Assembly (NCBI GenBank): GCA_904063045.1
Contig: CAJFCJ010000005.1
Span: 420,685-484,684, forward strand
Source of the DNA: Dimorphilus gyrociliatus
Lineage: Eukaryota; Animalia; Annelida
Reading direction: 5' to 3'
Length of the DNA: 64,000 nucleotides
Shown here: one piece after another, positions 1-64,000 of the stretch
Numbering within the stretch: the stretch's first letter is position 1
Layout of the letters: the number at the start of each line of letters is the position of its first letter
Translations under genes and position numbers: made by a program
The notes under the pieces: generated by a model
Databases searched by the model: none
What the model was told of the DNA's origin: nothing
Seen by the model: only the letters and a program-made list of their open reading frames with translations

Positions 1-332
1 CCGCTTGGTCCAGCAGCATAGGTTGGGTGAGTAACGATCTTTTCGAGACTGTAATCGGTGGGTTGTCCTTGTTGACGAGTGTCCTTATCGTGCATTCCCA
101 AAACAACCTTTCTGGTAGCTGGGGTTTGGCTAATAACGCAATGGGCAGCGGTCAAAACATATTTGTTGGAGACGACGACGGCTCCGCAAGAGTGAAAGTC
201 GGAGAAACTTTGCATAGATCCTTGCCATGGGTATTTGCCTGGTGGGCTAACATCGACTCCACCAACAATTCTGGCTGCTGGTTTAGCGTAAGAAAGGGCT
301 ACGAGAGCTGCTACGAGGATAAGGCACTTCAT
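1..332 (-). CDS. Secreted trypsin/chymotrypsin-like S1A serine protease, 5' part (runs off window start)
   Basis: Not in the ORF track. Reverse complement from ATG at 332 reads MKCLILVAALVALSYAKPAAR-IVGGVDVSPPGKYPWQGSMQ...HSCGAVVVSNKYVLTAAHC...LGMHDK...IVTHPTY: signal peptide, R/IVGG activation site, TAAHC catalytic His motif. TATA-like run at about 363-372. Confidence 0.95.
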   Translation of the reverse strand, partial: MKCLILVAALVALSYAKPAARIVGGVDVSPPGKYPWQGSMQSFSDFHSCGAVVVSNKYVLTAAHCVISQTPATRKVVLGMHDKDTRQQGQPTDYSLEKIVTHPTYAAGPS

Positions 333-1139
333 GTTGATGTGAAGAGATTGTGTTTTGCCTGGATATATATACTTTTCAAAAGATGTTGCACTGGTTGTTT
401 CTCATTGATATCACTGTTGATAGTCATTCAAATTGTAGTAGAAAGGAATTTGTTTTCTAATTTTAGAAAATTTGAATGTTATCAGTAAGTTTTCTTTTTA
501 ACTTTTCGTTTTCTGACAATTAAGTGTTTTTTTGTTCGAAAAACAATATGACTGTAATTTTTGAAAGATGATAAGGTGTCTTGAAAACGAGACTTTGTAA
601 TATGTTTGAACTATATAATGTTATTAATTATATGAAATATTTGTAAAATACTCAATTCAATGATTGTGAAGGTAAATAGCGTTTTGAATAATGATTTGTT
701 TTTTGCTTTGCTATTGTAATGTGTAAATTGAGATTTGATTTTGAAGATAATACTCTGTTTAATTTAATATGATAAGTTAAGTTTTAACGTTTAATTTACG
801 ATCTAGCGCAAAAGATTTCGTTTTGTTTTTATCTACATAGTTAGTTGATAAAATCAATATGAATAACATGTATTTTAATCATGAAAAATTTCAATTTTTT
901 TTGATAAAATGATAGTTTGAAATAACAGAAAATATTACCTTATGGTGTTTTTCGTGTGAAATTAATTGCTATTTTTATACATTTTGAGTTTTTCGCATAA
1001 AAGAAATCAATGAACTTTGATAGATAAAGGAATTGTTAAAATCTTACGTGATATAAATGTTTCAAGTCATCAGAATGGAAAATTATTGAATTATCATGTA
1101 TTTGTTTTATAAGTAGGAGTTTATTAATACAGTATACAA

Positions 1140-1152
1140 GCGGCATCTAGCG
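1140..1152. promoter_or_regulatory. CTCF-like motif GCGGCATCTAGCG
   Basis: Reverse complement resembles the CTCF core CCACTAGATGGCGC; related copies at 7875, 17613, 20573. Confidence 0.4.
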
Positions 1153-1652
1153 TAAATCAGATTTACTTTATGAGATATATAATGAAACGAATAGTTTCAT
1201 ATATTTTGTTATAATTATCATTTGTTTGCCGTTCTATGTCTACTAATTCTCCAAAACGCTTGTATTGTTGTTAAGCTACCCTTTTTTGGCAGTCATTCTC
1301 TCTTAGAAACGTAGTATATAACGTAATGGTTTACTTGAAGAGTACAAACATTGAATTCTATGAATTAAAGTGATTTAACATTTTCTAATTTGCATAAATT
1401 AAAATATTTGAAATTTTTAGCATTTCTGAATAGAAAGTTGAAAATTTGTGCTCTTAGAGACAATGTTAAAGAAATTTCCTTTTGTTAAACAACAATTGTT
1501 TTTTAGGTCTATACAAAGTATAAAAAGTACCTATATTTAATCTAAAGCTATTCGATTACAGCCTCATAGGGGTCGAAATTAGATTAATATTAAGCGCATG
1601 CGCACAAAACAATATTCGTTGTCTGCTCTCTTGTATTGGAGAATGAAATGCG

Positions 1653-3772
1653 ATGTTAAGTCTACAGGATACAATAATTCGCTTCATAGGAAATAACTTT
1701 GAATTTGTATTTGAAAAGAATTGGATTGACGATATAACCATTCCTTTTACACTATCTGAAAAGATCTTTCATTTTTTGGAGAAAACTGGAGGAATTACAG
1801 AGAAAAGACTAAAATATTTCAGTTCGGATAGATGCCAATTATGGACCGTAAAATTGAACACGCATAATTATGAAGATGTATCGAATTTGTCGTTTTTGAA
1901 CGATCATCCATTGAAATCTATTAAGATTTTTAATGTTAATAAAGAGAAATTTGAATATATTTACGAAATTATTAAAGAGAGAGATTTAAAGGAATTAACG
2001 CTATGTCATGGAAAGTTTTGTGATAATAGTGAAAAAGACATATCCATATCAGAATCACTTTCCAGTATCGATCGTATAGCTGGATTCAAAAATCTTACTA
2101 AATTGAATTTAAGCTTTACAGATTTAACTGCAGATGGATTAAATCTGTTGTGCAGCAAATTGAAAGATTTACAAAATCTGAATATCTCTGGAACAAAAGT
2201 TTACAGTTTAGAAAGTTTACTACAATTGAAAAATCTTATAGTTTTTAAATATGAAGATAAACCTTTTTCATTCTATCCGAAAGATTTACTTGTATTGAAC
2301 AAATTGAGAAAATTAAGAGAGATTTATTTATACGATTATACTTATCTTCCTTATCACGAATACGTGCAAGATTTTAATAATTTGCTTTGTAATTGTTACT
2401 GGGAAAAACTGGAATATTTTTCAATTTATACAAGTCCAAAAATCGATTGTCAAGTTATAATGTAATAGTTGAAATTCAATTATTTCTACTATTAAAATTA
2501 ATATAACATTCTCCTATTTCGATTTACAGGAACTTTATCGATAAACATCCTCGATTAAAGCTCTTTAAAACTCAATATACAAGAACTTTAAAAGAAATTG
2601 CAAGAGCATCGAAACTCATCTTTCCAAGATTTCTTAAGGTAGTTTAAAATACACTTTAAATTATTATCGTATTGATAATATTCCCTCTATTTTCTTTTAT
2701 AAGAAATTGAATATTGACTGCTTGAACAACGAATTAACTCTATTTCAAAATCCAAAATTGTCCTGTCACGATTTAGATGAATTTCTAATTTTTCTCTGCA
2801 GTAACTTTAGACATCAGTCTAAGGAAACTAAGATTAGTATAGTTAAAAAGTTGGATGTAAAGAATTTGTTATTTGTAAGTATACTAGTAAAAAGTCTTTA
2901 GTCTGTAGAATATACCTTGATTGATATACTTTCTCTTCTTCTTCTTCTTTAGGTTATGAACAAGAGAATCCGCATTTTGAATGACAACTACTCTTATCAA
3001 ATGTCGAATCAAAGTGACATTTCAAATCTCGGATCGGTTATAGAAATTCTATCGCTAATGGACTACACACCAGAACATCAGATGGAATGGATAGAAATCT
3101 ATATATCTATATGCAAAATATTTAGCAGTCTAAGTAAGCATGATTCATTCCATTTGTTCTTAGGCTTTTACACGTTTTTAATGTAATACTTTAGCCGATT
3201 TGGATCTGGAACACTTTCCAATGCTCTTTCCATTGATAGAGATAATTGGTAAATACGATGGTCCACTCTTCTGGGTAAGGGCACATTTACTTTCCTTTAT
3301 ATAAAGCTTCCTCTAAATACATCCACTTTGCCTTTAGGTTGTTAATATAAAACAATTTGGATTAAAGTTAATCCATTGGTATAACTTTTTGGGATATAAT
3401 AACGGCAGACAACCACTAAGTATCCTAAAAAAGATGGTTAAACAGAATATCTTTAAATATGTAAGTTTTACCTTCCTCTTTCTCGCTTTTGAGTTATTTA
3501 TAGAAATACAATTTTTTCCCTTTGCCTTTTTTCATTTTCAGTTGGAAAAGGACGAAATAATGGATATAGTCAATATTATTAGAGATCATGTTTCGGAATA
3601 CTTTTCGGAAGATGATTATACTATGACAAATGACACTTTTAATAAGACAGTTAAAGACTACATTGATGTTTGCATTAGTGTTTTGGATAATCATAGACTT
3701 TACAGGGATTATTACATTCAATCATACACAGAGGATATAGACGTTTACGACTGTGACGAGATTGTCTCTTAA
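1653..3772 (+). CDS. ZYG11/ZER1-like VHL-box LRR protein, copy 1 (multi-exon)
   Basis: N-terminal SLQDTIIRFI (BC-box-like) and IPFTLSEKIF (Cul2-box-like); LRRs LTKLNLSFTDL and LQNLNISGT; intron 2462-2529; exon 2 NFIDKHPRLKLFK..IFPRFLK; last exon LEKDEI..., stop 3770-3772. Confidence 0.8.
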
Positions 3773-5296
3773 AGAATCGTCGGGCGGATTTGGTACAATC
3801 TACAGAAATTGACACTTTGTTTTTATTAATCATAATATTATTAATCAAGTAGAAAGATCTGCATATAAACAGCATTAATCAAATGAGATCATTTAATATT
3901 TTAACGTGTACTATTCTCTTTGAAATCTTCATTGTATAAGTTTTTCTTTGCTATCTTACACAACAAATAGAAATGCTTACAATTGTTAATTAGATAGGAC
4001 TATTTCATAATGAAAGTATAATTGAATAGTTTCGATTACGTAACAAGTTTAAACTTATATCAACTAGTACTTTTAAAATGAAAGATGATAGTAAATAATG
4101 AAATTTTATGTGAAAACTTAAAGGTTCAATGGAAACAAAGTTTATACATTAGACATGAAACACGAAATATATTTCTTCTAGTTATTTAACTTTCCAAAAA
4201 CTGGTACAGTCTGTAAAAAAGAAAAGAAAACAAAACAATTGAAATCAATAATCGAAAACGTGATGGAAGTAATTTTACGAATTTAGAGATGACCTACTTT
4301 CATTGTTTCAACCAACGAAAAGTTCCGATCAGGCAAGAGTTAAAAGATCAAATTAAAGTATAAAAAATGTTAAAAAAATAGAAAAGAAAACCGTCAGCAC
4401 GTATCAAATAATACAAAAAAAGAATAGAATTGTATGTTTTAAAGGGAGTTCCTGTTTTTTACTTAATGAATACTCTTTCATATAAGTATAATAAGACAAT
4501 TAGAAGGTTCTTAATGACATTGTAGTATATATATATACAGTATATTCTAATTGTATACTTTTGAACAATAGATGTAATTATTAATCATTTTCATTCAATG
4601 AATACCTTCTGATTACTCTTTATCTACGTTTTTTGTAGATCATCAACTTTCTTTAGAGTTTGTTAAATATCTAAATAGTTCAAATAGAAAAGTTACTGTA
4701 TATACAGTATTAATAGCGTGTAAAACTGTTTGTAAAATGATAATACAAAATTAAATTATAGGCTTAATTTCAGAAATTGAATATCACTTGGTACAATACA
4801 AACATAGAACAAAGACAATGGAAAAAAAGATATCAAAGTTCTATAAGTTTAACCTTACTTATTAACTGTTGATGCCTGTACTATATAGACGAAACTTTAA
4901 GGTGACATTTTGTTCCAAAGTGTTCATCTTCAATTCACTATTGACCAGTTACTTAATCAGAGATAGTAAAACATTATTATTCCATCCTACTGTTTAACAT
5001 TGAAGGACGGAGAAAATAGAAGTAAAAATGACTAAATCTTTAATTATAAAAAGTTCTACGCTTCCTTTCTTAGATTTTAATTTTTATTCCTCTTTTATAT
5101 ATTTACTTCCATCTGTTTTGAAGAGGTACTGAAGGTAATAAACCCTTTATGTTACATACCTGAAATATTGTTAATACGTGAGTAATCTAAAGAATACATC
5201 CTTCGAAAAATCCAATGCTTTCTAGCATAGAAAAAATGACTGAAAATGTTATATTTAAGGCGTTTATATTCAAGTTTTTTAATCATTCAATTCAAA

Positions 5297-5938
5297 ATGA
5301 AACAGTATCTTTCAAACATATTCTTTCTATCTGCTATAATTCTTTTCTTTTCTTCCTATTGTCTATCTTATCCCGCGGAAAGGAATAGTTTACAAGAAAG
5401 TATCGACAAGGAGAAAGAACTAAGACTCATCAAACTGAAAATCTTTCATCTCGGTGCAAATGCTAGAAAAGAAATGTCACATATTAAAATAAAGCTACTG
5501 GGTTTAGATCATCATTTTCAGATTGTCCTCGATAAGAAAATGTACAAGAACTGCTCTCTTTACTATTCAACAGAACAAGATAAATTTTGTTCAATCTTCA
5601 AAGGAAATATGAATATGGAAAACGAATTTAAATTTGCATATCATCTAATTCTAGCACTTAGAGAATACTTGAACATATTGAAAAGTGTAAATTGGATTCC
5701 TTCACATGTTGAAAAACCATTGATAAATTCTGAAAAGATAATATATAATAAATTGTTTGGAATTGAAGCGATATTGACAAATCTTATCGAAAGTGGTCTA
5801 AAATATAAGATAATATCATATTTATCTCAGGAGAGAGTAAACAATGAAGGATCCAACTGGAATAAGTTTTTAACTTATGTGCACGATGTAATGGTACTGG
5901 TGAATGTAATGAGAGAATATTCAAGAGAATGGGGATGA
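5297..5938 (+). CDS. Secreted 213-aa helical protein, possible long-chain class I (IL-6/CNTF/Unpaired-like) cytokine
   Basis: Single exon; signal peptide MKQYLSNIFFLSAIILFFSSYCLS; four amphipathic segments. The ORF is solid; the family assignment is inference. Confidence 0.65.
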   Translation: MKQYLSNIFFLSAIILFFSSYCLSYPAERNSLQESIDKEKELRLIKLKIFHLGANARKEMSHIKIKLLGLDHHFQIVLDKKMYKNCSLYYSTEQDKFCSIFKGNMNMENEFKFAYHLILALREYLNILKSVNWIPSHVEKPLINSEKIIYNKLFGIEAILTNLIESGLKYKIISYLSQERVNNEGSNWNKFLTYVHDVMVLVNVMREYSREWG

Positions 5939-6098
5939 ATAAATTGAACTTTATACAAGAAAAGATAATATATATACAGTATATTTATAAATATAAATAC
6001 ATAAACAATTGAAGAAAAAAGGCGTTTCTTTCTATTATAGATAAAAGTAGTTAAGGAAGGAAGAGAAAGAAAAACCAAACAGATATTCCAATTGAACA

Positions 6099-7097
6099 CT
6101 ACCTTTTGAATAGATTCAAGAATTGATATCTAAATTTTCTACCAGTTAAACAATAAATATAAAAGTTAATGGCATAATTTGAAGTTGATATAAAACCAAA
6201 AATTATTCCCAATCTCAATACCTTAAATCCTTCTATTATTGAAATATCTGTTTTATAGTAATGAATATAAACAAATACACAACAAACTGGTATTGCCGCT
6301 ACAATAAAGTAAACTGAAACGCATATTAAAAGTATTGTCAATTGTCTGTTCCTTACGCCATTCCTTTCGATATTTTGTGATGTTAAACTCCTTCTTCTAT
6401 TCAACGCACTAATTAAGGTTTTTATAATAAGAAAATTCAATATAAAAATGAAAATCGATGGTATAAAATTACATATAGAAACATGAATTAGTGTATGAAC
6501 TTTACGAGAAAAGAAATCAACATTTTCAGTTGTATATTCGCATAGAAATAGAGAATTCCATTTATTCAAAGGATTCCTAAAGACTGTTGGCGATGAAAAT
6601 ACAAAAAAACTATGAGAATAATAAATTATTGGTAGGATAATTGCCAAACAACAATATAGTTTAGCTTTAAATTTTGTACAAATACGCTTAGCTCTCGTTG
6701 GAAAGAGAATAAATGCTGCTCTATCAGCAGTCATTGTAACTAAAATCCAAGAGCTCATAGTTGGAAACATATAGACGACTGTTTCGGAAAAGGAACAATG
6801 AAAATAATGCCAAACATTTGTGTTTGTTGTTATAAAAGGTTCCGTGTATTTTGTTATTTGAACAAGGCAAATGTTAATTAAAGAAATTGAATCGATAATA
6901 GCCAAAACTCTCAAGTAAAATGATGTTGTTGTATAGCTGAGTGAAGGTTTATTAAATATAATAAATGAAGAAATATTTCCAAAAATTCCAAAGAGAAATA
7001 TGAATAAATTAACAATTTTATGAGTAATAATAATACTTCTCATGCTAAAATCATCAAAAATCCATAAAGGAAATGTAAAGTTTGTAGAATTATTCAT
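6099..7097 (-). CDS. Class A (rhodopsin-like) peptide GPCR, FMRFamide/sex-peptide-receptor-like
   Basis: Seven hydrophobic segments; GIFGNISS (TM1), LAIID (TM2), ADRA (TM3), NYAINFYIYCLTGRKFR (TM7/H8); N-glycosylated N-terminus MNNSTNF. ATG at 7097 (ORF track starts at a TTG). Confidence 0.9.
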   Translation of the reverse strand: MNNSTNFTFPLWIFDDFSMRSIIITHKIVNLFIFLFGIFGNISSFIIFNKPSLSYTTTSFYLRVLAIIDSISLINICLVQITKYTEPFITTNTNVWHYFHCSFSETVVYMFPTMSSWILVTMTADRAAFILFPTRAKRICTKFKAKLYCCLAIILPIIYYSHSFFVFSSPTVFRNPLNKWNSLFLCEYTTENVDFFSRKVHTLIHVSICNFIPSIFIFILNFLIIKTLISALNRRRSLTSQNIERNGVRNRQLTILLICVSVYFIVAAIPVCCVFVYIHYYKTDISIIEGFKVLRLGIIFGFISTSNYAINFYIYCLTGRKFRYQFLNLFKR

Positions 7098-7656
7098 TGT
7101 AAATTGTAATGTAGTTTCCAACTTTTATATTAAAACTAAACATCTTAACTGTCGGTTTTTCTCTTTATAGTCTTCAACTTTTTCAATTAAAATAATGTAG
7201 TAGTAACGCTCCCTTTCTCTATCTCTTTTGATTGATAAGAGAAAGACTTACAAATATGACATTAATAATATTTTCTGGGTTAGTGAACTGTATTTCGTAC
7301 AAGTATTAATAATGTTGCAAGCGTTTCTCATTGTTCAAGTGTATAGTATTAATTTATCATTCAATTCTCAATGACCTAATTTTTGTAAGGTTATAAAGAA
7401 TAAGGGACATGTTAGAAAACAAAATAAATTAACATAATAGGATCTTATGTTACCTTGTGTATATTTTTCATCATAGTTGACGGATACAATTACAATTAAA
7501 CTTGTATATATACTTTTTGTAGACCAGATAAGAAATTTAATGAATATTCATTCTTTATTCAGACTGTTAGAACAGTAACGTTTGTAGTAATTTGAAGATT
7601 CTTTAAAATGTTCTTACGATATAAAAAACAATCAATAATCACTTGATTTCATCGAA

Positions 7657-7728
7657 GGGGAATTAGCTCAGCGGTAGAGCGCTCGCTTAGCATGCGAGAG
7701 GTCCCGGGATCGATCCCCGGATTCTCCA
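7657..7728 (+). tRNA. tRNA-Ala-AGC: tRNA-Ala(AGC) copy 1
   Basis: Full cloverleaf, G3:U70 pair, anticodon loop TTAGCAT, animal-type ATCG T-loop. Confidence 0.97.
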
Positions 7729-7874
7729 GGTTTCTTTTATTTTTACGAAAATACTGCTTTTTTTTTCCTATTACAAATATTCTTTAATGATAATTCTTCA
7801 ACCATTTTTACAAGTAAAACAACTAACCTTCCATTATTATAAAACCTCCAGTATTATAAAAATGTACAGCAGTA

Positions 7875-7887
7875 GCGACATCTAGTG
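7875..7887. promoter_or_regulatory. CTCF-like motif GCGACATCTAGTG
   Basis: Same motif family as 1140; lies between tRNA-Ala copies 1 and 2. Confidence 0.4.
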
Positions 7888-8192
7888 AATTTAATAACTT
7901 TACTCTATTAGAGGAGGTTTTTCATCTTTTGGGAAAGGAGAAGAAAGAGAGATGGAGGAGGAGGAAAAGGAAATGGAATAAATACAGTCATTTTACCATA
8001 TGAATGTTTATTATTAATGCTATTGAACTTGCCTCCAAATAGTTGAATACATTACATAAAAACTGTTGATAGGCCTTCTTCTCACTGATCGTCTTACAAA
8101 AGAGTTACGAATAGAGATGTATCAAGGTCGATTGTCATGTAAATTGCTGAAATATCTAAGAAACAATCAATACTGCAAGTGTTTTTACATCA

Positions 8193-8264
8193 GGGGAATT
8201 AGCTCAGCGGTAGAGCGCTCGCTTAGCATGCGAGAGGTCCCGGGATCGATCCCCGGATTCTCCA
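8193..8264 (+). tRNA. tRNA-Ala-AGC: tRNA-Ala(AGC) copy 2
   Basis: Identical to copy 1. Confidence 0.97.
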
Positions 8265-8640
8265 GTGATGTACCTTTTTTTTGTTATCTCTTAAATATTC
8301 TTTATTTTTTTAAAATAATACTGAAAAGAAGAGAAATGTATGCTTGGTCTCATTTTATCTATTAATCTATCTATCCAGCTACCTTCCGTAGCCTTTTCAA
8401 GTATTATCTTTTCATAATCTTTTACAATAATCTATCAAAATCGTTATTATCAGTTAGCACTATTCGTTAAACTACATACACATAATGTTGAAATAATCTA
8501 TGTTTCGTGTTCAAGTTGGATAGTTGTTCTATTCCAGTTTCATTGTAATATTAATGACATTCCACGAAAGGAATTAATATTAATAAAGTAACATTCAAAA
8601 CAATACAATGGAATAATTGAAGTCATTTTGAATAAAAACA

Positions 8641-8712
8641 GGGGAATTAGCTCAGCGGTAGAGCGCTCGCTTAGCATGCGAGAGGTCCCGGGATCGATCC
8701 CCGGATTCTCCA
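8641..8712 (+). tRNA. tRNA-Ala-AGC: tRNA-Ala(AGC) copy 3
   Basis: Identical to copy 1. Confidence 0.97.
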
Positions 8713-8864
8713 GTTGATTATGATTTTTGCCAAAGTTTATTCAATTCATTAGTAAATTTTCATTCAATTCTCTTGAACAAACCATAATTTTTTTCAAGTG
8801 GAAAAGTTTATTTAATGAATAAAACAAAACCATAAAAAAAAACAATTCTTAACAAATTAACAAG

Positions 8865-10885
8865 TCATTTTGTTGAGATAAAATGATTTTTAAAATAGTC
8901 AATTTTCTTATCTAAAGTTAAAAGTTTAGGTTCGCAGTGAATACAATTTCCGGGTTTTCTATTAACACAAAGTATGGATATACAGATATTAATCCTTCTG
9001 AGTAAATTCGCTTTTTCATATCTAGAAAATACGGTAGCGGATTTATAATTTTGATGTAAAATTTCAACAATATTTAAAACTTGTAAAATTTCATTCTTCT
9101 TTAACTGATTGATTAAAAAAAAAAAGTAAATTGTACCAAAAAGGCCTATTGGATTATGTTTATGAATATTTTACCTTAATAAATCCAGAATCTTTGAATA
9201 TCTTTGATAAAAGTATAGAATTTCTTTCCAAATAAGATAAATACGGTTGAAGTCTAATAAGGCTCATACCTAGAGTAGTTTTCTTCCTTAGCTTGTATAT
9301 ATTATTGTATTAAAATTTCCATAATTAATTAGAAAGTGTATGAAAACTTACAATATTAATTAAATAGTAACGCTCTAATAACAATTGGATTAAAATCTCG
9401 TAATGAACATCTTCGAAATATATATATCTTTCGGTAGATTTTAAATATAATATTGAACAGGCTGCATCGACGAATCGTATCCAATGAACTTGATTATTTG
9501 GTAAAACTTTTAACCAATTAAGAAATATCAATATATATCTAAAATTATGATTCTTTTCAAGGTCAAAGTCATTTTCCGAGTGAACAAAATTTTCGTAATG
9601 AATATTATCGATTAAAATCTGAAAGGTAATATGATTTTGATGAAGAAAGGCGGAGAAAGATAATAAAAAATATGATATTACCTTAAAAAGGTCATCGGTA
9701 TTAATTGATTTAAAGAAGGCTATCCTTTCATCGATTGTCTTGTGTTTGAGTATAAGGTACATTTCATAGAAAAAGTGAAAATTACCAACAGATTGAAATC
9801 CTGATGTAGTTATTAGAGTTAATTCGTAGTTAAAATCAATACTGTTGTCGCTTCCCTAAATTGAAATTAAAAGTAAACGAATGAAAATAAAGAAGAAGAG
9901 GAAATTAACCACAAGTCTTGGAAATAATACGGGCGTTACTTTTGTGAAATTTGAACGATTTTCACCAATAATTTGATCTATATGTAGTACTTTCAAATAT
10001 TTATGATTATCGATAAATAACCTTTAATAAAGAGGATTATATTAATTGACTTGAATATATATATATATATATATAAAACAATATATTTACGTACCTAATA
10101 CTAGATTCATCTATCTTTGAACATCCCGATAGACTAAAGTATTGTATATCTTTCCAATAGATATTATGAAATATATCCTTTATCCAATCGCTATTCACCT
10201 TATATTTCCAAGAAATGTTGTTTGAAAATTCAATTTTTATTAATTGAGGTATCTTTTTCAAATGGTTAACTTCGTTATAGTTAATACCGTTCTTTAGTGA
10301 AGAAAACTCTATTAAAGAGAGTTTAGTGAGCTTTGGAACGTGTTTTAACGTTTTTACAATAGTCTTTGAAATATTTAAATCTTCTAATAACGTAAACTTA
10401 TTACAGACAATCTTTAGGCAATTATCATTAAAGTTTGTAGAGATAACGTGTAATTTTGTCAAGTTTTTAAATCTAGATATTAATTTTATTGCTTTAGTCG
10501 GCTTGTCTTCTAATAGTCTTCTTTTAATGGTTAAACTACATTTTATCAAAGTTAATTCTCTTAAATCAGATTCCCTTAAATACTTAATCCAATCGGATAA
10601 TCCAAATTTTTGAATATGATTCACGTATAAAGTTTTTATATTCCAATTTTTCATAAAGGAAAAACACGAACATTTTCCAATACGCGTACCGTTGAACTTG
10701 ACATTCTCCATATAAATATTATCAGTATTGAACAATTGAATATCTTCTTCGCTAATTCCATAACTTTTCGTATCCAAAAACCTAAAAATCTTTTCTGCAA
10801 GATAGAATGGAATTTTCCTTTCCTTCAGAGTTAATTTAGGATTATCCTTAATGTAAAAAAGTATTATTTCTTGCAAAGAAAGCAT
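8865..10885 (-). CDS. ZYG11/ZER1-like protein, copy 2 (multi-exon)
   Basis: MLSLQEIILFYI / KIPFYLAEKIF; LRRs; exon 2 LFIDNHKYLK..VLFPRL; last exon LKKNEIL..ISTK, TGA at 8865-8867. Confidence 0.8.
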
Positions 10886-11433
10886 AGTCTCTTTGTTATT
10901 GTCAATTGTTATTGTCGGCCATAGTTAAAAATGAGTCATTGTATAGTATTGATCTGATCTATATTGATAAATGATGTTATATTACGTAACCACTTAGCAG
11001 GATAGTTTTAATATAAAACTTTATATTGAAAAAAGACTTTGTACTAATAATCTAACGTCTCGAACACGTAATAGTCTGCAAAGGAGAAGAATTTGTACAA
11101 AGGCATTTGCCTCTTATATATTGTATACTGTATTTTTTTTATATATGGACAGTTTGACACTTCTTCGAATAGCAGAAGCAATAACAGACAAACTTTATAC
11201 ATTATTCAAACACGTAAATTATATAATATATCTAAAAAGTGTCATATTTTCCATTTTTACACTCGTTTTAATATGTTTTTTTAATAGAAATTTTATCAAT
11301 GAATTTAATAGTAAAAAGGATAGTTTTCTCTTTTTTTAGATTAGTTAATTTCTGTTGTATAAAGCTTGATTAGTTACTAATCTAACTAGGTTAACCGCAT
11401 TCATCCTATACAAAGTAATATATACTGTATTAC

Positions 11434-11474
<41 letters not shown>
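11434..11474. repeat. (TA)n microsatellite
   Basis: Interrupted TA run between divergent copies 2 and 3. Confidence 0.9.
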
Positions 11475-11729
11475 GGTTCTTCATCATTCAGTAGCAGCCA
11501 TTATCAGTAACCTTTTCTTACCTGTTGTATTATAACGAAAGTTCAAATCATATAATATACTAAAAATAGGTTATGTACAAACGGTAAATTAACAATACAT
11601 AATAAACGATTTCTAAGAGTTGATTACAGGTACGAAAAGAATAAAAAACACCGTATGAGCATTTGCCAAAAAAAGAAAAACAAATAGATTTAATACTAAA
11701 AATAAAAAGGAAAAAGGTAACGAAAAACT

Positions 11730-12584
11730 ATGTTTAGTTTACAGAAAATCATCTTATATTTTATCAAAAGAAACCTAAAATTAGTTAGCCAGAAAACATC
11801 AAAATCTATATATCTTCCTTTTTATCTATCGAATATAATTTATGAATTTTTAAATGATTTTTATGATGGAATTTGGAGAGAAGACTATCAATTCTTCAAT
11901 CGACCATTTACGGAATTAACTAAAGTTTCAATATTCGGAGAACGAATTGAAAAATCAAGTAATTTATTATTTTTGGTCAATCAACCGTTGAAATCATTAA
12001 AGGTATATAAATTGAATAAATTTGATATTACGGAATGGATTGATTACTTAAAATTAATTAATTTACAAGAATTAACAATCAACTATTGTAAAACTAGTAA
12101 ATTAAAATCTCAATTAAACTGGTTTTCTCTACTTGTAAACACTAAAGTTTTAATTAAATTGAACGTTTCATATACAAATTTCGATGATGAATGCCTAAAT
12201 TTCGCTTGTAACGAATTATCATTATTAAAAGATTTAGATATTTCATTTACAAGAATAAAATCATTTGATTGTTTAAAGAAACTGGAAAAACTGGAAAGTA
12301 TTAAGTTATGGAGACATAACGGTAGAAGAATATCAATAGCATTTCAAATTATTAAACAATTAATGAATTTAAAAAAGATTAGTATTGGTTTTTATTATAA
12401 TAATTTTAAAATAGATGAATTTTCGTTAAATGGATGCAATTGGAGAAATTTATATTATTTCAATACGAATAAATTAAATAATCTGTCAAAAGTTTCAATA
12501 AGGTTTTTTAATAAAATTTTCTTTTTTTTGTCTTTTTATTTAATTCTCTTTCTCTCTCTGTCTCTCTCCCTCTTTCTCTTATGC

Positions 12585-12630
<46 letters not shown>

Positions 12631-13910
12631 CTATCCATCCGTCTCTCTATCATTCATTTCCTTTCAATTACCAAGGAAATTTATGAATAATCATCCAAAA
12701 TTAAAGTATTTCAAATTGGGAATGAATTACGATACAAATCTAAGAAACTATTCAAACATCTCTACAATTATATTTCCAAGGAATATATCCGTAAATTTTC
12801 AATCGAAAAATTTATACTTTAACCAAGAGATTATCGAAATGAAAATTCAAGAGGAATTTGAATTATTGAAAAATCCGGAAATTGATGGAAATGATTCAGA
12901 AATATTTTTTGAATTTCTTAATTATTATCTATATACGAAAGATATCTCCTATACAATATCATTTTTGAAAATATTCAATAAAAACGATTTATTACAAGTA
13001 ATATTAATTTCTATTAGTTTGTTTCTTTAAAAAAACAATTTTATACTTTTTTTTGTAGATTGCATTTAGAAATATTCTTTGTATTGCTGATTTCTTTCAA
13101 GATCTTACCTATTCGGATTCGGATTGCGATAATCTTGAATATACACTTTATGTTCTTCTCTGGTTGGAATATTTACCGGAACAGGAACATCTTTGGATAA
13201 ATATAATAGAAATACTTTTTAAATTATATTTTCGGTATTTTCTTAAAAATATTTCCATATTTCTATATTAATAATGTAATTTATTCCCTTATATTTTCAG
13301 CTTAACAATTTTAAGCCCTTATAGACAAGTTATTGAAATGTTTGTCAAATATCAACACTTCCTTAGAAGGGTATTAATATTCTTTTTAAAAACTAAACAA
13401 ATATATTTATACAGCATATATATATATATATATATATATCTATTAATAGATTGGTAATGAACACGAAATAATTATAACACATTTACTTATTACCCAAGTA
13501 CATCCTTACGATGATATTCATATAGAACACTTAAATTCACTTAAGAAAAATGCTTCATTAACTGCGGTAAGTCTATTCATCCCTCTTCTTTCATTTATCT
13601 TGTAACAATACATTCTTTTCTTGTTCAGGTTGACGAATTAAATTTAACTAATACGGTAAGAGGAATATTCAATAATTTCAATCCAATATTTCGTTTTCAA
13701 AGAAGACCTCAAGTATTCCTCAAATATAATGTTTGCTTTAAGAAGTTTTATAAGAAATGGTTAAGCCTTGATAGTTTGGAGATAAAACAAGATTTTCTCT
13801 TTCCAATGTTCTTATCAATTGGAATAATACCTTTCAAAGAGAATCATGACTTGAAAATATATTTTGAAAACATGGATAAACTACTTAAGACAATTAAAGA
13901 TTGTTTTTAA
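11730..13910 (+). CDS. ZYG11/ZER1-like protein, copy 3 (multi-exon)
   Basis: MFSLQKIILYFI / YLPFYLSNII; LRRs; exon 2 KFMNNHPKLKYFK..IIFPRN; last exon VDELNL..IKDCF, TAA at 13908-13910. Confidence 0.78.
12545..12650. repeat. Compound (CT)n/(CTAT)n microsatellite in first intron of copy 3
   Basis: Directly visible; explains the spurious SLSLSL tails of two ORF-track entries. Confidence 0.9.
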
Positions 13911-14751
13911 ACAGACGAATATAAGAATTGAACGTTATGAACAAAAGTCTTCTTTTTGCTGTTTCTTTGGAAGAGAAAGAAGAAACAAAGAAGATAACGG
14001 CAAATAAAATTATATAAAATACATTTTTAATTGTAAATAGATCAGCTTTTAATCAAAAGAATTTGTTTCTCTAAATTTTTCGCAATGTCTTATCATCAGA
14101 ACCGAATTTTCCTTATCCTTTAGGCGGAGAACTTTCTTTGTGAATTTACACTATAAATTTCTAAATATAGAATACATCTTCTACAAACACATAACAATCG
14201 ATAGTCGATAGCATCTGACTAACTTGTGTCGTCACTAGCTTTAACGTAGCTTCATCATGTAGATTGAAAATTAGCGTTATCTAGAAGGAAGGATAAGAAC
14301 AATAACTGATAGAGATTGATAAGTATTATTTGATGGATAAGTAATTAGCAGATTTTCAGAAAGAGAGAGAGAGAGAGAGAGCTAGTGTGTGCGTGTGTCT
14401 TGAATTCTTGAATTTGTATTGTAGCTTAAAATAGGTTAGGAAGAAAAGATAACAAACCATATATAATATGTTCAACTTTTATTTTTATCAAGATTAAGTA
14501 AAATTTTTGAATAGAAATCGGAAGAGAAGTTAAATCACTTAGATTGTTCAATCAGAATGGTTAGATATTTACCATCTGTTCAATATTTACAATTACATAC
14601 CGTTTAATATAAAACTTGAATAAAAACCTAAAGAAAATAATTCAGAGATGATATTTGAAAAATGAAAACATTGATTATTCGATTATTAATTGTTTTATAG
14701 TTCTTTTAATTAGGTAAAGAAACTAACAAAAGGATAAATTTGTCATGAAGA

Positions 14752-14823
14752 GACTCCGTGGCGCAACGGTAGCGCGTCTGACTCCAGATCAGAAGGTTGC
14801 GTGTTCAAATCACGTCGGGGTCA
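14752..14823 (+). tRNA. tRNA-Trp-CCA: tRNA-Trp(CCA) copy 1
   Basis: Full cloverleaf, anticodon loop CTCCAGA. Confidence 0.97.
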
Positions 14824-15131
14824 AGTTCAATCTTTTGTTTTCTTTTTTTATTATTATTAAAATCCTTTGTTTACAAATATCCTATTTAATCTTATCAACT
14901 AAATCAAACTATATGAGCAATAAGATTAATAGTACATCCTGCGATAGATAAGCTTCTTACTTATTTATATTCAATAGGAAACAAGTAGTGTTATTCTATT
15001 GAGTGCTATATAATATCGCTCAAAAGCTTTTGAGTAGTATTCAATTTTATTTTGAACGATTCGAGTGTTTCTCTTATCTTCTACTCTTGCCCAGTTCACT
15101 GCCTGGAAATACACGTGTTGTTTTAAGAAAC

Positions 15132-15203
15132 GACTCCGTGGCGCAACGGTAGCGCGTCTGACTCCAGATCAGAAGGTTGCGTGTTCAAATCACGTCGGGG
15201 TCA
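15132..15203 (+). tRNA. tRNA-Trp-CCA: tRNA-Trp(CCA) copy 2
   Basis: Identical to copy 1; shares 3' flank AGTTCAAT. Confidence 0.97.
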
Positions 15204-15345
15204 AGTTCAATTTATTTTTTTTGTATTTTTACTGTGAATCGTCTCTATTAGGACAACAAAAAAAATGACTGTGTGCTTAAGCCTATAAAACAACAGCAAT
15301 TATAATAAGTTATTATTGCAGTAATAACAGCAAAAAGATGTATAA

Positions 15346-17502
15346 TCAATACGTTCGTAGACTTGACATGAAATATTTCTCCAAATTCGAAATATCGACA
15401 TGAGCATCTACAGATTTTCCTTTAAGGTTAACTTTTAAAATTGATAACCATAACAATAGAAACGATGGTGAAAATTGCGTATAAACTCTGGAGAACATGT
15501 CGTTACCATATTTCAAATGTAAAGATGAGAATTTTTTAAGGCATTCTAAAGTGTTCTTAAACTCTTTATCGTCAAGCTAAACGAAATAAAGAAAAGAGGG
15601 TATTTATTGAATGTTATTCTTAATAGGGTAAAGGTTATGACCTCGTCGAAAATTCTTTCATCGTACATTTTAGATAAAATATGAATAATTTCTCTATTCA
15701 CTTGAATATTCATTGTTAATCCGCAAAGTAATATTCTACCCAATTTAGTTTTATTAGTAATCTGTTTGTAAGGATGAAGAGTAATGACAGCTATAGATGA
15801 TATTTAATACGTAAATAGATATGATATAACCATATGTAATAGGTCGTAGTTTCTTGAAATAATCCTGTAAAATCTTTCCAATCGATCAGCGTTATCAGTA
15901 TGTTGAAAGATATGATCTAAAATAGATAATTAAATATTTAATTAGAGTTTACTTAATCGCTTTCTTATCTTTCTGTTTTAAAGAATAAAATCAAACCAAA
16001 TTTATAAATAATAGTGCAAACTAAGTCAGTTATTTTCATTTTATATTCTATATTATGACCATCTAAGGAGATTTCAATCCAATCAAAGACCGTTGCTATA
16101 TCGGATAAGTAGACAAATAGTACGTAGTGATCAGACGATCTTTGAGAAAATAGATAGTCAATAGTATCGGTTGTTCGTTCAAGAATCTTTGAATGAATAG
16201 TAAAAATATATAATTAAATATGATAATTATACTAAAAATCAGCCTATTACCACAATTAAATTGTCCATATCGACAAAACTAAAGAAAGTAACTAGTTGTT
16301 GTTTTGTCGAACCTTCCATTCTTTTCGTAAGAAAGAAATAAAACCAAGATAGGTCGTCAATTGTTAATTTTGAATGTTGTAATAATTTCATTTCGTATAC
16401 AATATCGACGTTGTTTATATCCTTTTGATTAAAGTATTCCAATATAAGATTATCCATCCATTAATCGTTTTTTACTTACCTTTAAACATCTTGGATATAT
16501 TTTTGGTGAAATATCGGAAAAGTCAATTTGCGGTCCTCCAGTATTGAAAACATTACTTAAAGGAAACTTGTACAACATTATCTTAAAGACTTTAAGCTTT
16601 GGATGATTCGATAGAATCTTACTATTAAGAAAAATCATTGTTTTATGATTAGTTCATGAATCTATATATTATTTAATCATCATAGGTTTTTACTTGATAG
16701 TTTCTCTATCCATATCCCAGAATCCTCTAATGCTAAAATATTCCAAATTCTTCCAATAAACACCGCGAAAAAGATCCTTTAGAAAACCTTTTCTAAAATC
16801 TAATAGACAAACTTTATTATCGTATAGAGAGATTTCTTTTAGCGAAGGAATCTTTGTCAAATGATAGATTTCATTATAACAAAACCTTTCATCTTTTAGA
16901 TTGTATTTAAGTATTTCCAATTTTCGCAAAGATCTCAAAGGCCATAGAAACATGACGAATGTTTGAGAAATATCTAATTCTACCAGATGATTTAAATTTG
17001 GAGCAATAAGCTCCAACACTTTATAATCTATGTACGAAGAGCTTAGATTCAATTTAATCAAATTACTATAATTAATTAATAACTTTTCAATATTATAATA
17101 GAATTCGTTGTTAGTACAGAATTGATAGATTTCATCGCATTCCGATATGGTTAATTCATTAAGATTCGCATTCTTTACGCTTATTAATATATCTTCAAAT
17201 CTAAATCTATTCAAACAGCGCAATTCCAACTTTTCCAAATTATGATGACCTTCTAAAAATTGTTTACATTTCAAATTTGACATACGGCGTCCATCAATCT
17301 TTATGTTGGATAACTCGGTTATATTCTTATTAAAAAGCTTACATACAGAATCGTTAGATACGCAGGATTTCTCAGCGAAATAATTAAAAACCATCTGAGA
17401 TATTTGATAAGGAATTCTTCCTCTTCTCCTAATATAATGTTCAAATACTTCTTCGGTGTCTTTCCATATTGCAAGAAGAGTTAATCTCTTAAGATTTATC
17501 AT
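15346..17502 (-). CDS. ZYG11/ZER1-like protein, copy 4 (multi-exon)
   Basis: MINLKRLTLLAI / RIPYQISQMVF; LRRs; exon 2 SNHPKLKVFK..DFSDISPKIYPR; last exon LDDKEF..LRTY, TGA at 15346-15348. Confidence 0.78.
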
Positions 17503-17612
17503 ATTAAAAGATCTGCAAAAATGTAGCTAACACACCAAAATTTAAGCTTATTATGATAATACAAATATGACATATAAATAAACAAAAAAACTCTAATTTA
17601 TTATTCAAGAGA

Positions 17613-17625
17613 GTGCCATCTAGCG
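17613..17625. promoter_or_regulatory. CTCF-like motif GTGCCATCTAGCG
   Basis: Closest match to the CTCF core; about 110 bp upstream of the copy 4 ATG. Confidence 0.5.
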
Positions 17626-18070
17626 CCAAGAATATATTTCCAAATTCATCCATGTATAAAAGTAGATAAACTCTTGAATATAAAACAATAAATTTCTATT
17701 AGTATAAGAAATTTTTCGATATTATTTCAAGTATATATAATGAATAAATTATTCAAAGATATGATAAAATCTATAGAGAGATCCGGCGGATACGAATGTA
17801 AAAACGGCCATACCTTTAGCCTTTACGGCTGTAATTTGCTTGAATAGATTGAACATATTTACGTTTTTAAGTTGTAAATAGTAAACAATTAGAAGAAGAA
17901 GAAGGTTATGTTAATATATATATATATATATTAAATCAATTTATTCTATTATCACAACAGTTATGAGCATAAGGCAATTTCAATGTTAAGATTATAATAA
18001 GAAACTAGACGTATTAATAATAATATACTCTAATATTTAGCTTTTAATTAAGACGATAGAGAATTAATGT

Positions 18071-20062
18071 CTACACATTCAAAGAACTACAATAAATATT
18101 CACTTCGTTAATCTCTACTCGAATCTGTTCAATCTCGTGATCGACGTTCTGCGATAGTATAGATGAACAAATTTCAAATAAACCCTTAGAATAGGGATAA
18201 GACCTGGAAAATTGGAAAGAATCTTCTCCTCTTGGAAACTTTTTGATTAGTTTCTTAAGAATGTTAATTATCTGAAATATTTCGTCTGGACTTATCTATA
18301 TTTGAAAGATAAGAATTAAAAGACTTGTATAAATACTTTAATTAATACTTACAAATTTAAAGACTGAGCTTGAATTCATTCTTTTCAAAGTAAGAAATGG
18401 TTCTAGATTCGATCTTTCAATTTTACTTGACAAACGTAGTAACGCCATTCCTAGTTCAACTTTATCAATAACCTTTTAACATAATAATTTAAATTAGATA
18501 AGGAGAGATGGATATTTTTTTTCATAAGTACCAAATTTAAAAGATGATAACATTTATCAATGATTTTATCCAAATAAAACAATATCTTACACTGATTGTC
18601 GTTTGAAAAATCTGAAAAGAATGCAATCAAGTTGTATAGATTCACTTTTACGCTATATGGTTATCGGTCAATTACCTATTAATGGCAAAATGTCAAATAT
18701 CGAATTACAAGTCTGTATCCACTCTAATTGCTCCTTTGGGGAGTACTTAATCCAGCTTAGAAGCGAGAACATCATCTCTAGAGGTTGTAAATCAACAGTA
18801 CTAGACACCGAAAATGCGGTCCTAACTTGACAACTTTCAATTTTCAAGCCTATGATCTAAAAGGATGAATGATCAGTTATTTTCTTTTCTATCAGTAAAC
18901 TTTCTTACCTTAAGGAGTAAATCCAATTTTAATGTTTCCATAAAAGAACTCCTCACACCATCATTTTCATGATTTAATTGATTATAGAGACAACTTAACA
19001 AGCCGTTGAAATCATCGGCACAAGCTTGAGGGCTTTGTAAAATTTCCAGTTCTTCGTTCAAGCAATTTGAATTGAACCTCTAAAATAGAATATATTAGAA
19101 ATTTAATATTTTAATTTTTGCCTAGAACTTACTTTTGCAAATCTTGGGAAAACTACTGGAGAAAGATCTGAAAAATCAATTCTCTCTCCTGCAAGATATT
19201 CATGAACTTTGAAAAAAACCAACTTGGGATGTCTAATAAGAAAACTTCTAATGCTTTGCCTTGTAATTTCTCGACTTATAAAGATGGCAAAATACTTTAA
19301 ATTAGGCCAATAAAAATGATGAAACACGTGTCTACAGAATTTATTCTTCTCCGGATAGAATACGTTGCATTTATCGGTAAGATAAATTCCTTCCAACTTA
19401 TGTAGAAATCTTAGGTAATTAATCTCTCTATAATCAAAAGATCCAAGCTTATCGTAGTATTTAAACGAAAGTAAATTTCTCAATTTAACAATTGGACCCA
19501 GTTTTAAGACTTCCGTACCAGAAATATTCAACTTTTCCAAATGAATAAGATTATTGCACAAGTGCTCAAAACCTTTACAATTCAAATCTGTATAGCTTAG
19601 ATTTAACTTTCTTATGTTCTTAAATGCTGTTATAAGACGAATTCCATCTGTTGAATGTAGTCTTCTACCCGAGTCGAAAAAGTAAGTAAAGTTGCTATTA
19701 GCAATTGTAAGCTCTCTAAGATGTTCATGTCTATGCTTTAAAATATTCATCAAAACTTCAATGTTCAATTTTCTGTAATTGAACATTTTAAAAGTTTCAA
19801 AAGGATGTCCCGCCAAAAATTCCAAATCGTATTCATGTTTAATATTGTCGGCGTCGAATTTAATGTTTATAAATTGGGATCTGTTGGAAAAAAAGTAAAT
19901 AAGAAATTCAACAGGAACGCCTTTATTCTTTCTATCCAGATAATGAAAAATTTGTTCAGCCAGAACATACGGTAGACGCTTATTCTTTGAACGAAAAGCT
20001 TCAAAGACGCTTTTCATCTCCTTATCGATATAATTTAGAGTTATTTCTTTTAGACTGAGCAT
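18071..20062 (-). CDS. ZYG11/ZER1-like protein, copy 5 (lacks the family's first intron)
   Basis: MLSLKEITLNYI / RLPYVLAEQIF; exon 1 and 2 equivalents contiguous (SIRSFLIRHPKL..VFPRFAK); last exon ISPDEIF..SLNV, TAG at 18071-18073. Confidence 0.8.
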
Positions 20063-20572
20063 TGCTCTTTCCCTTTCAAACAATTCACTTCATCTGACAA
20101 GTCTCCTTAGCATAAATGGCAATCAGCAGACGACAATTCATAATGAGTCATCTATGTATCGATTTTTCCCAATTCCCTGTTGTGATGTAATTAATCGAGC
20201 AAAGGTAAAAGTTTTCATTTCATTGTATAAAAACTAATCCTCTTAGTGTAAACTTTATACCATCTAATCCTATTCTTTCTCAAGTTCATCAAGCCACTTC
20301 ATCTAACTTTCGGGTATCCAGGTAATTAAATTATAATACCATCTTAAGCCATCGTCCGTCTAATTACCTTTCGTTAATAAACATGTACTATTTATAGACA
20401 ATTACTACATTTTTTATTAATTAATGTTGAAGTTGGCGATAAAAAATGTCTGTAAAAGACGAAAACGACAAATCTCTCAATGTAACGCACTGATTAACAT
20501 CGAAGAAAGTTTTTACATCAAATAAGAACTTTTAAAACGTCACTTTTATCTAAGAAACAACAAATAATATTA

Positions 20573-20585
20573 GTGACACCTAGCG
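20573..20585. promoter_or_regulatory. CTCF-like motif GTGACACCTAGCG
   Basis: Lies between copies 6 and 5. Confidence 0.35.
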
Positions 20586-20716
20586 TCAAGTAGTAAAATA
20601 ACCGTTGAAATAATATAAATGATAGACAAGCTCATATCTAAGATAAATGGATAAGTATTATAATAAGTGTAAGTAAACAAATCAGAGGATTCTCTCAAAT
20701 TTATTCCTTAATTCGT

Positions 20717-22692
20717 TCAATCGAGCTTCTTCCGAATTCTTCTCCAACGTTTCCAGTAAGCATCTATACGATTCCTCAAGTAAATCTCTATTAATCTGAA
20801 TATATAAATCCAATTAATAACTATACTTGTTAGAAAATATGAAATAGGAAATTTTAATACCTTTTCTCCTGGACGAATACCGCCAACAAGCTGTAATAAG
20901 AGTCTATAACCGTATAGTTTAAGCTTTTCCAGTTTAGCTATTTTCATCAAACTATGAATTACAATGTCTCTGTTGACAATCTGTTAGATTAATAATAAAA
21001 CAGGGAACTTTATTAGTATGATTTAAATATAGAGGCGATTTCAATATTCAATCATCTTTATTACCAGAAAAATTAAATTGTATCTTATTAGAAGGAGCCG
21101 AGAGGAGATTTCAACCATTATATAATATTGTTTCTCTACTCTCTGATCGTTTGCTATTTCTGTTATAACTCTATAACTTGTTTCGATTGTCACTAGCCAA
21201 TAATTTTCATTTCCGGAGAATACTTTAAGGAATTTGATAAATTCTAAAGATTTAATGAATGTAGTACATTTATAAGGTATATTCCATTCTGTTGAATTGA
21301 TATAGTTTTCATAACGAATCCTTTGAATAAGCATCTAATAGTAAGAAAAATATAAAAGTGTATGGATAGAGAGAAAAAGAAGAAGAAGGAAAATGTCCCA
21401 TCTTCTACCTTCCATAGGTTATCCTTATCAATATTTTCCAAAAGATTAATCATAACTTCATCGTCATTATCTCTAATTGTACTAGTCAAATAATAAAGCA
21501 TCTCTTCATTCTCTATAATGCATGTCTTAGGATTTTGAAGATTTAGTATTTCCCGATTAAAATTAAGTTGCGATTCTCTATTCTTTATATTTATAGAACA
21601 AAGAAAGATGGAAGACAGTTAATTGCAAATGCATTTTAGAACGGTCTATACGTTTTCTACTTATTATTTATACTTACAAAGATATCTTTTGGATAAACTA
21701 TCGGAGATAGATGACAATAGTAGGATGAATAGGAAATATTGTAATGTGATGCGTATATTCCCAAGAATACATACTCCAGCTTAGGATGATTGTCTAAGAA
21801 TCGTCTAAGACAAAAAGAAAGTGGTGAATATGTAAAAACTATTAAGAGAATGAGTTAAAAATGATTATTTATTTATTTACCTTACAGTAGATTCGTACAT
21901 TAGAAATACACCTTCAATTGAAAAATACTTTAAATTCACCCATATTTTTTCATTCATTAACTCGTATAACCAAGATTTTGGTTTTATATCTCCAGCGTAA
22001 CCTTTCGATTTGATATAAATACCTTCTAGATTCGGTAATTCTCTTAACAAGTTGTATTGACCAGATTCTGATAGTGTGTTTATTAAGTAGGTAGTAAATA
22101 TTCGAAGATTTCTTAGTTTAACTATCGAGGTTATATTTTGAACGTCGGTAGCTACGATATTAAATTCTTCCAGGTTTGGAAGAGAAGAACAAACGTACTG
22201 GAAACATTCGCTGTTGAATTTTGTAAAACTTACATCTAAACAGATTATAGTTTTAATATGGCATAATCTTTTAATAGCTATAGAAGGCCCTCTTGATTCT
22301 CTTTGACATTCGCCATAACTAAGAAGGCAGCCATTTATAGATAAATCCGTTATTGGTGCGTCTTTAATATTATCAATCCAATCAGTTAAAGCCACATTAA
22401 CCATACAATGAATATGAAATGTTTTTAATGGCAAATTTTTAAAAACTGATAAGACTTCGGGATTATCTATTCTCCTTCCATTGATTTTTATACTGTCAAT
22501 TGACGATTGTAGCAGATGAAAGAGTCTTAGTCCGCTCATATCCACGCCAATTTGACATGAATTTATCATTTGTAATATTCTCTCGGCCATTAGATTAGGC
22601 ATTCTAAACTTTTTATCTTTGTACTTTTCATATACAAGTTGACTATTTTCTCCAATATAGCGATAAACTATTTCCAATAGCGTGAAACACAT
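20717..22692 (-). CDS. ZYG11/ZER1-like protein, copy 6 (multi-exon)
   Basis: MCFTLLEIVYRYI / RMPNLMAERIL; LRRs; exon 2 RFLDNHPKLEY; 3' end approximate (ORF 20717-20950). Confidence 0.75.
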
Positions 22693-23045
22693 GATTAAAC
22701 GCTCTCGACGAACGCTAGCAGACGATAACACTAAAAGTAACAGAAGGACGACTCTTCCATTAAGCGTCGTAATGTATTTAAAACTATTCGTACTTTTTCT
22801 CTTTCTGGCTTTGTTTTCGTAAAATAGACAAAAAATTTAATAACGATAGATATATTCATAAAGAATGCATGGGGAGTGGTTGAAAGGGATAAGAGGAGTA
22901 GTAAGGAGTGAATGAGGGAAGGAGGATGGGGAGAGATATATTGAATAAATTAGTGACTTTAATGCAGACAAACTTTGAACATAGCAAAAAAAAAACATAA
23001 AGTTAACCCTTTTCCCTTGAGTGATTGTTTTTATGTTGCGTTTTT

Positions 23046-23378
23046 TTATGCTTCTCTTTTCAGTTCTTCTTCTATTTCCTTTATAGTTCTTTGTATAGTT
23101 TTCTGCGAAGCTTTTATTCCAGTTAAATTAGCGACCTTTGTCGACGTTATCTTTTCTTTGTTATTCTTCAACTGGATAATTATATTTTTCATAATCATTT
23201 TTATCTTTTTTGTTATTACCTTGGGACGTCCGACATTACCAGATTTCCGATAAGTCGGCTTAGCTATATATTGCACAGTAGACTTTACTAATCCAAGAAT
23301 AGTGGCTACTTCACTATAAGATTTTCCATCTTTTATTAACTTTTTCACAAGATCTCTTACTTCTTTACAATGAGTCAT
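23046..23378 (-). mobile_element. Tc1/mariner transposase relic (paired-like HTH region only)
   Basis: GKSYSEVATILGLVKSTVQYI (HTH1), GRPK linker, second HTH..ASQKTIQRTI; stop after 110 aa; no DDE domain and no TIR pair found. Confidence 0.7.
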
Positions 23379-24039
23379 AATGATTTAATGTACGTTTTAC
23401 CTGAATACCATGAATATCCTATTAAGTACTTTTTATAGAATGTGATACATACTCAAAAAAAAGTCTTATATGAATTAATAAAGAAAGTACTCAATAGTAT
23501 TAAAAAAAAGAACAATAAAAAAAAAAACGTTCCATGGATGAAGATCGTCTAAACGCAATTCCCTTCTAAAATACCATGGAATTTAGAAGAATGTTTTACC
23601 TATACGCTAGAAGGTTTGGTTATATTTATGTATAACTGATTTATTTATATAGGTTAACAAGATTAATTCTTTATCTTCTATAAATTTTATATTAAATTGA
23701 TAACCGAAAACGAAAATATACAGTATTAACGCTTTTCTATTGTATTGTTTATAATTAGCCAGAGATAGGAACTCGATGTTGTAAAATAATTGAATATACA
23801 GTACACTGTATTTGTTATACAATTCTATTGTTCCAGAACGACAACTGGTACTTATTTAAAAATTCAACCTTCTTAGATATATTAAACAAACAGTAGACTA
23901 ATTAGAAAAAATCTTTGCTTATTTTATAAAAAAATTCAAGAGACTTCAATTCTATTCTCAATTCAAACATTAACAATCTATTAGTTTTGTAGCAATTCAA
24001 CTATTCAAAATTTTAATTGTTCAAGACAATCGTTAAGAT

Positions 24040-26382
24040 CTATTCTAACTCTTTGGCCAATGAATTTATGGATGATACATTTATGATATTGTAGAGAGAG
24101 AGAGAGAGCAAGCTAATAAAATTTTTTGCCTTAACAATACTTTTTATTATACTCTTATACAGAAAGATTACGAAGAGATTCAGATCCTTTCGGGAAGTAT
24201 TTTTAAAAAAAAATCGATTATTACATTCGAAAAATAAACAACTTGAAATGCGTATCTGTGCATTGAATGTATTATTTATTTTCAAAGAGAGAGAGAGAGA
24301 GGGCTTTCTCTCTGCATTTGAAAGAAAAGTTGAATAGGCTTTTTATATAGGATAACTTTTCGAATAGAGTCATTAATTGGAATTTTTTTGTTATTTTATA
24401 ACAATTTCCGTGCTGTTGATTATATTTCAAAATCAAACAATACAATTCTATATCATTTCTATAGGAGAGATGATTTTGCATGTCTCTCTGTATTCCTTCC
24501 ATTTCTAAATTACATTTAAACTTCAAAGAGGAAACTATTGAGAGAATATCTGCCAATGGTGCCTAGAAAGAAGATAAGGAGCCATTAAAATTTTCAGCAT
24601 GTAGATAAAAAATTATTATCATACGTTAATAAATGCTCTATCGCTATAAAGCTTCCACATAAGATTTGAGGTATTCTTTCTTATCAAACAGGATTTTGTT
24701 GAATGAAATAAGATTAATGCTAATTTGGTTTTATTCGCTATCTTTAAGGGTAGAAATATAATAAATATTAATAATATGAATAGCATTTTAAAGCGTCTAT
24801 TACGTACCAAGTTAATAAATTGATATTTATTACTAATCAATTCGGTAATAGTTTCCAACAAAGTTACGTAATACATGTAATCCGATTCCTCTATATGCCC
24901 ATTTTCCAGACATTTATATCCAAGATGAAGTATTTTAATCCAATTGATATTACAGTTAGGAACATGTAATAAATATGTAAAGATTTTAAGAGCTTTTAAT
25001 ACTTTTTCTTCTACTACAAGACAACTCTGTAAACTGTAATGATGCCTGGATTTTCTCTCAATATAATTGACAAGTATCTATAAAAAAAAACATGAAAAGA
25101 GTGAAAATTTTGATTAAAGTAATAAATTTATTATTTATTTATTACGTCTGTAAGTTGTTCAAGTCGAATCGATTGAAAAAATTGAATAATATCGTTCAAG
25201 TTGTTTGATTCTATATATTTGATTAGAAATACTATCATTTTTCCAGTTCCATTTCCAGATATATTCAATTTCGATAATATATGTATTTCATTATTGAATA
25301 AATCAATATTAATTCTTTTATAATTCCACTGAAAAATTAGGAAAATTGGTAAAATTGTTAAGTTAATCTCATTAATAATAATACCGGAAATATCCTTGGA
25401 AGAATTATTGACGATATTTCATTAATATCTCGCTTTAATAGACGATCCTCAAAATCAAATGATTTTATTTTAAACACCAAAAGTTTCTTGTAAGTTTGTA
25501 AAAATTTGCTATAAAATATTAAAGAAATCATATTTTTGATTTATTTATAAATGAAAAGATTGATATTTACATAATTTCCGATTGATCTTCAATTAGACAA
25601 GTATCAATTGAAAATACTTTTAAATTTAACCAACAATTCAATTTTCTTAATGAACTTAGCCAGTATTTTTGTATTGAAGTTTCTGTATAAGTATTACCGT
25701 GAAGTTGTATCTCTTCTATATTCTTTTGTTGTCTTAAATAGAAAAATATGTCTGTATTTAATGGAAAATTCATATCTTTAGCTTGAAATTTCTTTAAATT
25801 CCGTAAATATTTCAATGGTTTGTATTGTTGAACATTTGTTTTGGAGATATTCAAATCGTTAATTGATCTTAATGATTTACAAATATATTTGAGGCAATCG
25901 TCGTTGAAATTTGAACAGGAAACGTCCAATTGTAGTAAATTTTTAAAACGAACAATCAATTTATAATCTGGCAATGGATTGAAGCAATTCGAATTATTAG
26001 AATCATTTGATCTAGTCTTCGATATAGTTAACCTTTTTAGATAGTTAACATCAATGAAATATAACCATTTCCTTAATGGTAAACTTTGATAATTTTCAAT
26101 ATATGCGTCATCCAATTGGTGCTTTTTAAGAAATGATAATTTCTTAGTATTTTCGATATTTAAAGTACTAAATTTAATTGAAGTTAGATTTGTCGTTGCC
26201 GAAGTAAAAAAGTCCAAATTTTCTTCTAAAATACCCCAATTTCTTTCATTCATATAAGAGAATATCAAACTTGATAAATAGAACGGTAAACGTATATTTC
26301 TTTTTATAGAATTATTGATAATTAAATTACTATTATTTCCAATATAATTAAGAACAATATCCTGCAATTTTATCATCGTCAT
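24040..26382 (-). CDS. ZYG11/ZER1-like protein, copy 7 (multi-exon, 3' end uncertain)
   Basis: MIKLQDIVLNYI / RLPFYLSSLIF; LRRs; exon 2 KFLQTYKKLLVFK..IILPRIF. Confidence 0.72.
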
Positions 26383-26461
26383 CGTCAATCATCAATATAC
26401 TAAAGAGAGGAGAAACTTTCGAAATGTTATCTAAAATGATTCTAACTGAACTTTTTCACTT

Positions 26462-26479
26462 TATATATATATAAATATA

Positions 26480-26525
<46 letters not shown>
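26462..26525. repeat. (TA)n microsatellite
   Basis: Long TA run just upstream of copy 7. Confidence 0.95.
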
Positions 26526-26526
<1 letters not shown>

Positions 26527-27115
26527 GGTATAGATAGAGGTTATTGTCATATCCTATTTATTTTCTTCTTGTAGTAGTATTGAAATATTTGTTCGTATCA
26601 AAGATACTTTAATACGTATTTAGGAAGAATATTATATCAAATTATTCACAACTCCAGAATACTATCTATAATTATATATAGAATTTCTTCTTGGCTGTTA
26701 AACATAATGTTATAGGCCTATATTATTATATAATATACAATGGAATTTATACTTTCAAGTTGATAAATTGTATATAGATACTTAGAGCTTAAGCAACAAA
26801 CTTTAAAATTAATATATTGTATAATAATAATTTTTGATCAAGGCCTATTTTAAACATTGGCTACGATCTAAACTAATGATAAAACTAATAGAATACTATT
26901 AAAGAAAGACTAATATATAGAAATTTGGCCTATATTTCTAGCTCTTATATAGGATAACTTGGAACTAAGTTCTAATATTTCATGTATTAGTCTCGTTTTT
27001 TATGTAGTTTATGTTAAAATGTATGCAACGGGCTGAGTTCTTATCTCTTCTCTATCGGCCATTTGTAATAGAGGAATACACAAACAGCTAAAATTTGCTT
27101 GTTTTCCACATCGTC

Positions 27116-29145
27116 ATGTCAGAATCGATAGAAGAATATTTTACAATTCTTAGTCTTCAAGATTTGAGTTTGATTGCTTTGTCAAAGAAGCCTTACAAGG
27201 TCTTTAATCATCAATTCCATGAAAGAAATATAAGAATACCATCGGCTATTGTTGAAAAGTTATTTCGATATCTATCCTTACAATTTACTGGCTTCCCAGA
27301 AGAATATCTTCAATATTTTTCATCCAGAACATGCAATTTTCAAAAGATTCAATTTGACGCATCTCAATTAACGAATGCTTGTTCAATGGATTTTCTTAAA
27401 GGTCACGCTCCAAAAGAAATTGATATACAGAAATTACAAGTTAGCGAACTGAGACAATGGTTAGCTTTAATTAATCCTGAAAATCTAGAGAAATTATCTA
27501 TTAGCAAAGGCTCTTTAGACTTTTCTATAGATTTAAGATCTGATTGTTTAAATATAGAAAACATTACTATTTTAAAACAATGTAATAACCTAACAACCTT
27601 GGATATTTCCATTACACCATTCAATACGGATTGTTTGAATTTTATTAGTTGTAATCTACAGAAATTAGAAAGATTGAATATTTCAAAAACAAGAGTAAAC
27701 AATCTTAGTTCTTTAATTCATATAAACAATCTTATAGAGTTGAATTGTTCCTACTGCCATTTTGAAAGCTATCAAATTTCTTACGATATCTTAAAGGATT
27801 TAAAATCTTTACAAAGGTTGAATATAACTCAATGTAAAATTAATAAGAAAAGTACTTTCTACGTAAAGGATTTTGTTAACTTATCCTTTTGGCCTAATAT
27901 GGAATTAATAGAGATTTCTAATAATAGAATAGTTAGGGATGACGAAGCTTTTGAGTAAGTTCATATCTCCTTTGAAAAAACTATATTCTATTCTCTATTC
28001 ATTTTTATTAAAAAGGGAATTTCTAGATAATCATCCGAATGTGGAGATTATTGGAATTTTTGAAAATATTATCCGATCCTATGAAGAAGTACGCGAGAAA
28101 CCTTCTCATATTTTTTCAATTGATGTAAGTGATATAGATAGTTTTTGTTGATGTTACTTGAATCTTTCGCTTAATTTAAACAGTCGGTAAGGTCAATGAT
28201 TAATTACTATATGAATCGTCGATCTGGAATGTGTATAGATCCAAATATATTCTACTATAAAGGAGTAAACAAGAGATTATTGGGGGAAAAAGACTCAGAA
28301 GACTTTGGCGTTCTTAAAGCGTTATTATCTGTAATTATTCAGTTAAAAGGAATATAACGTCATCTTCTATTCATATTCATTTTATACAATTTTTTTTATC
28401 TAGATCTTATTGGATCTTGGTGACAGGAACGAATATATTTTCTATAAAACTGGCGAATTTAAACAATACCATCCAGTTGATTGTTTATTAAGAGTAACTG
28501 ATTATATAGACCTGTCGAGAGATAGTTTTAAACGCTTGAAACTTATTCTTCTCTGTTCAAAAATATTAAAATATTTCATAGAGAACGATATTGCTAAATT
28601 TAATTCGTATATAATCGTTTCCTGCTTTCATTTACTCGCTAAACATTCGCCATTTTTGGATATTGTAAGCATTATCATTAACATTATTGTTCTATTTAGT
28701 AATTCTTTCTTTTCCCAAAGCCTACAGATAGATTTGAACTTTCAATAAACGCTTTAAAAGTCTCCCACTATTCGGAAGATAGGGAATTATCCGTAGCAAC
28801 TCTGAACGCTATTTTAACTGAAGAACTATTAATGACGGTTAGTTTAGCTATAAAACGGGTAAAGAATCTATTATAATTAATTTATCTTCTTATGAACAGT
28901 TACCCGAGAAGAAATTTGTCATTTTCCTAAAAACCTTTGAGTTTTTCCTACATAGTTTCCCATTTAGAGAGATGAGAAATATTCCTTTTATGAATAAGTT
29001 TGTTTCAAGAATCGTTGGCATTATTCAAAATCATAAACAACTTGAAATAGAAAAGGATATTTTACACTGGAGAGGAAATCCTTCATTTCAAATACAAATT
29101 CCATCAAAAATACGTATAAACATTAGATTATCAAAATCTCCATAA
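27116..29145 (+). CDS. ZYG11/ZER1-like protein, copy 8 (multi-exon)
   Basis: ATG at 27116; LSLQDLSLIAL / RIPSAIVEKLF; LRRs; exon 2 EFLDNHPNVEI; last exon LPEKKF..LSKSP, TAA at 29143-29145. Confidence 0.76.
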
Positions 29146-29851
29146 ATACCAATAGAATATAATACTTCTAAACTAACATTTATTGATTAAATGATTGTTA
29201 AATTTCATTGAATATTCAATTAATTTTACGTTATAAGTATATTTCTATTATGTGGCAAATGGTGTTTTCTTTTCTTGCTGTTCTTCAGAAGCAACATTGA
29301 TAAGAAACAGTGAAAATTTTACATCTTCCTTTTGTCTAATTTGTTCAATTATAGTATCTTTGTTCTGCGTCTTATCATTTAATAAAAACTAAGAAATATT
29401 CTCCTCTATACTGTATAGCTAACCTTAAATAACTGTGAATAGTATGAAAAACAAATAATAAGGCATTAAATAGGACATTTGATGTAGAAATATCTTATAG
29501 GCTAACAACGCCTATATAAAGAATATTAAGTGAGAAAAATATTTATTAGTATATTTGTCTCCTTCGCTACTTTCGTCGTTATCTTTCAATTTTCATAAAT
29601 AAGAGATAAAAGAGCGTTAAAATATCAGAAATTGAACGATCTATGCAGACTGAATATTGGCTTTTCTAGTTTTATTAGATTACCTAGTTGTTTACTCAAA
29701 ATACAAGTTTTATAATGAAAGTTTGTTTTTCTTGAACTGGTATTACGTAACAGAGATGATAAGGGAAGTAAACAATAATAATTGTTAAAAAAAATCAATA
29801 GGTAAATGATTCATTCGAATGTACAACATTATATTACGGAATTTATAGATA

Positions 29852-31927
29852 ATGGTGTGGACTTTACAAGAAATAGTACTCCGTTTTTTTGAACGAAATA
29901 TCCATCTAATTCTATTAAAAGAAACACAAATTCCATTCTACATTTCAGAAAAGCTTTTTAGATATTTGGATAAAAGAAATTATGGAATTTTAGAAGAAAA
30001 TTTGACTTTTTTCGCTTCAGATAAAACTCCATTACATCGTTTAAAATTTAATGGACGAAGAATTACCGATATATCGTCATTTTCTTTTCTTGAATATCAT
30101 TATCCAAGATATTTATCAATTAACGGTATTCGTAAATTTGGTACTTCTGAATGGATACAATACGTCAATTTTAATAATTTGACTGAATTATCTATAAGCA
30201 ATTGCCTACTGTGCAAAGTAAATACCAATGAAGATAAAGCTACAACAGTAAATTCTTTCATTCCAAAATCCTGTCTAAATAAATTAATAAAGTTGGATTT
30301 TAGTTGGACGGATTTTGATGATGGTTGCTTAGAATTGATAAGCGATTGTTGTCCATGTTTAGAAGATCTGAATATTTCTTATACAAACGTAAAAAGTCTA
30401 CAAGCGATAACTAAATTAAGAAAATTAATTAGATTGAATTATCACGAAAATGCTTGTTGTTTGCACGATTTTGAAGAATTGAAATATTTATTAAAATTAC
30501 CATTTCTTCGATATTTAAGCATATCGTACAATACTTCAAGATTTCGTAAAACACCTTTAGATTGGCTAAAAAATCTCCTTAGAAAAGCTTCTTGGCAATA
30601 TCTACAGCATTTTTTCGTTACTGGAAGATGTGAACTCGAAGAAGAAGATGTTAGGTTCGATTCTTTAATAGGTTTCTCTTTCGTTTTTAAATATTTCTTA
30701 ATATTTCAGATATTTTCTTCAAAGTCATTCAAATATGAAATATTTTGGTATTTATCTATTTTCTGGTAAGAACTTTTCAAGCATCTCTCCAATAATCTAC
30801 CCAAAAAATGATCAAGTATATAACTTTAGTAATACGAGATATACTGGGTTACCATTTGTAATATTGAACAGATAAAGAAAAATATTGAATTTATCGATAT
30901 GAACGAATGCGTTGACAATTCAATTAATTACGGTGAAGTTAGAGAAAAAGCATTATATATTCAACAAACATATGCGGAATTAATTAAAGTGAATGAGGGT
31001 CAAAGGTTAAATATATTAAATTCAATAGTTACAGACAATTTCTGGGAGGTAAGATGAAAATTTACTGTCTTATTTTAATACAATTTGAAATAATATGTTT
31101 ATAGATTCTCTTTGAAAATATTGACTATTCAAGAAAAGTGAATACTATACATTTCTTTAAACCATTTAACAGCCAAATGATATTTATATATTCGTTTATG
31201 ATCATAAATTGGATTACTGGATTACCGAATAATCAAGAATATTGGTTAAAAATACTAGAGATAATATGCGGCATATTAGAATATAATTTAATGAAAGACA
31301 TTCAATTACATAATTCATTACTTGTTGATTTATTCTCTGAAATTATCATTAAAAAATTCCATCTATTAAGTCTGGTAATAACTTAAAAACAATAATTTAT
31401 TCATGCAATTAAAATCTCCTAACTCCTATCTTTCTATCTATTCACATTAGATTACGAAAAAGATCAAGCTTGGTACAACCTTATTAAGGATGATCAAATC
31501 CAATTGTCGTTCCGGTAATGTTTTAATACTATTGGTGAAAATATTTCAAGATATTGATTTTCAAAATGTATGAAAATATTATCTCATTTTTATCATCTTT
31601 TTTCCATTGATTTGTTGAAATTTTCTACTTTTTTTCTTACAGTTGAATGAAAACGAAGTTGATAATCTGTTGAAAAGTTTTAAATACTTTTGCAATATAT
31701 TTGCTGATTATTATATTAATTTTTCAAATGAGAATGAAATTAAACACTTGAAAAGGGTTGAAGAATTATGCGTTTCCGGTCTATCGAATTATTTGGATTG
31801 TTTGGAAGATAGTAAAGAACCAATATTGAATGATTTAAAATGTAAATTGTTAGCCTCGTTAAAGATAACTGCATTTAGGCCAAAATTACCAAATTTTTAC
31901 GAGCTTTGTGATTCAACATCATGTTAA
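29852..31927 (+). CDS. ZYG11/ZER1-like protein, copy 9 (multi-exon)
   Basis: MVWTLQEIVLRFF / QIPFYISEKLF; LRRs; exon 2 YFLQSHSNMKYF..IIYPK; last exon LNENEV... Confidence 0.78.
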
Positions 31928-32326
31928 ATAATCATTAATTAGAAAACGGAGAGAGAGAGAGAGAGAGAGTTCGGATAAAATTGAATTGATAAAATACAAA
32001 CAACTATAGTCGTTTCTTTTTCAAGTTTTCCCACTGATCTCTTTCTATTAAGCCATAATCATTCGCCCTAGACCTAGTGGAGGTACTTTTTTTAAACAAT
32101 ATTAGCCTAAACCACCCACGGCACATTAAACATTCTCTTACATTTTCTTATCTAATGTTATCATCGATTACACAGTAACTATTACACGAATGTCAAACAT
32201 CTCGTTTGATATTATAATAAGGCGCTTTTTTCTCTATAAAAACAATTGTAGTATAACTGTATTTGTGCATTAAATATTTTCTTAAAAGCTAAAATATAAG
32301 GAGAACTGGATTTGAAAAAAAATTGT

Positions 32327-32398
32327 AGGTTCCACCGAGATTTGAACTCGGATCGTTGGATTCAAAGTCCAAAGTGCTAACCGTTACACCATGGAACC
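32327..32398 (-). tRNA. tRNA-Gln-TTG: tRNA-Gln(TTG) copy 1
   Basis: Reverse complement of the 32957 copy; anticodon loop CTTTGAA. Confidence 0.97.
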
Positions 32399-32956
32399 TC
32401 AGATATTAATATTTAGCTATATTATTCTTTCCTTCAGGATTGATTTCCTATTTATTAAGGCGATAGCAAAATAAAAAAAGAAAGAAGAACAAAATGACAT
32501 ATACAGTATACTATATCTTATTCTTATATACAGTATTTTAACTTGTTCATACAACTTTCATAGTATTCTCTGTTAGAAAAATGAAATATTGAATCCCAAT
32601 GGCAGAACAATCAATAAAATGGATAAAAAAACTGGAACTATAGCTTTCACCTCTATAAATATTGGACAATACTTTAGTTAATTGAATTGATATAAGTAAT
32701 TATAAACTAATGTAAAGGGAAAAGGATTGAAATTCATTTTAGTTTGAATGGCTTTTGAAAGAAAGATACATATTTGAAAGTAATTAGTCAGACTTTGTTT
32801 ACTGTTGTCTGGATAGAGATAGAAATTTTTCGTAAAACAGTAGTTTTTACCTATATTACTAATACAATACACTATTAATTATAAACGATTAGCCCACTAT
32901 TTCTTTAAACCAGAGACAAAGTAAACATCCATAGTTTGGTTAGAATTTACAAAAAA

Positions 32957-33028
32957 GGTTCCATGGTGTAACGGTTAGCACTTTGGACTTTGAATCCAAC
33001 GATCCGAGTTCAAATCTCGGTGGAACCT
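32957..33028 (+). tRNA. tRNA-Gln-TTG: tRNA-Gln(TTG) copy 2
   Basis: Full cloverleaf followed by a T-run terminator. Confidence 0.97.
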
Positions 33029-33147
33029 ACATTTTTTTTTTTTGGTTTTTTTTTTAACCTTCTATCCTAGAGATTTTTGTTTGTAAAACAAGAGAGAGAG
33101 AGAGAGAGAGAGATTTTGGAAATACTTACGCTAAACATGTTTGTCTT

Positions 33148-33221
33148 GGCCCGTTAGCTCAGTTGGTTAGAGCGCCGTGCTGATAACGCGGAGGTCGTGG
33201 GTTCGACCCCCATGCGGGCCA
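33148..33221 (+). tRNA. tRNA-Ile-GAT: tRNA-Ile(GAT) copy 1
   Basis: Cloverleaf with anticodon stem CCGTG/CGCGG and loop CTGATAA (GAT at 33182-33184); eukaryotic Ile-type body. Confidence 0.93.
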
Positions 33222-33316
33222 TATATAACTTTTTGTTTTCGATTATCAATAATAAATTAATTAACTAATATTTTATTGTTTTGAATATCAAATATTAAAA
33301 ATAAATCAATAAGAAT

Positions 33317-35332
33317 TCAAGTAAAAAGCTGAACTAAATCCAAGATAATTCCATTGATTTGTAATGTGAAGCAGTTTTTTGTCCTCATTTTAAAATTCCT
33401 TTGAACAATTAACAGACTAGAGATACATTGATTCCTTATCATCTGAACATACTGTATCAAGTTCCTTCGAACGTAGACTTTCTGGGAAAATTTAAGTCCT
33501 TCTAGTAGTGTTCGAGTAGAATTGACAAATTCATAAATATCTAGGTCGGGAAACTGCAAAATGAAAATGAAGTGTTAAAGCTGACGATACGATATGAATT
33601 GTTTTACATTTTGAAAATTAATATCCCTTAGTAGTTTTTCCAGAAGAAGAAATATATTCTTTGTCCAAGGATTATAATGATTCTTTCTTAGAATTCTTAT
33701 AGCCAGTTTGGTTTTGCTTGTTATCTAAAAAGTAAACTTAATGAACAGCTGTTCAATTGATAAAAAAAAGGAAAAGTAGAAATATACCTGATTCAAGAAA
33801 TGATAATGAATTAGTAGTAATTCACAAATTCCGTTATTAATTCTCAAATCTTCATTAATTAAGAGAGTATATACAATTCGTATTATTGTTTTTCTAAAGT
33901 CATAATAACCTGGTAGTATACTTAAATAATTGAAAATGGTAAAACAGGATGAGAGAATACACTTTTGTTCAAAATCTCTTGAACGATTGTGAATAAATCG
34001 TTTATTCCTATCAATTAATTTAAGCATAATCTAGAAGAATTTTAATAATTCAGAATACTCTATTGTTATTATATGTAATATTTCATGATTTACCTTCCAT
34101 AGTTCATCAACTGGACCAGATTGAAAAAATTTCAATCTCTCTTCTTTGGTTTTACGTTCAAGTTTAGCTTTTAAACTATGCAGACAAAATTCAGACTCTT
34201 CCTCGCATTCTTGAAAACCATTCAAAGCCTTAATAATAAATTCAAGGGAATATAATGTAGTAGTATGATGGTTTTTCTGCAAAGATAATTCAATTTATTA
34301 AACTCTTTCTCGTATTGAAATAAGACGTTCTTTACCACTTGAAATTTTGGATAATAGATGTTTGAATGATAACAGTAATCTTTTACTAAATTTGTATCAA
34401 TATCAATTAAATCAATCCAAAAAAATTGTAGATTAGAGTGCAAACTTAAAAATTGTCTAGAAGAAGAGAATCTAGGTCATATATTTTGAACAGTAAATGA
34501 ATTATATACCTTATACAGTATATATTTACCTAATAAATAGAAAATTAACACGAATCTTTGTACATATATTGAAATATTTCAAATTGATTGAAAATGGTTT
34601 TGTAAAGAAATATTCAATCCATTTTTCAGTTATGACATTAAAATAGATTTTCTTAATATGAATTCTTTCTAATAATTGAATTTTTTTTAAATGAATTAAT
34701 TGTTTAAATGATATTCTATAATTATTTGATGAAAATTGAATATTAATTAAATTCTTTAATCTTTTTAAATATGAAAATTTTGTAACATTTGTATTTGAAA
34801 TGTTCAATTCTTGTAAAAGTTGTAATTTCTTACAAATATACTTTAAACATTCATCATTGAAATTTGTATTACTAATATTCAATTTAGTTAAATTCTTGAA
34901 TGGTTTTAAGCAGGTTATATCTTTTAAATAATGAAAATTCTTTAAATTATTTGATTTTCTAGTCAATTTACAACTGATTATTGAAAGTTCATGTAAATAT
35001 TTTGGATTAACGATTGAAATCCATAGAGATAAGTGAAAATTTTGTATATTATCTACATAAAGATATTGAAGATCATGACCTTTAAGGAAATTTAATGATG
35101 ATAATCTTTGAATCTTTTCACCGTTAAATCGTAAACGATATAATCTTGTATTTTTAGAAGAGAAATATTGTAATATTTCTTCAATTATACCAAAATTCGA
35201 TTCTTCTATAATATGAAAGATATCTTCGCATATTCTGCAAGGCAATTTAATGTCTTTCTTTGAGCAATTTTCAAGAATAGGATACGCGTATCTATCCAAA
35301 TTAAAAAGGCAGATCTCTCTTAAAGATAGCAT
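33317..35332 (-). CDS. ZYG11/ZER1-like protein, copy 10 (multi-exon)
   Basis: MLSLREICLFNL (canonical BC-box Cys) and DIKLPCRICEDIF, close to ZER1 DIFLPSEICDRL as I recall it; FSSKNTRLYRL; LRRs. Confidence 0.82.
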
Positions 35333-35696
35333 TGACAATAATATCTTCAACAAAGCAACTGCAATATTGTTTAATTGTATTAACAATGAGTCATTTATCG
35401 ATTTAGGTAAATTCTTTACAAGCAAAAAAATGATTCACACAAAAAAGTATATTTATGAAAAACAAGCACATAGCTTAAATATATAATGGTGAGTTTAATA
35501 TACAAAGTATATAATACACTGTATATATAACTCTATAGAAGCAAACAAACTGATGTATTCAATACAATAATAGCTTAATATAATAAAAAAGTATTACCAG
35601 TTTCTATTGATAATGCATTTTTTTTATTTGATTTCTTAACTTTTTATTAAAGAGATTTTTTCATTCAAAACTAATCGTAAATTCTACATGCACGAC

Positions 35697-35770
35697 GGCC
35701 CGTTAGCTCAGTTGGTTAGAGCGCCGTGCTGATAACGCGGAGGTCGTGGGTTCGACCCCCATGCGGGCCA
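35697..35770 (+). tRNA. tRNA-Ile-GAT: tRNA-Ile(GAT) copy 2
   Basis: Identical to copy 1 (GAT at 35731-35733); T-run downstream. Confidence 0.93.
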
Positions 35771-35906
35771 GTCTATAGTTTTTTTTTGTAATAAATAACA
35801 TTCAAAACTATTGTAGTAATTCATTTCTAAATGAATTGTTATTTATTATTGCTAATTTAAATAATTCGACTATCTTCTTTCATTCATAGTTTAGTTACTC
35901 GTGTAA

Positions 35907-35978
35907 GGTTCCATGGTGTAACGGTTAGCACTTTGGACTTTGAATCCAACGATCCGAGTTCAAATCTCGGTGGAACCT
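35907..35978 (+). tRNA. tRNA-Gln-TTG: tRNA-Gln(TTG) copy 3
   Basis: Identical to the other Gln copies. Confidence 0.97.
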
Positions 35979-36399
35979 AGACTATTTTTTTCTTTTTAGA
36001 TTTGAATAGAAAAGAGAAATAGGCATACCTGTATTTTACGATTAATAGTTGATTGTCTACTAATTAAAGAATGATTTTTTATTTACAACGATATGAATAG
36101 TATCACGTAATTATTAATAGAAAGTATTAAAAAGATGTTTGTAATTCATTTGCAGTTCTTCAGTTGTTTTGTTTGTATTGAATTTAATATAAAACACATG
36201 AAAATATAAATTGGTTTTACTTTCTAGCCAGAGAAAAAACGTGATTCCAGGTAATCAAGGGTTTTCAATATGACTTGAAGGTAACCTTGTTATATTCTAT
36301 TGTTTACACAGTTATTTTATCACTCAATAGTCCAAATATATGAATATATACAAGGGGAAATGATAGAAAAGTTATTAAGCAGCCTTACTTGTGTAGTTT

Positions 36400-39299
36400 T
36401 CATTCAACACATCTGTTAAAAGTTGGGTCAGTGATTGAGCGTTTAATTAATGACATACTATACACATTATTGCTTTTCATTAAGACATTATCGATTAGAG
36501 AAGTGTTCATTCTTAATTGACTTAATTGACAAACACCACATTTAAATATATAAGACATTCCTGTACAATGCGTATCTTGGCGACAAATAGTCATACAACT
36601 TTTAATTGAAATTTTTAATTTTGTTGAGAAAATATTTTCTGGTTTTAAAATATGAAATTGAAAAGGAACAAAGTAATTCTTCATAACTAGATTTTGCCTG
36701 ATACTAGTTTCCTTCGTAATTAGGTCATCTTGTAAACTTGAATTGGATACTTTTACCGATAAGACAATTTGTTTTTATTATTAATATTGATTTGATGAAA
36801 AAAAAAAACTGAAAATTACCTGAACAGTTCAAGCGCGTGTTTGATGAATTAGTCAAAGATATTTTTTCTAAAGCAGCTACACTTATTTTGTTAGCAAATG
36901 TCTTTGAAATGGATTTAATTTCAATTCGATCTACTTCCTTTGATAAAAGTATGTCGTAATACGCATATCGCATATACAAAGGAATGGTTATAAATTTTGA
37001 AGATATCAATTTATTACTCTCAAACAAGTAAACTTTTCCAGAATGCGATTGATCTAGAAGAATTCAATAAGTAAATATAATAAATTACAAACATATGTGA
37101 TATACTGCATATCAAATACCTTACCATTATTATTATATGTACAATAACCAGATTGAATAGAAATATTGGATGTTATTTGCGAAGAGCATAAAAGTTGTGA
37201 GTCCAAAGATCTACAAACAAAGAAAAAGGAAATATAAATGCCATAATAAAATTTATATATATATATATAACTATTAACTTGCAATTTAGATAGTTATCAT
37301 TAAGCCATGTATCAAATGGTGATAAGTTAGACTTATACTTGCAATCTATAAAAGAAAAGTCAATTATTATTTCAATATTGTGTTCAATTTAAGAAAAAAT
37401 GAATATGAATATTATCACCTATTTTATTAATCAGAATTGATAAAACACTAACATATACAGTTTTATAAAATGAAATAATGATTATTTCATTGCTAACTGT
37501 TAAAGAAAAACTTTTAAACGGATATCTTTCTATAGATACTTCTCTTGAAATGCTAATTTTTGACTTCTTCAATATACCCTCACTGTTTAATTTATCTTTT
37601 GAAATAGTAACAAATGCACTATATGAAATATCCACTTTATCTTTCGACACCAAAAAACACCATTGTAAAGTTACTAGCCAATTTAAAGATTGTAATACAT
37701 GATGCGTTGGACCTTTTTTTTATTATCAAGTAACGATAAAAGAGATTCTATTAGTTGTTTTTTCAATTGAAATACACTTTTAAATATACTTACACTCTTT
37801 AAAAATGAATATTAATCCTCGAATATTATTCTTTTTACCATATTGATTGAGAACTTTTAATGTTTGATACGATACGAATGTTGAATAGTCAAATACTATT
37901 GTCAGCATTCTTTGATTCGATGATATATATGGCACCGTTTCGCAAAGTAATGGATTAATTGAATAGACAGACGTTTTCTCAGTAATCTTAAGAAAGATTT
38001 GATAAAGTTAACATAATAAATAAATCTCTATGAAAGATATTTACAATGAAATTATTCGCTAAAACCTCTTCCTGACAATATCCTTTAAAAGTATATGTTA
38101 ATTTGGAAGAGAAGTAACTATAAACAGGCTGAAAATCCTGCGTATTAAACATCAAGTGCAAATTTGACATGATAATCACATATACGAAAATTGCCGTCAT
38201 ATCTTTCAAATCATACGATTCGATTCATTAAAATGCGTATATTATATATAAAAATGCTTTATATTGATTTGTTGATATAATAAATATTATTATTCACTGT
38301 TAATGTGCTTAGACTGTTCATTTCGTTCAAGAAATTAATTAATAATGGAAATTTTGCCTAACATACCATACACTATGTAATTATTAAACAAAACTGATTT
38401 TCTATATATATACTGAATATCAATTTAATAACCGAATTAACAGTAAAAAAATGTCTGTGTCAACTGAAGACAAGTTGTATTCATTATTAGAAATTATGAA
38501 TAATTTATGAACGACTTTTTTTTCTCTTCTCTATACATCTTTATGATAAAAATAGATAAAAAAAAAGTATTAACAGAGGTCAATGACGCATTTTAATCAA
38601 CTAGAATTCAATTCTTTATACATTTTTAAGACTAATTAGTTAATTATTTTATTTCGCTAATGTAGGTTTAGATAGATATTCATACTATCCATTTTTAACC
38701 GATTGTACAAATGTCAAATAATCCCTCTTTATTGAGTTTGAATCATGAAAATGATAATTCAAATTAGATGTTTTGATACACTTACCTGAACAATTTTGGC
38801 GCTCATAATAATTATACATATTAAAGGATTTGAATGAAGATGCATGAGTATGTCGAGTTGCGTAGCTCAAATGACAAAATTCCTCGTCGAATTGATAGAT
38901 AACTGATCTAAAATATTTAAAAATATAATATGAAAATATTAAAGACGGCTAGAGAGAAAATATAAACAACAGACAGAAGAGGGAGGAAACAGAAATTTGC
39001 ATTAGGACTTATACAGGGATAAATACTATAGTACTAGAAATTAAGTTTACTTGCAATCACTCCTGGAATCGCAAACTATTTTACAATCATCTACAGGTAT
39101 AAAACCTTTTGCACTTCCCCATTCAGGAACCGTTATTTTATGACCAGCTATAGCCTTTTTGTGGATATATTCATAACAATCACATGCCACTAAAACATTC
39201 CGTCCTGGAAGTTAAGTATATTGATATGAAAAGAAAATATACAGTACCTTTATCGAGTGATAGATAGAAATAAAAGCAAAGGTATATAGCAGTATTCAT
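36400..39299 (-). CDS. Secreted multi-exon protein with N-terminal (and probably C-terminal) PAN/Apple domain
   Basis: Exon 1 (39299-39248) MNTAIYLCFYFYLSLDK; then CDCYEYIHKKAIAGH..DCKIVCDSRSDCKSVIY..CHLSYATRHT..YNYYERQNC (PAN pattern); last exon SCMTICRQDTHCTGMSY..CQLS. Middle exons uncertain. Confidence 0.65.
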
Positions 39300-39954
39300 T
39301 TTTAATTATTCCAATTGAAATAGATGAAGTCCTTGACACATGATAGTGTATCCTTTAGGTCTAAATTCACTATTTGATTATACAACTATTTTTCTCAATG
39401 CACTGTAATTGCTTAGAATGAAAATAGTTTTCCAACTGAATATTAATGGCGAAAAAATATGAATTTTGCAATTCTTTATCCAAAAAGCCTGATCAATATG
39501 TCTATATAAAATATATAGACAATTTAATGATTAAAATTTGCTATTCGGCAGACAATAAATCAAGTTTCTCTCAACTAATAACTATTATATTGGAAATGAA
39601 AGATTTCTAAATTATTAACATAACAAAGACTACTCCTTTTTCATCACTTTACTAAATAGAAGATTTTTATTGGGCGATTACCAGTTTCATAGAATGAGGT
39701 AAAACAAAGCAAATGATTTAAATGTCACAACATATAATATTTATGACGTAGAAATAAATTATGAAAGTTGTTGGTCTCTGCTTGTTTAGTATATTCTTAT
39801 AGCTTTTCCTTTCATTTCACCAACAGTATGTGCATATAGTATACTTAGCAATTTAAAGATACACACTCTTAAAAGTTCTGTTCTTTAGAAAGAGACCTCT
39901 AGCGTGAAAGTGACTGTTCATTATATTTATTTTTGGTTATTGAAAGCTCCGACA

Positions 39955-41122
39955 ATGAAACTTTGTAGTGTCTTGATCTCTTTTTTAGCAGTTTTAAATG
40001 AACCTGGTAATATTTCTTTGCTTCCATTTTGCGTTTTAATCTTAAATATTCATTGTTTTCTTTATTTTAGAAAGAGGCTTTTGTACATACACTCTTGAAG
40101 TTTTAGGTTCACCCGAAGTTCCGGAAGGATCCTCTTTTCAAGTAAAGTTATCCAGTAGTGTTGAAGGAGCATGCGTGTAAGATTGTAGCTTTCAATAATT
40201 ATCTAAAGAACGCTTTATTACATATTACTAAGATTTCATTTTATACAGAACAAAAGATTATGAATTAGACGCAAGCGATATTGAAATAACGAAAACTTCC
40301 CTTGTCCTTCCGGTTAATTCTGAAAAAGCAACATATATAGGAAAATTTTACGTACTATCAGATTTGACTGAAGAAGAAGACGAAGTTCATAAGATAACGT
40401 TTACCTGTTATTTCGAGACTTCTATTACGACGGCTACAGCTACAGTTACAATTCTTGATGGTGAAGAAGAGGATCCTCGCTTCATGCAAGTTGTCCAAGA
40501 TCAAAGAGATTTAGTTCCCAAGAAAATTTGTTATGATATTAAATCTGAAAATTATAATCAATTGGCAATTTATCACGATCTTGAAAAAAATATTACCATA
40601 ACAGGAACTCTTCTAGATGATTATTATCTACACGAAATTGACCTTTTATCATTTAATTCACACGTTTTTACAACAACAAATGACATTACTTTCAATGGGA
40701 TGAAAACTATTGAATGGAGTGATTGTAAGCAACGCTTTAACTGGTATGATACAAATTTTAACATAGACTGCCAAGATGATACTCTGCACGTTTGGTCTTT
40801 AAGAAAGTCAAACATCAATAGTTCATCATTTCGAATAAAGAGATCGCAAAATGTCAATATCGGCTATTATTTAGACATTTCAATAGATAATCTGCTTAAT
40901 TATCAAAAGATTAGTGGGATTATCGGTAGAATAGGAAAAAATGAATTTAAATTTTTTCAAAGTACACAAGAAGATAAGGAAAAAAAAATTGGTTCAATTG
41001 AAGTTAATGGTCGACTTTTTCCAGTTAGATTCTCAAAACGATATAGTCAAAAATGTTGGTTATTGAATGTCAATGATTTACTATTTCCTTATAAACTTGA
41101 CAGTTATCTTTCTCAAAAGTAA
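39955..41122 (+). CDS. Secreted protein, Calx-beta-like domain plus ITIH-C/VWD-like domain (3 exons, about 343 aa)
   Basis: Exons 39955-40006, 40071-40176 and 40249-41122 splice in frame; MKLCSVLISFLAVL signal; KDY..VLSDLTEEEDEVHKITF (Calx-beta-like); ICYDIK..LAIYHD..ITITGTL (ITIH C-terminus-like). Confidence 0.65.
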
Positions 41123-41867
41123 TGTTTTTGCTATTTTTGAACAATGTCAATGATAGCAATGTTAAGCTAAACCTGGAAATAAACTACGTTATATATATAT
41201 TAAATTGTAAACGTGGTTGTCTATTTCAATATTCAAAATAGTGTATTGAAACTTTGTAAATAAACATGTTTTATTCTTTTTTATAGAAAAAAAGAGACTA
41301 AATAATAGAATGATCATACGTAACTTTAACTTGAACTAGAACCATATATATCTTTATATGATTATAATACGAAAGAAACGATAAATTAAACAATAGGCTG
41401 GTTCTCATTGTAGTCTACGGAGGGGGTATTATAATGAAAAGGGGGACTAAGTCCTTATTGTGGAATAAAGTTCTTTAGTACTATTATTAGTATATTTACC
41501 TGTCTTGTATTTGTGGTTTAAAACCAGTTTAAGAAAATAAACTCTTTATAAAGAGGGCTTTTTTTGTAATTTTGTCTTTTAATGAGCTCGTTTATTGCGT
41601 GTTGATTTCAAAAAAAACTTTTAATGAAGGGACGACAATCCGTAAAAATTTTATATATAGAAATTAAATTCGGTATTTTAAATCAGCTGTTGATAAAGAC
41701 ATTGGCAATAAAATTTAACCAACAATACATTTAGAACAGGAAACTGTTACACTAAACATAAAATCATTTAAATACAACTTTAAAAACGCTTGAACGAATA
41801 TGACTGTAATATAATCATTTAATGTACAACAACTTCCATTATTAATTGATTTTATAGAATTGTTTCT

Positions 41868-44800
41868 CTAGCATCTTTGCAACGAATACTTTTTCAATAA
41901 ATACTTTATCAATTTACCTAAACAATTAATATCTTTGTAGAGTAGATTCATATCTTCCGTAAGGTTTAAACTACGAAATCGAACACGAATGTTACTCTTC
42001 GAAGTTATAAATAGAACATCATCTTCATTTAACGTTTCGCATATAGTTAAATTATAGTTATAAAGCATTTGAAATATTTTAGATACACTTTTACAAATAA
42101 TAAATAAATCAATTGGTCGAAGAGATTTTTCGTAGTTTTTTATAGAAGAAACTACTGCAAATTGATTGTATTGGCAATGAAAAAATCGTTTTTCATTTGT
42201 TAAGAATTCAAAACCTAAAGAAATAAAGAAAAATGAAACCTGTGTACTGTCCTATATTTATATAGATACAATCTCTTTCATAACTTAGTTTATAGCCTTT
42301 TAATTCTTGTTGTCTGTTTAAACAATACGTAAAGATTTCTTTATTTTTAATATTTCATTGTTTTTAATGTTTACCTTTTAGCTAGAGTTAATTTTTCCTT
42401 TAATTTAATCAATTTAACTATTTCAGCCATGGAATAGATGTATGGATTAAGAGATGAATTTAACGGGATTATAATAATAATTATCCATACATAAATAGTA
42501 TCATTAACGACACTAGCTCCAAATACAGCTAAAATACCTTTTTTGAATAGATGAAAATGAATTGAATACAGAGTATTTTGATTGAATGTTAGTTTAGGAA
42601 ACCTAGAATGGAGATTGGTACCCAACACAGTATATTTGTCATAACTATAATAATACTAAAAGATAAAAGCTTCTTTCTTCTCTTCCGAAATGTTTCAGGA
42701 TTAACTTTTTTCGTTTTCAAAATCACTCGAAACATCAAAACGTACATAATAAGAATTGATATACAGCATATAGTCATAAAGAGGCTAAAAATAGCAAAAA
42801 AATAGAACCATCCAACCGTTTTTTCATTAGTTAAATGACTTGAAAAGCAAACTGTCGATGTTGAATAATAATTCTAATTGATTAAAAAATACGAAAACAA
42901 ATGTTATAATGAAGAAAAACTACAAACAATACTGAATGATAATGGAATAAGTGAAAGAATTAAACTTAGACAAAAGACTATCGCCGTGGCCATAAAATAA
43001 AAATAGAGAGTAAATAGATTTCTCTTAAAAGGATAAACAATAGCCACGTATCTTTCAAATGTTAATAATACAATAAAAAAGTTTGATGATAATACAGCCA
43101 AATTGATCATTATACCAGATAGAGTACAGAGAGTACTAAATCTCCATTTTTTATCGAAATATATATATACACCATTGTAATATTGATCAACAATAGCTAT
43201 GACAACGAGATATAGACCAGTTAAAAAGTCAGAGAAATTTAATCCCATATACCAAGAAAATGTCTTTTTGCTGGCAAATATTATCTTTAATACTAATGTA
43301 AATATGTTACCAACTATACAAGATGCCGCAACTAGCCATATAGCTATTCTTAAAATTTTTGATCCTATTAAATCTTTACATGATTTAATTAAAGATTTAT
43401 TTGGTGTACATTCAATCAATTTTAATGAAATTTTCTTAGCTATACAACATAATTGGAAATATTCATTGAAGAAATATCTCAATTCGGGAAGATCATCAAT
43501 CATTCGAGTTGTATCGTATTTATTAAGAGTTGTATCATTTAAATATAAATATTCTAAACTTTTGAACGATTTAAATGCTTTTGAATGAATATTAAAAAGT
43601 CTATTGTTATCAATTTCTAATATCTTTAATCTATTTAATCCAGAAAATAGGAATTCATCAATTAAATTTATGTTTGAATATGATAAATCCAAGTGTAAAA
43701 GATTTGGGAAATTATTGAAAAATTCATCTTCAATTTCATTGATTGAATTATTTTCAAAGTTAAGATATTGAACTTTCATTAATTTTACATTCAATCTATA
43801 ATAATTCAATTTTTCTATTCGATTATTTTGTAGATCAATTAAAATGATATTTGTTGATAATCTATTTATGATAAACTTTGTTAATTCACCAAATGAACAG
43901 TTCAATACTCGAATTTCAGTAGTAATTTTTAATAGTTTGAATAAATTATCAATTGGTTGTAAGAATTGTACATATCTGATAAAAGTTGGTAAAGTATCTT
44001 GAACAATACTTCTTGAATGACAAATTATTTCGTATAGATTTCTACATTTACAACCAATTAGGCAATTGATATTTGAGAAACAGTAAAACTCGTCATCTCC
44101 GTGCAAACAATCCAAATTTTCGTTACAAACTTGGCTAAAATTTATAAACTTTTGTTGATTTCTGCATTTGTAATATCCATTTGGATAAAAACTTTCTAAT
44201 AAAACAAGTAATTGTTTCTTTTAAAATTATCTTATTATACTGTAAAATACCGCAATTCGACTCATCATCGCTATAATAACAATGATTTATTCCGTCGCAA
44301 ATACGATCTATTGGCACACAAATGTTCTTCTTTCTACATTTATATTCACCTGGATAGCAGTTCATTTGGGGGAAACATTTTTGTAATTCTTTGAAAGGTT
44401 CTTGGGGTCTTGTTAATAAATTGTTCATAGAATCGTATACTAAACGACATCGAAATTGTGAAATTGAGGAATTCGATAATGCTCTTCTCCTCTTTGCATT
44501 CCTTTCTAAGGATTCATTGCATAAATCCTTTCCAACTTTATCTTTACTATTTCGATTGGCTATTGTATCGTGGGTGTAATAAATGCTCTCTTATACCTAT
44601 TTTCTTCTGTTCTTAAACAAAACTGCGGCGATTCGTCTATTGAATTTGCAGTTGGACAATCCGGCTTTAAATCGCATACTGATATAATTGGTAGGCAAAT
44701 ATCTTTACATTCAAATTGTAAATGACCACAAGCTAAATAAAAGATGGAATTGTTTCTTCTCGTTTTTAACTATTATTATATTTCTATTACGTGGATGGCA

Positions 44801-47800
44801 TTTCTCATCGCTTTCATCAAGACAATTACGTTCGTTATTGCATAATTGATTCGCTTCTAAACATTGACCGTTATCGCACCTTTCATTTTAAGAGGTTTTT
44901 AAGTAACATTAGACGAATATATTGATTAATTTATTGTATAAAAATTACTTACTTTAAATTATTATTGCATATAAAAGCTGAATTAATTAACTAACTAATT
45001 AATGAATGAATTAATTAAAAATTTGAAATTGAAATTACTTACAGCAGTTCTTTTCGTCACTTCCATCTTTGCAATCAACGATAAAGTCGCATACCAGTTT
45101 AAAATTAATAAATTGTTGAATATTTTCACATTGATAAAAGGTTTGTTTATTAATATTGCAATTCTGTTCATCGTAACCATTCAAACAATCATCTTTTCCG
45201 TCACAAACGTAATAAGTACTAATACAATATCCTTGGGGTAAACAACGAAAAGTATTCTTTAAACATTCAGTAAAGTTATCATTAGAAAGTTTCTTATTTA
45301 ATTCATCTCTTTGTAGTTTAAGTAAATCTAATTAGAATATTAATTATTTCAAATATGTAAATAAAGCAAAGACTGAGTGGCAATACTTAAAGGTTTTTGA
45401 CAGATTACTCTATTAAAAACTGCCTTTGAGCATGAAATTGTTGAAATACCAACCGAAGTGACCATTATACATTCAGAATTTTTTATCCATTTTTTCAAAT
45501 GATCAATATAGGCTATGATACGATCTTTGCAGTACCTTCGAAATTTTCTGTTTTTCCCCTCAAAGAAATATAGCAAACGGTGTATTAAATGTTATAGAGT
45601 AAAACTAACGTATTTGCAAATATCCAAGCCGATACTAAATTCAAAGGTAATTTTGCAGAAGTTAATGTTCGTCTATTAGAAGTATCAATAACATTTTGAA
45701 CATCTTTTTAAACAGGAATACAGCATGAAAATCTGTAATGATTAATTGACAAAACTTGAACTTACCGATTGGCAGCGAAAGACCTATTTTAAAAAAGTAA
45801 AGGAAATAAGTGATTAATACGTAAATTTCATTTAAAACTTGATGGTTTTTACTCGAATTTAAAGATTCGTCAACGTTTATAGTTAGAAATGATAATCTAT
45901 GATATTTAATATAAGAGATCACTTTTAAATCATTTTCGTTTGATATTCCAATAAGAGAGAGATTTTTTGAATGGCAAAATTCTTTTAAATTATTATAAGA
46001 TTTCCTAACTTCAAAATCAACGCTAAGATAGCAAGTTGCTTGAAAACTAGTCATATTTTCGTATGGACATAACGAAGGTTTTTCATTACCTGACGATGGG
46101 GAAGTTATGGAATACAATCTAATTTTATTAACTGTTATCTAATTACCAGTTGAATATGGTTTAAAACATTCCAATATATTATGAATAAACTGAAATTTTC
46201 AATAGTAAATATGTTGAAAATATAATAAATAGACTTTGTACTATCTGCGATTCGTACTAATGATTTGTATTGGTACTGTAACATTCCAATTTGAAGAGAG
46301 CATTCATCTAGCGAACGAACGTCTACACGACATTTTAATTCAAGTGTAGTTGTTGATAGTTTATTATATGTTTGTTTTTCTCTAATGAATATAGTGCTAT
46401 CCGAGTAACCAAAATATTTGCAGATTAACTGTTTACATATTTAAAATAGTTGGTTAAAAAATAATTAATATAAACGTACGTTTGTCCATCTCTTTTCACT
46501 CAAATCAACTAAAACGTACAGCCAGATATTCTTATAATATACTTCTAAAAAACCGTCTACTGATGATGGCTTATTTGTTGAATTTCTGTAGATAATTTCG
46601 CTTGAATATAAACGGAACTTGGGCTCTGCTCGAATTGAATGGTTTGAGAATTGTATGCAACAAGGAACGATTGAATGTAGAATTACTAGTTAATTTCTTT
46701 GGAATATTTAAGCATACGAGTTGACAGAATGTATTTCGATAGTGAAAATCGTGTTTGTTCTTTATTTTATGAAATTTACATTCATTCAATGTTGAAGCAT
46801 TCAAATCACACAAGAACTTTGAATTATAATGTAAATCGTATTGAATATTATCAATTGTTAAAGTTTGACAAAATTGTAAATTTGCTAAATGAAGTCTCAA
46901 TGAAAATTCTTTACATATCAATTTAGCTAATGTTATTCTTTCTAGCTGATCATTACGAGTTGATAAAAATGATACTGGACCATATTGTTCCGTTTCGAGC
47001 ATTACATTGAACTTTCCTTCAATATGTTCAATATTTTTTGAATGATAATATTCTTCGATAAGAGCTAATTTATATTCTAAATTATTAACAAATGATTAAA
47101 ACAGTCGTTTAATATAATAATGAAAATTACTTATTTTATCGTAATAAGAACATTTCAACGGTAAACAAGTTGAATTTGTTAAAAATCGAATACTTTCAAC
47201 ACTATTTCTATAATTTAACCAAATATTTTCAACTTTAAAATTCAATTTATATTCATTTTTCTCTAATCTTAAAACATTTTCACAAATATCACTACCAGTT
47301 TTTATCTTATATTGACAAAGTATGTAAATTTTCTTCATATACCGTACATGAACGTTAAAATTAGGAATATTTATAGTAAACATATCTAGTTGAGTGTTGA
47401 AGAAAAAGCATAAAAAGAATAATGAATGAATTGAATTTCAACAATACATGGTTTGTTGACTTTATAGCATTTTATACAAGTAATTGCAGTTTCTACAGGA
47501 CGAGTGTTGCACGCTGTATTCTTTCTGGTAAAATATATAAATGAATTGAATGAATGTTATTGAAATTCAAGTAATATTTTGCCATGTACTGTATATTTAC
47601 AATTTACAATCTTTAAATGAATTTGAGTTGATTTTGCAGTATATTTCAGCATTATTTTTATCTAAAAAAAAGGATTTTAATTAACGTGTATTAAATTACA
47701 TGTTTTTTTTACTATACGTGAGAAATTAGGACAACTAAATATTTGATAATAGTAATTATCGTATCCGTTTGATGAACAAATCTGATATCCAGTTGATAAT

Positions 47801-48033
47801 AAAGAATATAAATGCTTTTTATTCTTATACGGATATTTAATAAGATATTCATTGTTCAATGATTTTGCAGATATAATTCCAAAGACCGTTCTTGAATCTT
47901 CTTTTAATATTTTATTAAAGTCTACTGTAAAATTTTCATTACTTTTGCAGTTTTCTATCGTTTTTGATTTGTATAGAAAGACTTTATTAAGTAAAAGAAT
48001 CTTAAATAAAAGACCATAGTAAAGATTATTCAT
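41868..48033 (-). CDS. GRL101-type (LGR class C2) receptor A: SRCR-like/C-type lectin-like, LDLa repeats, LRR, 7TM, kinase-like tail
   Basis: LDLa CYPGEYKC..CDGINHCYYSDDESNC; LRRs LLHLDLSYSNI; TM3 LTFERY; TM6 CWVP; TM7 NSSLNPYIY; lectin-like CYLSVD..FCHSKNLSLIGI. Many exons, boundaries approximate. Confidence 0.85.
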
Positions 48034-48290
48034 ACTGTAAACAACTCTGTTTAAATCTCTCAGCAAAAATGAAAGTAACCCTTATTAAATTCACTTTCAG
48101 CCTCTAGACTTATTAAATTTTTCAGTCGACTCACTCCTCCCACTATCTGTTGTTGTTATAGTAACATAATTTTTAATCGAAAATTAGCAATAAGAATTAC
48201 AGTAATCAGGTATATGAAATATAAATATTGCTGTTCATAAAAAACAAACAGGAACAAAATCTCTGCAAAGTTGAATTAACTTTTATCCCT
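48034..48290. promoter_or_regulatory. Putative bidirectional promoter between the two GRL101-type genes
   Basis: Only 257 bp between the divergent presumed ATGs (48033 minus, 48291 plus). Confidence 0.55.
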
Positions 48291-51200
48291 ATGAAACTAT
48301 TAGTTATTATTGGAACATTGTATAATATTTTTATGCTTGTGTATTCAAGTGACTTGAATTGTTTGAACAACAGTGCTAGTAGCATAATAGCAGATAATTC
48401 GATAAATTCGTCTATAAATCATATTATAAGAGAGGATAATTATTCTATATTTGGTCCATTGGAGATAAGAAATAATGGACAATTTTATTATTTAAAATCA
48501 TTATCGAAAGGTTTACTGGATGAAAATGATTTTTTAACCGATTATTTATTTACATTAGGTAGAAGAATGTGTACTAAAATGGGATACGATTCTTTGTATC
48601 ATCAAACAATAATATGTCCAGAGTTTAAACGTTCGTTTCATATTCTTAGCTGTTCAAATCGACTATCCTTCCAAGTTTTGAACATAAAAATCAGTATAAA
48701 AATATTTTTGTTTATAGATAGGAATCAAGTGAAAATAAATTGCCAAACAAATTCAGAGAAAATAGTTCATTGCTTCCTGTAAAGGAAAAAAGATAGATTT
48801 TCTTCATTTCCTCCTTAATAACGTTTTCATTCTTTCTATTAGAGAAACATACTACTGTTCAAAAAATCTTTTTATCGATGACGTCATCTGTATAAAATGT
48901 CTTAAAATACAGAAAGGATGTTTGTATTGAATAAATAGAAGAAGAATTGAATTATATTGGTCTTTTTCTTTTTTTTTTTTAGATTTCTACGATACTTTAA
49001 CGGTTTCTAGGAAACCTTCGTATCTTCGTTGGCGAATAAACAACTTATCTTATAGGATATGTAAAAGACCTAGAATTGTTGGAAAATTATGCAAATTCTA
49101 TTATAGTTTTACTAAAGATAACTTTGAAAATATTTTAATTATTAAAAATAGTTCATTCTGTTTTAATATAAGAAATATGAGTATAATTAAAAATACAAAC
49201 GACAGAGAATATAGGTCAAGATGGAGTCGTTGTAAATTAAATAGAAATCCAGGTAATTTCAATATCTTATTGTAATCTATTTTAATTATTTTCATATAAA
49301 TAAAGATATAACTATTGAACAAAGAGAGCAGTTTTTCAACTATTTGAACAATAGTATTGAAAATGATCACCTTTTACCAATGATAGTTGACAATTACGGA
49401 GCTCATTTTATTTCTAGTCGTTCAAAAGTCTCAAACTTAATATTTTTAAATCTAGTTTGTCAACATTTCTCAAAGGAAACAATTCAAAAAAAACCTAAAA
49501 TATGTAAAATTGAAACTAATGTAAAATTATTGAATAGTATGAGATTTCTATACAAAATCAGCTGCTTAAAAAATGCTAAAAGACTATCAGATTGCCATTT
49601 GAATCGAAATATTGAAATGGTTCAACATGCACTATGTAAAGTTTATTGTAGACATCGGAATCAATCTAAACGTTCTTATTCAGGTATGGAAAATACTATA
49701 AAAGCTTGTTATAACAATAATAATACTATATTGAATATTTTCGAAACTAGAATTGAATGAGACGTTCAGACTTCTTACATCGTCTGAAGGGCTATTATAT
49801 AGAAATTCTACAAAATCTATGAAAAATCTTAAAGGTCATCTACAAACAATTAAACAAGGATTATGGTATTTTATTCTCATTCCAGACTGGTATCATCGTA
49901 TTTCAAAGGTTACTTTTACATAATATTTCAATTGTTTATATTAAACAGTACGTTTTCAATCATTTAAAGATTATTTGCAAATATTTCGGCTTTACGGACG
50001 GATCATTTACGTATATAGAATACTCTTCTGAAATACTCTTTCCAATTTTATTTAAATTGTACTGTTCAACTAATGCAAGCAATCTAAATAACTGCCAATT
50101 AGACGTCGATAACGAAGAATATCCTCCATCGTTTATAGGATTAAATTGTTATAATGAAATGAAAATTGAATGTAAAAATTGAATTAATCTAAAGATATTT
50201 AGAGAGAATTCATTAAACTATTTAATAAACAAGTTTGTAGATTGAATGATAGCTTTTTAATTGATGAAAAATGTTATAAATTGTATAAATTCGGAGAAAG
50301 GAGATCATTTAAATACGCTAATCAAATATGCAAAAACGTTAATACTTCTCTTATTGGAGCTAGTTTTATAGAAGAAACAGGACTACTATATGAAATGGCT
50401 TTATCAACAAGACTATCGAATTATAGAGCTATTCGTGAGGCATTTTTATGGGGTAAAATAATTGATTATTGAATTGTTTTCACTTGAAATAAAACATTCA
50501 TTTTAGGGATATCTGGTTTTGAACATCCAAGAATACCAATAGGTTAATATAAATACTACATAAAAAGCTTTAAAATACAATATTTCTTATTTAAGAGATA
50601 TATAGAAAGGTTAATAATAACAATATAACATTCTTTGTCAATTCCGACAATACACCAATTGATAGAAGTCATTGTTTTAAACCAAACTCTTTAAAGTTAG
50701 AAGGATAATGTTTATTGAAAAATCTTATTTGTTAAAAATCCTTTTATAAATTCAATATAGAAAAAAATATTTTGATTGTTTTACAAACTATAAAGAGTAT
50801 CTAGATGAAATGTATGAATGGGATTATCAACGTGATTGTACAGCTTTTGCACAATTAAAGTATACTTCCGTATCTTGTTATTCTGCTAATTTTTTAGTTT
50901 CTCTTTGCGAATACGAACCTGGTTTTTTTATTATTGCATAATATTAAATTGTATTGTAAATTCTTCTCTTTGTTAGAATTCGTAAAGATATCATTTGAAA
51001 GAAACCCAATTCTAAAAATAACCAATTCTATTGAATTCGTTTGCCCGTCCCATTTATTTGAATGTTTACCGGAAAAGTATTGCATCAATTTCTTAAGTGT
51101 TTGCGATGGTATCGTCGATTGTAAATCTGGAAATGACGAAGAGAATTGTAACCTTGGCAGACAATTTGTTTGCTCTCCAGAACGCTTTATACAATTACAA

Positions 51201-54200
51201 TTAGTGTGTAATCATAGAGAGGACTGCCCAAACGGAATAGATGAAAAAGGCTGCGGTATATATTTAATACAACAATTATCATATAAAAGATTACTTTCCT
51301 CTTTAAAGTGTTTGATTGTAGCGAAAGAAATCAGTAGAAAAATTTCCTTAAATTATTAAGAAATCATCAATTTTAACATTTCATTGACATATTTTAGATT
51401 TAAATGTATAATAGGCGATTGTATTGATCAAAATATGGTTTGCAATAATGAGAAAAATTGCCCAGATGGTTCAGATGAATTTTGTTCAGGTAAAAGACTA
51501 AATTGGAAAGGTAATAATCAGCTAAAGTTTAAAATATACAACTTAGAACAATGTGGAAAATCTCAAATAAAGTGTGATAATAAATGTATAAATAGCCGTA
51601 ACTATTGCGATTCAAAAGTTGACTGTCCAAACGATATTCTTGAAGAACGTGGTACTTGTCTAGAAGAGATAAGAAAGTAAATAGATAATAATGATTTTAT
51701 ATAAAACCAACGATTTCTAACTATGTAGAATTGCTGGCAAGAGCCTTGTTTGTAGTAATGACTTTCAAAAGTCTCTTCAACGTCTCTTTTATAATAGAAA
51801 TAGAAATTTTACCAAATGTAGAATTGTTTATAATAGTATGGGTGAACTATTAACAAAGATTCATTATCCCTACTTTGATTTGGAAGATTGCAAAGATTTT
51901 AAATGCAATATGGGTGAATATCAATGCGATAAAAGTAACTATTGCGTGCCTATTCAATACGTTTGCGACGGCATAAATCATTGTACATACGGAGATGATG
52001 AAAGTGGATGCAGTAACGTTTTCTAGCATTATTTTTACTTAACGACAACAATTTACCTTTTTACATATTTTCAATTAAGGAAATTTTTCACCGATGGGAT
52101 TTTTCAAATGTAAGAATCAAGAAATGTTTTTGAATATAAATCAAATATGCGATAAAAAGTACGATTGTCTTCTTGGAAATGATGAAGAATTCTGTTTTAA
52201 ATATGAAAAATGTTCCAAATTTTGCAATTGTTTTATGAATTATGAAATATCTTGTAACTTTCCTCTAAATTATGAAAATGATACAATATTTTCAAAATCT
52301 TATCAATCGATTACAATTGAAAAGATGTCATCTTTAAAAAAGAATACGTTTATTCCATCAAATAATCTAAAGTATTTGAATGTATCATTCGCATCATCTA
52401 TCAATTTGGAATTGTTTCATTATCCAAATATGATTGTTCTTATTCTAAGAAAGAGTCAACTGCAAAATATTCAAAATATCTTTATATTTCCACTAGAAAA
52501 GTTACAATATTTAGATTTAAGCTATAATAAACAATTGAAATTTCGTAAGAATGATTTCATTCACACGCCAAATCTTTTGTATTTGGACATTTCATTTACA
52601 AATATTAATAAACTTTTAAAAGATACTTTTAAAGGATTAAACAATCTTATTGAACTTCGATTAATGTGGTGTAAATTGATTTTAATTGATAAATATTCAT
52701 TTTCTTCTATGAAATCATTGGAAATATTACAATTAAATGGTACAGATATTACAGTTTCAACTGCAATTAAAATCATTAAATCTATGCCTAATTTATATGA
52801 AATTCATACAAATTTACATTTAACTTGTTGCTTGGCCAAAAGACTTTCAAATTTAGTTAAAATTTGTTCACCAAGTATCATAATTTTCAAGTATTGTAAT
52901 AATTTACTTAATAGTTCAACGTTTAAACTGATTTTTTGGATTATTGGCATATTAGGCCTACTAATTAATATTACGAATTTACTTATGAATTTAAATAAGC
53001 AATTTAGAAACTTTTACCAATGTTATATTTATTGGATAATAAGCGAAATATTAATTCATATATATACTATTTCAATAAGTTCAGTTGATTCGTATTACAA
53101 TAATTTATTCGCCGAAAATCAAGATATATGGAAAAGTAGTAAATTATGTAAATGTTTATCAGTAATAATATCATTTTCTCAATTAACTTCAACATTCTAT
53201 TCATTGATAATAATGAATATGAAATTATTAAAATTAAAAATATATAACAAATCTAATAAAAAGCTATTTCTCTTTACAAATTTTTTAATTTTAACTGTTT
53301 TTTTAACATATTCAATTTGTCTTGAATTTTTTCAAAAAGTAATTAACAAAAATTTATTTTTTTTTTATTTCTGAAAATTTTGTTTTTTTTAAAAAAAAAG
53401 GATAAATCAAGGAATTCTAATGTGTGCTTTAACTATTTACCAACACAAATTACAACTATACTTTCTTCTAGATCCTTTTATAAAATTATTAGAATTATCA
53501 TCTTTCTATTGCCGCATTCCATTCTATCAATTATCTTTTTAATAAATGCATATTTATTAAAAATATTCAAGTGGGATAGAAATAGTCAACATATCTTTAT
53601 TTCTATTACAGTTGTAGCGTTTCCAAGATGCTTCTTATGGATGATATTCATCATTTTAGGTTCTTTTTACCTTTCTGTTACAGTTCTTACTATCTTTACG
53701 TGTCTGTCCTTTTAACCTTAGAAATTGTATTGATCAACAAACATTCAAATTCTTCGAGTTTAACTCAAATTGTTATTCATAAATGGTTCATTATTATATA
53801 CTTATGGTGTTCTTTAACTCATTCTACGGTCATCTTCTATATGGAAATTAGGTCTCGAATTCATTCTAAACGTTTTGAAAAACAGGAAAAAGAGTAGTTT
53901 TATTAAAATTTTTCAATTTTAACTTCTAAACATAATAGGTCACTTTCTTTGATAGGAAAAATCAATATGAGAACATCAGAAGAGAGAATAGGATTAAGAG
54001 TTGGTTCAATCATTAATTTAATGTTAGTATAAATAATAAAGACAACTTTACTATAGGTTTAATGATATTCTCCGCAATAAAAGAATGTTCAATTTGTAAT
54101 TGTTTTTATAATAAATTGTGTCCTCAATCTATCCTTTGGCGTAATAGAAATTTTTCCTCTTCAATTATCATCTACTCTGAACTTATTAAACAATTAAACT

Positions 54201-54491
54201 ATATGCATTCATTTGGCTATACTAGTGGAGGATTATTGAAAAATTTCATATTTTTTAAGGTTAAAGGCAAATAAAATACTTTCTATTCATACAAGTAAAT
54301 ACACTTTTTAGAAAATCAATTTAAAAGAAGAATATTTCTTTTCATCGGCGTCTCTTCAAGTTTTACAGGATATTTATGATGAAAAGAAAGATATTTTATT
54401 CTTTGGTAACTTCATAAAGTCATCATTAAAGAATAATTATAGACTTTATTATAAAGATTTTGTATTAAATCAATCTATACAATATTTATGA
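48291..54491 (+). CDS. GRL101-type receptor B: same architecture, degenerate 7TM, kinase-like tail
   Basis: First exon homologous to A (FGPLEIRNNG..MCTKMGYD..CPEF); lectin-like CYKLYK..ANQICK; several LDLa repeats; LRRs; 7TM lacking ERY/CWxP/NPxxY; stop TGA at 54489-54491. Confidence 0.8.
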
Positions 54492-55252
54492 ATTATCATT
54501 GATTTATTTTAAGTTTTGATATCTCTCCACTTTAATTGTATAACAGAATGCAATATCTGACAATAGTCCTGACAAACAACTATAGCAACAGTTTTAATGA
54601 TTTAATAATTGTACAGTATATCAATATAAGACAAGTTTGCGAATTTAGTGGCACAAGAGTGATGATTGTCAGACAATACCTTCTACCAATAAAACATTTT
54701 TCCATTTTAGGCTCTAAAACCGAATTGAATTCTATAAACAGAGCATGATTAAGTGATTGAATGATTGATAGCTTTGAATTATTAACAACCCTGTCTATTT
54801 TCTCCAATATACTCTTCGTCTCATGATATAGTCATTATCATCAGATTATTATCTTCTTTGTCTAGTTTCATCAGTGTGGTTACAATATAAACAGTAAATG
54901 TATAGATATCTTCAAGATGTATTAATTGCTTGTATACAGTCAGCTTTTTTTTAAATTAGTTAAGTATTAGATATTAATAATATTCAGTTAAATATATTGA
55001 ATAATGGGTGAATATTATAACTATAACTTTGAATTTTCTGCTATTTTCTTAATAAACTAAAAGATTGTGTAACAATGAATTCAATAAAATATCCTTTCTA
55101 GTTCATATTTCAAAAGTTCTTTTTCTAACTCATTTTACATATGTAAATTTATTGATTGTTCAAACATCAATATAATCACCAAGTTGAATTTTAATTATTT
55201 ATACTTACAATGACAATTGTATAGGATAAATAGCAAAACTGCCTTGTTGTAT

Positions 55253-56424
55253 TTAAAGTATTTTTGTTATTTCGCATATCTTCATTCTTTCTTCATAATC
55301 TTGAGAATTTACATAGACAGCTTGGCATTTCTTACCTCTACAATTACAACTGAAATTGCAACTTGTAGCATTTACACTTTGCAAGTCACATGAAAGGTAA
55401 TTTCCTTCAAATACTGCATTTATTTGGTGATCAAGTGGAACATAAACAATAATATTACTTCCAGTCAGAGTTAAAATTCTAGAATTATAACAATTCAAAT
55501 TTTCACCATCAATTCTAATAGAAAAATTATGATTAGCAGATCCCGAGGTTGGCCAAGGAAATCTTATTTTTAATGGAGTGCTTGTAATAGTTTTACAAGT
55601 GGTTAATTGTTTATCAAACATAGCATGATTTGTCAAAAATGTTTTTATATTATCTATTTCATTAATCATCAAATTTCCAGCAAAGCATGTAGTTTTATCA
55701 TATTCTTTATTCAGGTTATTCAGATCACCAGTCTTTTAAAGTATAATAGAGATTAGAGAAAACCTTTGTCAGTTTTATTAACTTACTTTTAGTTCTATAT
55801 TTGTTGCAGAAAAAACAACAACTTTATCATTTGCAACAGCATAAGTAATAGCTTGTGTTTTTTCGGCAGTTGTATAAACTGAATCAACTGATTGATCCAT
55901 ACCTCCAATGAAGCAGCTTAATTGATTGTCAATTAAATTATGATGAACCCCATAATTCACTAACTGCTGGTAATTTTCACATTGGTGTTTTAGCCAACAA
56001 TGATTAGTAGTACTTGTCAGGACAGCCATACAGTTGCTAACAAGATCACAATGATATAGACAATCTTCAATTGACCCTTTCTGTTCATCAATTATATCCG
56101 AGCCAGAACAATCCCAATTATCCTTATACTTTTTAAAACCCGGAAATTCATTCTTTGACAAATAGCAACCATATCCAGTTTCGTGACATAAATTTCCAGC
56201 ATCGCAGAGTGATTTTGCATCGTTTTTATCTGATATAAACAACAATAGATATTGAAAAAAAGAAATATAATAGAACACTTGTCATTATCTATTTTTACTC
56301 TTTTACCTCCAACATATACTCTTAAATCTGCACCAATATTGCATATATCTTCAGTAGAATATTGAAACATCTTAAAAAAGAATACCAAACAAATCAGTCT
56401 TGGATAAACTTGCTCATTATCCAT
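55253..56424 (-). CDS. Secreted PAN/Apple-domain protein with Cys-rich C-terminal domain (multi-exon)
   Basis: Signal-like RLICLVFFFKMFQYS; DCSGSDI..EDCLYHCDLVSNCMAV..CWLK (Apple); C-terminal CNFSCNCRGKKCQAVYV..ICEI. Confidence 0.65.
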
Positions 56425-56804
56425 TATATAGTTTTTCATACTGAACATTTAAAAAAAGATATACAGTATTTCACAAGCCAGAGTTGTTAACGTTCAATTG
56501 TCGACTCTATTTGCAAATATTTGATTCTAACGTAGAGATGAATATAAAATTGATATCTTTTATGAATAATTGAAAATCTCACTATAAAGCTTTTATTAAC
56601 ATTCGCCTTTTGCTTTAAATTTAAATTAAGGCTGCTTTGAAAATTATTACCAAGAAGATTGTGTTTGAATCTAGTTGTATTATCATATCATTTTAACTTT
56701 TCCAATTAAATGGAACATTTTAAATCCAAATTGGCAAGCAGACAACGGACGGATTTTGCTATTAAATATAGAACAAATTATTTATTGCATAGTATCTATA
56801 ATTT

Positions 56805-57009
56805 GGATACGACAGAAAACGTCCCCGAATTCATGGTTTAACCCTAACCCTAACCTAGCCCTTGTCTCTCTAACCTTTTTGATTACCCCTAACCCTTAGA
56901 TGGAACCCCCCTAACTACAAATCAAAAGCTACTTTACTCCTGCTAACCATTTTTCAATCCGAAATCTTGCTTTCAAAAAACTCACTTGGGGACGTTTTCT
57001 GTCGGCCCC
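56805..57009. mobile_element. 205-bp MITE-like element with 22-bp TIRs, 8-bp TSD and internal TAACCC repeats
   Basis: TIRs GGATACGACAGAAAACGTCCCC / GGGGACGTTTTCTGTCGGCCCC (19/22); TATAATTT at 56797-56804 and 57010-57017; TAACCCTAACCCTAACC at 56839-56855. Confidence 0.8.
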
Positions 57010-58540
57010 TATAATTTATTTTATATAAAAACTATTGCATATATTCTCCTATATTCTCTTGAATGTTCATTAAAGATGGACGTTCAATTAAAAATAGACT
57101 TCGCAGAAAAAATTATCCTATTATTTTTGATAGGATAAAAAAAAAACTGCTATTAACAATGCTTCGATACTTCGTTATTTACGTTCAATTAACATTGCTA
57201 GTTTCAAGCATTGAAGATAATATTCAATTGGAATGCATAACGCACGTGTTTTTTAAAGGTTGGAGAGGAAGAGGAGTAGAAAAATCTCTAAGTAGATCTT
57301 GACGAAACATAACTTTCCATCTATAAAGTTGAATTTTCAATTATAAGAAAAGTATTAACAATATTTAAGAATAGAAAACGTCTCTTTTGGTTCATTTTTT
57401 TTCTTCCAGTGTTTCTTTAGAAATGCTTTTTTGTATGAAAAAAACAAAAAACATCCAAATATTTTGCACCATTAGGAAATTTTTGGCTGTACGATCAAAA
57501 AGGAATTTCTAGCAGGCCAAGGATGGATGATTACTATAGAAAATATTTAAACCATATTCCATTGAGTCATGATGAGAAATCCAAATAGTTGTGAATCATT
57601 GTAGCATTTGACTTTGGAGCAGATTTCATTCGTTGACAGTTGAGAGGGTTGAAGAATGGAGAGTTGTTAAAGTTAAAAGGAAAACGAGAGGGTAGGAATT
57701 CAATAGTAGTAATTTAATAGAAAACTTGAGGGAGGAAGAAGTGAGAATCTGAAAATTCCTTTACCACAAACACACAATAGAAAAGGCAGCAAGTGTTCAA
57801 ACAAAATCCATATTTAGAAAAGTTGAAAGACAACACCAAAAAACACCAGAATACAAATGATATTAATAATCCAAAAAATCCACTATACTAATCCACTTGG
57901 TATAAAAAAATGTAGAAAAAGCTAAATATGCTAAAAGTTTAAAAAAAGCTTTTTTTTCAAGAGTTTACCACCAAAAAGGATTGGGAGAAAATCATCTAAA
58001 TTCCTTCTATCTTTAGGATATAAAAGTATAGAAAAAATTGATAAAAAATGGTAAGGAATAGCTGGTTATTATCTTTTTCTTTACTTTGTTACTAACTAAT
58101 CTCTTTACCTGATTTTTGTTTCTTTTTTTTATTTCATGCTATTTTGTTTAAGAACAAAATGAAAAGACATTAATCTAATTGTGAACTAATAGACAATAAT
58201 CAGTATTAAAAGAAAGTGTTGAGGGATAAAAACTTCAATTTTACTAATATCAAGTGATTGGTTAAGTAAAGGAAAGTTTAAAATAAAAAACTAACTTTGA
58301 GTAGCTGCTTCTGCTCATTCTTAAAATGATCAATAGTATTAAAATTTAAAAATTACGAAAATAATGAATATGTTAAAAATTGGATAGTTTTGAGTAGAGC
58401 AGACCGTTAGAGTCTAAGCAGCTACTGAAGAGTGTAATCTAACTCGTCTCTCTTATATATGCTACAAAGTACAGTAATTTCTAGAAAATATTGCGCAATT
58501 TTCCTTGCTCATCTAGGTACTTTTACTATATGTAACTATT

Positions 58541-58571
58541 GGGAAATCCCTTAGTAGGCACGATGAGTCAT
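58541..58571. promoter_or_regulatory. Adjacent NF-kB (GGGAAATCCC) and AP-1 (ATGAGTCAT) consensus sites
   Basis: Exact consensus matches at 58541-58550 and 58563-58571. Confidence 0.4.
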
Positions 58572-58735
58572 CTCTACCGCTTATTCACAAGTAATATATC
58601 ATAGGAATGACTAATCTGGAAAAAGAAATCGTATTCCGTACGAAAAGTAAACGTAACAAATACGTAAAAATTTCATAATCTCTAATCTTTGTATTCAAAC
58701 ATTATTGATTTTAATTGAAAAACAATTAAAAATAA

Positions 58736-61249
58736 TTATTGATTGAATTGAATTTGTTGTTCAAGTTGATGTTTTAATTTAGATATTTCATTAAAAATAT
58801 CAGAATTTGTTGTAATTTCTATAGAATTATTTAAAACTGTTACGCAAGCCTTTTTATACATACTGAAAGCGTTATAAGAGACGTTTCTCAAACGTTTACC
58901 ATTCAGAATATTTGCTTTTATTGTACAATCAACGAAATTTCTCTTCCTGTTTATCATCCGTAATATTTGTTTGTCTTTTGAAATATTGTTTGTCGGCTTT
59001 ACACCTTTATCTTGTTGTTTTGAATGATTTCTACAGATTTTTAATAATTGAATTAAAAGGAGAAACGGTAGAGATGCAATAAGTATAAATAGAATGATTA
59101 TGTTGAGAGGAGGAGGTATAAAGTTCTCGTGGCTGTGCTCTATATATTTATTAACGTTTCTCGTTGCTAATATTAGATGAGCGGTATCTTGAATATACGT
59201 ATAGGAATTACTTAATTTAGCAATTAAGAGATTCATAAGTAGGACGTTCGTTGCAATAAGGTAACAAGCAACAATAACATATAATAGCCACGGTATTTTT
59301 TCAACAGTTTTCAACTTTAAATCATCGTTTAATTGGTCTAAATTGAGTTCACCGAATATTCTCCAGAATTGGGGTAATATTATTTCACCAGTAATATTTC
59401 CAATAGAATCACTTTGTATTGACCAAGAACCGGCTACTCCGTGATAAGCAACTCCGAACGTTATGATAAATAGGAAAACTATTATGGAAAATTCCAAAAT
59501 ATGAAAAAATACCACTCTCATTGCCGGGATAATATGACTGAAAAAGCTTATAAATGTCATAAATTTAAGGAATTTTATCAAAGCAAAAAGTAAGGTTAGA
59601 GCGTAGGAAATTCTTGCGTAGATGAATGATTCATTGTTCAATTGGCGTTTAAGGATAATTGAAATTAGGAAGGTTAATAAAAATAATAAATCAACCAAAT
59701 TAAAATCCCATTTATGATAGAAGAGAAATACGTTTTTTGTGAATTTAAACATATAGAATTGATAACCAGAATATGGATTTGCTACGCTCTTTTTCAATAG
59801 TTTGTAATATTTCCAATGTTTTCTAAATGAAATATACAACTGTTGTAATTCTTCTATTACGTAACCAATGCCTAAAATAGGTAAAATTATCTCGGAAGCA
59901 CTTGTTTTTTCATTATTTGACAAAGGACGAAGTTCAATTAATATAAAATAGCTTAATAATGATAAAAATCCAACGTCGAATAGTAATTTCATAATGAATA
60001 ATAGGTATAAAGGAATTTTTAGTTTGTCGTTGAATAATACAAGATGCTTGTTTCTAATAAATTCATCAATTCGAGGTTCTACTATCAAATTTTTAGTGTT
60101 ACAACTACTTAATAATTCCACGAAATTTGAATTATTTTCAATAGGATGATCCTTATCTAATGAAACTTTTAAAAGAGAATTATTTACTCCGTTTAGGTTG
60201 TTGAAGATTTTTTGAGCCAGTGTAGAATACTTCCCGTAGAGAACTTTGTAATTTTTTGCCAGTGACATCTGGTGGAATCGTCTACTCATCTTTACTAATC
60301 CTTTAAAACAGCTTGCAACTATAATACAAGCAACAACCGAATTTGTGTTTGCTATAAGAACATCAATTAAGTCTGGGTTACAAGATAAAATGGCGAATAT
60401 TATAAGATCCCAAATATGATTATCTCTCTTTCTATCCTTCTCTTTTAGCGGTATGTATAACATTAGAGTATACTCTCCGCACAACTTGTGTAGAATGAGT
60501 GATAATTTCTCTTTTATAGTTAAATTATCCCTTCTCGCTTTCACAATAATTTCTTTATATATAATACTTGTTAGTACTGTTTGTATGTCAGTGGCAAACT
60601 TTGATGAATTTTCCCTTTTGTTATCAAGTAAAAACTGGAATAAGATTTTTAAATCTTCTAGTGTTATTGATAAGAAATTTGTTGGAGAAACTTTTATCGG
60701 CGGTTCAAAATAATCAGTTTCTTGAATGCACGTTGAAAAGATAGTAGATAGATGGGAAGATTGAAAGAAAATATTACTTTTGAATGCATTTGCTAATTGT
60801 CTCTCATCGTCGGAAGGTAACAGAGTTTTACTTCTTTGCAGGATATTCTCATCAAGTGTACATACAAATCCCGTTTTGAATACATCTTTAAAGAACTTGT
60901 AACTTTCTTCAGTATTCAATTCAAATTTTGAGAATGTATCCTGATTCTTGATTGAATTCTCGTATAGATTAAACGATTGGCTAGAATTTAAACATTCAAG
61001 CGATTCTATCCACTCTTTATTCTCATCACTATTACGTCCTTGAAAAAATATTGTACTGCAAATGTTTAATTGTTGATTAAGGTTTGAATTTTGCGGTTTC
61101 AAGTTAAAAGTTTCGTATAGTTCAGTATCATCATTTTCCTTAATTAAATACAAATTACGGAAAATATCATCATCGGCTATTAAATTCTTGTAATTAAGTA
61201 TCAAATGTTGAAATTTTTCCATTAATTTATCATCATATCTCTTTGGCAA
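58736..61249 (-). CDS. TRPM-family cation channel-like protein (main exon; N-terminus probably in 61499-61964)
   Basis: MHR4-like WDLIIFAIL..ACIIVAS; six TM segments; pore FWRIFGE; S6 NVLLMNLLIA; PPPLNII; C-terminal coiled coil; no NUDT9H domain. Confidence 0.85.
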   Translation of the reverse strand: MPKRYDDKLMEKFQHLILNYKNLIADDDIFRNLYLIKENDDTELYETFNLKPQNSNLNQQLNICSTIFFQGRNSDENKEWIESLECLNSSQSFNLYENSIKNQDTFSKFELNTEESYKFFKDVFKTGFVCTLDENILQRSKTLLPSDDERQLANAFKSNIFFQSSHLSTIFSTCIQETDYFEPPIKVSPTNFLSITLEDLKILFQFLLDNKRENSSKFATDIQTVLTSIIYKEIIVKARRDNLTIKEKLSLILHKLCGEYTLMLYIPLKEKDRKRDNHIWDLIIFAILSCNPDLIDVLIANTNSVVACIIVASCFKGLVKMSRRFHQMSLAKNYKVLYGKYSTLAQKIFNNLNGVNNSLLKVSLDKDHPIENNSNFVELLSSCNTKNLIVEPRIDEFIRNKHLVLFNDKLKIPLYLLFIMKLLFDVGFLSLLSYFILIELRPLSNNEKTSASEIILPILGIGYVIEELQQLYISFRKHWKYYKLLKKSVANPYSGYQFYMFKFTKNVFLFYHKWDFNLVDLLFLLTFLISIILKRQLNNESFIYARISYALTLLFALIKFLKFMTFISFFSHIIPAMRVVFFHILEFSIIVFLFIITFGVAYHGVAGSWSIQSDSIGNITGEIILPQFWRIFGELNLDQLNDDLKLKTVEKIPWLLYVIVACYLIATNVLLMNLLIAKLSNSYTYIQDTAHLILATRNVNKYIEHSHENFIPPPLNIIILFILIASLPFLLLIQLLKICRNHSKQQDKGVKPTNNISKDKQILRMINRKRNFVDCTIKANILNGKRLRNVSYNAFSMYKKACVTVLNNSIEITTNSDIFNEISKLKHQLEQQIQFNQ

Positions 61250-61363
61250 CCAATTAAAAGTTATGATATAATCCGCAAGTTCTAATACATTTATCCATTT
61301 GCTTTATCAATTAAAGTAGATTTTTAAAAAACCTTTATAATCCTTTACTTATTGTTCTTTTAT

Positions 61364-61444
61364 GGAGTTGATGGAAAAGGTCAAAAAGCTGGGTTAGGGT
61401 TAGGGTAAAAAAACATAGATTTGTGAACATTTTCCATGAAATCC
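61364..61444. mobile_element. 81-bp TIR element containing GGGTTAGGGTTAGGGT
   Basis: GGAGTTGATGGAAAA / TTTTCCATGAAATCC (13/15 inverted match); telomere-like motif at 61391-61406; TSD weak. Confidence 0.5.
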
Positions 61445-61498
61445 ATTTTTTATTTGTTAAATTAAAAATAAGCTAGATTTTCTCATTGTTTTAAATAT

Positions 61499-61867
61499 CT
61501 ACTTTAAATCGTCTTTGCCAGCTTCGTTAAAAATTAGGCCAAGATGAGAGAGAATAAGTAAAAAATCATTTAATCCTTCTTCCGAATTAATATTTGGAAT
61601 AAAATTCTGATATGCACAGATTATTAATGAATTTCTTTCAAGTTCATTAAAATTTATAATATTCGATAGATTAAGTACTAAATCATCCGTAGAATCTGAT
61701 TCTAGGTTATAAACGTCCTTCTCCTTTACATTTATTATTACTAGTTGCAAATTATTATCGACTTCTTCACCTAAATTACAGGCTTCTGAAAGAAAATTAT
61801 CCGATGAAATATCCAAATTATTGGTTAACCTTTGACATATTGCTTCTTTAATAGGACTTTGAAACAT
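61499..61867 (-). CDS. Probable upstream exon of the TRPM-like gene
   Basis: 122-codon ORF ending in a GT donor (AA/GTAGAT), co-oriented and about 250 bp upstream of the channel exon; no motif recognised. Confidence 0.4.
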   Translation of the reverse strand: MFQSPIKEAICQRLTNNLDISSDNFLSEACNLGEEVDNNLQLVIINVKEKDVYNLESDSTDDLVLNLSNIINFNELERNSLIICAYQNFIPNINSEEGLNDFLLILSHLGLIFNEAGKDDLK

Positions 61868-62161
61868 AACTCTCTCTCAAATTGAGCACAAATATAGCAT
61901 ATGTGTAGGGAAGATTTCCTTTTGTATATTTGTATTGTTTATATTTCACTATGGCTTCAATCATGGCGGTAGACTTGGCTGATCAATGATGAAAACTTGA
62001 AAAATTTCTTCTTCTAAACTTGAAAAGGGAATAAATGACAATTACATTATTCAGCGAATGTATAAACTTTTTATCTATTGATTTATTAACGCAAACAACT
62101 ATGCATATTCAAGTTAATCAAGTAAAGAATAGTATAAAGTGTAGCGAAACACAATTATTTA

Positions 62162-64000
62162 TTAAACCCAACAATAATCCTCCTTAAACCCTTCTTTTGT
62201 TTGCATAGTATTATATATTTGTAGATTCCCTTCATTATTATAGTTAAGCGTAGATTCGATATACGTCAGATTAAGATAACGAAGACACGGCCTTTCTTCA
62301 TTAATTTTACTTATCAAACACATGTCGATATCACAATAATCCAAACCAAGATATTCAAGATCTGAGCAATGTTTTACAACATTTTCTAAAATTTTTCTTC
62401 CTTCTGAACGATTGATGTTATTTGATTTTATTGAGAATGATTTCAATTTTTTTGAGTATTCCAAAAACTGGACGATATCAATTACTAACTCATTTGTTAG
62501 CTTACTATTATCCATAGATAATGTAGTTAGATTAGTGCTTTTTCTTAAAAATTTAAGGAGTTGCGAAGCTGAATCATTATTTATATTGTTCTTATTTATG
62601 TTAAGATATTTTAAGTTGCTTAAGGCTCTTTCAATGTGTTCTCCAGAAATTTGTGTAAGCCCTACTTCTATCAATTCTAATTTAGTTAGTGAATTTATCT
62701 GAAGCATTTTTTGTACCGTTACGTTGCTCAGCTCGTTGTTACCAATAGATAAAAGTTTAAGTTTCTTTAGCCTTTGAAGTTTTTCTACTAAACTCTTAGC
62801 AACACTGTCCCGTAGTTTGTTTTCGTAGAGGAACAACTCTTTCAACGATAAGCATTTCTTCGTAATAGTTTCAAAAATTGAGAGCCATTCTTCATCTTTT
62901 ATCTTTCCATTTTCACTGAACGAAAGCATTGTCAAGTTTGAAAGTTTTTCAAAATTAGAACAGAATTCTTTAATGTTCAAAATTTCACTTTTTTGTTTTA
63001 TTTGTCTCAAAATTAACTTTTCGATAGATTTTGATTTAAAATCAAGATTTTTCAGATCATTTTTGGCTGTATCGATCATTTTTAATTGTTCATTCTTCCT
63101 TACAACTTCCCAAAATGCATTTTCACATTCACGAGATTTTAACATTGCTCTAAAACCGATAACGTTTAATGAATGAGTATATTTGTTTAACGATTGTAAA
63201 ATTGATAAACATTGTTCTTTATTCATAAGACTTGTCCCAATGTCAAAAGAATGTAGAAATATATTATTCTCAAATATTGAATTCCATATGTTTGTTTCTA
63301 TATCCTTCTGGAAGAAACAATTCCTAAAGATTATCTGTCTAAGTCTTAACTTTCGACTGAGGGCAGTTAGAATATTTGTGTCAACAACAACTGAAGATAA
63401 TCGTATACATTGCAATTTACTACTTTGTTCGATAACATTAGAAATGTACTCTATGCTGGATTGTTTATCCTTTTTTTCAAGTATACATAAATCTTGTAAT
63501 GAAGAGTAAGATTTATCCTTCCATACTTCAAATATTCCATCCATGAATATTTTAGGAATATCCGTTTCTATTAATCTAAAAGTTGTTAACTTTCCCATAT
63601 TTTCAATCAGCTTTACAAGGAAAGAGATCTTATAATTGTACATTTTAAATCGTACTTTTGATAGTTCCAGTTTACATGAACTTGTATGAAATTTTAACTT
63701 GCAAAGACTATCTGCTGTTTTCATATCAATAACTATATTATTAATATACAATTGATCAAAAGTAATTGATAGATCTGCCAGAAACTCAATATAACTGGCA
63801 CGATATCTAAACGACGACGTTTGGTTAGAGAGATATAAAACTCTGCTCTTTATCTCATTTTCTATTAAAGCTTCTACTCTCTTTAGTGTGGATTTATTAA
63901 AAGAAATTTCGTTTATCGACTCGGATAAGATAATATCTTTAAATTCGGATTTTGATGAATGTTTCCCATCATCCGGAGAATTTAAAACTTTAAGATGAGA
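62162..64000 (-). CDS. Ribonuclease-inhibitor/NLR-type LRR protein, 3' part (open to window end)
   Basis: Frame is open from 64000 (SHLKVLNS...) to TAA at 62162; 28-residue-type LRRs (LKELFLYENKLRD, LKLLSIGNNELS, LKYLNINKNNIN, LEYLGLDYC). Confidence 0.85.
   Translation of the reverse strand, partial: SHLKVLNSPDDGKHSSKSEFKDIILSESINEISFNKSTLKRVEALIENEIKSRVLYLSNQTSSFRYRASYIEFLADLSITFDQLYINNIVIDMKTADSLCKLKFHTSSCKLELSKVRFKMYNYKISFLVKLIENMGKLTTFRLIETDIPKIFMDGIFEVWKDKSYSSLQDLCILEKKDKQSSIEYISNVIEQSSKLQCIRLSSVVVDTNILTALSRKLRLRQIIFRNCFFQKDIETNIWNSIFENNIFLHSFDIGTSLMNKEQCLSILQSLNKYTHSLNVIGFRAMLKSRECENAFWEVVRKNEQLKMIDTAKNDLKNLDFKSKSIEKLILRQIKQKSEILNIKEFCSNFEKLSNLTMLSFSENGKIKDEEWLSIFETITKKCLSLKELFLYENKLRDSVAKSLVEKLQRLKKLKLLSIGNNELSNVTVQKMLQINSLTKLELIEVGLTQISGEHIERALSNLKYLNINKNNINNDSASQLLKFLRKSTNLTTLSMDNSKLTNELVIDIVQFLEYSKKLKSFSIKSNNINRSEGRKILENVVKHCSDLEYLGLDYCDIDMCLISKINEERPCLRYLNLTYIESTLNYNNEGNLQIYNTMQTKEGFKEDYCWV

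Follow-up and report, generated by a model that had tools for sequence, protein, structure and literature searches.

Human ZYG11B and ZER1, for which structures exist (9lk2, 9bid), serve the Gly/N-degron pathway as CRL2 substrate receptors. In ZYG11B, the Cul2 box (F50-P51-x2-V54-x3-L58) lies downstream of the BC box, the Zer-1-type LRR domain (PF25013) has ten repeats, the C-terminal domain of ZYG11/ZER1 proteins consists of nine ARM repeats (PF22964), and the Gly/N-degron pocket contains W522, N523, D526, N567, E570, A647, and R649. Expanded substrate-receptor families, such as nematode F-box and MATH-BTB proteins and plant F-box proteins, have been proposed to act in defence. The BC box of ZYG11/ZER1 is located on the first N-terminal helix and reads [STP]-L-x3-[CSA]-x3-hydrophobic; L18 of ZYG11B inserts into Elongin C, the L18S substitution abolishes activity, and ZYG11B needs both L18 and P51 to bind Elongin C and to degrade substrates (PMC13201589). 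Most animals possess one or two ZYG11/ZER1 copies, and the only expansion described is that of Caenorhabditis, in which each species carries 19-37 zyg-11-like genes, some of them arranged in tandem, and from which the zeel-1 antidote arose (PMC3144186).

We analysed a 64-kb stretch of DNA (the window) from the annelid Dimorphilus gyrociliatus. Searches by phmmer with three first exons as queries detected ten paralogous genes (g1-g10) at 1653-35332, a region of ~34 kb that runs from the start codon of g1 to that of g10. The ten ORF segments matched one another with E-values of 1e-11 to 1e-50, and a profile search of the whole 64 kb found no eleventh copy or fragment. These searches bore out the gene number and the orientations (+ - + - - - - + + -) of the original prediction, and its claim of open exons was confirmed by spliced models, which were built for all ten genes and were all intact (6-7 exons, 538-596 aa).

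g1: 1653..3772, plus strand, 567 aa, 7 exons (1653-2461, 2530-2638, 2704-2874, 2953-3133, 3195-3274, 3338-3460, 3542-3772); splice-aware model, family alignment
g2: 8865..10885, minus strand, 565 aa, 6 exons (10885-10095, 10021-9913, 9855-9682, 9618-9352, 9291-9175, 9104-8865); splice-aware model
g3: 11730..13910, plus strand, 579 aa, 6 exons (11730-12502, 12676-12997, 13059-13234, 13301-13370, 13450-13566, 13629-13910); splice-aware model
g4: 15346..17502, minus strand, 582 aa, 7 exons (17502-16694, 16621-16480, 16421-16251, 16186-15997, 15916-15831, 15761-15642, 15576-15346); model, three introns matched by intron-skipping contigs
g5: 18071..20062, minus strand, 568 aa, 6 exons (20062-19133, 19079-18909, 18856-18676, 18611-18532, 18472-18353, 18295-18071); model, four introns matched by contigs
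g6: 20682..22692, minus strand, 538 aa, 6 exons (22692-21881, 21804-21678, 21582-21409, 21334-21065, 20980-20861, 20795-20682); model, two introns matched by a 2725-nt contig
g7: 24272..26376, minus strand, 596 aa, 6 exons (26376-25571, 25508-25385, 25328-25146, 25077-24808, 24741-24625, 24562-24272); splice-aware model
g8: 27116..29145, plus strand, 572 aa, 6 exons (27116-27954, 28016-28124, 28184-28330, 28404-28664, 28721-28837, 28900-29145); splice-aware model
g9: 29852..31927, plus strand, 585 aa, 6 exons (29852-30654, 30710-30815, 30872-31048, 31105-31374, 31451-31567, 31643-31927); splice-aware model
g10: 33317..35332, minus strand, 567 aa, 6 exons (35332-34530, 34456-34336, 34276-34094, 34030-33788, 33724-33608, 33553-33317); splice-aware model

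The predicted sharing of intron positions holds for five introns common to the family, but g5 lacks intron 1, and exon 4 is split by an additional intron in g1, g3, g4, and g5 only. Intron 1 of g3 (173 nt) carries CT and CTAT microsatellites. The exon-2 donor of g2 was chosen to retain the VLFPR motif and is uncertain; with the alternative donor, 27 bases upstream in the gene direction, exon 2 would end at window position 9940. In g4, g5, and g6, nine of the modelled introns are skipped exactly by contigs from one public run (X1); the introns have GT..AG ends, and the contigs align without mismatches. This indicates that these three genes are transcribed and spliced as modelled. The gene g6, which has the shortest C-terminus of the array, corresponds to the annotated DgyrCDS3222 (P0002). 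The protein P0046 is 99.7-100% identical to g8 but lacks residues 117-232. Neighbouring genes include NLR genes.

For seven of the ten genes, a sister species has a one-to-one partner, with 45-75% identity. The partners include P0007 for g1 (58% identical over exon 1), P0005 for g2 (67%), P0039 for g3 (45%), P0004 for g9 (68%), a syntenic orthologue of g4 on L001 (48%), and an orthologue of g5 on L001 with the same exon plan (66% over the full length). No partner was listed for g7, which the tree groups, weakly, with g10, and g8 is placed outside the clade containing the other nine. These partners persist even though synonymous divergence (dS) is saturated, which indicates that the array is old and that its genes have long been kept. 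Decay of duplicated DNA, leaving pseudogenes or annotation artefacts, might produce such highly divergent copies; several copies are indeed faulty in the public annotation, and the sister species possesses one additional copy truncated after 240 residues. However, all ten ORFs are intact with no fragments in the window, three genes are spliced just as modelled, and the orthologues retain open frames and the exon plan despite the saturated dS. These observations contradict decay, to which we assign a very low probability.

Kinship with ZYG11/ZER1, for which sequence gives only a weak signal, was supported by a profile of the ten first exons, which aligned colinearly with human ZYG11B (profile 3-261 to residues 21-280, E 1.8e-6). 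Other LRR proteins scored above ZYG11B in this search but covered only positions 134-230; profiles limited to the first 121 or the first 175 residues did not retrieve ZYG11B. The Pfam LRR_Zer-1 family (PF25013) gave sub-threshold matches in 6/10 genes, the best with 21.6 bits against a cut-off of 27 that no single gene reached. For the fold we used a full-length relative, P0019, which can be aligned colinearly from end to end with the genes of the window (~25% identity) but belongs to a different clade in the tree, so that the evidence is indirect for these ten. Its AlphaFold model (pLDDT 79.7) contains nine strands at LRR spacing. The best Foldseek matches in the PDB were ZYG11B (9lk2_A, E 9.8e-11; 9bid_A, E 2.3e-8), and the next match had an E-value of 1.8e-6 with an rmsd of 32. 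VIA-align superposed residues 1-534 of the model on ZYG11B 15-529 (Z 24.0, 485 residues, rmsd 4.6), whereas its other rows ended near model residue 310 to 350, within the LRR half. In the ESM Atlas, the zyg-11 B and zer-1 clusters were the closest by shape (TM 0.68-0.71; the rest at most 0.53), and all leading clusters by features were zer-1/zyg-11 (0.91-0.93). When exon 1 of g5 alone was used in a language-model search, F-box/LRR clusters tied with Zer-1 LRR clusters. The ZYG11/ZER1 likeness originally proposed, which had been staked on the existence of a profile match, is thus upheld by the colinear ZYG11B match and by the best structural and language-model matches. These data support the view, mainly by shape, that the ten genes encode proteins with the overall build of ZYG11/ZER1, of which they are diverged relatives.

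The P0019 model resembles ZYG11B/ZER1 in both fold and domain packing, and the family shares with the human proteins the order of parts, from an N-terminal S-L-x3-C-x3-L helix through a hydrophobic-Pro box and some ten LRRs to a helical solenoid lying on these repeats. The Dimorphilus proteins are, however, about 170-200 residues shorter than ZYG11B/ZER1, only 14-16% identical to ZYG11B, and arrayed in ten or more copies compared with 1-3 for ZYG11B/ZER1. The BC-box Leu and the Cul2-box Pro are 27 residues apart, versus 33 in ZYG11B.

All ten proteins begin directly with the BC-box helix, in models without an extra N-terminal exon. The BC-box pattern [STNK]-L-x3-[ICVTS]-x3-[ILF] at residues 3-12 and the Cul2-box pattern [ILM]-P-x2-[LIM]-x3-[IVL] at residues 30-38 occur in 10/10, the latter being by itself indistinguishable from the start of an F-box. 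L4, P31, and F56 are the sole invariant N-terminal residues and are also kept in 17/18 sequences of the wider family. Because residue 1 of the P0019 model aligns with ZYG11B residue 15, L4 falls on L18. P31 occupies the place of P51. The invariant L4 and P31 thus conform to a BC box and to a Cul2 box, in agreement with the N-terminus predicted earlier. The BC-box 'C' position is Cys, Ser, or Thr in 4/10 and a bulky Ile or Val in the other six; g10 is the sole copy with Cys. Two further motifs of the original prediction were found in looser form. The Trp of W..L.YFSI is kept in 9/10 (Ser in g10), but the strict W..L.YFS in only 4/10. The exon-2 motif F...HP.LK.F...FPR is real as [FYL]-P-[RK] in 9/10, but H-P-x-L is kept in 5/10 with looser variants elsewhere; g8, which has 10 additional N-terminal residues, lacks FPR.

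The same helices could alternatively belong to FBXL-type substrate receptors of SKP1-CUL1 ligases, with [ILM]-P at 30-31 as the F-box Leu-Pro and the invariant Phe 25 residues on in place of the Trp. FBXL2, FBXL15, and FBXL17 likewise have a three-helix adaptor box followed directly by LRRs. FBXL17 and FBXL2 align with the P0019 model from residue 1 through the LRRs (Z 19.3-19.6, covering the N-terminal 300 residues), the nearest language-model clusters of g5 exon 1 include FBXL15-like families (0.95-0.96), and the hydrophobic spacing past the Pro fits F-box helix 1 in our reading of the alignments. F-box matches at [ILM]-P were weak (g5, E 0.16). Among 17 N-termini scanned, PF00646 matched one (E 0.019) and PF12937 one (E 0.064), both below the cut-offs, and an F-box domain before the LRRs was not detected. 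Neither the Glu nor the Trp of the F-box is present, and a conserved BC-box-pattern helix with an invariant Leu precedes the Pro motif, as in ZYG11B. At full length, ZYG11B/ZER1 match best, and the likeness extends to the helical domain and its packing on the LRRs; FBXL proteins are not known to carry a C-terminal solenoid of this kind. The F-box reading is therefore weaker than Cullin-2 docking, and we regard it as quite unlikely.

The C-terminal half differs most among the copies. Mean pairwise identity was 30% in the N-terminal box, 27% in the LRRs, and 18% in the C-terminal half, and dN between g5 and its orthologue was 0.35 in this half versus 0.14, with dS saturated. The helical domain after the FPR motif comprises 228-289 residues, compared with ~430 (~300-728) for its ZYG11B counterpart (PMC13201589); the earlier description of a shorter and more variable C-terminus was hence accurate. 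This half showed no sequence match in the PDB or Pfam, PF22964 (the ZER1-like second domain) was not matched at E up to 10, and when folded alone (pLDDT 68) it resembled only generic ARM/HEAT solenoids. In the P0019 model, the full-length structural alignment ends at ZYG11B residue ~529, so that the repeats bearing N567, E570, A647, and R649 have no counterpart, nor does the EloB contact R728/H729. Fifteen C-terminal columns are identical in at least 7/10 genes, all hydrophobic except N309, P403, and N542, and two of them persist in the 18-sequence family alignment; neither this nor the ten-gene alignment contains a conserved polar cluster. Given the short domain, the lack of a PF22964 match, and the lack of a conserved polar cluster, the Dimorphilus proteins are probably not Gly/N-degron receptors. 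The label of Gly/N-degron receptors, for which a check of the pocket residues had been proposed, was not borne out by these sequences and models.

The loss of the pocket region, together with Ile or Val at the BC-box 'C' position in most copies, would also suit proteins that kept the ZYG11-like fold but abandoned ligase-receptor work to serve as binding proteins, decoys, or inhibitors, with an N-terminal box that is merely structural. There is a related case in C. elegans ZEEL-1, whose ZYG-11-like part alone gives no rescue and whose antidote activity resides in the transmembrane domain (PMC3144186). The invariance of L4, P31, and F56 among paralogues otherwise ~27% identical is, however, difficult to account for unless the N-terminal box has a conserved partner, and we consider such a non-ligase role unlikely.

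We therefore favour, with reasonable rather than strong confidence, the explanation that the ten genes represent an old, diverged Dimorphilus-lineage branch of ZYG11/ZER1 and act as interchangeable Cullin-2 substrate receptors, probably not through an N-terminal glycine. Each protein would consist of a BC-box-pattern helix with the Cul2-box pattern downstream, a block of roughly nine or ten LRRs, and a short helical solenoid packed on these repeats as ARM1-4 are in ZYG11B. As judged from pattern and fold, the N-terminal box may dock onto Elongin C/B-Cullin-2-RBX1, and the concave LRR face with the variable solenoid may form a paralogue-specific surface that binds a different substrate in each protein. 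Such docking combined with such a surface would make the array a set of interchangeable substrate receptors. Because the distal ARM repeats and conserved polar pocket residues are absent, recognition would probably not proceed through an N-terminal glycine.

The family is expanded as predicted: the window has ten copies and another contig at least eight more, against one or two in most animals (PMC3144186). This is a second ZYG11/ZER1 expansion, independent of the nematode one. It resembles the Caenorhabditis zyg-11-like genes in lineage-specific tandem multiplication and strong divergence between copies, but it occurred in an annelid, its duplications are old, as the sister-species partners show, and its C-terminal domain is truncated. 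The six-pass transmembrane domain of zeel-1 is missing from every copy in the array, there is no evident toxin partner, and by their start at the BC-box helix none of the ten proteins falls into the zeel-1 subgroup. The nematode F-box and MATH-BTB and plant F-box families similarly combine tandem copies with a conserved docking end and a variable substrate end; they use another adaptor class, and positive selection is not demonstrated for the Dimorphilus array because synonymous sites are saturated.

Substrate diversity and a defence role, such as the originally proposed arsenal for degrading foreign or selfish proteins, may be suggested for this family. The NLR neighbours and the immune bias of local expansions, which are mostly of immune genes in the genome paper, are the sole hints in the latter direction (PMC7854359). 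A bolder proposal, which we hold to be doubtful, is that the family represents a Cullin-2 receptor of a new type, which kept the ZYG11 docking head and LRRs, replaced the Gly/N-degron pocket by a short, fast-diversifying solenoid, and forms an NLR-associated germline repertoire that degrades foreign or cleaved proteins. If true, this repertoire would be the ubiquitin-ligase arm of annelid innate immunity.

The genome paper lists nine expanded gene families, mostly local immune duplicates, to which this family would add one unannotated family (PMC7854359). A second, independent and old expansion, in a miniature annelid whose genome is among the smallest of animals and among the most streamlined, suggests that the ZYG11 scaffold has been repeatedly used for diversification. 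Its conserved end is the one expected to dock to the ligase, and its variable end apparently lacks the sole substrate pocket that is understood. The family may thus provide natural variants for asking what else the ZYG11 scaffold recognises.

The array of ten ZYG11/ZER1-like genes (g1-g10, window 1653-35332) was confirmed as observed. When three long first exons were used as queries against all six-frame segments, ten related ORFs were found with between-copy E values of 1e-11 to 1e-50 and in the orientations + - + - - - - + + -, as the original prediction had proposed. No further copy, fragment or pseudogene was detected in the whole 64 kb with a profile built from the ten. For the gene models, a small splice-aware dynamic program was trained on the window, and its output was corrected by hand at three places after inspection of the DNA. 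The window is AT-rich (25-30% G+C), and its 52 modelled introns have a median length of 65 nt; the genome-wide median in D. gyrociliatus is 66 nt (PMC7854359). Each gene consists of 6-7 exons with 5-6 introns of 52-173 nt, and the spliced ORF of 538-596 aa is intact in all ten, which bears out the expectation that every copy keeps open exons. Intron positions are common to g1-g10 with two exceptions: g5 lacks intron 1, and one additional intron is present in g1, g3, g4, and g5. At 173 nt, intron 1 of g3 (window 12503-12675) exceeds the usual length more than twofold, and its sequence is taken up by (CT)n and (CTAT)n microsatellites. Database matches to the window at 94-100% come from annotated proteins of D. 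gyrociliatus or from the representatives of their clusters. Errors are present in the public protein models of this family: P0046, the protein corresponding to g8 (window 27116-29145), lacks residues 117-232, and DgyrCDS8598 (P0001, 1631 aa; L003:10001-16959, on a piece of CAJFCJ010000011.1) covers three separate first exons and is therefore a fusion of three adjacent paralogues.

One public sequencing run covers window 15340-21339. The record carries no RNA label, and the run was treated as RNA-derived because its contigs skip introns. Nine intervals with CT..AC ends, equivalent to GT..AG on the minus strand, are skipped, and these coincide exactly, with zero mismatches, with modelled introns of g4 (three), g5 (four), and g6 (two). 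Since intron-less contigs must come from spliced RNA, transcription and splicing at the modelled sites are established for three genes out of ten, g4, g5, and g6. A pseudogene reading of the array was rejected, as the ORFs are intact in 10/10 copies, splicing is seen for g4-g6 and the window contains no fragments.

The zyg-11 copy number in most metazoans is one or two (PMC3144186). The D. gyrociliatus genome paper describes nine expanded families, mostly local duplicates tied to immunity, and zyg-11 is not mentioned in its text or in those of its supplements that were examined (PMC7854359). Our literature search found no description of a ZYG11 expansion outside nematodes. Ten tRNA genes (Ala-AGC x3, Trp-CCA x2, Gln-TTG x3, Ile-GAT x2) lie between array members, and other genes were recognized downstream of the array.

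Features neighbouring the ZYG11/ZER1-like genes (window positions)
7657-8712, 14752-15203, 32325-33222, 35697-35979: tRNA genes within the array
42904-44115, 52094-53374, 62162-63751: two LDLa-LRR-GPCR genes and one RNI-type LRR (NLR-like) gene
58736-61249 and 61499-61867: TRP-like channel exon of 837 aa and a small gene upstream, syntenic in the sister species (L005)

The ten spliced protein models were compared with one another. First-exon identity of the other members to g1 is 22-37%, and the mean pairwise identity is 30% in the N-terminal box (first 60 residues) and 27% in the LRR. Among the first 60 positions, L4, P31, and F56 are invariant. Residues 3-12 follow the pattern [STNK]-L-x3-[ICVTS]-x3-[ILF] (consensus SLQEIxLxxI; SLREICLFNL in g10), resembling a BC box, and residues 30-38 follow [ILM]-P-x2-[LIM]-x3-[IVL]. 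In the cryo-EM structure of full-length ZYG11B, L18 of the BC box on the first helix inserts into Elongin C, surrounded by I21, C22, L23, and L26, and F50, P51, V54, and L58 are also part of the Elongin C interface; ZYG11B carrying L18S or P47A/V49A/F50A/P51A no longer promotes degradation of a reporter substrate (PMC13201589). In the g1-g10 family, both motifs keep the hydrophobic register of ZYG11B. The Leu-to-Pro spacing is 27 residues, compared with 33 in ZYG11B. A similarity to the beginning of an F-box is also seen in the [ILM]-P...F pattern, as would be expected if g1-g10 were F-box/LRR (FBXL-type) receptors, but an F-box match was obtained in only 1/17 N-termini, below the cut-off, and a conserved BC-box-like helix lies upstream of the [ILM]-P motif.

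Searches with single sequences against Pfam LRR_Zer-1 gave sub-threshold matches in 6/10 genes (best 21.6 bits, cut-off 27). When the profile of the ten first exons was compared with all PDB sequences, human ZYG11B was matched in one colinear stretch (profile 3-261, residues 21-280, E 1.8e-6). Internalins and Roco proteins outscored it but covered only generic repeats at profile 134-230. Shorter N-terminal profiles of 121 (A4) and 175 positions (A10) did not find ZYG11B in PDB sequences, and therefore the whole 269-position profile is needed for the link. At the sequence level, the signal connecting the family to ZYG11B is genuine but weak. Among 1.8 billion representatives searched, members of the family came from D. 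gyrociliatus and Logan assemblies only, the other matches listed being generic LRR proteins. With an 18-row family alignment as homology query, bacterial LRR proteins dominated the search, which yielded only P0033 and P0034; neither the annotated proteins of the window nor canonical ZYG11/ZER1 were retrieved.

For fold prediction, we used P0019, a full-length relative of 570 aa encoded on an intronless 2-kb contig, with a family alignment (A5, which includes some exon fragments) as input. Alignments A8 and A6 were left unused and set aside, respectively, because mixing exon fragments with full-length proteins had placed different exons in the same columns. P0019 groups in the family tree with the array on another contig, outside the window clade, so that its fold is indirect evidence for g1-g10; it aligns colinearly with the ten window proteins over the full length. 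In the tree, it is the nearest relative of a paralogue at L003:19560-20990 (CAJFCJ010000011.1). The first ORF of this paralogue spans 477 codons of a 1.85-kb gene (572 aa), which has thus lost most introns. The P0019 model has a mean pLDDT of 79.7, with values mostly >85 across the N-terminal half and of 60-85 across the helical one. Foldseek against the PDB returned ZYG11B (9lk2_A, E 9.8e-11; 9bid_A, 2.3e-8; both ~600 columns), and the next-best match had E 1.8e-6 and an rmsd of 32. ZYG11B was also the best match by VIA-align (Z 24.0, 485 aligned, rmsd 4.6, model 1-534 with chain 15-529), followed by FBXL17, FBXL2, RanGAP, SHOC2, and others (Z <=19.6), nearly all of which end near model residue 310 to 350. 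In the ESM Atlas, zyg-11 B and zer-1 clusters reached TM 0.68-0.71 by shape, with the remainder at TM <=0.53, and by features zer-1/zyg-11 clusters scored 0.91-0.93 and F-box/LRR clusters <=0.87. Over the N-terminal half of the model, FBXL proteins can be aligned at Z ~19.5, and FBXL15-like clusters tie with Zer-1 LRR clusters when g5 exon 1 alone is used in a language-model search. Against this stand the scarce, sub-threshold F-box matches, the BC-box-like helix and the ZYG11-like fold over the full length, and we regard FBXL-type receptors as an improbable identity for g1-g10. A ZYG11/ZER1-like architecture with putative docking motifs is supported by the sequences and the predicted fold, and to this extent the original reading stands; no such support was obtained for its degron pocket, and the role in defence that it proposes is hypothetical.

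The C-terminal half shows a mean pairwise identity of 18% among the ten, and the domain following the FPR motif is 228-289 residues long, compared with nine repeats and ~430 residues in the ZYG11B ARM domain (PMC13201589), in agreement with the variable and shortened C-terminal region noted earlier. The structural alignment of the P0019 model stops at ZYG11B residue 529, and in this alignment the repeats with N567, E570, A647, and R649 as well as the EloB contact R728/H729 are without partner. Pfam PF22964 matched no family member, a Pfam scan of the C-terminal half gave nothing relevant, and a C-terminal-half profile (A7) had no match among PDB sequences at E up to 10. Folded alone, this domain (pLDDT 68) matched generic ARM/HEAT solenoids only (Foldseek E >=0.05; VIA Z <=12.6, within the helical-repeat background), and ZYG11B and ZER1 were absent from its Foldseek and VIA matches. 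Identity in at least seven of the ten copies is limited to 15 C-terminal columns, nearly all hydrophobic. Because the conserved columns are few and almost all hydrophobic, the pocket repeats unpartnered and PF22964 unmatched, the family probably lacks a shared polar pocket, and Gly/N-degron receptors is probably the wrong label.

The sister species was represented by Logan assemblies of sample SRR23372229 (22% G+C). Its contig L001 is syntenic with the window: orthologues of g5 and g4 are conserved in order, orientation, and exon plan, and beyond them lie one additional truncated copy and then a tRNA-Trp gene, which follows g4 in the window too. The additional copy (L001:6829-7551), absent from the window, may be dying, because its ORF ends after 240 residues, ahead of the W motif. 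For g5 and g4 against these orthologues, dS was saturated (ML 3-15; NG86 mostly undefined), so dN/dS is not estimable and only dN by domain is given.

dN against the L001 orthologue
g5: C-terminal half 0.35, LRR 0.14
g4: C-terminal half 0.46, LRR 0.36

The neighbouring TRP-like channel, used as rate baseline, shows only 58% identity between these genomes, which indicates how far the sister species has diverged. The family is therefore not demonstrably faster than its neighbouring gene, and a claim of exceptionally fast evolution was dropped. In the family tree, 9/10 window genes form a single clade (SH-aLRT 99) to which the copies on CAJFCJ010000011.1 (at least eight) do not belong, and seven window genes pair one-to-one with sister-species-type proteins (45-75% identity over exon 1). 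This one-to-one pairing argues that the duplications are older than the split from the sister species, with some later gain or loss.
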